From positions 41,354,001 through 41,418,000 of the forward strand of contig CM068744.1 of NCBI GenBank assembly GCA_035084275.1: a stretch of DNA of 64,000 nucleotides, given 5' to 3'. Both the position numbers and the translations under genes were made by a program. Under the pieces are notes generated by a model, which saw only the letters and a program-made list of their open reading frames with translations, had not been told where the DNA came from and did not search any database. This stretch comes from Hydrolagus colliei (taxonomy: Eukaryota). Shown here piece after piece: positions 1 through 64,000 of this stretch (positions are counted from its first letter, which is position 1; every line of letters starts with the position of its first letter).

Positions 1-1140
1 CACATTCAGCTGCAGGACGTTTGCAATCATCCAGGTCCTGATGTCTGCCAGACATGGGCGGATTTGGGGACGGTACTGGAGGAGGCAAAGTTAACATTGG
101 ACATGAGAGGAAAACCATTTGCCAAAATGAAGTAAATCTGTTTGGTTAAGTCGGATGTGAATCATGTGAGTGTGGTCCCTCTAAGATGGATGAGGTGTAG
201 CTGCAGTGGAGGCAAATGACTTGGTCGACTGTTCAAACTCAGCAGAGAGATCCAGGAGGATTCAGAGGGAGCCCTAGTCACAGAAAGAGAGAAAATAGTT
301 TTTGAGTTTGTGCTGTGGGCGAGGTGAAAAACAGAATGCAAGGGCCAGAGGAGCGAATGGAGGGATAGTTGTGAGTGAAGTTGACCTGTAACAATGCATT
401 CCAGGTCTTTGGCGAGGAAGGTCATGTTGGAAATGGGGCAGTAGTATGAGAGTTTAGAGGTATTTAAGGGTTTTTTTAAAAAAGGAAGGATGTGATAACA
501 GCTGTTTTCAGGGGGGGTGGAACAGTTTCTGATGAGAGAAACTAGTTCACTGTATTGGCCAGCAGAGGGAGTTCAGTGACCAACAGCTGGGTGGTAAAGG
601 CAGGGGAAGGGGATGGTCCACGCATATAGTTAACTTCTGTTGGGTGATTGTGGTCGAGAGTGAAGAGGGAGAAATTGCGGCAAATGACTGTAAGGAGAAG
701 GGAGTGGCAGGAGTCGTGGCTTAGCGAGAAGGTAGTTTAGATACTATGGGTTTGGTGGTCAGAGACGTGCAGTGGGGGAAGAATGATGCAGCCAAGTGGA
801 TGCTTTCAGTCTTTGAGGCAAATGAGTCTAGGACCTCATCGCACTTGGGTTTTGATTTGAGGATAGAAGAGACATGAACGGATGCACAAAGGAGGTGATA
901 GAAAGTGCAAACCAGATTTTAAGTTGCTTTTGGCCTCCAGGAAGACTTTGGAGTCAAAGTCAGTTTGGATTCTGACAGGGAGAGGTGGTAGTTATGGAGC
1001 TGCTCCAGCCACAGCTGATGGTAAAGTTCGGGCTGGATATCTGGCATCTGCGCTCAAATGTCCGGGTTTGTATTTTAAAAGAATGGAGATGACTGTTGCA
1101 CCAAGGGGACCAAGTGGATTTGCAAACAGAGCTGGCTTTT
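1..1140 (-). mobile_element. L2-clade LINE ORF2 fragment (degenerate)
   Basis: Purine-rich + strand is the reverse complement of L2 ORF2-type sequence, e.g. gaaggtcatgttggaaatggggcagtag encodes the YRPISN-like motif seen in the + strand L2 copy at 18697 (QPSSYRPISNLLFLSKV). Many stops and frameshifts. Confidence 0.6.
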
Positions 1141-1897
1141 AGGGCTGCCAGAAAATTAATGGTTGTGGAGAGGCAGTCATTCAGCAGCAATAATAATCCT
1201 TGAATTTGGTATAGAGTTTATCACATCTTCTAGACATCTCAAAGTGCTTCAGAGAATATATTGTAAAGTGGGTGACTGTATATTTGCGGCAATGCGTGGC
1301 AGCCAGTGTCCCACAAACAATTGTGGATTGAAATTACCAATTTATTATTGGTTTTTATGAGGGATTACTATGAGGATCGCTTGAGGTTCACTTTAGGTCA
1401 GGGGGAGAGAAGGTCCACTGAAGATAGGGCATTTGTGAGGTAATTCCAGCCGCAGCTCCAGTGCAAACCTTTGACTGCCCAACACCTTGGAATGTCCCCC
1501 TGATGTGAAAGGAGCAATAATGACACACACAGTCTGAGTCAGGCTGACATACAACAACAGATCCAGGCTGGCCCACAGTGACCGAGACACAACATATAAT
1601 AGGCTGTGTTTACATATCAGATGGTGGTATGTGAAATGGATGGTTAGACTTTTGGGTGTGAATATGGGAGATTTGCAAGGATGAGCGCATTGAGTCATAC
1701 ACCCAGATATTGAGATTGTGGGTTAGACATGTACTCAGGGCAAGCAGCACTGGTAATATCCAGACTTGACTTCATTAACTCTCTGCTCACCAGACTACCC
1801 TTCTTTTCCTTCTATGAAATGCAAATTGTGTCCATATCCACCACTTTAAATCCCTCCATGCTTTTGCTATCCCCTACCTCTGTGACCTACTGGAAAT

Positions 1898-2733
1898 ATA
1901 ACCGATTTACCCACTCCTGATCAGCGGGCACTGGTTTCCACCATCAGTGGTCGGGACTTCAGTCTCTATCCCCACCTTCTGGAACACCATTCCTTGAGTG
2001 GCTCCTTTACCTCATTCCCTCCTTGAAGATCCATCTCAAAACGTTCCTCTTTGCCTGTGCATTTAGTCATTTCCCACCCCCAAACTCCGGCCCTGTCTTG
2101 CCCTGCACCCCCATTGACAACAGCTTACAGCTTAAACTTATATAGCACCCTCCATGCAGGTTAGTATCTCAGGGCACTTAAGAATGGCAATATCACAGAG
2201 AACTTGACACTTAACTAAACAACTCTGAGCCGGTGGGTGATAGAAGTGATAACTGTAAGCAAGGTTGAAGAGGAAGATTTTCAATCAGGACTTGAAAAAG
2301 GACAGAGGGATGGCAAAGTGGAGTGATTGAGAAAAAATGCTCCACACTACTAGGGCTTCATAATTGAAATCTCAATCTCCGATGGTGGTACAGAGATTGC
2401 ACCAGATTGCTTACAGTCACCACTTCTATCACCCACTGGCTCAGAGTTGTTTAATTAAATGTTAAGTGCTCTGAGGGCACTATATGGAGGGCGCTATATA
2501 AGTTTAAGCTGTAAGCTGTTTTCAATGAGGGTGCAGGGAAAAAGGGGGTCGGGGTTTGGGGGGGTGGGAATTGACCGAATGCACAGTCAAAGAGAAATGT
2601 TTTGAGATGGATCTTGAAGGAGTGAATGAGGTAAAGGAGCCACTCAAGGAATGGTGTTCCAGAAGTTGGGGACAGAGATACTGAAGGTGGAAACCAGTGC
2701 CCACTGATCAGGAGTGGGTAGATTGGTTATGTC
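1898..2733. repeat. Fold-back inverted duplication (arms ~1898-2262 and ~2404-2733, ~140-bp spacer)
   Basis: tacccactcctgatcagcgggcactggtttccacc (1908) pairs with ggtggaaaccagtgcccactgatcaggagtgggta (ends 2720). aaacaactctgagccggtgggtgatagaagtg (~2217) pairs with cacttctatcacccactggctcagagttgttt (~2421). Confidence 0.85.
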
Positions 2734-2739
2734 TGTCAC

Positions 2740-3870
2740 GTTTGTCCTCTGTCATCTACCTCAGTGCGACCGCACTCGCCTGATTCGAGTCCTACCTCAC
2801 AAACTGCCAGCAGTACATCTCCACAAACAGCTTTTCCTCCCGCTCTTACCCTGTGGGGTACCCCAAGGATCCATCCTTGGCCCCCTACTCTTCCTCATCT
2901 ATATGCTCCCTCTTGGGGATGTCATCTGCACACATGGGGCACTCTTCCACATGTATGCAGATGACACCCAACTCTATTTCTCCACTTCACTTTGCAACCC
3001 CAGTCCCCTGATGTTCTGTCATCCTGCCTGTCAGATAACAGGAGCTGGATGAGTTTTTGCGGCTGAATGTTGACAAGACGGAGGCCATACTCTTTCTGTC
3101 AACGTCTCCATTCACATGGCTTTCACCTCCTCCACCTTCCCGGTCTCCATTGAAACTCTCCAAACCTGAGCGAAACCTTGGCGTCAGGTTCGACCCCCAA
3201 CTGTCCTTCCTCCCCCACATCTGGTCCCTCACCAGCACCGTCTTCTTCCACCTCCGACGGATCGCTCGTCTCCGGCAATTCTTCACCCCAAAAGCCGCTG
3301 AAACCCTGGTCCACGCCTTTGTCACCTCATGGCTGGACTGTTCAAATGCCCTCCTCACCTGTCTCCCCTCCACCTCAATCCATAAAATCAAACTCATTCA
3401 AAACTGCTACCTGCATTCTCACCCGCACCAAACTTCGCTCCCCTATTACCCCAGTCCTTCACTGGCTCCCTATCCCTGAGAGGATTGACTTCAAGATCCT
3501 CACCCTTGTTTTCAAATCCCTCCACTCCTCTGCAACCCCCTACATCTCTGATTTCCTCTCTCCTCAAACCAGGTGTTGCCTTCGCTCCACCGGGTCTGAC
3601 CTCCTCCATGTCCCCCAAATCCTCCACCCTCGGCGGCCGGGCCTTCAGCCACTATGCCCCAAGGCTCTGGAAATCCCTTCCTCACTACCTTCATCTTGTC
3701 ACCTCTTTTCTCAGTTTCAGGTCCCAACTGAAGACCTTTCTCTTCAACCACGCCTTTGGTCACCTTTCTACCCCTGCCTCTGGTTCGGTTCCGGGATTCG
3801 CTTTGTGAAGCGCTCTGAGACGCAGTCTGGCATGGAGGGCGCTATATAAATTGAAGTTGTTGTTGTTGCA
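2740..3870 (+). mobile_element. L2 LINE 3' fragment (RT C-terminal region and tail)
   Basis: ORFs give [17 protein letters not shown] and YADDTQLY (RT core), LNVDKTE and HWLPIPERIDFKIL. Ends in ...gagggcgctatataaattgaagttgttgttgtt tail. Confidence 0.9.
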
Positions 3871-5279
3871 AGGGATAAGCAGGAGGCCAGTGCTAAGCGA
3901 GCGTGCTCTGACACAGCTTTGTCAACTTATCCTTCAAAGAAATGTGCATGTGGACATCATGGCTCTCTGCTCCTGCACCCCCTTTCAAATCTTATAATTT
4001 AGTTTATAACACCTCTCCTTATTCTTCCTCCCAAATTGCCACACTACTCTGCATCAATCCACCATTAGTCTGCCCATTTCACCAGTCTTCCATGTCTGTG
4101 TAGAGTCACATCCTTCAATTAATTCACTAAGTCCATTGGTTAGATCACTTGCTTTTCTTTGAAGGATAAGTTGATCAAGTTAGATCACAACTGTTAATAA
4201 TCCCTCAAGAATTTTTTTATAAATTAGTTATTTGAATCCACAACTGTTTGTGGGACACTGCTGGATGCAAATAGCGGCAAATGAACTTGGCAATGCGGTA
4301 ATCATTTGAAGCAGGGATGGTCCAGGGACGGTTTGAAAGAATAAAAGAGATTACAGACACTTTTGAGGGGTTGGAATGGGTCAATGGGTCAATCACATGA
4401 TGTCTGTGAGTAGGGGGAAAAGATTTTCAACTGGTAGGCAAGGAGAGGGCAAGTGATGGGTTTGAAGCGACATGCAGCTGTTTTCATGCAGCTTATACAC
4501 TAAACTGACTGTATATTTTGGGGTGAAAAGTAGCAGCTAATTGCACACAGTAGTGTCCCACAAACAGTCATGAATTGAATTGAGCAATTTATTATATATT
4601 TGAAGAAATTATTATCCCCAGAAAAGTGAACCCCCAATCAACTATTAAACAATAAACAAGTTTCTACTTATTTCTAGATAAAAAAAGGCATGTGATGTAA
4701 GGAAACTTACTCAACATTTCACCCTAGCAGGAATCAAACTCATGTTTCTTATTCGCAGGGCAGGTGTTCCATCCACTAAACTACAGGACTCCACTCTATC
4801 ACATTACTCACACACCACACCTCCAGTCCATGAAAGAGATAGGGAGTGTTGGCCCCATGCCACGTGTTCAAATGAAAATTATTTTTTGTGAGAATTACAA
4901 ATCCCTGTGGGCACAGCAATTCTTTGGTAATCAAACAATCTCACCAGTCTCCTGGCCAATCCACTGGAGGATTCACATTCACCTCCCACTGAAGAGCTCC
5001 ATATAAACTGGCTTTACCCCATCAACCAAACCACAGCTTCCTCACCTCATCCTCCACCAGCCGCTGATCTTCTCCCAGATCCACATACAACCGTCTGTAA
5101 CAACAAACTGCTTGGAACATACATGTAAGTACAACTTCAGAGTTTGGCATGCTGGATGCAAAGTTCAGAGGGTTGCTGTCTGTATTTAATGCTGACCTGG
5201 CCATGCAGAATGGACACTGTAGAGGGCGTATTACTCTATGTCCAATCCACTGCAATCCTGAAGCAGCCACCAATCGTTG

Positions 5280-5765
5280 AATGTCTGTTGCTCCAAAACT
5301 TCAATTCCCCAAAACAATCTTCCCTTCACAAGCAGCAAATCATCAAGAACTCTGCAGCTCGTGTGCTCACCCACACCAAGCTCTACAACCACATCACTTC
5401 CACCCTCGCCCCGCTACATTGGCTCCCCATCCTCCAGAGAATCGAACTCAAGATCCTCATCCTCACTTTCAACGCCATTCACAGCCTCACCGCTTCCTAT
5501 CTCTCTGACCTACTGACTACCTATGAATCTGCCCGACCCCTCCGTTCAGCGGGCTGCATTCTGCTCCATGTCTCTCACCCGACCCACTCTATCATCGGTA
5601 GAGTGGGTCCTCTTCAATCATGTCTTTTGCTGCCCTCCCAACACACTCCCTCCCTTCCCCCCTACCCTGCCCATGCCTCTTGCTCGGGTCCCGAACTGAC
5701 TGCTCAGCACCTTGGGATGTCCTCCAGATGTCAAAGGTGCTACACAAGTATATTTTTGTCGTTGC
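5280..5765 (+). mobile_element. L2 LINE 3' fragment
   Basis: IIKNSAARVLTHTKLYNHITSTLAPLHWLPILQRIELKIL motif followed by an L2-type tail. Confidence 0.8.
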
Positions 5766-8309
5766 TCTTTTACATCAGAGAATGCCCCCAAGTCGCTAAA
5801 CAGTCATTATCCTACTCTCGATCACTAATTTCTCACACCACTGATATAGTTTGATTTTCAATCTATACAAAGCAGAGCTAGCACTTGTCAAAGTCACATA
5901 CAAAATCCTCACAAACTGTGATCAGAACTCACCGTACCTCGTTGTCCTCCTGGATTCCTTTTACGTTCAACACAGTTGACCACACCATCCATCTCCACTG
6001 CCTCTCCTCATTCACGTTCGTGAGAAAATACTTGCATGGTTCGAGTGCTACTTAACCAACTGCCTCCAACAAATAGTTTCTCCATCCTGAATGATTGTTA
6101 ACTTCCTGCAGCTGAATGTGGACAAGATAGAACCCATCAACGTTCACTTCTGTTGGTCTAAACTCCTCGACTTCCATTTGCTCTCCAACAGGTTATCTAT
6201 AGCACAGTAGATAATAATAATAATAACAATTCTTACATTTGATACAGCACCTTTCACATCAGAATGATGCCCAAAGGCACCTAACAGGATGCAGTGTTGT
6301 GACTGTGTATTTTGAGGGTGCATAAGACAGCAAATTTGCCCACAGGCCAAACAATTTACAGTGCAGTTTAAAGGCAGAACTGCGCTCTTTGTCTGTCCAC
6401 AATCTGGGTCAGTGTAATCAACACAGTAAATCTTCTCCATATTCCGGCCACACTCCCAGGACAAGGCAAGAAGCAGTAATTCTCCCTCTACACTGTCCAT
6501 CCACATTGCTGAGGCATGGTAAGAGAAAAGCTCACTCTAGACTGTGTAGCTAACTCTACACACTCCGAGGTCAGGTTCGGAATAGAGTAAAACTCCCTCT
6601 ATACTGTCCATTCCCCAAGCCCAGGTCAGGGAAAAAACAACAATTTGTGCTTATATAGTGCCCACCTCCCCAAGATTGTAAGCATGGTTAAAAAGGAAGA
6701 TTTTTAGGATTTTTTGAAAACGGGAAGATAGAGAGAGACCGCAAGGTAGAGAAATTCACGGAGAGTGTTCCCCAGTTATGGGGTATAGTGGCTGATAACG
6801 TGACCCTCCCCCCAACAGCAGAGCAGAGGATACAAGGGACAATTAGGAGGCTGGTGACAGTCAAGCGGAGGCACTGGTTGGTGGATTTGGGAGTGAGGCG
6901 GATGGGGAGATAGGGAGGTTCCAAGGAATGAATGGATTTGAAGCTAAATGAACATAGTGTAGGGAAGTCAATTTGTTGGGTGATGGGGAGAATGTGGCCT
7001 AACTATTGAGATGATGGTAGAGAGTTTGATCGAGGTAAGTATGCGGACATTAAAGTTTTGAGTAAGCTGGAATTTTTGAGTAGAGCTGGGCAGACTTGTG
7101 ATCAATAATGTGATCTGAGATTGATAGATTTCTTGCGGATAAAGGGATTAAGGGATATGGGGATAAGGCAGGTAGGTGGAGTTAGAATAGATCAGGCATG
7201 ATCTTATTGAATGGCAGGACAGGCCTGAGGGGCCGAATGGCCTACTCATGCTCCTAATTCTTATGTTCTTATAATCAGATGACAAATCCTTACATGAGGG
7301 TTTTGGCTATATTTGAAAGATCTTGTCTGTAGGACATCAATAATTGAATCAGTGCAAATTTCTGGCATTTACATGTGAACAGACAGAGGCAATACTCTTT
7401 GGCTCCCATCGCCATATTCTGTCCCAGGGTTCCAATCTCTTCAACTACTTGACATCCCCATAAAACTCTACAAACACATGCGTAACATAGGCATCAGGTT
7501 TGATCCCAAATCATCCTTCCTCTCCCACATCCAGTTCCTCAACAGCACCACTTTCTCCCATCACTATCGCATATTCCATCAATACCACCAATCCCTCAAC
7601 AACAACAATAAAATTACACTGATACAGCGCCTTTCATGTTGGGAGGACCTCACCACAAAAACTGCTGAAAATCCAGCTCATTCAAAACTCCCCCACCCAC
7701 ATTCTTACCAGCACCAAACTTTGTGCCCAATTGCCCCAGTCCTTACCAAACTTTACTGGTTTCCCGTCACAGAACTGAATTATCAATCACTTTATCTGAA
7801 AATAATCAATTGGACATAAACCTTCAATTCACTCTACATGATCGATCTCATTCAACGTCTGTGGTTTCAAATCAAATTTGGAAGCCATGTCCTTCGGTTT
7901 GTTATGAGGATTTCCTTCCCAGTATCGGAGAATCTGAGTCCTTGTCAGCTGTTACTATTTTGCTGGACTGTCTGCATTACCCGATGCCACGATGGTTGGT
8001 CAAAATGTTGTTTTCTTTACTTGGTCACTGTTCTGCGCATGTGGTCCTTTAGTACTGCAGTGGGTAAATAAAGTTGATGGGTGGGGATTAAGCTCCCACT
8101 GATTGTCTCACTTCAAGCTCCGAGTTTGCTGATACAAGGCCAAGCAATGTGTTTAAGATCATCTCCACTCTCAGTGTAATAAAATGCTCATGCTCCCACC
8201 CCCACCACACACGTTCCATGGGATAAGGTAAAACTCTTTCCTCAATCAGCCACCCACCCATCATCCACCCTACCAACCAATTGCCTATACCTCCAATCTC
8301 ATGAATTCT

Positions 8310-8750
8310 CAAATGATACCCACCACACCAAACTTCGTTCCCCCATTACCCCAGTCCTTGCCAGACTTCACTGGCTCCCTATCCCAGAGAGGATCAACTT
8401 CAAGATTCTCACCCTTGTTTTCAAATCCCTCCACTCGTCTGTACACCTCTACCTCTCTGACCTCTCTCCTCAAACCAGCACTCGTTGCCTTCGCTCCATG
8501 TCCCCCGAATCCTCCGCTCCAACCTCGCCGGCCGTGCCTTCAGCCACTATGCCTATCACTCTGGAATTCCCTTCCTCACTCCCTTCGCCTCACCTCCTCT
8601 TTTCTCAGCTTCAGGTCCGCGTCTTTGGTTACCTTTCTTGCCCTGCTCCTGCCTCGGTCCTGGGATCCGCTATTGTGATGCGCTCTGAGATGCCGTCCAG
8701 TGTGGAGGGCCCTATATAAATCAAAGTTGTTGTTGTTGTTGTTATTAGTC
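8310..8750 (+). mobile_element. L2 LINE 3' fragment
   Basis: cactggctccctatcccagagaggatcaacttcaagattc (HWLPIPERINFKI) and the same tail as 3870 and 62480. Confidence 0.85.
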
Positions 8751-9181
8751 GCATCCCTACAGCCCAACTCCACCTCCTTTCCCCTAACAGACATTACCAT
8801 CTCCCTGCTCACTGCTACAGTTCCCACATTCTTAAAAAGAGCTGTCTTCACACCCACCATCAAAAATCAGTCATTGACCCATCCTTGATAGAAGTCCTGC
8901 AGCTCAGTGGTTAGGTGGCTGCTGTGTTTCACCCACAAAATACAGTCAATACACTTTACAGTATATTCTGTAAAGCGCTTTGAGATGCATCGAAGATGTG
9001 AAAAGCGCTGTATCACATGCAAGTATTATTATTATCCCTGTTCCCTCCCTGCCATCCCTTCCCCAACCCGCCTTCTTTGAAGAAACATGCTCTGTCCCCA
9101 GCTCACTTCCATCAATACAAGTTGCTGTTGTTGGTACAATTACACAGATGGTTTATTTACAGTGACCGAGTGGACATCAGG

Positions 9182-11266
9182 ATGAGTGCATCTAACACAG
9201 TGTCTGTGATCGACAACACCTTCAAGAAGATCTCCAAGGCTGATGATATCAGAAAAGACACTGAATTAATGATGAAGCCCTACAGCAACTGGGAAGAGTT
9301 CCTGATGCCAGGGCCCATCTCTGTGTCTATTTTAGGTGAATTGATATTCATTTCAGCAAGCGATGACTTTCCCATCAATCAGAATATGCCCAAAGGTGGC
9401 TACACGTACATCAAATACCCCCAGTCTTTCCGTGCTTGTCTGGTGCAAGTCAGCAACCAAGGGTGGGAGGCATTCAACACAGCTCACAAGAACATGGATG
9501 AGATACGGCTTCACACTTTGACCACTCCAACCCATATTAAGAATGCGGTGAAGATCCTAATGCGATCAAGTAAAGGCACAAGCAGCGCACTGCTTCCTAA
9601 AGTACTGAGCAGCGTCAGCTCATCGGCAGAATCCTGCCTGAGTCTTGCAAAAGCCGTGGAGGACAAGTTTGTTTTGGTGATGGTTCTGATCAATGAGCTG
9701 TTGGAGGCCTGCACAAACTCTAAAGGAGCCCAACAGCAGGAACTAGAAGAGGTCAAATTGAAAATGCAAGAATACAAACTCAAAGAAGAGTCCGCAAAAT
9801 CACTGAAAGAAATGGCAGAGAATCAGGAGAAATTAATGAAGAAACAAATGGAACAATGCCAAGAAGATTACAAATCTGCACTTGATTCCATGCCCAGTGG
9901 TTGGGATGTTCTCGGAATGAATTTTGTTGACGGATTATTGACTACTGTCAACACTTTTGTTGCTGCAATACCATCCTTTGTAGGCTTCGAATTACCCTCT
10001 ACTGACAAACCAACAGAAACCCCCACACAGCCCTCTGCAGATGCCTCATTACAGTCACTCAAGATAGTGAGCAAAGGCAACCAGGTCTTCAATTGGGTTA
10101 CTTTACTTGAAAAGTTTGTGACCGAAGATCAGAAAATCAACATGAAACTTGTGATTGACCAGAAAACTGGGAACTTGAATTCAGACTGGGGGAAGAATCA
10201 ACTACTCAAACTGAAAACTGAATTTGAACAGGAGGAAGAGAGTCTGCCCAAACAGAGGGCCTTGGCAGTGATCAACGAGGCTATTTCAGTTTATAATGAG
10301 TTTCATGAGCTGCAGAAGAACCCAGATGATGAGACGGTGATGAGCGAGATCGTCACAAAGATAAGCCCTGTCTGTGACAATGCGCGTGAATTTAGCTCCT
10401 ACTGCAATGCAGTGAGTAACACATCTGGGTTAAACATCAATCCGCCACAGATGGCAAACGCAGGCAATGAAGAGATCACTGGTCAGGGTAATGCTGGTAC
10501 TATTGCTATAAAAAACGCCAGATTCAAAGTTGAACAGACGACAGCGATGTTACAGAACTCACAGAAAATGTATGAAAAGAGTTTCGAGAACTTGACGAAA
10601 AGCAATAAGGAACTAGTAGAAATCTTGGCCGGGATGAGGAAGTGCGAACTGAAGGAACTCGACTTTGACAAAACCATTCAGATCCTCATGAAAGGTCTTG
10701 ATGCCTTAGGGAAAGTCAAAGAGCAGTGGGGCAAGATGATTCGTTTCTTCCAGATGTTATCCAATCTGATTAAAATTTGTCTCCAATCTGTCAATAATTT
10801 TGTCTGCTACACCGAAGTGGCTGCAAAGCTTCCGGTATATTCTATGGACTCTTTAATGATAGATATGATCTATACACAAGCGTTTCAGGCTACTAACATC
10901 ATCAACGTGGTCCATATGATTTCCGAATCCTATGTACAAATATCTACTGAGTTCCTGATGGATCGAGTGAGTAGCTTGGGAAGACTGATTGCTTTGGATC
11001 CAACGAGAGATGGCACACGATTTGACTATGAACGTAAAAAGTTACACAGTGACTGTGACAAGGCTTCCAAAGGGATTCAGGAGCTCATACTTCGAAACAA
11101 GGCAGAGTTCGACAGGAATCTGGAGAGCAGAGTGAAGACAATCACTGAAAACCTGGAGGCCGTGCTCCCTCCTGTGTCTGCAGAAGAGAAAAGGATGATT
11201 GAATACACAGTGCATCACGGAATGGACGCAGCGACCAAAGACATGATAGATGACATTGATATTTAA
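9182..11266 (+). CDS. Single-coding-exon 694-aa alpha-helical/coiled-coil protein of uncharacterised family; possible ClyA/HBL-like alpha-pore-forming protein
   Basis: Uninterrupted 2.1-kb ORF with no TE motifs. Splice acceptor ttatttacag (AG 9161-9162) just before ATG 9182 (MSASNTVS...). Heptad-like E/K/Q-rich stretches, a hydrophobic segment GWDVLGMNFVDGLLTTVNTFVAAIPSFVGF, no signal peptide. The CDS is well supported; the product call is inference. Confidence 0.85.
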   Translation: MSASNTVSVIDNTFKKISKADDIRKDTELMMKPYSNWEEFLMPGPISVSILGELIFISASDDFPINQNMPKGGYTYIKYPQSFRACLVQVSNQGWEAFNTAHKNMDEIRLHTLTTPTHIKNAVKILMRSSKGTSSALLPKVLSSVSSSAESCLSLAKAVEDKFVLVMVLINELLEACTNSKGAQQQELEEVKLKMQEYKLKEESAKSLKEMAENQEKLMKKQMEQCQEDYKSALDSMPSGWDVLGMNFVDGLLTTVNTFVAAIPSFVGFELPSTDKPTETPTQPSADASLQSLKIVSKGNQVFNWVTLLEKFVTEDQKINMKLVIDQKTGNLNSDWGKNQLLKLKTEFEQEEESLPKQRALAVINEAISVYNEFHELQKNPDDETVMSEIVTKISPVCDNAREFSSYCNAVSNTSGLNINPPQMANAGNEEITGQGNAGTIAIKNARFKVEQTTAMLQNSQKMYEKSFENLTKSNKELVEILAGMRKCELKELDFDKTIQILMKGLDALGKVKEQWGKMIRFFQMLSNLIKICLQSVNNFVCYTEVAAKLPVYSMDSLMIDMIYTQAFQATNIINVVHMISESYVQISTEFLMDRVSSLGRLIALDPTRDGTRFDYERKKLHSDCDKASKGIQELILRNKAEFDRNLESRVKTITENLEAVLPPVSAEEKRMIEYTVHHGMDAATKDMIDDIDI

Positions 11267-14209
11267 AGATAATGGATTACAGGTAATAATAATCTTACAC
11301 ATTAATATGAAGCCTTTCACATCAGGAGGACTACTCAAAGTGCTTCACTGGATTCAATCACATAATAGTATTAATATTTCCAAGTGATATAGCACACTTC
11401 TTGTTTTCTAGACTTCTCAAAGTGCTTCACAGTATATACTGTAAACTGAATTGATTGTATGTTTGTGAGTGAAACACGGCAGCCAATTGGGCACAGCAGA
11501 CCAAATTATTATTATTTTTTCTTGAGGGATTATTATCAGGTGAGTGGAATAAAAAGACTTGCCCAAGGTTTCGACCTGCTAGGAATCAAACCCAGATTTT
11601 ACACTTGCAAGGCGAATGCCCTAACCACGGCAATACAACACACTAAAATGTAGCAAACAATCTACGATCCTACACCAGAGAAGGGAAATATATAATTTCC
11701 AGTTGTTATTTTAGTATTGAACATGGCAGTCAATTTGCACAGAGCAATATGTCAGAAACAGCCATGACGTTTTAGGCTCGTATGCCCCCAGCTCTGCATT
11801 GACACATCATGTAAACCCTCAACTTTAAACACCAGTGTATGGCTTCAACCTCAACCTACTGACCCAGAGGCCTGGGCATTACCAACTGAGACAGACCCAC
11901 CCAGGTACCGTACCCTCTTCATTCCAAAATGTTTATCTCTTCTTTGTTTTCATTGTTTCAGCTCCTTCGACTTCCAGCAAATGTTGCTAAGACAGAACCA
12001 TTGATGGAGAGAAGACTTCACCAGACAATTTTCTCTCTGAAAACTTCAGCCTTCCAATGGGATAAACACAGACGCAATTGTGACATGCTTACACATGTTG
12101 GGTGATTTGAGTAAAAAATCTCCTTATTCCAATTAATTAGTTAAAATTCTGCTATGCTGTCATCTTTCCCAGAATAACATTTGATGCAGAATCATTCATG
12201 ATACGACATCCTAAAGCACTTCACAAGATTGTCTGTTACCTCCAGTGACTATGCTTTTTAATAACCAATTTACATGCAGCAGTAAACAATAATTACCGTA
12301 AGCAAATGCCTTTTATTCAGGGTTTGTTGGCTGGGTGAATCCCCCTTGTGCCATAGGACCTTTGATGCTAGCATTGTACTCTTCCCAGGCTACTGAAACA
12401 TCAGCCCATTCTGTGAGCTCAAAGTCACAACATGGGATACAAACCCACAACTTGCTGACTCACACATAAGTGCTGCCACCTGAGCCCAGCTGATACCAAT
12501 GTGCTAGTAGGCGCCAGTGCTTGTGACCTTCTGTCCATTGGCTAATTTATCATAAATATAATTTTTCGTTGTTGTTTCACTGAAGAGCTGGCCCATTCTC
12601 ACTGAGTGGCAATCAGGGGCAGGTGATTAGTATCTATCCCTGGATCACTGCACACTCACTGCAAAGGAACAGATCAATCACTGAAAGGTTTACAGCATCT
12701 TCTCTCTATGGTTCAGTCACTGCTCATGTTAGAAGGAGCTAGAGAAGGGAACCTGATGCTAATCCATCACTTAGTCAGGCCCACATCTCATGCTTTCACT
12801 ATTAGAACTTTCACATATGCTTTTCATATTAGAAACAAACAATCGCTTCAGCATTAAATTATATTAGCAAATAATAGATAACCAGAGTAACTGGTGGTGG
12901 GACATAGACATCAAGTGGCTTCTGCAGATAGCTCATCATTCAGCCTCCATTTCTTTCCATCTCTCTATCTTCGTGTCTTTCTGTCTCTATCTTCCCATAG
13001 CTGTATCTGATATCGTCTTTGACTCTTCATAGTCCAGTTCCTCAGCCAGTCAGCTCCACAGTATGCCAGCTCACTGCTATTTGGAGCAGCAAAACATTCA
13101 CTGAGAGCTGGGATTCTTCACACTCAGTTTCTGATAACCCTGCATGTCAAAGACCTAGCAGCGTTAAGCTGGTTACACCAATGCACACTCTGACTTCCCC
13201 AAGCCTTGGCTTTTGCTAACGTGAGCCTAGAACTCTCCGAAATAAGGTGAGCAGAATGTATCCCTCCAAGCAGATTACACACATTCCATTCCAAGTTTAG
13301 CTGAAACTCTCAGTCTGATTTGGATACTTTTAAGCATAGTGATGGATTTCCGAGTGTGTTTACCTCGGTTGCAACAAATATGTCACTCTGTGTAATTGTA
13401 TTGTACCCTTTATCTCTTTCCAATTTTCTCTCTGTATCCGTCTGTGCTTCCATAAACCATACTCCTTCTCCCTCTCAGTATTGTACTCACTTTCCCTCCC
13501 TTCTTCTGACTATTTCTCTTTCTCTCAGGTTTGAAGGAAGATGTATCTTCAGAAGCTGAGGTATTAACTCATAGAATGGGAAATTGAATCAAGAATTGTG
13601 GCCATATATTGCTAAGAGATCATGGTGAATAGAAGGAAAAGGGTCAGAAAGAGTAGCTGCAGTGGAGGAACTCACACCAACACATGCTGAATGGCCTCCT
13701 CCTGTGCTATAATGTCTATGATTCCAGGGTGGGTAATGTAGTGATGTGAAGCTTTTGAAACTAATGCTCTGCCTACCAGTAATGTATGAGATGTTATTGA
13801 GTATGAAATGAACAAACAAATGTGCTTTTAGATGATTGTCTGAGCTGTTGCAAGGCAAGATATAGGCTGATGGATCAGGACATATGGTGTCCGCTAGCAT
13901 TGGAGCCTGTGACCTGTTACCTCTCTGACTATAGTCATTCAATAAACTGCTGTCACTATACCACTGTGTCCACTCACTGTCATTCTCTATTCTGCTGTGT
14001 TTATGCTCATACTCACCCACAGTAAATTCCGTACCCCATCACACCAGTTCCAATCAAGCTCCACTCGATCTCCATCACCAAGATCCATACACTCATTTTC
14101 AAACCCCTTCATACCATGGCATATCCCTATCCCTCTTACCCATCTACCCCCCAACTGGCTGCCACTACTCAACAGCCTGTGTCCCTCATATGCTCCATTC
14201 CACCAGTCC

Positions 14210-15100
14210 TTTTTGACCCCCAACTCTCCTTTCTTCCCCATATCCATCATTACTGGCTCTGCCTTCCCCCACTTCCACAATTTTGCAAAATTCTGCCAAT
14301 GCCTCACCACTCAGGCCATTGAAACCCTCAAGGCTTGATTAAACATTTCTCTACATGCTTCCCTCAGAGACATCATCCTCAGACATGGGATAAATTTCCG
14401 CTTGCATATGGATAACACCCAACTCTACCTTTCCGCTTCCACCCTCAACTCCATGTCTACAGGCGTCCTGACTGTCTGCCTGTCTGACATTGAGTCCTGG
14501 ATGAGAGACAACTTTCTCCAGCTGAATGTCCACAAGACTGAGGCCCTCATGATTGGTTAGCGTCAGCGCCTCCGCACCTCTGGCACTGACAGCATCAGCA
14601 TCCAAGGCTGTACTCTCCAACTCTCGAAGCAAGTAAGGAACCTGGGCATCTTGTTCAATCCTGAACTGTCCTTCCTCCCCCACATCTGTGCCATGATTAT
14701 TACTGCCTTCCACTACCTTCACAACATCACCAGACTCCACCACTGCCTCACCCCTCAGGCTGCTGAAACCATTGTCTACACATTCGTCACATGAAGCTCG
14801 ACTATGGAAATTCCTTCCTCATGAACCTTCCTGGTTCTTCCTTTCACAAGCTGCAGATCATCCAGAACTCTGCGGCTTGTGTCCTCATCCACACCAAGTT
14901 CCACGACCACATCGCTCCCACTCTTGCTCAACAAAATTGGCTCCCCATCCCCCAGAGGATCAAATTCAATACATTCATCCTTACCTTCAAGGCCATTCAT
15001 GGCCTTGCCCCCACCATCTCTCCAACCTGGTGTCCCCGTATGAACCTTCCCACCCCCTCCATTAAGCGGGCTCCAGCCTCCTCCATGTCCCCCGCCTGAG
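14210..15100 (+). mobile_element. L2 LINE RT/3' fragment
   Basis: ORF 14791 has KLQIIQNSAACVLIHTKFHDHIAPTL..WLPIPQRIKFN; degenerate DTQLY region upstream. Confidence 0.8.
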
Positions 15101-15122
15101 TAATTCCTATAATTCATGTGAT

Positions 15123-15604
15123 CATAGGGTCCACCGATATGGAAATTTTCCGATATCGATGTATCGGTGGACTCATGTCGATATATACCGATATATCGAT
15201 ATCACCGGGTTTTTATTTTGTGCGCATGCGCAGAAATTGTGATTAGTGGGAATGGGAGGAGGGGGAATGACCGGTCTGCGCATGTCTGATTGTGTTTGGT
15301 GGCGGGGGGAAGGGAAGGAGTGGGATGCGCGCGCATTCAGATATGCGTGCTCTACGCCCAGGAGGTTTGCAATGCAGGCGACAAGGTCAGTTAAATGCTA
15401 TCTATGGTTTTTTGTTAGTTTAAGGGAGCGTATAAGGCATTTGAACCTTTGGTTGTATATTTTCTGTATGCTGTAACGTGGCATTTGTTGACGATATATC
15501 AATATTTTGTGGATATACCAAAATATTTTTCATACCGAATTTTTTGATATACCGATATATTCAAATTTCTGATATTGGTATATCGATATAACCGATATAC
15601 TATG
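15123..15604. mobile_element. Probable non-autonomous DNA transposon (hAT/Ac-like MITE) with many CCGATAT/ATATCG subterminal repeats
   Basis: Begins catagggtccaccgatat, ends ccgatatactatg (catag/ctatg termini). Both ends carry clustered accgatat/atcgat motifs. CpG-rich relative to flanks; no ORF. No clean TSD found. Confidence 0.55.
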
Positions 15605-16214
15605 TGATACAGTACTTGATTTCCCTATTATGCTGCAGTTCCACCTGATACCAGGAGATGACAACATAGCTCATTGAATATAATTTTTTTTTAATCTTAT
15701 AAAATAATAAGGACAATCCTGGCATTTGATATAATGCCTTATCACGTTTTCAAGGCGTCACAAAGTGTTTTATAGAATAACAATTTCTGTCGGGATGATG
15801 TTCCTAGGCACTGAACAGTCCAGGGTCAGGAAGCAAGCATGGGGTGTGGGGGTTGGGGATGCAGGGTTGAGAGAAGTAGCGTGCAGCTGAAGTTATGGTA
15901 AAAAAGGGAAGAGTTGTGAATGCCGACAAGGACGGAGATTCCGCAGACAAGCCTTAAAATGACAAATCCATGTGTGAGGGTAGAGCAATGTTGCAGAGGT
16001 GGTGGTCATAGGGGATAATGGAATTTCTGATCTCTTGGTTTGAAATATGACCCAACAATCCAATTAAGGTGTAATAGAGATTTATTAATCAAAGTAACAC
16101 GTACAAAAGCAGTAAAATAATAATGTCGCTATAAGTAACAAAATTATACTACCAGTTTCGGAGCAGTCAGTCACAACCGTATCTATGCCCTCGGCTGGAT
16201 CTGCTCCTTACCCT

Positions 16215-18290
16215 ACAATAACTTTGATTTATATAGCGCCCTTCACACCAGACGGCGTATCAGAGTGCTTCACTGTAGCGAAACCCGGGATCGAGTCAGG
16301 GGCAGGGATAGAAAGGTGACTAAAGGCATGGTCCAAGAGAAAGGTCTCTAGCTGTGATCTGAATCTGGGGGGAGAGGGAGTGAGGTGAAGGGAGTGAGGA
16401 AAGGAGCTGCAGAGCCTCAGGGCCTAGTGACTGAAGGCACAGCCGCCGAGTGTGGAGCGGAGGATTCGGGGCACAAAGAGGAGGCCAGACCCGGTGGAGC
16501 GAAGGCAACGGGTGCTGGTTTGGGGAGAGAGGAGATCAGAGAAGTAGTGGGATGCAGAGGAGTGGAGGGATTTGAAAACAAGGGTGAGGATCTTGAATTC
16601 AATCCTCTCAAGGACAGGGAAGGGAGCTAGTGAAGTCTGGCAATGACTGGGGAATTGGGGAGCGCAGTTTGGTGCAGGTGAGTATGTGGGCGGCAGAGTT
16701 TTGAATCAGCTGGATTTTGTGGATTGTGGCGAGGAAGCCATTGGAATAGTCCAGCTGAGAGGTGAGTTTTAGGGGCAGGCCGGGAAGGTGGAGTTGAATC
16801 CTTCGGTTTATTTTATGTTTAATAAGTAAATCAATGTGTAAAACAAGCCAATCAGGAGGGCCTTAGTCTGCTGAAGTTTATCTGTAGAAGTTGTCTCTCA
16901 TCCAGCATCTTTCATTGATGCCTGACAGGCAGTAGATCAGCATGCCATTTGTCCTGGAATCGAGGGTGGAGGCAGAGAAATAGAGTTGGGTGTCATTCAC
17001 ATACATGTGGAAGTTGATCTCATCTGTGCGGATGATGTCAACAAAGGGTAGCAAGTAGATGTTGAAGAGGAGGGGTACAAGGACAGAGCCCTGAGGAACA
17101 CTGCATGACACAGTGCAGGGGCTGGAAGAGAAACAGTTGGCGGAGACAAATTCGAGATGGTGTTGGAGATAAGATCGGAACCAGTCAAGTACAGAACTAT
17201 GAAGGTTGAGGTGAGAGGAGAGGCTGAGAGCTGCACGGAAACCCAATTGAAGGGTCTCATGGAGGGTGTGGAAGGACAGGTAAGAGCAATGCTGAGAAGC
17301 AACAACTCATTCAAAGCCAAGAAGATGGGCCGGTAACTGAAAAGCAAGGATGCATCCAGCAAAGGTTTCTCTTGATTGGGGTGATTGGAGCTGTTGTGAG
17401 GGAGATCAGAATGGAACCAGATGAACAACAACAACAACAAAATTGCACTTGTATAGCGGCTTTCACATCAGGTGGACATCCCAAGATGCTGGATAGTCAT
17501 TGTTTCAGACCTGAGTTGGGGACAGGGAGGGTGGAGAGAAACGGGATGCTTTGGAGTGACCGATGGGTGCATCAAAGAGGAGAGTCGTGAGGTGGGAATT
17601 GAAGGAGGTCAGTGAGGGGGTGAGGCAGAGAGACTACAGGATGGATTTCTAAAGTTTGGTGGCAGAGTGGCTAAATACTTGCCTGCCAATAGTGGTGTGG
17701 TGGATGGGGGAGATGGATCAGGCTAGAGCTTGCTGAGCGGAGTCGGTAGGTAGGCTGGTCGGTAGGGGCTTTGGAAGTCGCTAATGTAGGGTGGGATGAG
17801 GCTTTGATTGTGAGGACCAGGATCTGGAATTGGACACTCTGGATGATGGGGAGCCAATGGAGTCGGGCGAGGATGTAGGAGATGGGGTCATGAAGCTTGC
17901 AGCACTAGAGGACATGGGCCACAAACTTCTGGATCATCTGCAACCTGTGCAGGGAGGAATTGGGAAGGCCACCAAGCAAAGCGTTTGCATAGTAAAGCCG
18001 GTATGTAATGAAGGCATAAATGAGGGTTTCAATGGCCCTGATGGTAAGGTAATGGTGGAGTTAGGTAATGTAGCAGAGATGAGGGAAGGCAGTGTGAGTA
18101 ATTTCTTGGATGTGGCGGAGAAAAGACAGTTGAGGATTGAACAAGACACCTAGGTTCCTGACTAGCTTGGTGAGGTCGAGTGAGCAACCATGGAATTGAT
18201 GCTTCGCCAACACCAACCAGCTCCTCCGCCCCCCCCACCCCGTCCGTCCGTCCATCCGTCTCACTTCGCAGATCCTCTCCTCAAACGCAC
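16215..18290 (-). mobile_element. Stacked L2 LINE fragments
   Basis: Minus-strand ORFs give VPQGSVLVPLLFNIYL..YVNDTQLY and KLVRNLGVLFNPQLSFL. aacaacaac tails on the + strand mark 3' ends. Confidence 0.8.
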
Positions 18291-18359
18291 GCTCCTACAT
18301 CCTCGCCCGACTCTATTGGCTCCCCATCATCCAGAGTGTCCAATTCCAGATCCTGGTCC

Positions 18360-19306
18360 TCACTTCCTTGAGTCCAAAATCGAGAGAATCCGCTCTGTGG
18401 TTTCCTCCCCCCATCTTTCCTCCACCTCCGCCCCTCCATCCGCTATTCCAACCACCACCCACCCCCCCTTTCATACTTTCATCCCCACCTCCCCGTCTTC
18501 AGTCACAAAAATAATCACTTCCATGAAACCCACCACGTGTTCACTGGACCCCATCCCCACTCCTCCACACCCAAATCCACCTCCTGGCCCCACTCATCTC
18601 TGACACCATCACCTTTCCTTCTCCTCAGGCACCATCCCTACCTCCCTTAAAACAGCCACCATCACCCCTATCCTGAAAAAACCCTCCCTTGATGCATTGC
18701 AGCCATCAAGCTACCGACCCATCTCCAACCTCCTGTTCCTTTCTAAGGTCCATCAAAGAGTGGCTGCCTCCCAGCTCTGCTCCTTCCTTTCAACTCACTC
18801 ACTCCTTGAACCCCTCCAATCAGGTTTCTGCCCTGCTCACAGCACGGAAACTGCCCTGGTCAAGGTTACAAACGACATCCTAACCACCTGCGACCAGGGC
18901 TCCCTCTGCCTCTTCGTCCTCCTTGACCTGTCTGCTGCGTTCGACACAGTCGATCACACCATCCTCCTCCAACGTCTTTTCTCCCACTTCAACCTTCAAT
19001 GCACAGTCCTTGACTGGTTCCATTCCTACCTGACCCACCGCCTACATTTTGTATCTTCTAATGGTTTCTCCTCAATGGCGTCCCCCAGGGCTCTGCCCTC
19101 CTTTTCACCATTTACACGCTCCTTCCTCCCCCACATCCGTGCCTTGACCGGCACTGCTTATTTCCACCTGCGCAACATTGCCAGGCTCCGCAACTATCTC
19201 ACCCCACACGCTGCATAAACACTCGTGTACGTGTACAACACCTCACAGCTGGACAACGGAAACTCTCTCCTCGTCAGCCTCCCCAGCACCTCCATTCACA
19301 GGCTCG
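18360..19306 (+). mobile_element. L2 LINE RT fragment, truncated where the duplicated block begins
   Basis: YRPISNLLFLSKV..QSGFCPAHSTETALVKVTND..LLDLSAAFDTVDH (RT motifs). Switches abruptly to CR1 sequence at 19307. Confidence 0.9.
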
Positions 19307-20710
19307 GGGACAAGATAGACCTTCACTTTGAAAGATATAGGCTAATAAAGGATTGCCAGCATAGATTTGTTAAAGGCAAATTTTGCCTTACAAATCTGAT
19401 AGAATTTATCGGTGAGGTAACGGAATGGGTAGACGGGGGTAGCGCAGTTCATGTAGTTTACATGGACTTTCAAACAGCATTTGACAAAGTGCCGCATAGG
19501 AGGCTTATTAGGAAAGTAGAGGTCCACGGCGTTAAAGGGACAGTGGCAGCGTGGATCCACAACTGGCTGTGAGACAGAAAGCAGAGAGTTGTGGTGAGTG
19601 ACTGTTTTTCAGACTGGAGGGTAGTGTGCAGGGGCATCCCCCAGCGATCAGTTTTGGGACCATTGCTCTTTTTCACATCCTCCCGATATGAAATGAGCTA
19701 TATAAGTGCAATTTTGTTGTTGTTGTTTTTGATATATATTAAAAAGAAAAACAATATATAGATATACTATATATATTAACTATCTAGACTTGGGTATAGG
19801 GAGCACAGTTTCCAAGTTTGCAGATGATACTAAGTTAGGGAGAATAGTAAATAGTGAGGAGGATAGTAACCATCTGCAAGAAGATATAGATAAAATGGTA
19901 AAGTGGCCAGACACATGGCAGATGAAGTTTAATGCAGAGAAGTGTGAGGTTAGATAGGTTAGACAGTACAATTTTAAGGGGTGTGCGGGAACAGAGAGAT
20001 CTGGGGATTTGTGTTAGTGATTCTTTGAAGGTGGCAGGACAGGTAGACAAAGCCGTTAAGAAGGCATATGGGATAATAGGATTTATACATAGGGGTATAG
20101 AGTACAAACGTCAGGAAGTGCTGACTAACCTCTATAAAACTTTGGTTAGGCCTCAGCTGGAGTACTGTGTACAATTCTAGTCACCACACTATAGAAAGGA
20201 TGTTAAGGCATTGGAAAGGGTGCAAAGAAAGTTTACTAGAATGGTACCAGGATTGAGGGTCTTCAGTTAAGGGGAAAGGCTAGATAGGCTAGGTTTATTC
20301 TCTTTGGAAAAGAGAAGGTTGAGAGGAGAACTGACAGAGGTTTATAAAATCACAAGGGGATTCGACAGTGTGAATAAGGAAACACTATTTCCACTGGTGG
20401 GCAAATCTGTGATTCATGATCACAGATTTAAAATAGTTTTGAAACGAAGCAGAGGGAAGCTGAGGAGAATTTTTTTCACTCAGCGGGTTGTTCGAATCTG
20501 GAATGCAGTGCCTGAAAAGGTGGTGGAGGCCAATTCGATAACCGCTTTTAAAAGAGAATTAGATCTTTATTTAGGGAGAACAAGTCTGTTAGGTTATGGG
20601 GAGAGAGCTGGGCAGTGGGATTGAGTTGCTCTTTCCAAAGAGCCGGCACACACTAGATGGGCTGAATGGCCTCCTTTTGTGCCATAAAATTCTATGATTC
20701 TATGATTCAA
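19307..20710 (+). mobile_element. CR1 LINE RT-to-3' fragment
   Basis: KGKFCLTNLIEF, VYMDFQTAFDKVPH, LVRPQLEYCVQF, RRLRGELTEVYKI; 3'UTR ending attctatgattctatga. Confidence 0.9.
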
Positions 20711-23586
20711 TGAATACTAGCTCCACAAAGAAAAAGCCCAATATTATCCATCTCCCACAAATGATACCAATGGTGTGGCTCATATAGTGTTCTACAGTCA
20801 ATTCACTTTACAGTATATTCTGTGAAGCGCTTTGAGACGTCTAGAAGAGGTGAAAAGCGCTATATCAAATGTAAGGACTATTAATATTGTTTCCTTGGAA
20901 GCTAAATTGCCACATATACAGCTAGTGTTGGAGTAACGACACAATGCTACGCACACAGAGAAAGATAAAGAGTTTCTTTGTGTTAGGCTATCAATCTTAT
21001 CAACGTTCTCTGGAATGGGTGATACTGGGATGTAATAAAGTGTTTAAGATAAATGAAGTCAAATTCCATCTGGACTCAAATCAGACAAGTAACTGTAATT
21101 CTCCAATCTTTTTGAAAGTTCACTAAGGACATCCACACCTTAAACTGTTCTTGGATTTCAATGCCCTGCAACATTGTTTCCTGGGGGAGTGGAAACAAGC
21201 TGTAGAGTTCTGAATAATCTGAATAGAAGACCAATCAGTAGGGAGATAGCGTAACTGAGCCTGGTTGTAATGAATAAGTATGGGAATGAGTGTCTCAGTA
21301 GCTTGAGGGGAGGCAGTGGCTGAACGATTAAATGTGTAGCTACCAGGAACACCCAGATCACCATCTGATGGTTTCTGCCCTGCCCATAGTACAGAGACTG
21401 CGCTTGTCAAAGTCACAAATTCACATCCCCTCTATCTGTGACCAGGGTTCCCACTGCCTCCTTATCCTGGACATCCCCACTGCTTTCGACAAGTCGATCA
21501 AGCCATCCTCCTCCACCGCCTGTCCTACGTCATCCAACTCAGTGGGACCGCACTCGCCTGGTTCGAGTCCTACCTCACAAACCGCCAGCAGTACATCTCC
21601 ACAAACCGCTCTCACCCGGTTGTACTCGAAGGCTCCATCCTTGGCCCCCTCTTCTTCCTGATCTATATGCTCCCTCTTAGGCATGTCATCCGCAGACATG
21701 GAGCACACTTCCACATGTATGCAGATGACAACAAACTCTATTTTTCCACCTCACTTTGCTACCCCCAGCCCATGATATACTGTCCATACTCTTTGGCTCT
21801 CGTCAGTGTCTTCAATCACACGGTTCCCACCTCCTCCTCCACCTGACCAACCCCTAAAACTCTCCGAACCCGTATGCCATTAGGTGTCAGGTTCAACCCC
21901 CGATTATACTTCCTCCATGGGGTCCGCTTCCACATGTATGCGGTGAACAACAAACTCTATTTTTCCCCCTCACTTTGCAACCCCCAGTCCCCGATGTACG
22001 GTCAGCCTGCCTGCTAGACATCGAGGGCTGGATGAGCGCAAATTTCCTTCAGCTAAATTTTGACAAGATGGAAGCTAAACTCTTTGGTTCTGTCTTGTCA
22101 AAATTTAGACACACAGTTCCCACCTCCTCCACCCACCTAGCCTGCCCCTAAAATTCTCCCAACCTGTCCACCATTTGGGCGTCAGGTTCAACCCCCAATT
22201 ATCCTTCCTCCCCCACATCCGGTCCCTCACCAGCACTACCTTCTTCCATCTCCGACGCATCGCCCGTCGCCACCAATATCTCACCCCAAAACTTGCCAAA
22301 ACCCTTGTCCATGCCTTTATCACCTCTCAGCTAGATTATTCAAATGCCCTCTTTGCCGGTCTCCCCTCCATTTCCGTTCATAAAATTCAGCTCATACAGA
22401 ACTCCACTGTATAATTCTCACCCTTACCAAATTCCGCTCCCCGAATACACCAGTCCTTGCCAGACTGCACCAGCTCCCTGTCCCGGAGAGGATTGATTTC
22501 AAGATCCTCATGCTTGTATTTAAATATCTCCACTCCTCTGCACCCCCTACCTCTCTGACCTCTTCTCTCCTCACAACAGTACCCGTTACCTTCACTCCCC
22601 TGGGTCTTGCTTCTTCCATGTCCCCAGAATCCTCTGCTCCATTATCGGCAGCTGTGCTTCAGCCACTACACCCTGAGTCCCTGGAAATCCCTTCCCCTTG
22701 TCCCCTCCTTTCCTATTTTAAGGTCTCAGCTAAAGACCTTTATTTTCTACCGCGCTTTCGATCACCTTCTTCCCCCTCCCCCTCAGCTCCGCCCCGCAAT
22801 CCGTTATTGTGAAGCACTCTGAGATGCCGTCCAGCATGGAGGGCACTATATAAATCTAAGTTGTTGTTGTTGTTTTTCTGCATAGTGTGGTTAATATCAA
22901 CTCCTCCCTTTCTATGCCTTGTGATCTCTGACCATCATACAGGTTTTCCAGGGGTATTAATCCAATCCCCCCCAAATTAAAAAAATTATAATGATTTGGT
23001 GACTCAATCCACTGCTACTTATGGAGTCAATGTGTGCATTTGGCTGCTGTATTTCACCCACGTAATAAACAGTTGATTTACTTTATAATATATCCTTTAA
23101 AGTGCTTTGATATATTTGAAGATGTAATAAGATGAAAAAGCAAGGATTATTATTATATTTCAGCACCATTGAGATAAAGGCTAAAATCCCATTCAACTTT
23201 CTGATATATTCTCCTACTTATGGTAATTGCCTCCTTCATGGCCTATCTCAAGTTCCTCCTCTTCCACCATGCATTTTGTCTCCCTACTTCACACACACAC
23301 TTGCCCTCCAACCGTCCTGATCCCAACCTACATCGTGAGTGCACATCCTGAATCTTCATGCCCTTGGGACTTCTTCCTGTAGTGAAAGCCACTATCCAAA
23401 TTTAATTTGATTTATTCCTAAATTCACAGATTTATAGAATCATAGAATTGTACACCAGAGAAACAGGCCACTCAGCCGATTATGTCTGTGCTGGAACTTT
23501 GAAAATAGGTGTCCCCATCCATCCCACTGCTGTACTCTCTTCCCATAGCGCTACAAACTGGTACTCCCCAAATAATTATCCCTCAG
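19307..23586 (+). repeat. Segmental duplication copy 1 (paralog of 34689-39075)
   Basis: Near-identical colinear sequence with the same CR1/SINE/L2 junctions and unique spacers. Starts gggacaag, ends aattatccctcag in both copies. Offset ~15.4 kb. Confidence 0.95.
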
Positions 23587-23639
23587 ATATGTAGAAAGTC
23601 AGCTCTCATTCAGGACTTACTGTCTGACAGACCAATATC

Positions 23640-25480
23640 TCAAGACAGTATTAGTCCTTGAGTCGAGGGTAGATGCAGAAAGTTGGGTGAATGCACCTGA
23701 ATGCACATTCAGGTGGAAGTTAATCTCATGTCAGCAAATGATGTCACCAAGGGGGATAATATAGAGGCTAAAAAGTAGGGGGCCAAGGACAGAACCCTGG
23801 GAGACACCACACATGACAGTGCAGGGGCTGGATGAGAAGCCATTGGTGGCGACAAAGTGGAGATGATGAGACAGGTAAGAATCGAACCAGGCTAGGGCAG
23901 GTCCACAGAGATTGAGCTGGGAGTAGAAACGGTATAGGAGAATGGAGTGGTCAACAGTGTCAAAGGCAGCAGAGTGGTCAAGGAGAACAAGGAGGCAGAG
24001 AGAGCCCTGATCTCAGATGTTTAGAATGTTGTTTGAGAATTTGACCAGGGCTGTTTCCATACTATGGGCGACACAGAAGCCAGATTGCAGAGATTCAAAG
24101 TGGGAATGGCGAGAGAGAAAGAAGCGAAGCAACAACTCATTCCATGGCATTGGAGAGGAATCGGAGGTTGTTGATGGGGTGATAGCTGCAGAGTAGGGAT
24201 GAGTCCAGTGAAGTTTGTTTCAATATAGGAGTGATGACAGCAGTTTTTAGAGTGGTGGGAACAATGCCGGTGTATTGTTGGAGGGAGATGAAGTGGTGAT
24301 TTGTGATGGCTTTTTCGGTGATGGTGATGTCCAAAGAGGTGAGGCCCCGGGCGATTACCAGGTTGAGCGGGTGGCCATGGATGTGGGTGGCAGAGTGGAT
24401 ATGGAGGGAGAGATTAAGGAAAGAGAGGAAGGAGAAGTCACTGGAGGTAGAGCAGGAGGGGGTGAATTGGAGGTTGAAATTGCCTTAGATGTGGAGGCGT
24501 TCAATGGCAAAGGGAGAGAGAAGACAGGAGGGTGGTGGTGGGTCCGAGAGGAAAGTGGGGTAGGGCTTGGGGGACGATGGACAAGAAGGATTTTGAGGAG
24601 AGCCTGGAAGGGTGGTAGAGGGTAAGGTTTTCAAAGGAAGAGAAGTTTCCAGAGAAGTAAGGGGAAGACCAGGAGATTAAAGCCATGGCGGTTAGGCATG
24701 TTTGGTGGGAAGCTGTACCTGGGAAAGATTGATAGAGTCAATGAGGAGGGAATTGGGAATAGATGTGAGAAGGGCATACTAGGTTTAGGGTGGATGGAGG
24801 TGATGGACAATTATGACTTTTGCCTCTAAGATTATTTTGGAGTATAAGGATGATTTGGCGGAGGCAAGAGCAAAGCGGTATGCTTTACATGCTGGTGGAC
24901 CATGAGGCCAGAGTTGAGCCGGGTGCGTTTGTAGAACACCTGACCCTTGAAGGAGCTGAAGAACCAAGGTGAGATTTATGAGTAGGATTTGTCAGGTGGT
25001 GAGGTGGGCAAAGGCATCAAGGGTAGTGGAGATTGTAGCATGGAGGAGAGAGAGTGAGGAGGATAGGTGAATTAGGAGGTAGGCTATAGTGTATGGGGTT
25101 CGGATACTCCAGGATTGTGGAGAGAAATTGTGGGAAGATTTTCTTTCAATGGTGGAAGAGGATAGAAGTGGGTTTGCTGATGGTGGGTAAAGGGATTGGG
25201 GAGATGAAGTGGGGATTGGAGATGACTTTGTAGATGATGGTGATCTGCGAGACACTGAGACCCCGGAGATCACCAGGTCGAGTGTGTGGCCGTTAAAGTG
25301 TGTGGCAGAGGATTTGAAGGGAAAGGTTGGGAGAGGAGAGATGAGAAGTCTGAGGAGATGGAGGAGGGGTTGAAGTGTAGGTTGCAGTCACCGAGGATCA
25401 GGAGGCAATCAAAACAGGAGGGTGAAGATGTCAGAGATGAATGTTGGAAAAGTTTTGAGGGTGGGGATAGTAAATGAAGA
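23640..25480 (-). mobile_element. L2 LINE ORF2 (endonuclease-to-RT) fragment
   Basis: Reverse strand gives LKTAVITPILKQTSLDSSLLCSYHPINNLRFLS and degenerate AFDTVDH / VSQGSVLGP regions. Confidence 0.75.
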
Positions 25481-25789
25481 GGAACTTGAGGGAAAGATTG
25501 GAGGGATGGCAGAGGGTAAGGTGCTCAAATAAGGTGAATGAACCAGAGGAGGGTACTGAGTTAGTGAGGCTTTAGAAATAACTTTTGAGAATAAAATGGA
25601 AACAATAATGAAATGCAATAGCAAACGCTTTTTATTCAATAAGTTGTCATTTAACAGGCTTCAGAAATAACTATTAAATATTTCAATTCCTTCCTTTCTT
25701 CTACCTCACTTTCTATTCCATTTATACTTTTTGGTCTTACAAACCCAAATCCAGCTGCTCGAGCACAGATGGCAGAAAATCTGGCTGAC

Positions 25790-26550
25790 GGTTCACCACC
25801 AACTGTGGTTGGAGCGTCTCCACAGTTACCCTCGTTGTTCGTCGCGCGCGAAAATGGCCTAACATTCAAATATCATCCTGGAGGCTAAAAACAACCCGAA
25901 TGTCCTTTTTTCCACCAACCACCACCTCCTCCGTGCACCCCCTCAGGCATCCTCAATCTTCACTTCAAATGCGAAGTGTGAGGAGGTCATGGACTTCTTC
26001 TCCTCCAAATTCCACAATATCCGCCAGGCAACCTCATCCTCCTGCCTCTCATCGCCTACCAACACCACCCCCATTCTATCCCCTTACCCTCCTCATCATC
26101 AGCTCCTACCATGACCCCCTTCCTACATTCCTTCTCCCCCATCTCTCCTTCTCTCTCACACACCATCACCTCAATCACCAAGCCCACCACCTGCTGCCTC
26201 GACCCCTTTCCCACCAACTTACTGGTCACCCAGCTCCCCTCCTCTGCCCACTGCTGGCTGACATCATCAACCAGTCCCTCTCCACAGGATTAGTCCTGCT
26301 CCATGATCGGTGGCCATACCTCCAGCCACTATGCCTCCAGGCTCTGGAATTCCCTTCCTTACTCCCTTCACCTTGTCCTCTCTCTTCCCAGAGAGTTTCA
26401 GGTCTCAGCTAAATACCTTTCTCTTCAACCGGGCCTTTGGTCACCTTCCTACCCCTGCCCCTGGCTCGGTCCCGGGATCCATTATTGTGAAGCACTCTGA
26501 GACACCATCCAGCATGGATGGCTCTATATATATCGAAGTTGTGGTTGTCT
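25790..26550 (+). mobile_element. Internally deleted L2 fragment with 3' tail
   Basis: KPTTCCLDPFPT..LADIINQSLSTG region joined directly to the SHYASRLWNSLP 3' end and tail. Confidence 0.7.
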
Positions 26551-26964
26551 CTCTCACTTTCTTTCTATTAGTTTTACTTTCTCTGTCTCTCTTTATTCTT
26601 TCCTTTCTTCTGTTCTGTTTGTCATGGGTAGTTGATAGATTCCTACAAATGTAATTAGGAGAACAATCATTTCGGAAGTTTGTTAGTGAGTTTGGGGAGA
26701 AGCAGGGAATTTCAATTCAGATAAAAGGTTTAACAGACTAGCAAGCAGTGATAGTTATATATGAATTTTCTCTCCCCCTCGTGTTTCTTTTTCATTTTTG
26801 ATTACTTTCTTTTTTACATTATATTCTATTGTTAAACATTCCTTATTTTTGCTATTCTTTCAACTCTAAGCATCTCTATCTCTCCTGCCCAACATAAATT
26901 CAGGCAAAGCTTTACTCAGTATATTAAGCAAGTAAGCAATTTACCGGTCAACAAGCACACAGCA

Positions 26965-28005
26965 CTAGAGCTGGTCTGAGCTGTAATTGAGGGATATTTT
27001 ATTCCCATCAATGCAGCGCAGATTTGCCATCTCTCGTTTCATCTCACATCCCATCCACACCTCTATTTCGACAGGAATATCGTAGATAATCTCTTCTTGA
27101 AGAACTTGAATCTTCAGCCTGGTCATAGGGGGGACCTTGTTAGGGAGAGAGAGCTCCTGTTCGTGGGTCGTGGTCTTGGATTCTGAGGTGCCTTTTTCCA
27201 CTTGGAATCCTGTCTGAAGCTCTTTTTTCAGCTCAAGGCTCATACCAGCTTCGAAACCAAACATACCAAATGATGCTGACACATTAAAGGTGCTGCCAGT
27301 GGTGATTTGAGAGGATTCACTGAAGGTGAAATGCTGGGAGATGGTCACTTCCATACGGCTGTTCTTGGTGGTTGTGAACTGTTGCTCAGAGGCAGTTCGA
27401 TTTTCACAATGAAATTCATCAACTGGGTGTTCTTTTGAGATTTGCTTGCCTTCATCCCAAAGGATCGTCACCTTTTTAACCACGGGTTTCCCAGGCTTCA
27501 GAGGGCGAATGTGGGACATACGATCATGGAAATTAAAGGCACCATAATCATGACAATGTTCACCCTCTCTAGCCAACATTGTGCGCCCCTCGCAGTTTGG
27601 GTGTTGATAGAGCATCCAAACCCCACTCTGGACAATGTGGGAGGAAGCCTTGTCATTCATGTCACCACTAACTAGGTTGGTTTCTTGGGTGAATGATCTA
27701 GATAGTCCTTTATAATTGCCATGTTCATAAAGAGTTATGCGAGGATTCGCCAGGTTCTCTTGGATCAGTTTCATAGACGAGATCACATCATTGAACTCCC
27801 TGATAAAATTATAACGCCCTTCCTCATACACTCGGACAGTTCCACGGTAGAACTGATGTTCATACACGGCCCAGGGTTGGCCAAATACCTCCAAGCATGA
27901 GATAACATTGTCAAAGCTCAGTGCAACCAGATCAGGGACATCTTCAGTGAACTCGTGGGAAAGTCCTGTAAAATTAGGATGCTGATAGACAACAAGTTTG
28001 TTCAT
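26965..28005 (-). CDS. Beta/gamma-crystallin-domain aerolysin-like pore-forming protein (ep37/EDSP / betagamma-CAT alpha-subunit-like), 346 aa, intronless CDS
   Basis: Four Greek-key signatures (YQHPNFTG, YEHQFYRG, YEHGNYKG, YQHPNCEG) make two crystallin domains. The C-terminal ~170 aa is Ser/Thr-rich with an alternating amphipathic hairpin (FTFSESSQITTGSTFNVSASFGMFGFEAGMSLEL) and VPPMTRLKI, typical of aerolysin/ETX-MTX2 folds. A at -3 of the ATG. Confidence 0.88.
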   Translation of the reverse strand: MNKLVVYQHPNFTGLSHEFTEDVPDLVALSFDNVISCLEVFGQPWAVYEHQFYRGTVRVYEEGRYNFIREFNDVISSMKLIQENLANPRITLYEHGNYKGLSRSFTQETNLVSGDMNDKASSHIVQSGVWMLYQHPNCEGRTMLAREGEHCHDYGAFNFHDRMSHIRPLKPGKPVVKKVTILWDEGKQISKEHPVDEFHCENRTASEQQFTTTKNSRMEVTISQHFTFSESSQITTGSTFNVSASFGMFGFEAGMSLELKKELQTGFQVEKGTSESKTTTHEQELSLPNKVPPMTRLKIQVLQEEIIYDIPVEIEVWMGCEMKREMANLRCIDGNKISLNYSSDQL

Positions 28006-28095
28006 CTTGTGATCGCTTCTTGGATTGAGAGTCCTTTGAGTGAAGAGAAGGTGTCTGAGCTTCCAGATTTCAGATGCAATGTAAAGATATAAGAA

Positions 28096-28101
28096 TTTAT
28101 A
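28096..28101 (-). promoter_or_regulatory. Candidate TATA box of the aerolysin-like gene
   Basis: TATAAA on the - strand (tttata on +) about 90 nt upstream of ATG 28005. Confidence 0.45.
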
Positions 28102-28689
28102 GTCATTCCACCTGAGTGCGTAAGGTATGCTTATAGGCTTAATCTAGATGAACTTTAATCAGAGACTGCAATGAGGACCAAATATGGAAGAACAATCAAT
28201 TCATACCATCAATGTAACAATAATCCTTTACTGACGTAAATCATTAGTGGCTGTTTGGACGCTAAGTTAATCAAGCTGACAGAGAAGATCATAAAATATC
28301 ATTGGTTTATATGGCCATATTACTGATATAGAAATTAATCATTATCAATCTAGAGAACAGAATAAAAATGACTAGCTGTGTCTTCATTTTGCTAGGTACC
28401 TACTTGCCTTCTAACTTTCCCATAGCTGTTAGTGGCCAATATTTATTCACATGAAGAAATTATTTTTCACAAACTTTTCTTCAACTCCAATTACAAGACC
28501 ATCTGGTAGGTTGCAAATATTATATTTCCTTGCTCTTTCTTACTCAACACCTCACGAATAATAATAATTGCATTTGGTAGTGTTCCTTATCGTTGAGACA
28601 TCTCACAGGTATTCACAGAAGAAATTGAAAAACGGATTCACTGTATGTGTTTTTAAATAAAGACTATCAGCAAAACACATCAAACAACA

Positions 28690-30750
28690 AAATAACATTT
28701 CTAAAGCAACTTTCCTGATGGAAGGACGAGTGTAGGAAGGATGCTGAAGGTATGGTCCTAAAGGAGGGTCTTGAGTCAGGCCCTGATGGAGACAAGTGAG
28801 TGAGCAAGGCAAAGGGGTAGTGGAACAGTGTTCCAAAGATTGGGACAGAGAAGCCGGAAGCCCAGCCACCAATATTACGGCAGGTCAGGCAGGAGACATG
28901 GAGCAGGATAGAGCCTCTGAGCAGAGGGAATGGTTGATCAGAGAGGTAAGAGGGGGAAAGGCTGTGGATAACCTCGAAGATGAGGACAAGCAATTTGAAT
29001 TCTATGCTCTGAGCAATGGGGAGGCAGTGGAGACGAGCAAGCATGGGAGTTGTAGGGTCATTGAGCCTGGGAGAGGACATGAGCTGGAGAGTTCTGGATG
29101 AGTTTCTGAGCCATGATGTACAAATGCATATATGAGGGTTTCAGCAGCCTGATGGGTGAGGCAGTGGCAGTGTCAGTCGACATTGCCTAGGTGGGGGAAG
29201 GCAGAGCAGGCCATGCCATGGATATGAGGGAGAAAGGATAGTTGATGCATGACTGTTTGTGGCACATTGATGCACTCAATTGGTTGTCACGTTTTGCCCT
29301 CAAACTATATGTTCAATTCAATCTATAAGTTTATATATAAAATGAAAGATTATTGTAATTATTGTCTATACAATGCATTTTAAATTCTGAACCTTTTAAA
29401 TTGCAGGGGGTTTTTATTGTGAGCTAAAGGAATTGAGCTGGATTGTACTTTTGAATACAAGCTGAAAAGATGTGTGAAATTACTCATTTGAATCCAAATG
29501 TTTCTGTTCAGGGTGGCAAAATACTTCAGATGCTGGAAATCTGCAACCAAAACAGAAATTGCCTGACCTGCTGAGTGTTCTCAACAAGTTCACCCTATCA
29601 GGGTGTCTGGAGGGTTTCTGAGAATTTGTAAAACTAGATTCAGTGAAAGAGGAGAAGAGGAAAAGAAACCACAAGCATTTCACTTCTGAGCCACACAGTT
29701 CGATATATAATAATATATTTATAATAATTATAATCCATGTATTTTAGCCTTTATGGCCCCATGCTTTGGAACTCCATCCCAAATTTCCTTTGCCTTGCTT
29801 CTTGAAGGCTTATCTGAAGACCCTCATTTTTGACCACACCTTTGGCCACCTCCACCATGCCTAATCTGAAACCTTGGGAATGTTTCCTTACTTCACATGC
29901 CTAATAATATTCTCTCCAGAAAAAAATACAATAATAAATTGGTTACGTTACTTCTGTGTGCAAATAACTGCTGAGGTTTACCCATAAATAAACAGTTAAT
30001 TATATTCCTGGAGATGTCAAGAATATGTAAAAAAGGCTATATCAAATGTAAGGATTATTATTATTGCTATCCCAACCAATACATTATTACGTATCTATCT
30101 TGTGAGTTGTTCGAATCTGGAATGCATTGCCTGAAAAGGTTTATGGAGGCCAACTCGATAATAACTTTTAAAAGAGAGGTAGACGTTTATTTGAGGAGGA
30201 TGGGTTTACGCGGTTATGGGGAGAGAGCTGTGCAGTGGGATTGAATTGCTAGCTTCAAAGAGCCGGCACAGGCTTGATGTGCCAAATGGCTTCCTTTTGT
30301 GCCATAGGATTCTATGATTCTATGATTTTCATTCCCTCCACTCCCACTTAGGTCCAAATCTCTGACTGTCCAGTGCCTTAGGCTGTACTCCCTACACGAA
30401 AGACAACGCAAAATAAATGTAATATTGTATTGTATTGTATGACAGTAATTATGTAGACAAACTCAGCAGCCAATTGGCACACATCATTGTCCACAGGCAT
30501 GAGGTGAATCAATAGTTTTACCTGGGAGATTGGTTGTTAACGGCAAACAAGAAAATTACATTTTTGTATACCTCCTTTCACGTCCAAAGGAAACTGGGAG
30601 AAACTCAAAAAGAAACTCGATAGTAAAATAAATTGATGTTTAGTACTGCATGATGCTGATGCCATGTTAAACAAGTGGAAGGTATCTCCATCTGGCCACC
30701 CAGCCAACAAAATTCCTTCCATGTATACAACATAGAAGAAACTTAAGCTT
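28690..30750 (+). repeat. Older duplication copy A (paralog of ~42880-44570)
   Basis: Shared non-TE blocks, e.g. atgcattttaaattctgaacc (29374) vs atgcattttaaattcagaacc (43791), catttcacttctgagc (29678/44009), caaactcagcagccaat..cacacatcattg (~30459/~44298). Confidence 0.85.
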
Positions 30751-30802
30751 GCATTAAACCATGTTTGCTGCATATTGCTTTAAGGACATAAGTGGCAATT
30801 GG

Positions 30803-31118
30803 TGGAGCTCCTGTAGCTCAGTGGTTAGAGCAATTGCCTTACAAGCATGAGACCTGTGTTCGAATCCAAGCAGATGAGGGTGAAACCTTGGGCAAGTTTC
30901 CTTACTCCACACTCCTAATAATAATCCCTCCAAAAAAACACAACAATAAAAATTGGGCATTTCAATCCATGACTGTTTGTTGGACATTGCTGTGCAAAAC
31001 AGGCTGCTGCTTGTCACCCACAAAAACACTCAATTCACTTTATAGTATATTCTGTGTGGCACTTTGAGACGTCAATCAGATGTGAAAAGCGCTATATGAA
31101 ATGCAAGTGTTATTATTA
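30803..31118 (+). mobile_element. Full-length tRNA-derived SINE (Deu-type core, L2-like 3' tail)
   Basis: A box tagctcagtgg, B box gttcgaatcc, core gctgtgcaaaacaggctgctg, tail gcactttgagacgtc..gaaaagcgctatatgaaatgcaagtgttattatta. Many related copies across the window. Confidence 0.85.
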
Positions 31119-31177
31119 CAATTGGATATGGATGATGTAAGTATCAAAGGATTCTGGGAAGAGTGACTTGCAGATTT

Positions 31178-32570
31178 TGAAAGAGGTTGATTTGTATAGT
31201 TCCAATAAAAGGTAGGACTTGTGAATCAACTTCAATGGACAAAACAGCGTTTATTAAGAAAGCACTGTTGGCAGGCTGTGGCACCACCAAAGAAAGTCTG
31301 AAGTGCGTGTAGGCAGGCAAAGAAGATAAAAGGTACAAGGTTACATGCATCGCAGTGCAGGCAATGAAGCAAAAGGAACTCACCCTCCAAAACCAAGGGG
31401 AGGAGATCCTGACCCTGTATGAGATCAGGACAGCTTTCCAAGAACAGGAGAGGAAAGCCCTTGTTAGGATGAGTGATCCTCAATTGCCAGTTGCTGACTT
31501 ACGAATATTTTTGGAAAGACACTGTGAACAGGTTCTCAAAATCAGAGAGAAAAGGGAGGCAGGTGTCTGGACGTCCAAGTGGGGGGTGTGGCTAAAGCTG
31601 ATGAAGGCAGATGAAGTTTAATACAGAGAAGTTTGAGGTGATACACTTTGGGAGAAGAAATGAGGGGACGCAATATAGGCTAGATAGTACAATTTTAAAG
31701 GGTGTGAAACAGAGAACAGAGAGACCTGGGGATTTGTGTTAGTGACTCTTTGAAAGTGGCAGGACAGGTAGTCAAAGCCATTAAGAAGGCAATGGGATAC
31801 TAGGCTTTATAAATAGGGGTATAGAATACAAAAGTCAGGAAGTGCTGATTAACCTCTATAAGACTTTGGTTAGGCCTCAGCTGGAGTACTGTGTACAATT
31901 CTGGTCACCACATTTTAGGATATTAAGGCATTGGAAAGGGTGCAGAGGAGATTTACTAGGATGGTACCAGGAATGAGGGACTTCAGCTACGAGGAAAGGC
32001 TAGATAGGCTAGGCTTATTCTCTCGAGAACAAAGAAGGTTGAGAGGAGACCTGATAGTGGTTTACAAGATTATGAGAGGTTTCAACAGGGTGAATAGGGA
32101 AAGATTGTTTCCACTGGTAGGCGAATCAGTGACTCGTGGTCACAGATTTAAAATAGTTTCTAAACGAAGCAGAGGGGCGCTGAGGAGAATTTTTTTCACT
32201 CAGCAGGTTGTTCGAATTTGGAATGCATTGCCTGAAAAAGTGTGGAGGCAGATTCCATTATAGCTTTTAAAAGGGAACTAGATCTTTATTTAGGAAGAGC
32301 AGGTCTGTTATGGGGAGAAATCTAGGCAGTGGGATTGAGTTGCTCTGTTCAAAGAGCCTGCACAGACTAGATGGGTTGAATGGCCTCCTTTTGTGCCGTA
32401 TGATTCTATGATACACAGGAGAGATGAGGGGAGTGTGGCTCACATTCCTTCCTGGTTTATCATTGGTAGCTTAGGGGCACACTATCCTACACCGGACAGC
32501 CTCAAGCATGCCTGAGGTGCTAAAGTGCAATTAGGTGGGACAATATGTGTGGCACGGCACCATTCCATCC
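31178..32570 (+). pseudogene. Tx1-type L1 ORF1 / ZCCHC3-like relic interrupted by a CR1 insertion
   Basis: Left part reads MDKTAFIKKALLAGCGTTKESLKCV*..LVRMSDPQLPVADLRIFLERH..AGVWTSKW. After the CR1 it resumes DEGSVAHIPSWFIIGS, then (frameshift) RGTLSYTGQPQACLRC*, matching the GIWT..HxP..IG..RG...Y.GQP..C..C pattern of that family as recalled. Confidence 0.65.
31595..32410 (+). mobile_element. CR1 LINE 3' fragment
   Basis: ERVQRRFTRMVPGMRDFSYEERLDRLGLFS..RRLRGDLIVVYKIM; tail atgattctatga. Confidence 0.9.
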
Positions 32571-33049
32571 CATCACAAAGTCAATCAAGTGATTGTAATT
32601 CACCATGTTTTTGAAAGAATAAGTCAGGGGTCATGACCTGAGCTGGAGGGGTTACAGTAAATGTACAGTGGAGTGCAGTGCAGGGAGGGAATGGGAGAGT
32701 GGGAGTTAGCAGGATGATCGAATGAGTGGTTGGATGAAGAGGTGGGTCTTGAGATGTGTTTGAAAGAAGGCTAGGGAGATGGGCGGATGGGGTGGGGAGA
32801 GTTGAAGGGGATGTGGAATGGAGTTCCAGAGCTTGAAGATCTGATTGTCAATTGTGTGGTGGGGGTTGAATGGTTGGGGAATGTGGAGCAGACAGTTGCC
32901 AGCCAAGCAGAGGGAGCGTACATGTTTGATATCGTAACCAAACCTTCAATGAATGGGTGGAGGGATGGGAATGCAAACAGTATTTCAGATAAGGGAAGGG
33001 TAAGACAGAGTACAAGGGGATGGGTAGGACAGGAGAAAAGTACAGAGCA

Positions 33050-36000
33050 GGTGAATTCTGTCTTGGAGTGCTTGTATGTAAATGCACAGAGTTTGACAAA
33101 TAAAATTGGTGAGCTGCAGGCTCTAGTTGCTGCAAGGGAATATGATGTGGTAGCAATAACAGACACCTGGCTCAAACAAGGACAGGAATGGGAACTCAAC
33201 ATTCCTGGCTATAGTATATTTAGGAGGGATAGAGAAGGGAGAAAAGAAGGTGGGGTGGCAATATTAGTTAAAGACTCAGTTACAGCCTTAGAAAGGAACG
33301 AGGTGGAAGAAGGCCAAAAAATCAAACCTACCTGGTTAGAGATAAGGAATAAAAAAGGAGCAGTTACATTGTTAGGGGTATGCTATAGACCACCAAATAG
33401 TGGGAAGGTGATAGAAGAGCAGATCTGCAAGCGGATTTCGGAAAGATGCAAAGCCAATAGAGTAGTGATAATGGGAGACTTCAATTATCCCAACATCGAC
33501 TGGCAGAAGAGTAGTGTAAAGGGAAAGGATGGAGAAGAATTCCTGAAATGTGTACAGGGCAAATTCCTTGATCAGTATGCTTCCAGTCCAACAAGGAAGG
33601 AAGCAGTGCTGGATCTAGTTTTGGGGAATGAGGTGGGGCAAGTACAACAGGTTTCTGTAGGTGAGCACCTAGGAAATAGCTATCACAATATCATTAGATG
33701 CAGAGTAATTATGGAAAGGTATGAGGACCACTCAAAGGTGATGACACTCAACTGGAAGAAGGCTAATTTCAGTGAGTTAAAACGGGACCTAGCCGAGGTG
33801 GACTGGAAAGAATGATTGGCAGGTAAAACAGCTAATGAGCAGTGGGCAGTCTTCAAGGAAGAGATAGTTTGGGCACAGGTCAAAAGCATTCCAACAAAGA
33901 TAAAATGTAGGGCATCCAAACCTCCCTGGATATCTAAGGCAATTAAGGTTAAAATAAAGCAAAAAATTGAGGCTTATGACAAGTGTCAGGCCCAAGATAC
34001 AGAGGTCAACCAAGCAGAATATAGGAACAGCAGGCGAGAAATGAAAAAGGAAATTAGAGGGGCAAAAAGACTACATGAGAAACAATTAGCAGGTAACATT
34101 AAAGGGAACCATAAGGTATTTTACAAACATATTAAGAGTAAAAGATTGGTCAAGGATAGAGTGGGGCCAATTAGGGGGCCAAGGAAGAAATCTTATTGTG
34201 GAGGCAGAGGGCATGGCTGATGTGCTAAATGAATACTTTGCCTCTGTCTTAACAAGAGGATGCAGCCAATGCTACAGTATTGGAGGAGAGGGTAGAACAA
34301 ATGGATAGGATTAGTATCAACAGAGAGAAAGTACTAAAAAGGTTGACGGCGCTCAAGGTAGATAAGTCACCCGGTCCAGATGGGATGCATCCTAGCTTAA
34401 TAAGGGAAGTACGGGAGCAAATAGCACCCAGGTAGCAAACCCATGTGGGGCCCATATGGGCATGGATAAACCCAAATTGGCCCATATGGGGCCTATATGG
34501 GCTTGCTACCTGGGCAGCGACTCCGGCCACAATCTTTCAATCTTCCTTGGACACAGGGGTGGTGCCAGAGGACTGGAAGGCTGCGAATATTACTCCCCTG
34601 TATAAAAAGGTGCAGAAGGACAAATCTGGGAACTACAGGCCAGTCAATCTAATGTTGGTAGTGGGCAAACTTCTAGAAGCTATAATCAGGGACAAGAAAG
34701 ACCTTCACTTTGAAAGATATAGGCTAATAAAGGATAGCCAGCATGAATTTGTTAAAGGCAAATCTTGCCTTACAAATCTGATAGAATTTTTCGATGAGGT
34801 AACGGAATGGGTGAACGAGGGTAGCGCAGTTCATGTTGTTTACATGGACTTTCAAAAGGCATTTGACAAAGTGCCGCATAGGAGGCTTATTAGGAAAGTA
34901 GAGGCCCATGGCATTAAAGGGACAGTGGCAGCGTGGATCCACAACTGGCTGCGAGACAGAAAGCAGAGAGTTGTGGTGAGTGGCTGTTTTTCAGACTGGA
35001 GGGTAGTGCGCAGGGGCATCCCCCAGGGATCGGTTTTGGGACCATTGCTCTTTTTATATAGCTCTTTTGAGCTATATAAGTGCAATTTTGTTGTTGTTGT
35101 TTTTAATATATATTAAAAAGGAAAACAATATATAGATATACTATATATATTAACAATCTAGACTTGGGTATAGGGAGCACAGTTCCCAAATTTGCAGATA
35201 ATACTAAGTTAGGGAGAATAGTAAATAGTGAGGAGGATAGTAACCATCTGCAAGAAGATATAGATAAAATGGTAAAGTGGCCAGACACATGGCAGATGAA
35301 GTTTAATACAGAGAAGTGTGAGGTTAGATAGGTTAGACAGTACAATTTTAAGGGGTGTGCGGGAACAGAGAGATCTGGGGATTTGTGTTAGTGATTCTTT
35401 GAAGGTGGCAGGACAGGTAGACAAAGCCGTTAAGAAGGCATATGGGATAATAGGATTTATAAATAGGGGTACAGAGTACAAAAGTCAGGAAGTGCTGACT
35501 AACCTCTATAAAACTTTGGTTAGGCCTCAGCTGGAGTACTGTGTACAATTCTAGTCACCACACTATAGAAAGGATGTTAAGGCATTGGAAAGGGTGCAAA
35601 GAAAGTTTACTAGAATGGTACCAGGATTGAGGGTCTTCAGTTAAGGAGAAAGGCTAGATAGGCTAGGTTTATTCTCTTTGGAACAGAGAAGGTTGAGAGG
35701 AGAACTAACAGAGGTTTATAAAATCACAAGGGGATTCGACAGTGTGAATAAGGAAAAACTATTTCCACTGGTGGGCAAATCTGTGATTCATGATCACAGA
35801 TTTAAAATAGTTTTGAAACGAAGCAGAGGGAAGCTGAGGAGAATTTTTTTCACTCAGCGGGTTGTTCGAATCTGGAATGCATTGCCTGAAAAGGTGGTGG
35901 AGGCCAATTCGATAACCGCTTTTAAAAGAGAATTAGATCTTTATTTAGGGAGAACAGGTCTATTAGATTATGGGGAGAGAGCTGGGCAGTGGGATTGAGT

Positions 36001-36085
36001 TGCTCTTTTCAAAGAGCCGGCACACACTAGATGGGCTGAATGGCCTCCTTTTGTGCCATAAAATTCTATGATTCTATGATTCAAT
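33050..36085 (+). mobile_element. Near-complete CR1 ORF2 (APE endonuclease + RT), frameshifted, with nested inserts
   Basis: CLYVNAQSLTNKIGEL, VAITDTW, GVCYRPP, IMGDFNYP, LDLVL (APE). [32 protein letters not shown] (RT). CR1 3'UTR and attctatg tail. Confidence 0.92.
34427..34514. mobile_element. 88-bp palindromic MITE, CCC...GGG termini, 2-bp CA TSD (CMC/EnSpm-like)
   Basis: atag-CA-CCCAGGTAGCA...TGCTACCTGGG-CA-gcgact. Perfect 11-bp TIR, interrupts the CR1 coding sequence. Confidence 0.8.
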
Positions 36086-39075
36086 GAATACTAGCTCCAC
36101 GAAAAAAAAAAGCCCAATATTATCCATCTCCCACAAATGATACCAATGGTGTGGCTCATATAGTGTTCTACAGTCAATTCACTTTACAGTATATTCTGTG
36201 AAGCGCTTTGAGACGTCTAGAAGAGGTGAAAAGCGCTATATCAAATGTAAGGACTATTAATATTGTTTCCTTGCAAGCGAAATTGCCACATATACAGCTA
36301 GTGTTGGGAGTAACGACACAATGCTACGCCCACAGAGAAAGATAAAGAGTTTCTTTGTGTTAGCTTATCAATCTTATCAATGTTCTCTGGAATGGGTGAT
36401 ACTGGGATGTAATAAAGTGTTTAAGATAAATGAAGTCAAATTCCATCTGGACTCAAATCAGACAAGTATCTGTAATTCTCCAATCTTTTTGAAAGTTCAC
36501 TAAGGACATCCACACCTTAAACTGTTCTTGGATTTCAATGCCCTGGAACATTGTTTCCTGGCTTCCTCTTTCCTCTCCCTCCAGTCATTCTAAGGAACCT
36601 TCTAGTTCGATTTACATGCTGCCCACAGTGCAGAAATACTATTACGGCTGGGATTGATGGGTTCAGGGAATCTAGTGGGGGAGTGGAAACAAGCTGTAGA
36701 GATCTTAATAATCTGAATAGAAGACCAATCAGTAGGGATATAGCGTAACTGAGCCTGGTTGTAATGAATAAGTATGGGAATGAGTGTCTCAGTAGCTTGA
36801 GGGGAGGCAGTGGCTGAACGATTAAATGTGTAGCTACCAAGAACATACAGATCACCATCTGATGGTTTCTGCCCTGCCCATAGTACAGAGACTGCGCTTG
36901 TCAAAGTCACAAATGACATCCCCTCTATCTGTGAACAGGGTTCCCACTGCCTCCTTGTCCTGGACATCCCCACTGCTTTCGACAAGTCGATCAAGCCATC
37001 CTCCTCCACCGCCTGTCCTCCGTCATCCACCTCAGTGGGACCGCACTCGCCTGGTTCGAGTCCTACCTCACAAACCGCCAGCAGTACATCTCCACAAACC
37101 GCTCTCACCCGGTTGTACTCGAAGGCTCCATCCTTGGCCCCCTCTTCTTCCTGATCTATATGCTCCCTCTATGGCATGTCATCCGCAGACATGGAGTACA
37201 CTTCCACATGTATGCAGATGACAACAAACTCTATTTTTCCACCTCACTTTGCAACACCCAGTCCCTGAAATACTGTCCATACTCTTTGGCTCTCGTCAAT
37301 GTCTTCAATCACACGGTTCCCACCTCCTCCTCCACCTGATCATCCCCTAAAACTCTCCGAACCCGTACGCCATTAGATGTCAGGTTCAACCCCCGATTAT
37401 ACTTCCTCCATGGGGTCCGCTTCCACATGTATGCGGTGAACAACAAATTCTATTTTCCCCCCTCACTTTGCAACCCCCAGTCCCCGATGTACGGTCAGCC
37501 TGCCTGCTAGATATCGAGGGCTGGATGAGCGCAAATTTCCTTCAGCTAAATTTTGACAAGATGGAAGCTAAACTCTTTGGTTCTGTCTTGTCAAAATTTA
37601 GACACACAGTTCCCACCTCCTCCACCCACCTAGCCTGCCCCTAAAATTCTCCAAACCTGAACGCCGTTTAGGCGTCAGGTTCAACCCCCAATTATCCTTC
37701 CTCCCCCACATCCGGTCCCTCACCAGCACTACCTTCTTCCATCTCCGACGCATCGCCCGTCGCCACCAATATCTCACCCCAAAACTTGCCAAAACCCTTG
37801 TCCATGCCTTTATCACCTCTCAGCTAGATTATTCAAATGCCCTCTTTGCCGGTCTCCCCTCTGCAACCGTTCATAAAATTCAGCTCATACAGAACTCCAC
37901 TGTATAATTCTCACCCTTACCAAATTCCGCTCCCCGAACACACCAGTCCTTGCCAGACTGCACCAGCTCCCTGTCCCGGAGAGGATTGATTTCAAGATTC
38001 TCCTGCTTGTATTTAAATACCTCCACTCCTCTGCACCCCCTACCTCTCTGACCTCTTCTCTCCTCACAATAAGTACCCGTTACCTTCACTCCCCCGGGTC
38101 TTGCTTCTTCCATGTCCCCAGAATCCTCTGCTCTATTATCGGCAGCTGTGCTTCAGCCACTACACCCTGAGTCCCTGGAAATCCCTTCCCCTTATCCCCT
38201 CCTTTCCTATTTTAAGGTCTCAGCTAAAGACCTTTCTTTTCTACCGCGCTTTCGATCACCTTCTTCCCCCTCCCGCTCAGCTCCGCCCCGCAATCCGTTA
38301 TTGTGAAGCGCTCTGAGACGCCGTTCAGCATGGAGGGCACTATATAAATCTAAGTTGTTGTTGTTGTTTTTCTTCATAGTGTGGTTAATATCAACTCCTC
38401 CCTTTCTATGCCTTGTGATCCGTGGCCATCATACAGGTTTTCCAGGGGTATTAATCCAATCCCCCCCAAATTAAAAAAATTATAATGATTTGGTGACTCA
38501 ACCCACTTCTATTTATGGATTCAATGTGTGCATTTGGCTGCTGTATTTCACCCACGTAATAAAAAGTTGATTTACTTTGTAATATATCCTTTGAAGTGCG
38601 TTGAAATACTTGAAGATGTAATAAGATGAAAAAGCAAGGATTATTATTATATTCCAGTACCATTGAGATAAAGGCTAAAATCCCATTCAACTTTTTGATA
38701 TATTCTCCTTCTTATGGTAATTGCCTCCTTCATGGCCTATCTCAAGTTCCTCCTCTTCCACCATGCATTTTGTCTCCCTACTTCACACACACACTTGCCC
38801 TCCAACCGTCCTGATCCCAACCTGCATTGTGGGTGCACATCCTGAATCTTCATGCCCTTGGGACTTCTTCAAGTAGTGAAAGCCACTATCCAAATTTAAT
38901 CTTTTCCTAAATTCACAGATTTATAGAATCATAGAATTGTACACCACAGAAACAGGCCACTCAGCCCATTACGTCTGTGCTGGAACTTCGAAAATAGTTG
39001 TCCCCATTCATCCCACTGCCGTACTCTCTTCCCATAGCGCTACAAACTGGTATTCCCCAAATAATTATCCCTCAG
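34689..39075 (+). repeat. Segmental duplication copy 2 (paralog of 19307-23586)
   Basis: Same order of CR1 3' end, SINE tail, unique spacer, L2 with an internal tandem duplication, and unique tail. Has ~125 bp (~36555-36677) that copy 1 lacks. Confidence 0.95.
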
Positions 39076-40224
39076 TAAGGAAACTTGCCCAAGGTTTCAC
39101 CCTGCCTGGATTGAACCCACGTCTCGCGCGTGTAAGATGAGTACTCTAAGCACTAAGCTACAGCACTCCACGTAAGTCTTCTGATAGCAGGTTGGCAGAG
39201 CTTGTGAAAAATGAAGGGATGAATTTAACACTCCACTAAACTTTGAGTTTTAACTAAACCATGTTTCACCCATAAAATAGTCACTACTTTATAGAATATT
39301 CTATGAAGCACTTTATGACATCTAAATTATGTGACTATATCAATTATCAATTGCAAGGATCATTATTATTTATTATTAAGAATGTAAATCTGACATAAAA
39401 CAAAATGAAGGCAGAGAATTCACAGTTAATCAATGAAAATCTGAAAGATTACAGTTCAGCGACACAGCCAAATTTCAGCCAATCATTCTCAGATGGTAAA
39501 TAAACCGAGGCATTTCCCCTGGTTTCCATGGCATATTATGCAGTGTTTTTGTTCAAAACATGCCACTGAATTGTTACAGTGCAAAAATCTGTGTGGAAAT
39601 GAAGAGAGCAACAAGGTAGAGCATCCGAATTAGGACTGCACTGAACTTTTCAATTATTTACATATTTAAAAAAATCTATGTAACTAAAGCATTCAGACTT
39701 CAACTAAAAATAATTAAGATACTTTTCAATCACCAGTTTGTACTCTTTAAAAATGCTGGCATTCTGCAATATTGTAAACTTGGCTGCTAATAAATTCAAG
39801 AATTATTATTAATGAAGAACAAACACAAGTTCAAGAACACTAGTGTCCTCTGCTGGACTCATAATACGAATGCTTTCAGATGCATTCGCACCTCTCACAC
39901 GGTCACCTCATTGGGCAGGTTTCCTTACTCCACATGCTTAAGTTTATTTTAATTTTAGTAATGTCATACAAGCAAAAGGCAAGTGTTTCAATAGGGCATT
40001 TCAGTACACCCAACTATTCAAAATAGCAAGGAAAATTTTATATTGGTACATGTCATTTTTGAAGAAAAGAGGCAGTTTTAAAAAGTACAGTACTTATATT
40101 CTAAGAGAAATTTAAGAGTTTCACAAGACAGGCAGTGAAAGTTTTATACACATCCACAAATGTACACACCCAGCAACCAATCATGTGCTATCAGTGTCAT
40201 CATGGCAACAGGTAGACAACAACA

Positions 40225-40697
40225 AACAACAAAATTACATTTGTAGAGCACCTTTCATGTCAGGAGGACTTCCCAAGAGGCTGGGCAATTACTGCTTCAG
40301 ACCCGAGCGGAGGACAGAGGATGGTGGGAGGGAAGGGGTCCGATGGATTGCCGATAGGTCCATCAAAGAGGAGAGGCTTGAGGCGAGACTTGAAGGAGGC
40401 CAGGGAGGGGGCGAGGCGGAGGGACTGCGGGATAGAGTTCCAGAGGTTGGGGGCAGAGTGGCTGAAGGCTCGCCCGCCAATGGTGGGGCGGATGGGGCGG
40501 AGGACATAGAGGAGACCAGAGACTGCTGAGTGGAGGGGGCAGGCAGGTTGGTAAGGGGATAGGAGGTATAGGAGATCACGGATGTAGGGTGGGGTGAAGT
40601 TGTGGAGTGCTTTAAATGTGAGGACCAGGATCTTGAGTTGCATCCTCTGGATGAGGAGCCAACAGAGTCGGGCGAGGATGGGGGAGATGGGGGTCAT
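40225..40697 (-). mobile_element. L2 LINE 3' fragment
   Basis: Minus ORF gives ILARLCWLLIQRMQLKILVLTFKALH..GGRAFSHSAPNLWNSIP; aacaacaa tail at ~40225. Confidence 0.85.
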
Positions 40698-40756
40698 AGT
40701 AAACATAACAGAAACCCCAAAGGGGACAAAATGCAGGACAGATGGAATATTGAATT

Positions 40757-41938
40757 TTAGAAGTGAAATGTCTCTTCCTGGGAATCAATCTGGAAGACAT
40801 AGCCATCTTCAGTAGTATCAGAACTAGCGTTCTGATTGCATGTCTGTCCGACATCGAGTCCTGGACGAGGGCAAATTTCCTACAACTCAACGTCATCAAG
40901 ATGGAAGCCCTCCTGATTGGCTCACGTCAGCACCTCCGCACTTCAGGCGCTGATAACATCAGCGTTCAAGGCTGCTCTCTCCACCTCTCGAAGCCAGTCA
41001 AGAATCTGGGCATCTTGTTTGACCCCAAGTTATCCTTCCTCCCCCACATCCGCTCCATGGAAGGCACAGCCTTCCATCACCTCTGCAATATTGTCAGACT
41101 CCGCCACTACCTCACCCCCCATGCCGCCGAAACTATCATCCATGCTTTTATCACTTCCAGGCTCGACTACGGGAACTCTCTCCTCGTCAGCCTCCCCAGC
41201 TCCTCCCTTCACAGGCTGCAGATCATTCAGAACTCTGCAGCTCATGTATTCTCCTGTACCAGGCTTCGTGACCACATCACTCCCATCCTCACCCATCTCC
41301 ACTGGCTCCCTGTCACTCAGAGGATCGAATTCAAGATCCTTATCCTCACTTTCAAGGCCATTCACGGCCTTGCCCCCACCTATCTCTCTGACCTGCTGTC
41401 TCCCTATCAGCCTGCCTGCACCCTCCGTTCAGCAGACTCAGGCCTGCTCTGCGTCCACTGCCCTAACCGCCCAACCATCAGCGGCTGGGCTTTCAGCCTC
41501 CTTGCTCCCACACTGTGGAATTCCATCCCGCAGCCCCTCCGCCTCGCTTCCTCCCTTTCCTCCTTCAAGGCCGGATTCAAGACCTTCCTCTTCAACCACG
41601 CCTTAGGCTGCCCCACTAACTCTTCCCCCTCTCCCACTCTCCTTCCCCTTCCCCCTACCCAATCCTTCCCCATCTCAGGTCCTAACCTGACTGTTCAGTG
41701 CTTTGGGACGTCCTCCTGACGTGAAAGAAGCTACATAAGTGCAATTTTGTTGTTGTTGTTCTGATTTTCTTCATTCTTATCTGAAAAGTATTTCTCTATT
41801 AAATTCAAAGAAGCTCTGTTAGATAAGTTCATTTTCATGGGACTGCAGAATCTTCATCTTGTCCAGGACACCACACTCTTCAATCATGAGACAAAGCTTA
41901 TCTGTTCCTTCAAACTTTCCGGCTGCCAAGAAGATGTA
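40757..41938 (-). pseudogene. KPNA2: Importin alpha-1 (KPNA2-like) C-terminal pseudogene fragment, split by L2
   Basis: 41938-41758 reads [39 protein letters not shown](+1 nt)[20 protein letters not shown]. 40837-40757 continues QNASSDTTEDGYVFQIDSQEETFHF*. Together these match the vertebrate KPNA2 C-terminus as recalled ([47 protein letters not shown]..TFNF*). Confidence 0.88.
40838..41757 (+). mobile_element. 5'-truncated L2 insertion flanked by a 9-bp target-site duplication
   Basis: GTTCTGATT at 40829-40837 and 41758-41766. The L2 frame is open to 41719 (ACLSDIESW..LQLNVIKME..HWLPVTQRIEFKIL); tail tgttgttgtt. Confidence 0.9.
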
Positions 41939-42165
41939 TGGAGTCCTGTAGCTCACTGGTTAGAGCATTCGTCTTACAAGTGGGAGATCTGTGTTTGAAT
42001 CCAGGAAGGGTCAGGGAAAACTTTGGGCAAGTAACCTTGCTCCACACAACTAATAGCAATCTACCAAAAAACACACACAATGATAATATTGATTATTTCA
42101 ATCCACAACTGCTTGGCTGCTATGTTTCACATAAAAATATAAAATCAATTCCCTTTACAGTATCG
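41939..42165 (+). mobile_element. tRNA-derived SINE, 3'-truncated
   Basis: ggagtcctgtagctcactggttagagc..gtttgaatcc head and the same body as the 30803 copy; abuts the KPNA2 fragment. Confidence 0.8.
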
Positions 42166-42439
42166 GAAGTACTTGTGATCGTAGATGGCATTGTCGATGA
42201 TGGTGATATCCAAGACACTGAGGCCCCAGGTGATCACCAGGTCGTGTCAGTGGCATGAACTTGGTTGATGGAGTGAATGTGGAAGGTGAGGTTGAGAGAG
42301 GAGAGATGAGATATCTAAGGGGTGAAGTGAAGTTTTAATTTATATCTAAGGGGTGAAGTGAAATTTTAGTTTATGGAGGATGAGGAGGCAAACAGAATAG
42401 AGGCAGAGGGAAGCTAGGAGAGTGGAGTGAGGTTGAGGT

Positions 42440-42670
42440 TTTGTGAACCCATGGATGGTGATGCTATCAGTGACAGATGTGTGAAGGGCCTCAGTCTTGT
42501 TGATGTTCAACTATAAAAACATGCTATTCTGTGTGAAATGAACTATACAAATACAAGTTATTGCAGCTCTGTGCTGCACTCACACTAACCACAAGAAATG
42601 TGGCACAAACAGGCAACAACGCCTGAGCTATTCCAGTGTCAACAAAAGGAAGGTTGAGCTTGTGCAAGTG
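42440..42670 (+). repeat. ~240-bp local duplication (paralog at ~44935-45178)
   Basis: Shared L2-to-unique junction cagtcttgttgatgttcaactata..acactaaccacaagaaatgtggcacaaacagg..ggttgagctt in both places. Confidence 0.85.
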
Positions 42671-42879
42671 CTTGATTTGGAGGCTAGGAGGATGGAGGTA
42701 TCAGAGATGAAAGCAGGGGAGGTATTACAATGGCAGTAACTGAAGAGGATTTTCAGTGGAAGATTGGAAGGATGGTAGAAAGTAAGGTACTTGAAGGAAA
42801 TGAGCCGGGGAGAATGGGGATAGATCAGGTGAGATCTTGGAGATGAAGACTATCTCATTGGAAAAAGAACAAATAACAA

Positions 42880-44570
42880 CAAACTACAGAGTTACATTTG
42901 TAAAGAACCTTTCACACCTTTCAAAATGTGTTGATGAATCGTGGATCAGGATCCAAGTGTAGACGGACGGTGGGAAAGTGGGGACAGGGTTGGGCTGAGG
43001 GAAGGCAGTGAGGGTAGGAGTGCGGGTGGAGGCATAGTCAAAAAGGATGGTCTTGAAGGAGACATGGGAGGAAGGAAGACAAAGGGATTGTGGAATGGAG
43101 TTGCAAATGATGGGGCTAGAGAAGCTGGAAGCCTGGCCACCAATGGTAGGGTGGGTTGGGTTGGAGGCATAGAGCACTATAGAGCCTGCTGAGTGGAGGG
43201 AGCAGACAGGTTGATCAGCAGGTCAGCAGGTCAGAGACATGGGAGAGAATAAGGTCATGGAGGGCCATTGAAGGAGAGGATAATGTTCTTGAATTCTATC
43301 CTCCGATGAATGGGGAGCTAGTGGAGACGTGCTAGGGTGGGGTTGATGGAGCCTGGTGCAGGACAGGACATGAGCAGGGGAGACCTGAAGTAATAAATGA
43401 GGGTTTCAGTGATCTGAAGGGTGAGGCAGTAGCGGAGTCAGGCAATGTTGCGGAGGCAGGGCAGGCAGAGCAGGTTATAGCATGCATGTAGGGAAGAAAG
43501 GACAATTCAGGGACAAATAAGATGCCTAGGTTCTTGACTGGATCTCTTTTGCAGGGGTAATATTCCTTCAAATAAAAATTATAATTTGGTCACATAATCC
43601 ATGACTGTTTGTTGGACATTGCTGTGCCAAACTGGCTGTCACATTTTGCCTCACATTTTATAGTCAATTTAATTTGCAAGTGTACAGTAAATTCTGTGAC
43701 GCGCTTTGAGACTTTTTAAGATTGATAACATGCTGTAAAGAATGCAAGATTATTGTAATTATTATTACAATAGCAAAAGTTATCTATATGATGCATTTTA
43801 AATTCAGAACCTTTTTGTAAATGAAGTTTTTAAAATTGTGAGGTTAAGGAAGGTGCTGGTTTGCACTTGTGAATACATGCTGAATAGATGTATGAAATTA
43901 CTAATTTAATTCCAGATTTCTGGTTAGAGTGTTTGGGTGGTGGGGCATTCTGAGAATCTGCAAATCAGGATTCACTCAAGGAGGAGTATTGGAAAATAAC
44001 CCACAAACATTTCACTTCTGAGCTGCACAGTTGGATACATAATAATATATTTATAATAATTATCCTTGTATTTTAGCCCTTCTGCCGACAATCTTTGGAA
44101 CAAATTCCCTTGCTCCTTCAAGGCCCATCTCAAGACCTTTATCTTCCTCTTCACCTTTGGCCACTGCACGCTCCCTGATACCAACCCCTCTCTCCCCCTA
44201 ACTGTTTAATGCCTTGAGCTGTCCTTCCAACATGAAAGACATGCTATATAAATTAAATATTGTATTCTATGACTGTTAAGCGCAATGACAACTTAAGCAA
44301 ACTCAGCAGCCAATGTGCACACATCATTGACCACATGCATGAGGTGAATGAACAATTATATCTGGGAGATTGTTGGTCAGGACAATGGGAGAAACAACAA
44401 CAAAATTACACTTGTACAGAGCCTTTCAAGAAACTTAATAGTAAAATTATTTGATGTTTAGTACTGCCTGACACTGTTGCCATGTTAAACACATGAAAGA
44501 TATCACCACCTGACCAACTGTCCACAAAATTCCTTCCATGTATTCAACATGACAGCAGTTTCAGCCAGCA
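42880..44570 (+). repeat. Older duplication copy B (paralog of ~28690-30750)
   Basis: Colinear matches to copy A, including tttgatgtttagtactgc..gccatgttaaaca..caaaattccttccatgtat (44450-44545 vs 30633-30727). Confidence 0.85.
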
Positions 44571-45544
44571 CCTACCAACAGTTTATGTAATAATAATAAC
44601 AATAATAATAATAATAATAATAATAACCCTTGCATTTGATATAGCCCTTTTCAAATCTTCAAGATATCTCAAAGCGCTCCACTGAATGTACGGTAAAGTG
44701 AATTATCTGAATATTTGTTGGCGAAATTGCGGCAACCAGTTATGCATAGCAGAGTCCTACAAACAGTCATGGATTGAAATGACCAATTTATTATTGTTTA
44801 TCCGAGGGATTATTTCATCAGGCACTTGGAGTCAGGAAACCTGTCTAACATACGTGTGGAGCAATGCACTGATGAGAGGTAGAAAGGACATTTGAGGGTC
44901 AAGCAAGACGTCTGGGTTCCGGACTGTCTTGGTGAGGTTTTGTGAATCCATGCATGGTGATGCTATCAGTGACCAATGTGTGGAGGACCTCAGTCTTGTT
45001 GATGTTCAACTATAGAAACACGCTATTCTGTGTGAAACTAACTATATAAATACAAGTTATTGCAGCTCTGGGCTGAACTCACACTAACCACAAGAAATGT
45101 GGCACAAACAGGCAGCAAAGCCTGAGCTATTCCTATAAGAACAAAAGGAAGGTGTGAAGGTTGAGCTTCTGCAAGTGGCCACAGGGAGAAAGGTGTCAGG
45201 TTTTCATTGAATTGTACAGAAAACTCAAACTGATCACAAGATAAGTACAATCATACTTAATAGAAATATACATTTCCATGAAAAATTAGGGGAATGGAAC
45301 AGTGCTGGAGATATTCATGTAGAGTCTGTACAATTTTTGAAAAGGGAGTTGGACAGATGTTTTAAAAGATTACCACCATTCCCACACTCTCATACAGTAT
45401 TTTAAGACAAAACAGTAATTCAGCTTACTTTTAACTGACACTGAAATACCATGTTGGAGGTGTTGCCCTTTAGATAAAACATTAAGCTATTGTCCCATCT
45501 GGATGTTGATTGGTCATTTGCATTCATCCACATAAGCTGTAAGG

Positions 45545-45965
45545 ATAATAATAACAATAATAATAATAGTCCTTGCATTTGATATAGCGCTTTTCACATC
45601 TTATCGACATCTCAAGCGCTACACAGAATATAGTGTAAAGTGAATTGACTGTATATTTGTGGGCGAAACGCGGCAGTCAATTGCACACAGTACTGTCCCA
45701 CAAACAGTCGTGGATTGAAATGACCAATTTATTATTAATGTGTGTTTTTTTGGTGGGTTTATTTTTAGGCATGTGCAGGAAGGAAACTTGCCCAGGGTTT
45801 CACCCTGATCTGCCTGGATTCGAACACAGGTCTCGTGCTTCTAAGGCAAGTGCTCTAACCACCCTTGTAAAAAAAAAAGTACCATGGTAATGGTGGTAGT
45901 ATCATGGTAGTACCACCTTTACCATAGTACTTTTTTACAAGGGCACTGAGCTACAGGAGCTCCAG
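45545..45965 (-). mobile_element. Full-length SINE carrying a nested MITE in its tRNA head
   Basis: Reverse complement of the 30803-type SINE; the head ctaaccac|tgagctacagg is interrupted. Confidence 0.85.
45862..45943. mobile_element. 82-bp palindromic MITE, CCC...GGG termini, 2-bp CA TSD
   Basis: taac-CA-CCCTTGTAAAAAA..gtaccatggtaatggtggta / taccacctttaccatagtac..TTTTTTACAAGGG-CA-ctgagc. Removing it restores the SINE head. Confidence 0.82.
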
Positions 45966-48059
45966 CTCATCTGGAATCACTCCTGACCCAACCCTATCCT
46001 CCAGCTACTGCCCATCTCCAACCTCCCATTCCTAGCCAAGGCCCTGGAACGAGTTGTTGCATCCCAGCTTCGCTCTTTTCTTTCTCAACATTCCTTCTTT
46101 CAACCCCTCCATCCAGTTTTGATGCTGCCCACTGCATGGAAACAGCCCCTGTCAAAATCTCTAATTACATTCCAAACATCTGTTAGCAATAATTTCACTC
46201 TGCCTCCTTGACCTCCTTGACAATCTATGCTGTGTTTAACACTGTTGACCACTCCATCCTTGTACACTACTTCTCTTCTCAGCTCAATCTTCGCGGACCT
46301 GCCCTTGCCTGGTTCGACTGTTACCTCTTCCAGCATCTCCACTTTGTAGGCCAATCATAGTGTCTCTAGCTGCCACACTGTCACTTTGGCATCACCCAGG
46401 GATCTGTTCTTGGCCCTCTCCTTTTCAAAATCTATATGCTACTACTTGGTGACATCATCCATAGACACCCAACTCTAATTTGTGTTTCCACCCTTGATTC
46501 CAGAACTCTTGCTGTACTGACAGACTGCATTTTAGACATCAAGTCTTGGATGAGAGCAAATGTTCTACATTTGAATGTTAACAATACCGAGTCCGTTCTA
46601 ATTGGATCACACCAGCACCTCCACACTTCCATCACTGGCAGCATTAATATCCATGGATGCACACTGCACCTTACCAAGCCAGTCAAGAACCTAGGCGTCT
46701 TGTTCATTCTTCAAATTATTTTCTACCCCACATAATGCCATCATCACTCACTCTGTTTTCCCTCACCTCTGCAACATCGCTCATCTCTGCCACTACCTCA
46801 CCCATCAGCATGTTGGAACTTTTACTCATACCTTCATCGCGTCCAGGCTTGACTATGACAACTGCTGCTTCTCAGCCTCCCTTTCTCTCCTTCCATAGGC
46901 TGCAGATTATCCAGAACTCTTATCCCCTCCTGCACCAAGCTCCGCGACCCCATCTCTCCTATTCCTGCCCATCATTCAAAGGATTCAATTAAAGATCCTG
47001 GTCTGCAACTTTAAAGCCCTCCATAGCCTTGCCCCATCCCACCTCTGTGACCTCCTATCCCCCAACCAACCGGCTTGCTCCCTCCTCTCAGTGTTTTCCA
47101 GCCTGCTCCGTGTCCCCCGACCCACCAACTCACCATCGGCATGTGAACTTTCAGTCACTCTGTCCTCAAGCTATGGAATTCCATCCCACAATCCCTCTGG
47201 TTGGAGCCTTGGGTTACACCACAGATGATTCAGTATTTGTGGGAGGAGAAACAATTTGTGGAGAGGAAGAGATGGCGATGGTTAAGTGGAACCAGATGAG
47301 TGCGGTCCTATTGAGGTGGATGAGGGAAGAGAAATGGTGGAGGATAGCGTTATCAGGGAGGACAAAGAGCTGTGGCAACACAGAGAAGGAGAGGACAACA
47401 TTTATGACTTTGACAAGTGTTATAAGAAGGATACAGCAGAAATGGAAAGTTTGCAGTGTAGGTTTACTTGGATGATACCACAGCTGACACTTTACTTCAC
47501 TTCAGGATAAACTGGTGAAGCCATTTTTACTACAGAAAACTTAAATAAGTTTTAATAAAGGTGTTTACGAAGTTATAAAAGCCACCTTAAATAGTCTATA
47601 ACCATGGCACACAGTACAGCAGAAGCCGTTTAAACCAGTCGCATCACGGATGGCTGTTCTGTCCAGCTTAAGAGCTGTTCCAAGGCTAATCAAAGTTTTC
47701 TTACCTCTTCCTGTCCAGCCAAGTGTGGTGTTGACACCATCTCTCTCCCATTTCCGTTCACTTTGGATGGAAAGTGGACATCTTCACGGCGGCTCCACGA
47801 GTGGAGTCAAGATGTCAATCAGGTGGACATCCCAAGGCGATGGATAGTCATTGTTTCAGACCCGATATGGGATTAGGTATGGGTAGGGTGGAGGGAAAGG
47901 GGAGGATTTTGGGTGTCCTTTCTTAAATAATAGTTCTTTCTTAGATCATTTTAGTGAAATTATCCACTTTCCTACTTTTACTACCTAGGTGAGTAACTTC
48001 ACACTTTCTCACATTATACTCCATTATTTATCTCTACTGCAAATTTCTATGGTTCTATC

Positions 48060-48370
48060 TGGACTCCTGTAGCTCAGAGGTTAGAGCACTCGCCTTCAAA
48101 GTGTGATATTTGTGTTCAAATCCAGGCAGGTCAGGGCAAAACATTGAGCAAGTTTCCTTACTCGATACACCTAATAATACTCCGTCTAAAAATATTTTAA
48201 AATATAATTTATAATAAATTGGTCATTGGTGCGCTAATGGCTGCCGCATTTCAACCACATATATACAGCCAATTCACTTTACAATATACTCTGTGAAGTG
48301 CTTTGAGATGTCTAAAAGATGTGAAAAGTGCTATATCAAATTTCAAGGATTATTATTATTTATTATATTA
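48060..48370 (+). mobile_element. Full-length tRNA-derived SINE
   Basis: ggactcctgtagctcagaggttagagc..gttcaaatcc head, tggctgccgcatttc core, gaaaagtgctatatcaaa..tattatt tail. Confidence 0.82.
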
Positions 48371-48449
48371 TGGTACAAAAAAAACAACCACTTGGGACAT
48401 CCTTCGGCCATAAAATGCGCTATAATAACATAATTTTGTAAAGTTGTAT

Positions 48450-49170
48450 TGTGTATGATACTATCTTTCAATCCTCCCTGGACACCAGGATGGTGCCTGA
48501 GGAGTGGAGAGTTGTAATTGTTACTCCCCTGTACAAAAAGCGGCTAAAGGATAAACCCAGAAACCACAGGCTAATTTCAGTAGTGCTGAAACTTCTTAAG
48601 ACTATAATAAGGGACAAAATAATCTTTCACTTAGAAAAATATTCAATAGTTCATGAAAAAGACAGCCAAGATGGAATGGTTAAATCCAAATTCTGTCTTA
48701 CAAACCCGAGCTTTTTGATGAAGCAACAGAGGGTGGATGAAGGTAAAGCAGTTGATTTTCAAAAGGCATTTGATTACGTGCCACAAAAGAGATTTGTAAA
48801 CAGAATAGAAGTCCATGGTATTGAAGGAACAATGGCAGCATGGATACAGAATTGTCTGAGAGACACAAAGCAGAGAGTGGTGGTGAACGTTTGTTTATCT
48901 GATTGAAGTGAAGTGTGCAGTGGTGTCCCCTAGGAGTCGGTATTGGGACAACTACAGTTTTGGATCTGTATAAATGACCTGGAATTGGGCATAAAGAGTA
49001 CAATAAAGATTAGTAAACAGTGAGCAGCATATTCGCAGATTGCAAGAGGTTATAGACAGATTGGTAAAATGGGCAGACATGGGGCAGATAATGTTTTATA
49101 TAGAGAAATGTGAAGTTATGTATTTTGGGAAGAAGAATGAGGAGAGGCAATATAGTATAGTTGGTAATAA
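48450..49170 (+). mobile_element. Degenerate CR1 RT fragment
   Basis: FQSSLDTRMVPEEWRVVIVTPLYKK, KFCLTN, DFQKAFDYVP. Confidence 0.8.
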
Positions 49171-50181
49171 TATTTGTTGCATTTGATGCAGCACTTTTCA
49201 CATATTCTAGACATCTCAAAGCGCTTCACTGAATATACTGCAAAGTGAATTTGATTGTATATTTGTGGGCAAAACGTGACAGCCAATTGCGCACAGCAGT
49301 GTCCCACAACAGTCGTGAATTGAAATGACCAATTCTATTATTGTAGATAATGTGGTTTTTTGGGAGGGATTATTATTAGGCATGTGGAGTAAGGAAACTT
49401 GCCCAAGGTTTTGCCCTGATCTGCCTGGATTCGAACACAGGTCTCACGCTTGTATGGCAAGTGCTCTAACCGCTGAGCTCAACTATGGAAATTCCCTCCT
49501 CATCAGTTTTCCTGGTTCTTCCCTTCGCAAGTTGCAGATCATTCAGAACTCTACAGCTCGTGTCCTCACCCGCACCAAGCACCCCGACCGCATCACTCCG
49601 ACCCTCGCTTGGCTCCATTGGCTCCCCATCCCCCAGAGAATCTAATTCAGGATCATCATCCTCACCTTCAAACCCTCCTTTGCGACCATGCCTTCTGCTG
49701 CCCTCCTAACTCTCTCCTGTCCTTCCTCGCTGCCCTGCCCATTTCCCTTGCTTGGGTCCCGTCCTAACTGTTCAGCACCATGGGTTGTCCTCCCGACGTG
49801 AAAGGCTCTCTAACAATGTAATTTTGTTGTTGTTGTTGCGCTACAGGACTCCACAAAGACAAGGATTATTATTATTATTGATGTTCTATGTGAAGATATA
49901 TTTACTGATCTCATATCAGATCTAATTTTATTATGTTCCTTCCTCTTGTTGAAATTGTTTCGCTATTTGATCTCATCTTCCTGGAATAACCACCATCCCG
50001 TACTCCCATTACATCATCGAGCAGCTTCACATCTCCGTGTTCCAACTCGAACCCCCTTCCTGGAGCCAGCTCGCTTCCAGCCCCCAATTCCCCTCTGTGT
50101 AAATCAATATTCTTTGGCTGGCCTAGAATTGTCCACTGAGCAACACATTGGGGAAGTATCTAGTTTGATACAGAAGCAACT

Positions 50182-50195
50182 AACTTCCTCTTTCT
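50182..50195 (-). promoter_or_regulatory. PU.1/Spi-type ETS site upstream of the Ig receptor leader exon
   Basis: aacttcctctttct reads AGAAAGAGGAAGTT on the - strand, close to the PU.1 consensus AAAGAGGAAGTG; ~140 nt upstream of ATG 50332. Confidence 0.5.
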
Positions 50196-50331
50196 GAGCT
50201 GGAGACTGGCCATGTGTGAGCTGGGAGCACAAAGCAATGTTCCACCCACTCTGATACTCTGTGTGTGTGGGCACGGTCTCATCCCAGTGAGAGAGCAGCA
50301 GCTTCACTAAGAGAAGCCCCCAGCAATTAGA

Positions 50332-50383
50332 ATGGCCAGTGAGCTACTCACAGCTGTCACCCTGACCCTCTGCCTTGCTCTGG
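50332..50383 (+). CDS. Exon 1 (signal peptide) of multi-V-domain Ig-superfamily receptor
   Basis: MASELLTAVTLTLCLAL-G followed by G|gtaagt phase-1 donor, in frame with the acceptor at 55281 (G|GA ATA ATG). Confidence 0.8.
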
Positions 50384-51569
50384 GTAAGTCCAAGTCCCTG
50401 TTTGGTAAATGGGCACACGACTCGTCAGTTACCTGCTCAGCAACATTAACCAGGTAAAGTCCTGATTGATAGAACCAAACTGAGCAGATAACTGATGTCA
50501 CAACCTTTGTGAGTCTGTGTTGAACGAGTCTCAGGATGGGTGGTGTTTATCAGTCACTTTCAGGGTGTGTAGCTGTACTTAGTGACTGGGCAGCTCTGTG
50601 AAGCCATCATGTCTCTGAATTCCCAGCCATTTGGTGAGGAGAGATTATTGCTGCAGCGAGATGATGTGTGACAAGGGTCAGGAACTCAGCACTGATACTG
50701 GGAGAGATCACAGGAGACCAGAGGAAATGTGATCACACAATTCAGGCCTGTACGCAGGATTTTTAATGGGGGGGGTGCGAATTGCTAGTGATGGGACCAA
50801 CAATGGCCGGCGGCTTGGGGGCTGCCCCTGAGGGCCCCTGGTGGGGGTGAAGGGGGCAAAGCCCCCTCGAGGCCCCGACATTTTACACAGTTTGAGGTCT
50901 TATTTAATCGGTTTAGAAGATCCAATATGAATGGTAAATGTTTAATGTCCTTGGTTTTTAAGAGCATAATTATTTATTCAGTGTTTTTATTTTCCCAGGT
51001 AGTCCGTGTCTAAATCTTTTGGGAAGGTTGAATGTGTTCGCCGATAAAAGCAAACACAATTGTTGTCACGATAATGTAAGGAATGTGAACGATAAAGTAA
51101 ATTACAATCCAATTAAAACAGTACAATGACGAATGCTTGATAAATGTATGTGTATAAGAGAAAATGATCATAAACTACGGATTGACAGTAATTAATAAGT
51201 TGTTCTGCAACATTTTTCTTTACATCATGGAGGTATTCTCAATATTTCCATGCTTTAACTGAATACATATATTGTGTTACTTGAGCACAAATACATATCT
51301 TATTGTTATCCTAAGACTCAATTTCTTTCGGACTGTAATGAACAATAGTGTAAGAGTAAAGTATGAATTATGTGCTCAGATATTCCAGTAAAGCAAATTT
51401 TATAAAAGACAAGAAAATATACAGAAACTGAAAATCAGTGTAAAACAGTTAATTCACATGTGTTACAAGCCTGTTATCAGCATTATCCTGAAAATATCGT
51501 TGAACTGTGAGCAATAGTGTAGTTAGCTTTTATTTATTTATTTATTTAGTTAGAATCAAAATGAAAAGA

Positions 51570-52760
51570 AGTGGCGCAGTTGATGTAGTTTACATGGACT
51601 TTCAAAAGGCATTTGACAAAGTGCCACATGAGAGACTTATTATGAAATTAAAGGCCCATGGCATAAAAGGGACAGTGGCAGCGTGGATCCACAACTGGCT
51701 GCGAGACAGAAAGCAGAGAGTTGTAGTGAGCAGCTGTTTTTCAGATTGGAGGGAAGTGAGCAGTGGTGTGCCACAGGGATCAGTTTTGGGACCATTGCTG
51801 TTTGTAATCTACATCAATGATTTGGACTTGGGTGTACGGAGTACAGTTTCCAAGTTTGCAGATGACACTAAGTTAGGGAGAATAGTAAATAGTGAGGAGG
51901 ATAGTAGCCATCTGCAAGAGGATATAGACAAATTGGTAAAGTGGGCAGACACATGGCAGATGAAGTTTAATGCAGAGAAGTGTGAGGTGATGCATTTTGG
52001 GAGAAGAAATGAAGGGAGGCAATATAGGCTAGATAGTACAATTTTAAATGGTGTGAAGGAACAGAGAGACCTGGGGATTTGTGTTAGTGACTCGTTGAAG
52101 GTGGCAGGACAGGTAGACAAGGCTGTTAAGAAGGCATATGGGATACTAGGCTTTATAAATAGGGGTATAGAGTACAAAAGTCAGGAAGTGCTAACTAACC
52201 TCTATAGGACTTTGGTGAGGCCTCAGCTGGAATACTGTGTTCAATTCTGGTCACCACACTACAGAAAGGATGTGAAGGCATTGGAAAGGGTGCAGCGAAG
52301 ATTTACTAGGATGGTGTCAGGATTGAGGGACTTCAGCTATGAGGAGAGGCTAGATAGACTCGGGTTATTCTCTCTGGAGCAGAGAAGATTGAGGGGAGAC
52401 CTAATAGAGGTTTATAGGATCATGAGGGGTTTCGACAGGGCAAATAGAGAAAAACTATTTCCACTCGTGGGTGAATCTGTGACTCGTGGTCACAGATTAA
52501 AAATAGTTTCAAGGCGAAGTAGAGGGGAGCTGAGGAGAAATTTTTTCACTCAGCGAGTTGTTCGAATCTGGAATGCATTGCCTGAAAAGGTGGTGGAGGC
52601 TGATTCGATAACAACTTTTAAAAGGGAATTAGATCTTTATTTAGGGAGAACAGGTCTATTAGGCTATGGGGAGCGGGCAGGGCAGTGGGATTGAATTGCT
52701 CTTTTCAAAGAGCCGGCACAGACTAGATGGGCCGAATGGCCTCCTTTTGTGCCGTAATTT
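51570..52760 (+). mobile_element. Young 5'-truncated CR1 with uninterrupted RT C-terminal frame
   Basis: [34 protein letters not shown], open to 52694; CR1 3'UTR. The N-terminus of ORF 51507 is flanking sequence. Confidence 0.93.
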
Positions 52761-52841
52761 TTTTAAAAAATTTTTTTAAAAGTGACCCATCAAGCAATAC
52801 TGATCTGAAGAAAAAATCTTGAATAAATAAGGGAGGGGAAA

Positions 52842-53755
52842 TTAATTATTTAATAGCGTTCCATATTCGAGACGCCTTGGTTGCTTTGAAGCGAATACGT
52901 CAACCACTCTACCAATATCGATTTCCATGTTATAATGAATGTGCATTAACTCGGGTGCTGAAAGTCGTTCTTGCATCATGCTTGCTCGTAGGTAGGTGTG
53001 TAATCTGCGTAAAGCACTTGCACTTCTTTCACATTCGCAACTTGTTGCAGGAATAGTGCAACACAATCTTAGAAGCACAGAGATATTAGGGAACATGTCA
53101 TCATCACACTCCATCATTGCTGTTGCTGCCATGGATGGACGTTGGTCAGAGGATAATGGTAGGAATCTGTGTTTCCATCTGAATAATTCTTGTGGGAACA
53201 CTTCCGGTGAGTGCATATCTTCAGCGTATACTTCAACTACCTCTTCGAGTGATGGTACATCATCCCCACATAACACTGACGGGACTAATCCCAATAGCCT
53301 TGATGAAAGCACCGATAAATCGGAAAGTGGTGAGTCAAGCTCAGAATGGATGTGGCTTAGGAATGGAATCGCAACGTTTCGACGATAATGCTCCTCAGGT
53401 GTAGCTGCAGGCACGTTACTACGCATGGTCTGCCGACCAACAGTCCGTGGCATTGATGGCATGACGTTGACAGCATTAGCCATTCTAACAGCTTGCTTAT
53501 ACGATCTTGAAAATTCGACTTCTACATCATTGCAGAGTGCTTTGTATACCGCTTTCACGGTTGAGATCTCACTGTAAGCCTTGATGATGTCAACAGTCTG
53601 CCCTTGCAATTTTACTGTTATGCCAGCGAGATGTGACAAGAAGTGATAGATCGTAAGAAATGTCACAATGAAGTCGAAGGAAGTGAGACTTGCCAATAGA
53701 GATGCTGCATCACAGCGACTATTTGGAGCCCAACTAGCTTCCCTAACATCTATGC
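52842..53755 (-). pseudogene. hAT transposase C-terminal part (hATC dimerisation domain; PRKRIR/THAP12/ZMYM1-like)
   Basis: FPNISVLLRLCCTIPATSCECERSASALRRLHTYLRASMMQERLSAPELMHIH is the hATC motif. The frame stays open upstream (..WAPNSRCDAASLLASL) until the RTE insert; the N-terminal DDE region is absent. Confidence 0.85.
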
Positions 53756-53764
53756 CACATGATT

Positions 53765-54053
53765 CGAGCTACATGGTACACTACCACACTGGTATCACAG
53801 ACATTACTGCAGAGGCGTCTTAGGTTTAGCGGACATAGCTGGAGAAGCCGGGAGGAAACTGTCTATAGTGCTATCCTATGGGAACCATTGCACGGTCACA
53901 GAACACGAGGTAGACCGGCCCTAACCTACATCGATACTCTGGAGCGCGATTCGGGTATTGGCAGGCGGGAGTTGTCAGGCTGCATGGAGAGAAGGGATCA
54001 GTGGAGAAGTGTGGTTGTCAATGCCCGAGTTCGCCCGATCAGATGATGATGAA
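53765..54053 (+). mobile_element. RTE-clade LINE 3' end fragment
   Basis: QRRLRFSGHSWRS..ILWEPLHGHRTRGRPALTYIDTLERDSG..MERRDQWR, followed by a (GAT)n tail gatgatgatga. Confidence 0.75.
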
Positions 54054-55280
54054 ACTATTTTTAGGCCAAATTCGTGCGACATTGATGTTTTTGGAATGTA
54101 GGTAAAATTGCTCCGGTAAATAAGGCCCTCATCTGGTAAAGAGGCCGCAAGTGGTAAAACGGTAAAAATAGCCCCGAGGAAACAATTTTAAAAAAGTTGA
54201 ACATGATATGAAGATTAATCTGGTTAAAAATAGCTTCACTCTGGGTACAAAATTGAATGAGAAATAAAGTAGCACTGTTTATTTTTGCAGTCATTTTTTT
54301 TGCATGCCAGTGGACGTCTCTAAAAGCAATTTTTAATTAAAGGAATACAGTTTTAATAATATAAATCAAATGTGATAATCAAGACAAAACAAGAAACATG
54401 ATATTCCAGAAACACGCCTATCAAAACTTAAGTCATTTTTACTTACATTTATCAGATTAAAATATGATTTCAGCTTCCACAAAGTGGTGCTACCCTTGTG
54501 GCTGTATACGGGATGATTTCCAAACGAGGATGGATTTGAGTCTTGGCGCGCGCCTATGTTTACGCAGTGAGTCACAGACTCGCCGCGTCATTGACTAGCG
54601 CGTCTATCGACGCGGTATGTTTTGGGTAGACACCGATTCTGGTGTGCGAGTAATTTTATATTAATACTAAAACATTCAAAGATGTGTATTTATAATTAAT
54701 ACATAGTTTTGAAGAACTAATTGTTACACAAATGCTCAATAAATTTACTTGGTATTTAAGTGTTATAAAAATACAATTCTCTACCCCGGAAAATGTGGAC
54801 CTTTTATAATTTGGGGGGGTGCGTACGCACCCGTCGCAACCCCCCCCTGTGTACGGGCCTGCAATTGTTATTGGAGTAACAACATTGTCACAAATGGCTG
54901 CTGAGACTGAGACCAGAAACACTTAAATACATAAACCTTACAGTGAGAGAGCAGGGAATGGGGTTAGAGTAGAGAACTCCAGTATGGGAGTGAGTACCAT
55001 CACAGACATGATGTAGGGAGAGCAGGGGAATGGGATTAAAGTAGAGAGCTGCAGGGTGGAGTGAGCACCAGTGCATATGTGATGGGGAGAGAGAGCTCCA
55101 GTGGGGGAGTAAGCACAGATTTTAATGTAATCAGCTAAATACATTGAGACTTTGAGGTAATAAGGAAGTAGAGAAAATAAGGAAATTATTTTATTATATT
55201 ATTATTTTTACAGTATTGATGCTGAGCTCATGAAGCTGAAAATCTATTGATTTTTATCCTTTATATGTTTTAATTTGCAG

Positions 55281-55610
55281 GAATAATGGGTCAGTCTCTA
55301 ATCCTGGTTCAGTCTCCAGAATTCAAACCAGCCCGAGAGGGTCAGACAGTGGAGCTTTGGTGTGGAGTGGAGAACAGCAAAGTGTCTGACATTGACCTAA
55401 AGTGGGAATATTTGGAAGTTAAAGGCCCTACCAAAACACTGCTGTTTGATGGATTCACAAGTGATGACCGTTTCAAGTCTACTAGAGATGTCTCCAGAAA
55501 CAGCTTCAATCTGACAATCACTAACGTGAAGCTTGTGGACTCTGGCTTCTATTACTGTCTTGTACATGATACAAACAGTAGAGGAACTGGGACCGAGCTC
55601 ATTGTTGTTG
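55281..55610 (+). CDS. Exon 2: V-set Ig domain 1 with germline-joined J-like segment
   Basis: Acceptor taatttgcag|, donor G|gtaagt (phase 1/1). VELWC, LKWEY, DSGFYYC, then RGTGTELIVV. No RSS. Confidence 0.9.
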
Positions 55611-55654
55611 GTAAGTAGACAACAGACAGGGCTCTGCACTGGGGAAAGAGAACT

Positions 55655-55770
55655 AGAGAGACAGAGAGAGAACCACAGAGAGAGAGAGAGAGAGAGAAAA
55701 CGAGAGAGAGACCCAGAGAGAGAGAACCTGAGAGAGACAAAGAGAGAAAGCAATAGAGACCCTGAGATAG
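55655..55770. repeat. Imperfect (GA)n microsatellite
   Basis: gagagacagagagagaaccacagagagagagagag... Confidence 0.85.
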
Positions 55771-56559
55771 AGTGAAAAACAGGAAGTTCTCTTCTTTTGT
55801 GGGGGAACGGAGGCAAGCTGATGGGTGAGGAGGGAGCAGATAGGGGGTTGGGGAAGACATGGTAGGTAAGGAGTCTCTCAGCTTGCGAGTGCGTCCTGAT
55901 AGATGGCAGATGGCAGCAACGGAGGTAACTTCACACAGCTCAATGTGCTGCAGTCTGCTAGCAGGAAATTTTTCCTGAGCTGAGGGGAAGTCAAGTGGGT
56001 CTAGTTACCCATTGCATCCTCCCAGCTCCTGCCCCTGCCTATTTGAGAAAGGGGGGAAAGGAGTGATTGAGAGAGTTGGGGAGTGTTTGAGGAGAGATGG
56101 GGTGGGGAGGGAGCGATTGAGAAAGAGAAGGGAGTGATTGAAAGAGGTAGGAGAGTGTTTGAGGAGAGGGGCAGGAGAGAAGGTGGAGCGATAGAGAAAG
56201 GGGGACAGAGTGATTGAAAGAGTGGGGAGAGTGTTTGAGGGAGAGGAGCAAAGAGTGATTGATTGACAGGGGGAGTGTGATTGTGAGAAAGAACATGAGG
56301 GAGAGGGAGAAAGAGAAAGAAACGCAGAGAAATCAGAGCGAAAAGCAGAGAGACTGGAGCTGGGGGGGGATTGATGGCAGGGTTTTCTGGTTTGGTGTCA
56401 GGACAGATGATAGAAGCCTCTGAAGTATGAGCAGAGAGATATTCCTCACAGCAAACTCCCTCTTTCCCCAGTAAGAAACTCCTCCACGGCCATCCCCTTA
56501 CCCCCAACCACCCACTTCTCTTGATCCTGACCTAGCCGTTCCCTTTTGTCCAGCGAACC

Positions 56560-57810
56560 CCAGCTTGGGGAGGCTTATGATATATGTCAGATGCAAAATA
56601 CAGAAGATAATCAAATAGAATATAGAAAGTACAAAGAAGAACTGGCAAAGGAAAGAAGCGGGGCAAACAGATTGTGTGAGAAAAGATTAGCGGGTAACTT
56701 AAAAGGGAACCCTTGGGTATTTTACAAGAGTATAAAGAATACTCTTAAAGGTTAGTCAAAGCTAGGGTAGGTCCAATGAGGGACCAAGGATGAAATCTTG
56801 TTGAGGTCGGGCATGGCTGATGCATTGAATGAGTATTTTGAATCTGTCATCACAATTAAATCTCCTTTTCCTGATTTATTTTGATTCTAATTAATCATCT
56901 ATCGAGGTTTGGATTCCCTACCTTTCCCCTTTGTGGGAAATGTATTTGTTCTGACCCCTTCAAGGCTTCCCATTGCTCATTAGCTGTTTTATCTGCAATC
57001 TTTCTTTCCAGTCAATCTTGGCTAGGTCCCTTTCTAACTCACTGAAATCAGGCTTCTTCCAGTTGAGTAACTTCACTTTTGAATGTTCCTTATCCCTTCC
57101 CATAAAAAACTCTAAACATAAACTAGATAATAATCCTTGCATTAGTTATAGCACTTTTTAAAGATTGTACAATTTTAATGGGGTAAACCAACAGAGAGAT
57201 GTGGGGGTCCATATAAGCATATCACTGAAGGTGGCAGTACAGGTAGAGAAGCTATTAAAAAAGAATGTGGGATACTAGGATTTAAAATTAGAGACATAGA
57301 ATACAAAAGTCAGGAGGTTATGATCAATATTTGTAAAATGCTGGTTTGTCCTCAATTGGAGTACTGTGTTCAGTTCTGAGCACCACACTTTATGAAAGAT
57401 GTTAAGGCATTGGAGAGGGTATAAAGGAGATAGTACCGGGAATGAAGGACCTTAGTTATGAGGAGAGTTTAGCAAAACTAGGATTATTCTCCCAAGAGCA
57501 GAGAAAATTAAGAGGAGATTTAATAGAGGTTTTGAAGATCATGAGGGGATTTGATAGGTTGAACTGGGAAAAACTGTTTCCCCTGGTATGTGGGTCAGTA
57601 ATCTGAGGGCACCAATATTAGATAGTTGTTAAAAGAAAGAGGGGAGGTGAGGAAAAAAAAGTTCACGCAGCGAGATGTTTGGATCTGGAATGCATTATCT
57701 GAAAGGTAGTGGAAGCTGATTCAATAACAACTTTTAAGAGAGAAGTAGATGGGTATTTAGGGAGGACAAGATTGCAGGGCTATGGAGAGAAAGCGGGCCA
57801 GTGAGATTGA
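56560..57810 (+). mobile_element. Rearranged degenerate CR1 fragments
   Basis: KRLAGNLKGNPWVFYKSI (+), KVKLLNWKKPDFSELERDLAKIDWKE (- strand piece), then a CR1 3' region. Confidence 0.75.
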
Positions 57811-58632
57811 GTGTGTGTGTGTGACTTTGTTAAAAGCTTTACCTACCTGTTCTGTTACCAACACATATTTAGTTGGATGAACCGTTATATCTCTCCGTTC
57901 CTTGATCCCGATTATGATTAGACCATCTATCTTAGAGAGACCAGGTTGCGCAAGTTTCCCTAACCCCAACTCTGTCCCCCCCACGCTGAAGTCTCGATCA
58001 TCTCCCCAACTGGCCAGTGCCTTCGAGCCTTCTCCTGACATTAAAAGCCTTTACAGATTTTACTCCACACGCCTGTTTACCTAGTACTAATAAAGAACCC
58101 AGTTGTTGGTCGATTGGCAGATCACTTTTATTACACTTTTGGGTGTAATAATTACACCAAAAAAATTAACAATAATAAATTGATGACTTTAATCCATGAC
58201 TGCTTAAGGGACACTGCTGTATGCAATTGACTGCCATATTTTGCACAAAATACACTTTTGTAAAGCGCTTTGAGGTGAGATGTGATAAGGCGCCACATCA
58301 ACTGCAAGGATCATCATCATCACTGCACTTGGCTAACGTGGGCATGCTGAGCGTCCCCCACCTTCTGCACATCCCCTTTGACAGCCGAGCCTTCAGATCT
58401 TACTGCCCAACCTCTGGAACTCACTCCCTGTACCCTTCCATCAGTGGTCCTCCGTCTGATTTCCAGCACCCGAACCATTCCCTATACATACAGTACTGTA
58501 TATAGTTTGAGACACAAAATGTCAAACCACTGCGAGGCAGGTGGAAGTTGAACTAAATGGACTTTGGTCTTACGTTCTTATGATGTGGGCAGCAACATCT
58601 GGGCCAGATTTCCTTTGTAATTTTTTTTAAAG

Positions 58633-58995
58633 GTTCACAAAGTCCATCAATTGTCCAGTCTCCAAAGTTGGTGAATATCAGAGAGGGAGGCACGGCCCAG
58701 TTACAGTGCACAATGGACAAGGTTGATGTGAGCCGCACCGATGTTCACTGGTACAGACAACACCTGAGACAGCGCAGGGAGTGGATTTTAACACATCGAT
58801 TAAATGACCAGATAACAGTCCCCACTGCAATGGTTCCACTCCAAGGTTCCACTCAGCATCTCCAGCCATCAAGAGTCACCTCCAATAAAACCTACATTCT
58901 GATACTCATTGACGTGTCAGTCAGTGACGCTGCCGTTTATCACTGCTGTGTGTGGTCAACGGTCTGCGGGGATGGGACACAGCTGAATGTAACTG
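58633..58995 (+). CDS. Exon 3: VJ-type Ig domain 2
   Basis: Acceptor tttttttaaag|, donor G|gtgagt (phase 1/1), 363 nt open. AQLQC, VHWYRQ, DAAVYHCC, VCGDGTQLNVT. Confidence 0.9.
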
Positions 58996-59757
58996 GTGAG
59001 TACATTTATTACCAGATTTTACTACCTGATTTCAGGAATTCTTACCTCTCCTTCACTTTACACTGTTACCTTCTTAGTCTATGATAGGATAATTCAAGTC
59101 CCCCATTATTACTACTCTATTGGTTTTACATCTTTTTGAAACCTGCTGGTAGATATGTTCATCTACCCATTCCCACTATTTGGTGGTCAATGGTATACAC
59201 CTAACCCAAGGACACTGATTTAAAATAGTTATTAAAAGAAACAGAGGGGAGGTGAGGACAAATTTTTCACTCAAAGTGGTGAGAGAGAGCGGGGATGTGG
59301 GATTGATTTGGACAAAGAGTCAGCACAGACTCGATGGGCCTAATGGCCTCGTTCTGTGCTGTATAATCCTATAATGATTCTCTGAAGGCTCTGATGGGAG
59401 CCTCTGTCTTGTCAACCTTCAACTAGAGAAAGTTAGCTCTCATCCATCTGCAGTGATCAGAACTAGCTTAAAGAGCAGGAGTTGAGAGTGACAGAGAGAT
59501 GGAGATCACAGCATAAAATCAAAGAGAGCAATGATATCACGAGGTCAGACCGGGAGAGAGATGTGAGGCTGAAATTCCACTGGTTGTATAGGATATGCAT
59601 ATCCCTGTATATACAGTTTATACAGTTTACACCCTATAAAAAATATCAAGCAACTGCCAGGATGGTGGAATGTAATCTAGATGGACTTTACTCTTACGTT
59701 TGTATGAGCCGGCAGCAACATCTGGGCCAGGTTTCATAATATAATTTTGTCTTATAG

Positions 59758-60120
59758 GTTCACAAAGTCCATCACTCGTCCAGTCTCTAAAGTTAGTAAA
59801 TTTCAGAGAGGGAGGCATGGCCCAGTTACAGTGCACTGTGGACAATGGCGATGTGAGCAGCATCGATGTTCACTGGTACCGACAATACCTGAGTCAGCGC
59901 AGGGAGTGGATTTTAACACATTGTGTAAATGACCAGATAATAGTCCCCACTGCAACATTTTCACTCCAAAATTCCACTCGGCGTCTCCAGCCATTCCGAG
60001 TCATTTCCAGTAACACCTACATACTGATACTCACTAAAGTATCAGTCAATGACACTGCTGTCTATCACTGCTGTGTGTGGTCAACTGTCTGTGCGAACGG
60101 AACACAACTGAACGTAACCA
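59758..60120 (+). CDS. Exon 4: VJ-type Ig domain 3 (duplicate of domain 2)
   Basis: Acceptor gtcttatag|, donor A|gtgagt (phase 1/1), 363 nt open. AQLQC, VHWYRQ, DTAVYHCC, VCANGTQLNVT. Confidence 0.9.
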
Positions 60121-61136
60121 GTGAGTAAATGTATACTGTGTCCAGAATTTGCTTCCTGATTTCAGCTCATCAAATGTCCTTGGTAGCTTTCTGTAGGTAT
60201 CCATCTGTGCCTACAAATTAAATTCTTTAATTTAATTAAATTCTTTAATTTAATTTGTAAAAGTTTGTGGATGCTGGATCTATCCACACATTCAAGAGTG
60301 AAGATGAAGATGATAAATTTTTGGTAGGTCAGGGGAGATACCGTGTGATACAGGGAGGAAGTGGGAAATTTGAATCAAAAGGATTTGTAGAGGTACAGAG
60401 CAGCCATGATCTGATTAAATGGCAGCACAGGCTAGAAGGGCTGCTCTTATGTACCACACCCTAAACTCAATCAGTGTGCAGGTACACACCCTAAACTCAC
60501 ACTGAATGCATCCTCTCCAATGCTTTGACATCCTTCCTAAAGTATGCTCCCGAATTGAACACACTCTGAAGCCTAACCTCACCTCGCCTAACCACTTATA
60601 AGTGTTTTATAAAGGTTCATCATAACTTAGAGTCTTCCCCCACCATCAATGTTAGGCTGATTGGTGTGTAGTTACCAGGTTTATCCCTCTCCCCTTTTTT
60701 GAACAATGGCATAATATTTGCAATGCTTCAGTCCTCTGGCACCACTTCCTAATCCAAGGAGGTTTGAAAGATGGTGGCCATCGTGTCTGTGTTGGTGCTC
60801 GCTCCTCACTGGAGCTCTCTCACCATCGTGTCTGAAATATTTGTTTGTTGTTCATTTGTTCTGGTGGTCGTTCCCCACTGGAGCTGTCTACCATAAATGG
60901 CTGGTGAACCTGGAGTAAAGTGAATTTGCTGTGAAAAACTCCCTCACTAACTTGCTCTCTCATGCTCTTGCTATCTGTCTTTCACACCCAATAACCTACA
61001 CTGTTGATTCTCTCTTTGGTCACCTCCTCCTGCCCACCTCTGTTGCTTCCGATTCCCATCTTTGTGAAGTGTTCTGATGTGAGGTATGCTGTGTAGATGT
61101 GTGCTGGTGATATTGTTATCTCCTGATACCCCACAG

Positions 61137-61282
61137 AGCAGTCACTGAGAGATGTTCAGACGCCATATATTGCTGTGATCGTGGCAGTGTGCTGTCTGGC
61201 TCTTGTTTTTCTCTGCATCACTGTTATCGTTTACATGAAACAGTTGCTGTGTTTCAAAAAACAATCCAGAGAAAATGGGTAA
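61137..61282 (+). CDS. Exon 5: stalk + transmembrane + juxtamembrane segment
   Basis: Acceptor ccccacag| in phase 1. QSLRDVQTPYIAVIVAVCCLALVFLCITVIVYMKQLLCFKKQSRENG, then either TAA (61280-61282) or donor GG|gtaatt after 61278. Too short for the ORF track. Confidence 0.82.
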
Positions 61283-61564
61283 TTATCACTTTTAAATTAA
61301 ATATTTTGTTGTAATATCTGAGTCAAGCAGACATTGTGGTCCCACCTGTGATGGTCAAGATCAGGCAGTGAGATTGTGGTAAACGGAAGAAGTGGCTGCA
61401 GGAAGGAGGGCTCTGGCTACACTGTGTGTCCTGGCTCAGTTTTAGCATTCTCACTCACAGTCAGAAGGTTGTGGGTTCAATCCCCACATTGGAACTCATA
61501 ATATCTATGCTGACACTGTAGTGCAGCGCTGTGGGGAATGTTCTATTGTTAGAGGTTCTGTCCT

Positions 61565-62480
61565 TTAGTCCCCCGATGTTCTGTCAGCCTGCCTTTCGGA
61601 CATCAGGGGCTGGATGAGCACAAATTTCTTGCAGCTGAATGTTGACAAGACGGAGGCCATACTCCTTGGCTCTCGTCAACGTCTCCATTCGCACGGCTCT
61701 CACCTCCTCCACCTTCCTGGCCTGCCCCTAAAACTCACCGAACCTGTGCGCAACCTTGGCATCAGGTTCGACCCCCAACTGTCCTTCCTCCCCCACATCT
61801 GGTCCTTCACCAGCACTGCCTTCTACCACCTCCGACGGATCGCCTGTCTCCAGCAATACCTCACCTTAAAAGCCGCCGAAACCTTGGTCCACGCCTTTGT
61901 CACCTCTCGGCTGGACTATTGCAACGCCCTTCTCGCCGGTCTCCCCTCCACCACAATCCACAAAATCCATCTTATCCAGAACTCTGCCGCCCGCATACTC
62001 ACCCGCTCTAAGCTTCGCTCCCCCATTACCCCAATCCTTGCCAGACTTCACTGGCTCCCTATCCCAGAGAGGATCGACTTCAAGATCCTCACCCTTGTTT
62101 TCAAATCCCTCCACTCCTCTGCACCCCCCTATCTCTCTGATCTCCTCTCCCCACAACCCATCACCCGCTGCCTTCGTTCCTCTGGGTCTGGCCTCCTCCA
62201 TGTCCCCCGAATCCTCCGCTCCACCCTCGGCGGCCGTGCTTTTAGCCACTACGCCCCGAGGTTCTGGAACTCCATTCCTCACTCGCTTTGCCTCGCCCCC
62301 TCTCTTCCCAGTTTCAGGTCACAGTTGAAGACCTTTCTCTTCGACCGAACTTTTGGTCACCTTCCTGCCCCTGCTCCTGGCTTGGTCCCGGGATCCACTA
62401 CTGTGAAGCGCTCTGAGACGCCGTCTGGCATGGAGGGCGCTATATAAACCGAAATTGTTGAATTGTTGTTGTTGTTGTTA
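61565..62480 (+). mobile_element. L2 LINE 3' fragment with intact 277-aa frame
   Basis: LQLNVDKTEAIL..SRLDYCNALL..HWLPIPERIDFKIL; tail gttgttgttgtt. Confidence 0.92.
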
Positions 62481-62496
62481 GATGAGATGTTAAACT

Positions 62497-62924
62497 GAGG
62501 CCCTGTCTGTGTGTTCAGGTGGATGTTAACAATCCCATGGCACTACTCAACAATAACAACAACTTCCATTGATATAGTGCCCTCCATGCCAGGCAGCATT
62601 TCACGTTTTAAAGTTTACAAGATCACAAGATTGGTCTGGATAAAGAAAGCCCTTCAGGCCATCTGATCTCCTCGCTCCAGAACCCCCACCCTCCCATCCC
62701 TATCACTGCTTCAAGATAATTTTAAAAGAGTTCTGTGTCCTGAACCTTTTCTGGCAAACTGTTTCAGTTATTGGCCATCCTCTGGATAAAGAAAACCATT
62801 ACGGTATCTGTCTCAAAATTGCCCTTTGTAATTTCAAACCCGGCATGGAGGGCACTATATGGAGGGCAAGTTCAGTAATGTCATGGGATTGTTAACATCC
62901 ACCTGAATACGTAGACAGGGCCTC
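62497..62924. repeat. Inverted duplication of a SINE-core/L2-tail chimera (arms 62497-62590 and 62842-62924)
   Basis: gaggccctgtct..caggtggatgttaacaatcccatg pairs with catgggattgttaacatccacctg..agacagggcctc; atatagtgccctccatgcc pairs with ggcatggagggcactatat. Confidence 0.8.
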
Positions 62925-63189
62925 TTTTTCTGCTGTAATGGGAGGTAAACATGGAAGTTATACTAAACCTTTACAAATCACTGGTTTAGCTATCAGCTGG
63001 AATATTGTGTCCAATCCCCCATCCCTACCCCTCTCCTAACCTCTCAGCTCCACTTCCATGTCCTTCTACTCTCCGACACCATCAATCTCTCCCTATCATC
63101 TGGCACGGCTCCCATCCCCCTCACTGCCAACCGAAAAATAATTTTCCATGGATCCATCCATGCTTTCTAGTTAGCTAGCAAGCTAGCTA

Positions 63190-64000
63190 GCTAAATTCCA
63201 CATGTATGCTGATGACGCCCAACTCTACCTTTCTGCTTTCACCCTCGATTCCAGGACTACTTGTGTCTTGATTGTATGTCTGTCCAACATTCCTGAACGA
63301 GGAACAATTTCCTCCAACTTAACATCAACAAGATGGAAGCCGTCCTGATCGGCTCTCAGCAGCGCCTCCGCACCTCAGGCACTGACAACATCAGCATTCA
63401 AGTCTGCTCTCTCCACCTCTCGAAGCCAGTCAGGAATCTGGGCGTCTTGTTTGACCCGAACTGACTGGTACAGCCTTCCACCACCTCTGTAACATTGCTG
63501 GACTCCGCCACTACCTCAACCCCCATGTATCCGAAACACTCATTCATGCATTCATCACATCTAGGCTCGATTACGGGAACTCTCTCGTCGGCTTTCCCAG
63601 CTCCTTCCTTCACAAGCTGCAGATTAGCCAGAACTCTGCACCCCTTGTACTCTCCCGCACCAGGCTCCGCGACCACATCACTCCACCCTTGCCCGTCTTC
63701 ACTGGCTCCCCATCCCCCAGAGGATAGAATTCAAGATCCTCGTCCTCACCTTCAAGGCCATTCACTGTCTTGCCCCTGTCTATCTCTCCAACCTGCCCGT
63801 CCCCTATCAGCTTGTCCATCCCCTCCATTCAGCAGGCTCTGGCCTGCTCCACGTCCACCGCGATAACTCTCCTACCATCGGTGGCCAGGCTTTCAGCCTC
63901 TCTGCTCCCACACAATGGAACTCCACCCCGCAATCCCTTCACCTCACCTCCTCTCTCCCTTTCCTCCTTCAAGACCAGTCTCAAGACCTTCCTCTTCGAC
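63190..64000 (+). mobile_element. L2 LINE RT/3' fragment running off the window
   Basis: catgtatgctgatgacgcccaactc (YADDAQL) and cactggctccccatcccccagaggatagaattcaag (HWLPIPQRIEFK). Confidence 0.85.

What the first reader, a model, noticed from the sequence alone, without database searches (positions are those of the whole stretch)
9182..61282. Possible innate-immune cluster: candidate alpha-PFT, aerolysin-type beta-PFT and a germline VJ receptor within 52 kb
Seen: the only three intact host genes in the window are a putative helical pore-former, a crystallin-aerolysin fusion and a non-rearranging triple-VJ receptor, set among duplications of different ages. Established: amphibian betagamma-CAT needs a separate partner subunit (a trefoil factor) for targeting, and ClyA-family toxins are often multi-component. 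Inference: these could be a linked sensor/effector module under birth-and-death evolution. Linkage alone does not show shared function.
Basis: inference. Interest (0 to 1): 0.7.

Follow-up and report, generated by a model that had tools for sequence, protein, structure and literature searches.

The report
Three linked fast-evolving fish defence-type genes
In a transposon-rich stretch of a chimaera-like fish genome sit three real but unrelated genes (an uncharacterised all-helical protein, a crystallin-aerolysin pore-former and a three-V-domain surface receptor); their neighbourhood is only loosely conserved in relatives, and nothing shows that they work together.

Summary
Gene 1 (9182-11266, +) is an intronless 694-aa all-helical protein with no signal peptide. 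It belongs to a large unnamed family found in cartilaginous fishes, basal ray-fins, reptiles, corals and abalone. The "alpha-pore-former" label is not supported: there is no Pfam, NCBIfam or PDB sequence match and no significant fold match. Gene 2 (26965-28005, -) is a clear two-crystallin-domain plus aerolysin-type protein, the counterpart of Callorhinchus "epidermal differentiation-specific protein-like". Gene 3 (leader 50332, V exons 55281, 58633 and 59758, TM exon ending 61278, +) is a non-rearranging receptor with three V domains. Each V domain carries a J-like strand. Its shark relatives carry ITIM/ITSM tails; no tail exon was found in the window. Linkage is loose. In Callorhinchus the helical and aerolysin-type genes lie about 115 kb apart. 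Helical and receptor genes share a chromosome in eight sharks and lie 1.5 Mb apart in the basking shark. The three families differ in which animal groups carry them, and no trefoil partner is present. The best reading is that three unrelated multigene families sit together in a duplication-prone region that lies near a chromosome end in relatives. A sensor/effector module is not demonstrated. Interest is moderate to low.

The parts
9182..11266 (+). Intronless CDS of a 694-aa all-alpha protein with no signal peptide; member of a large uncharacterised metazoan family
   Evidence: ORF. It is 73% identical to Callorhinchus LOC121848591, and 110 homologues were found. A profile search gave 1826 cluster representatives. 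AF2 model is all-helical with pLDDT 71. dN/dS against Callorhinchus is 0.44.
26965..28005 (-). Single-exon CDS of a 346-aa protein with two beta/gamma-crystallin domains and a C-terminal aerolysin-type domain (EDSP/ep37-like, comparable to the betagamma-CAT alpha subunit)
   Evidence: Pfam Crystall 8.6e-29. PDB crystallins and 6lh8. 70-71% identity to Callorhinchus EDSP-like proteins. Homologues hit Pfam Aerolysin and ETX_MTX2. dN/dS 0.51.
50332..50383 (+). Inferred leader (signal-peptide) exon of the receptor gene, phase-1 GTAAGT donor
   Evidence: Hydrophobic peptide MASELLTAVTLTLCLAL followed by a donor. Weak matches to residues 1-18 of three Pristiophorus receptor homologues, 67% identity, E about 0.15.
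55281..55610 (+). V exon 1 (VJ-type V-set domain, ...YYC...RGTGTELIVVG)
   Evidence: AG acceptor and GT donor, phase 1. Best PDB sequence matches are antibody light-chain V regions, 3e-14.
58633..58995 (+). V exon 2 (VJ-type V-set domain, ...YHCC...CGDGTQLNVTG)
   Evidence: Pfam V-set 1.7e-08. Splice sites. PDB matches to VH, VHH and TCR-gamma V regions run through the J strand.
59758..60120 (+). V exon 3, tandem duplicate of V exon 2 (73% aa identity, dS about 0.31)
61137..61278 (+). Transmembrane exon (…IAVIVAVCCLALVFLCITVIVY…KKQSRENG), no charged TM residue; cytoplasmic exons not found in the window
   Evidence: Matches the TM regions of shark homologues P0146 (E 0.005) and P0121 (E 0.011).
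19304..23586 (.). Copy A of a 4.3-kb direct duplication (about 96% identity) flanking the aerolysin-type gene
   Evidence: self-megablast
34686..39075 (.). Copy B of the 4.3-kb direct duplication
   Evidence: self-megablast

Best explanation
The window is a transposon-rich piece of a holocephalan (chimaera-type) chromosome. It carries one member each of three unrelated, fast-evolving multigene families. They lie together because the region is duplication-prone; in relatives the same families sit close to a chromosome end. No working unit is shown.

Gene 2 most likely acts like other vertebrate aerolysin-like proteins. The two beta/gamma-crystallin domains bind a target, and the C-terminal domain oligomerises and inserts an amphipathic Ser/Thr-flanked loop as a beta-barrel pore. 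The family assignment is shown; the mechanism is inferred.

Gene 3 most likely encodes a type I membrane receptor. Its three germline-joined, Ig/TCR-like V domains bind ligand. Its tail, encoded beyond the window, probably signals through ITIM/ITSM motifs as in its shark relatives. The domains are shown; the signalling is inferred.

Gene 1 encodes a protein with no signal peptide, so it is probably cytosolic (inferred). The model shows long helical hairpins with two conserved, moderately hydrophobic segments. My best guess is a membrane-associating or oligomerising helical protein. This is inference with low confidence. Pore formation is not shown.
For: Reality and constraint:
- The ORFs are intact, and dN/dS against Callorhinchus is 0.44 (helical) and 0.51 (aerolysin-type).

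Identity:
- Crystallin and aerolysin domains.
- V-set domains whose best PDB sequence matches are antibody and TCR V regions, aligned through the J strand.
- Shark homologues have three V domains, a TM segment and ITIM/ITSM-like tails such as SEYADV, TEYAAI, LIYENV and SVYSEI.

Multigene character:
- At least three aerolysin-type copies lie on one Callorhinchus chromosome, two of them identical.
- Many helical paralogues occur per species.
- Many receptor paralogues occur per shark chromosome.
- V2/V3 and a 4.3-kb 96% duplication lie in the window.

Loose synteny only:
- Callorhinchus MU249834.1 has the helical gene at 1.425 Mb and aerolysin-type genes at 1.31, 1.24 and 0.46 Mb of 99 Mb.
- Cetorhinus has a helical gene at 113.71 Mb and a receptor at 115.25 Mb of 116.08 Mb.
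- Scyliorhinus canicula has a helical gene at 307.87 of 313.57 Mb.
- None of the eight fetched loci (a gene plus 10 kb either side) holds two of the families.

Different phyletic ranges:
- The helical family occurs in reptiles, corals, abalone and rays.
- The receptor family was found essentially only in sharks and chimaeras.
- The aerolysin-type search returned chimaera, turtle and caecilian hits but no elasmobranch.

Other:
- No trefoil motif in any of the six frames.
- The rest of the window is transposon-derived.
Against: - The proximity of helical and receptor genes recurs in both chondrichthyan subclasses: 44 kb here, and the same chromosome in eight sharks. The helical and aerolysin-type pair recurs in a second chimaera. 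Selection for linkage therefore cannot be excluded.
- A predicted Lates calcarifer protein (P0220) joins stonustoxin-type domains to the N-terminal part of the helical family. This hints at an association with pore-formers, or it may be a merged gene model.
- ClyA-family toxins are over-represented among the non-significant Foldseek hits of the full-length model.
- No expression data could be examined.
Confidence: 0.68

Rival explanations
1. One reading: the three genes form a selected sensor/effector module. The VJ receptor (or the helical protein) would target or regulate one or two pore-forming effectors, as the trefoil factor does for amphibian betagamma-CAT.
For: - The three genes lie within 52 kb here.
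- In Callorhinchus the helical and aerolysin-type genes are about 115 kb apart.
- Helical and receptor genes are on the same chromosome in Cetorhinus, two Scyliorhinus species, Carcharodon, Heptranchias, Heterodontus, Hemiscyllium and Chiloscyllium, judged by matching contig lengths. They are 1.5 Mb apart in Cetorhinus.
- betagamma-CAT is a complex of BmALP1 and BmTFF3 (abstract of PMC10206775, seen).
Against: - Shark chromosomes share ancestry, so the eight species amount to roughly one observation.
- Synteny at the 0.1-1.5 Mb scale needs no functional link.
- None of the eight fetched loci (a gene plus 10 kb either side) holds two of the families.
- The phyletic ranges differ.
- There is no trefoil motif.
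- The receptor's relatives are ITIM-type membrane receptors, not soluble subunits.
- Gene 1 and gene 2 are convergent and 15.7 kb apart. Gene 2 and the receptor leader are 22 kb apart across transposons. A shared promoter is therefore unlikely.
Confidence: 0.08
2. Gene 1 is a true ClyA/Hbl/Smh-type alpha-pore-forming protein: soluble long-helix bundles that unfold a hydrophobic head into the membrane.
For: - The model is all-alpha, with helices of 46-106 residues.
- The weak Foldseek list includes SmhA, SmhB pore (prob 0.92, TMt 0.45), ClyA, Hbl L1, AhlB and VCA0883.
- Conserved moderately hydrophobic segments lie at residues 40-58 and 243-271.
- Family members occur as tandem multi-copy genes.
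Against: - No Foldseek hit reaches E of 0.001 or better. The ClyA-family hits have E 0.16-0.84 and TMq of 0.22 or less, interleaved with catenin, vinculin and talin.
- The model of residues 1-436 gives F-BAR, talin, OspC and Vipp1 hits and no ClyA-family hit.
- No Pfam, NCBIfam or PDB sequence relationship was found, even with a 32-sequence profile.
- Hydropathy in the window protein reaches the transmembrane range (Kyte-Doolittle 19-mer of about 1.6) only marginally, with maxima of 1.64 and 1.67; the 243-271 segment stays below it (maximum 1.47).
- The 237-290 region is modelled with pLDDT below 50.
- There is no signal peptide.
Confidence: 0.12
3. The genes are decaying copies (pseudogenes), or the arrangement is an assembly artefact of a repeat-rich region.
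For: - The region is packed with LINE and hAT fragments and holds a 96% segmental duplication.
- The receptor lacks a detectable tail exon in the window.
Against: - Genes 1 and 2 have full-length open frames that align end to end with annotated Callorhinchus proteins, with dN/dS of about 0.44-0.51.
- All receptor exons are open, keep the canonical Cys/Trp/YxC residues and have consistent phase-1 splice sites.
- The window has no gaps.
Confidence: 0.05

Closest known systems
Vertebrate beta/gamma-crystallin-fused aerolysin-like proteins: newt/turtle 'epidermal differentiation-specific protein' (ep37/EDSP) and Bombina BmALP1, the alpha subunit of betagamma-CAT
   Same: Gene 2 has the same architecture: two crystallin domains followed by an aerolysin/ETX-MTX2-type domain of about 170 aa. 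It has no classical signal peptide. It is 44% identical to a turtle EDSP-like protein and 70-71% identical to Callorhinchus EDSP-like proteins.
   Different: It is a holocephalan member. No trefoil-factor partner is encoded nearby. Activity, partner and tissue are unknown.
Novel immune-type receptors (NITRs) of ray-finned fishes
   Same: Gene 3 has non-rearranging V domains with a contiguous J-like strand, is a type I membrane protein, and belongs to a multigene family. Relatives carry ITIM-type tails. The NITR description comes from PMC7916673.
   Different: It has three V domains in tandem rather than V alone or V plus I. It occurs in cartilaginous fishes, where the reviews I read report no NITRs (PMC6795676). 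Orthology to NITRs was not tested. The closest PDB sequences are antibody and TCR V regions.
ClyA-family alpha-pore-forming toxins (ClyA, Hbl/Nhe, Smh, Ahl)
   Same: Gene 1 is predicted to be built from very long helices. These toxins appear among its weak structural matches.
   Different: There is no significant structural or sequence similarity, and no convincing hydrophobic head. Gene 1 is twice the size (694 aa against roughly 300-370 aa), is of animal origin and has no signal peptide.
Rearranging Ig/TCR loci and germline-joined Ig genes of cartilaginous fishes
   Same: The V domains are of Ig/TCR type and include framework-4-like J strands.
   Different: V and J lie in one exon with no gap for recombination signals. 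There is no C domain. Three V domains sit in series with a TM exon.

Membership tests
beta/gamma-crystallin-fused aerolysin-like protein (EDSP/ep37/BmALP1 type) | Two N-terminal beta/gamma-crystallin domains (four Greek-key motifs) | tested here: met
   Pfam Crystall 8.6e-29 in two stretches. PDB beta/gamma-crystallins match down to 5.7e-21 over residues 2-170.
beta/gamma-crystallin-fused aerolysin-like protein (EDSP/ep37/BmALP1 type) | C-terminal aerolysin/ETX-MTX2-type pore-forming domain | tested here: met
   Residues 176-346 match PDB 6lh8 'aerolysin-like protein' at 5e-4; Cry23Aa1 and natterin-like protein are the next, weaker hits. Among the six aligned sequences, three hit Pfam Aerolysin and two hit ETX_MTX2 (best 4.3e-06).
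beta/gamma-crystallin-fused aerolysin-like protein (EDSP/ep37/BmALP1 type) | Works as a complex with a trefoil-factor subunit (betagamma-CAT) | tested here: not met
   No trefoil cysteine pattern was found in any of the six frames of the window. The rest of the genome could not be searched.
beta/gamma-crystallin-fused aerolysin-like protein (EDSP/ep37/BmALP1 type) | Oligomerisation and pore formation in membranes | not testable with these tools
   Needs recombinant protein and liposome or cell assays.
ClyA-family alpha-pore-forming toxins | Sequence membership (Pfam ClyA/HBL-type models or a PDB sequence match) | tested here: not met
   No such hit for the single protein, for the 32 members, or for the profile.
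ClyA-family alpha-pore-forming toxins | Significant structural similarity to the elongated helical bundle with a head domain | tested here: inconclusive
   The full-length model gives ClyA-family hits only at E 0.16-0.84 with TMq of 0.22 or less. The model of residues 1-436 gives none. Model pLDDT is only 71-72.
ClyA-family alpha-pore-forming toxins | Hydrophobic beta-tongue or hairpin able to span a membrane | tested here: inconclusive
   In the window protein the conserved segment at 40-58 reaches a Kyte-Doolittle 19-mer value of 1.64, a segment at 152-170 reaches 1.67 and the segment at 243-271 reaches 1.47; the 40-58 segment scores 1.4-1.9 in homologues. Residues 237-290 are modelled with pLDDT below 50.
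Novel immune-type receptors (NITR) | Non-rearranging V domain with a contiguous J-like motif | tested here: met
   All three V exons end in a GxGTxLxV-like strand before the donor site. PDB alignments run through FR4.
Novel immune-type receptors (NITR) | One V domain, or V plus an I-type domain | tested here: not met
   Three V-type domains lie in tandem, as in shark homologues.
Novel immune-type receptors (NITR) | Cytoplasmic ITIM, or a charged TM residue for adaptor pairing | tested here: inconclusive
   The TM exon has no charged residue, and no tail exon was found in the window. Shark homologues carry ITIM/ITSM-like motifs.
Novel immune-type receptors (NITR) | Phylogenetic grouping with ray-finned-fish NITR genes | not tested
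   No NITR sequences were fetched. The homologue search returned almost only chondrichthyan proteins.
Rearranging antigen-receptor genes (Ig/TCR) | Separate V and J segments flanked by recombination signals, plus C-domain exons | tested here: not met
   V and J are continuous within one exon, and the following exons are another V or the TM exon.

The most novel reading that the evidence does not exclude
The uncharacterised all-helical family (gene 1) could be a new, ancient class of animal membrane-active immune effectors. It has 1826 cluster representatives and is found from corals to reptiles. In cartilaginous fishes it would be kept, near a chromosome end, in one defence gene neighbourhood together with NITR-like VJ receptors and, in chimaeras, aerolysin-type pore-formers. 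This would make it a birth-and-death innate-immunity cluster predating the split of chimaeras and sharks.
Probability: 0.1. Interest if true: 0.75.

Novelty: new member of a known kind. Interest (0 to 1): 0.36.

Why it matters
If the loose linkage reflected function, it would point to a very old vertebrate arrangement that pairs germline V-type receptors with pore-forming effectors. It would also give a first functional handle on a large protein family that has no name.

As it stands, the useful results are three:
- Chimaeras carry EDSP/betagamma-CAT-type aerolysin proteins in several copies.
- Cartilaginous fishes have a sizeable family of NITR-like receptors with several VJ-type V domains and ITIM-type tails. 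The reviews I read report NITRs only from ray-finned fishes.
- The helical family is a well-conserved unknown that is worth a biochemical look.

Tried and rejected
Look-ups that gave nothing:
- P0111, P0003 and P0103 had no gene on record.
- For the S. canicula receptor genes P0148 and P0127, the gene ranges were too long and no coordinates were returned. The helical-receptor distance in catshark is therefore unknown.
- The only Callorhinchus receptor homologue with a genomic record found (P0155) lies on an unplaced 74-kb scaffold that carries no helical or aerolysin-type sequence.

Literature searches:
- 'zgc 162509', the zebrafish-derived name of the helical family, gave 0 papers.
- 'epidermal differentiation-specific protein' plus 'aerolysin' gave 0 papers.
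- Searches for NITR-like receptors in cartilaginous fishes found only statements that NITRs are known from ray-finned fishes.

Attempts to name gene 1:
- Pfam, NCBIfam, PDB sequence search, a PDB profile search and two AF2 models with Foldseek all gave nothing significant.
- Family members with N-terminal extensions had no Pfam domains, except one Lates model with stonustoxin, thioredoxin and FN3 domains.

Ideas rejected:
- An alternative leader directly upstream of V2. The apparent match to Callorhinchus P0172 reads through the intron's polypyrimidine tract, and the nearby ATG is out of frame.
- Reading the V exons as rearranging segments.

Full report
**What the window is.** The 64-kb window has no gaps. 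It is largely made of transposon debris. Apart from the three features discussed here, all 112 stop-to-stop ORFs of 95 aa or more match only reverse transcriptase (9 ORFs), LINE endonuclease, a hAT dimerisation domain and a ZCCHC3-type RNA-binding domain. That last domain lies in an ORF at 31313-31618, upstream of a LINE ORF2, and is probably LINE ORF1. The best protein matches of the host genes are to Callorhinchus milii at 70-73% identity with dS of about 0.35. The source is therefore a holocephalan other than Callorhinchus.

**Gene 1 (9182-11266, +).**
- It is a single open frame of 694 aa starting MSASNTV..., like its homologues.
- No family member has a signal peptide.
- The window protein's strongest hydrophobic 19-mers score 1.64 (within residues 40-58), 1.67 (152-170) and 1.47 (within 243-271). 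The 40-58 segment is the conserved hydrophobic maximum in most homologues, at 1.4-1.9.
- The word-based search found 110 homologues: many chondrichthyans, bichirs, sturgeon and paddlefish, eels, gymnotiforms, coelacanth, turtles, crocodilians, squamates, reef corals and an abalone. Almost all are called 'uncharacterized' or given spurious myosin or paramyosin names.
- A profile search of 1.84 billion representatives found 1826 members at E of 0.001 or better.
- Several species carry multiple paralogues on the same chromosome. This fits expansion by duplication, but their spacing was not measured.
- Pfam, NCBIfam and PDB sequence searches gave nothing, whether run with the protein, each of 32 members or the profile.
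- AlphaFold2 with a 32-sequence alignment gives an all-helical model (pLDDT 71) with helices of 46-106 residues. There are two low-confidence linkers, at 236-290 and 414-436.
- Foldseek against the PDB finds no match at E of 0.001 or better. The weak list is headed by an umbrella-toxin particle chain (E 6.7e-3, TM 0.14). It also contains several ClyA-family toxins (SmhA, SmhB, ClyA, Hbl L1, AhlB, VCA0883) at E 0.16-0.84 and TMq of 0.22 or less. These are interleaved with catenin, vinculin and talin bundles.
- A second model of residues 1-436 (pLDDT 72) gives only generic long-helix proteins (F-BAR, talin, OspC, Vipp1/PspA, apoE) and no ClyA-family hit.

The alpha-pore-former idea is therefore a possibility, not a finding. 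One teleost gene model (Lates calcarifer, P0220) joins stonustoxin-type, thioredoxin-like and FN3 domains to the N-terminal part of this family. It may be a true fusion or two neighbouring genes merged by the predictor.

**Gene 2 (26965-28005, -).**
- It is a single open frame of 346 aa.
- Residues 1-170 are two beta/gamma-crystallin domains (Pfam 8.6e-29; PDB crystallins to 5.7e-21).
- Residues 176-346 match the PDB entry named 'aerolysin-like protein' (6lh8, 5e-4). Cry23Aa1 and a natterin-like protein follow as weaker hits.
- Among the six aligned sequences, three reach Pfam Aerolysin and two reach ETX_MTX2.
- The alignment shows a Ser/Thr-rich stretch of alternating polarity (…SSQITTGSTFNVSASFGMFGFEAGMSLELKKELQTGFQVEKGTSESKTT…) where aerolysin-type proteins carry their membrane-insertion loop. 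I read this directly from the sequence.
- The closest relatives are Callorhinchus 'epidermal differentiation-specific protein-like' proteins (70-71%), then a turtle (44%) and a caecilian (38%). No shark or ray protein was returned.

This is the architecture of BmALP1, the pore-forming subunit of toad betagamma-CAT, which works with trefoil factor BmTFF3 (abstract of PMC10206775, seen). No trefoil cysteine pattern exists in any frame of the window.

**Gene 3 (50332-61278, +).**
- Three exons (55281-55610, 58633-58995, 59758-60120) each begin after an AG and end before a GT. Each is in phase 1 and encodes a complete V-set domain. The domains have the canonical Cys, Trp and YxC residues and end in RGTGTELIVVG, CGDGTQLNVTG and CANGTQLNVTS.
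- The best PDB sequence matches are antibody light-chain, VH/VHH and TCR-gamma V regions, aligned through framework 4. V and J are contiguous, so the gene does not rearrange.
- V2 and V3 are tandem duplicates (73% aa identity, dS 0.31). V1 is only about 30% identical to them.
- A TM exon (61137-61278) follows.
- A plausible leader exon lies at 50332-50383. Its peptide resembles the first 18 residues of three sawshark homologues. A LINE and a hAT fragment lie in the intron.
- No cytoplasmic exon was found before the window ends. The gene cannot be called complete.
- Homologues are numerous in sharks. NCBI names them SIRP-like, IgSF2/3-like or pIgR-like. They have three or more V domains, a TM segment and tails with ITIM/ITSM-like motifs.
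- Functionally the nearest described kind is the NITR family of ray-finned fishes. The reviews I could read describe NITRs as known from ray-finned fishes and not yet from cartilaginous fishes (PMC6795676 and PMC7916673).

**Linkage.** In Callorhinchus (MU249834.1, 99.09 Mb) the positions are as follows:

| Gene | Position | Strand |
|---|---|---|
| Helical orthologue | 1,424,972-1,427,065 | + |
| Aerolysin-type copy | 1,310,447-1,311,487 | - |
| Aerolysin-type copy | 1,240,402-1,241,442 | - |
| Aerolysin-type copy | 459,815-471,215 | + |

- The 1.31-Mb and 1.24-Mb copies are identical.
- The nearest helical/aerolysin-type pair is about 115 kb apart and divergent. In the window the pair is 16 kb apart and convergent.
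- The only Callorhinchus receptor homologue with a genomic record found (P0155) lies on an unplaced 74-kb scaffold.
- In eight sharks, helical and receptor homologues sit on contigs of identical length, which I take to mean the same chromosome.
- In the basking shark a receptor gene is at 115.25-115.27 Mb and a helical gene at 113.71 Mb of a 116.08-Mb chromosome.
- In the catshark a helical gene is at 307.87 of 313.57 Mb. Receptor coordinates could not be obtained.
- None of the eight fetched loci (a gene plus 10 kb either side) contains a member of another of the three families.
- In all three species with coordinates, the genes lie within about 2% of a chromosome or scaffold end.
- Shark karyotypes share ancestry, so the shark data amount to roughly one independent observation.

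**Weighing the module hypothesis.** Loosely conserved synteny at 0.1-1.5 Mb is common for unrelated genes.

Arguments against a dedicated module:
- The three families have different ranges. The helical family thrives in reptiles, corals and rays. Among batoids, the receptor search returned only one weak skate hit, and on a different chromosome.
- The aerolysin-type search returned no elasmobranch hit, although it reached a 38%-identical caecilian.
- The receptor's relatives look like inhibitory cell-surface receptors.
- The gene orientations and the transposon-filled spacers of 16 and 22 kb give no sign of shared regulation.

Arguments in favour:
- Proximity recurs in both chondrichthyan subclasses.
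- The Lates model joins the helical family to a pore-former family.

I put the module at about 8%. I put gene 1 being a true ClyA-type pore-former at about 12%.

**Verdict.** Two of the three labels are right. The third label is unsupported, and the functional inference is untested and somewhat disfavoured. The Callorhinchus counterparts of genes 1 and 2 are already annotated, though uncharacterised. The items are therefore new members of known kinds plus one conserved unknown.

Noticed in passing
window 19304-23586 and 34686-39075: A 4.3-kb direct segmental duplication at about 96% identity, made of a LINE 3' part plus adjoining sequence. The two copies are 15.4 kb apart and bracket the aerolysin-type gene. 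This arrangement could promote unequal crossing-over and copy-number change.
   Followed up: partly
window 31313-35113 (+): A LINE element. An ORF at 31313-31618 carrying a ZCCHC3-type RNA-binding domain looks like ORF1. An endonuclease plus reverse-transcriptase ORF2 is broken into three frames (32775-33812, 33816-34217, 34436-35113). A second 395-aa RT ORF at 51507-52694 lies in the receptor's first intron.
   Followed up: partly
window 52842-53696 (-): A hAT-family transposase C-terminal fragment (dimerisation domain) inside the intron between the inferred leader exon and V1 of the receptor.
   Followed up: no
L003 and L004 (Callorhinchus MU249834.1, 1.31 and 1.24 Mb): Two aerolysin-type genes 70 kb apart have identical coding sequences (dN = dS = 0). 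Either the duplication is very recent or the assembly duplicated the region.
   Followed up: no
Comparator positions: Callorhinchus 0.46-1.43 of 99.09 Mb; Cetorhinus 113.7-115.3 of 116.08 Mb; S. canicula 307.87 of 313.57 Mb: In all three species with coordinates, the families lie within about 2% of a chromosome or scaffold end. This suggests an end-proximal, duplication-prone neighbourhood.
   Followed up: partly
P0220 (Lates calcarifer XP_018518566.2, 987 aa): A predicted protein joins stonustoxin helical, thioredoxin-like SNTX and two FN3 domains to the first ~215 positions of the helical family. It is either a real fusion or two adjacent genes merged by the predictor.
   Followed up: partly
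P0102-P0110 (ENA/Logan proteins of 545-630 aa): Shorter relatives of the helical family (25-30% identity, lacking the first ~100 residues) come from unnamed metagenome or run assemblies, one on a 3-Mb contig. Their organisms are unknown.
   Followed up: partly
window 55620-56500: A GA/CT-rich low-complexity tract directly after V exon 1 produces long spurious Ser/Leu/Pro-rich ORFs on the minus strand.
   Followed up: no
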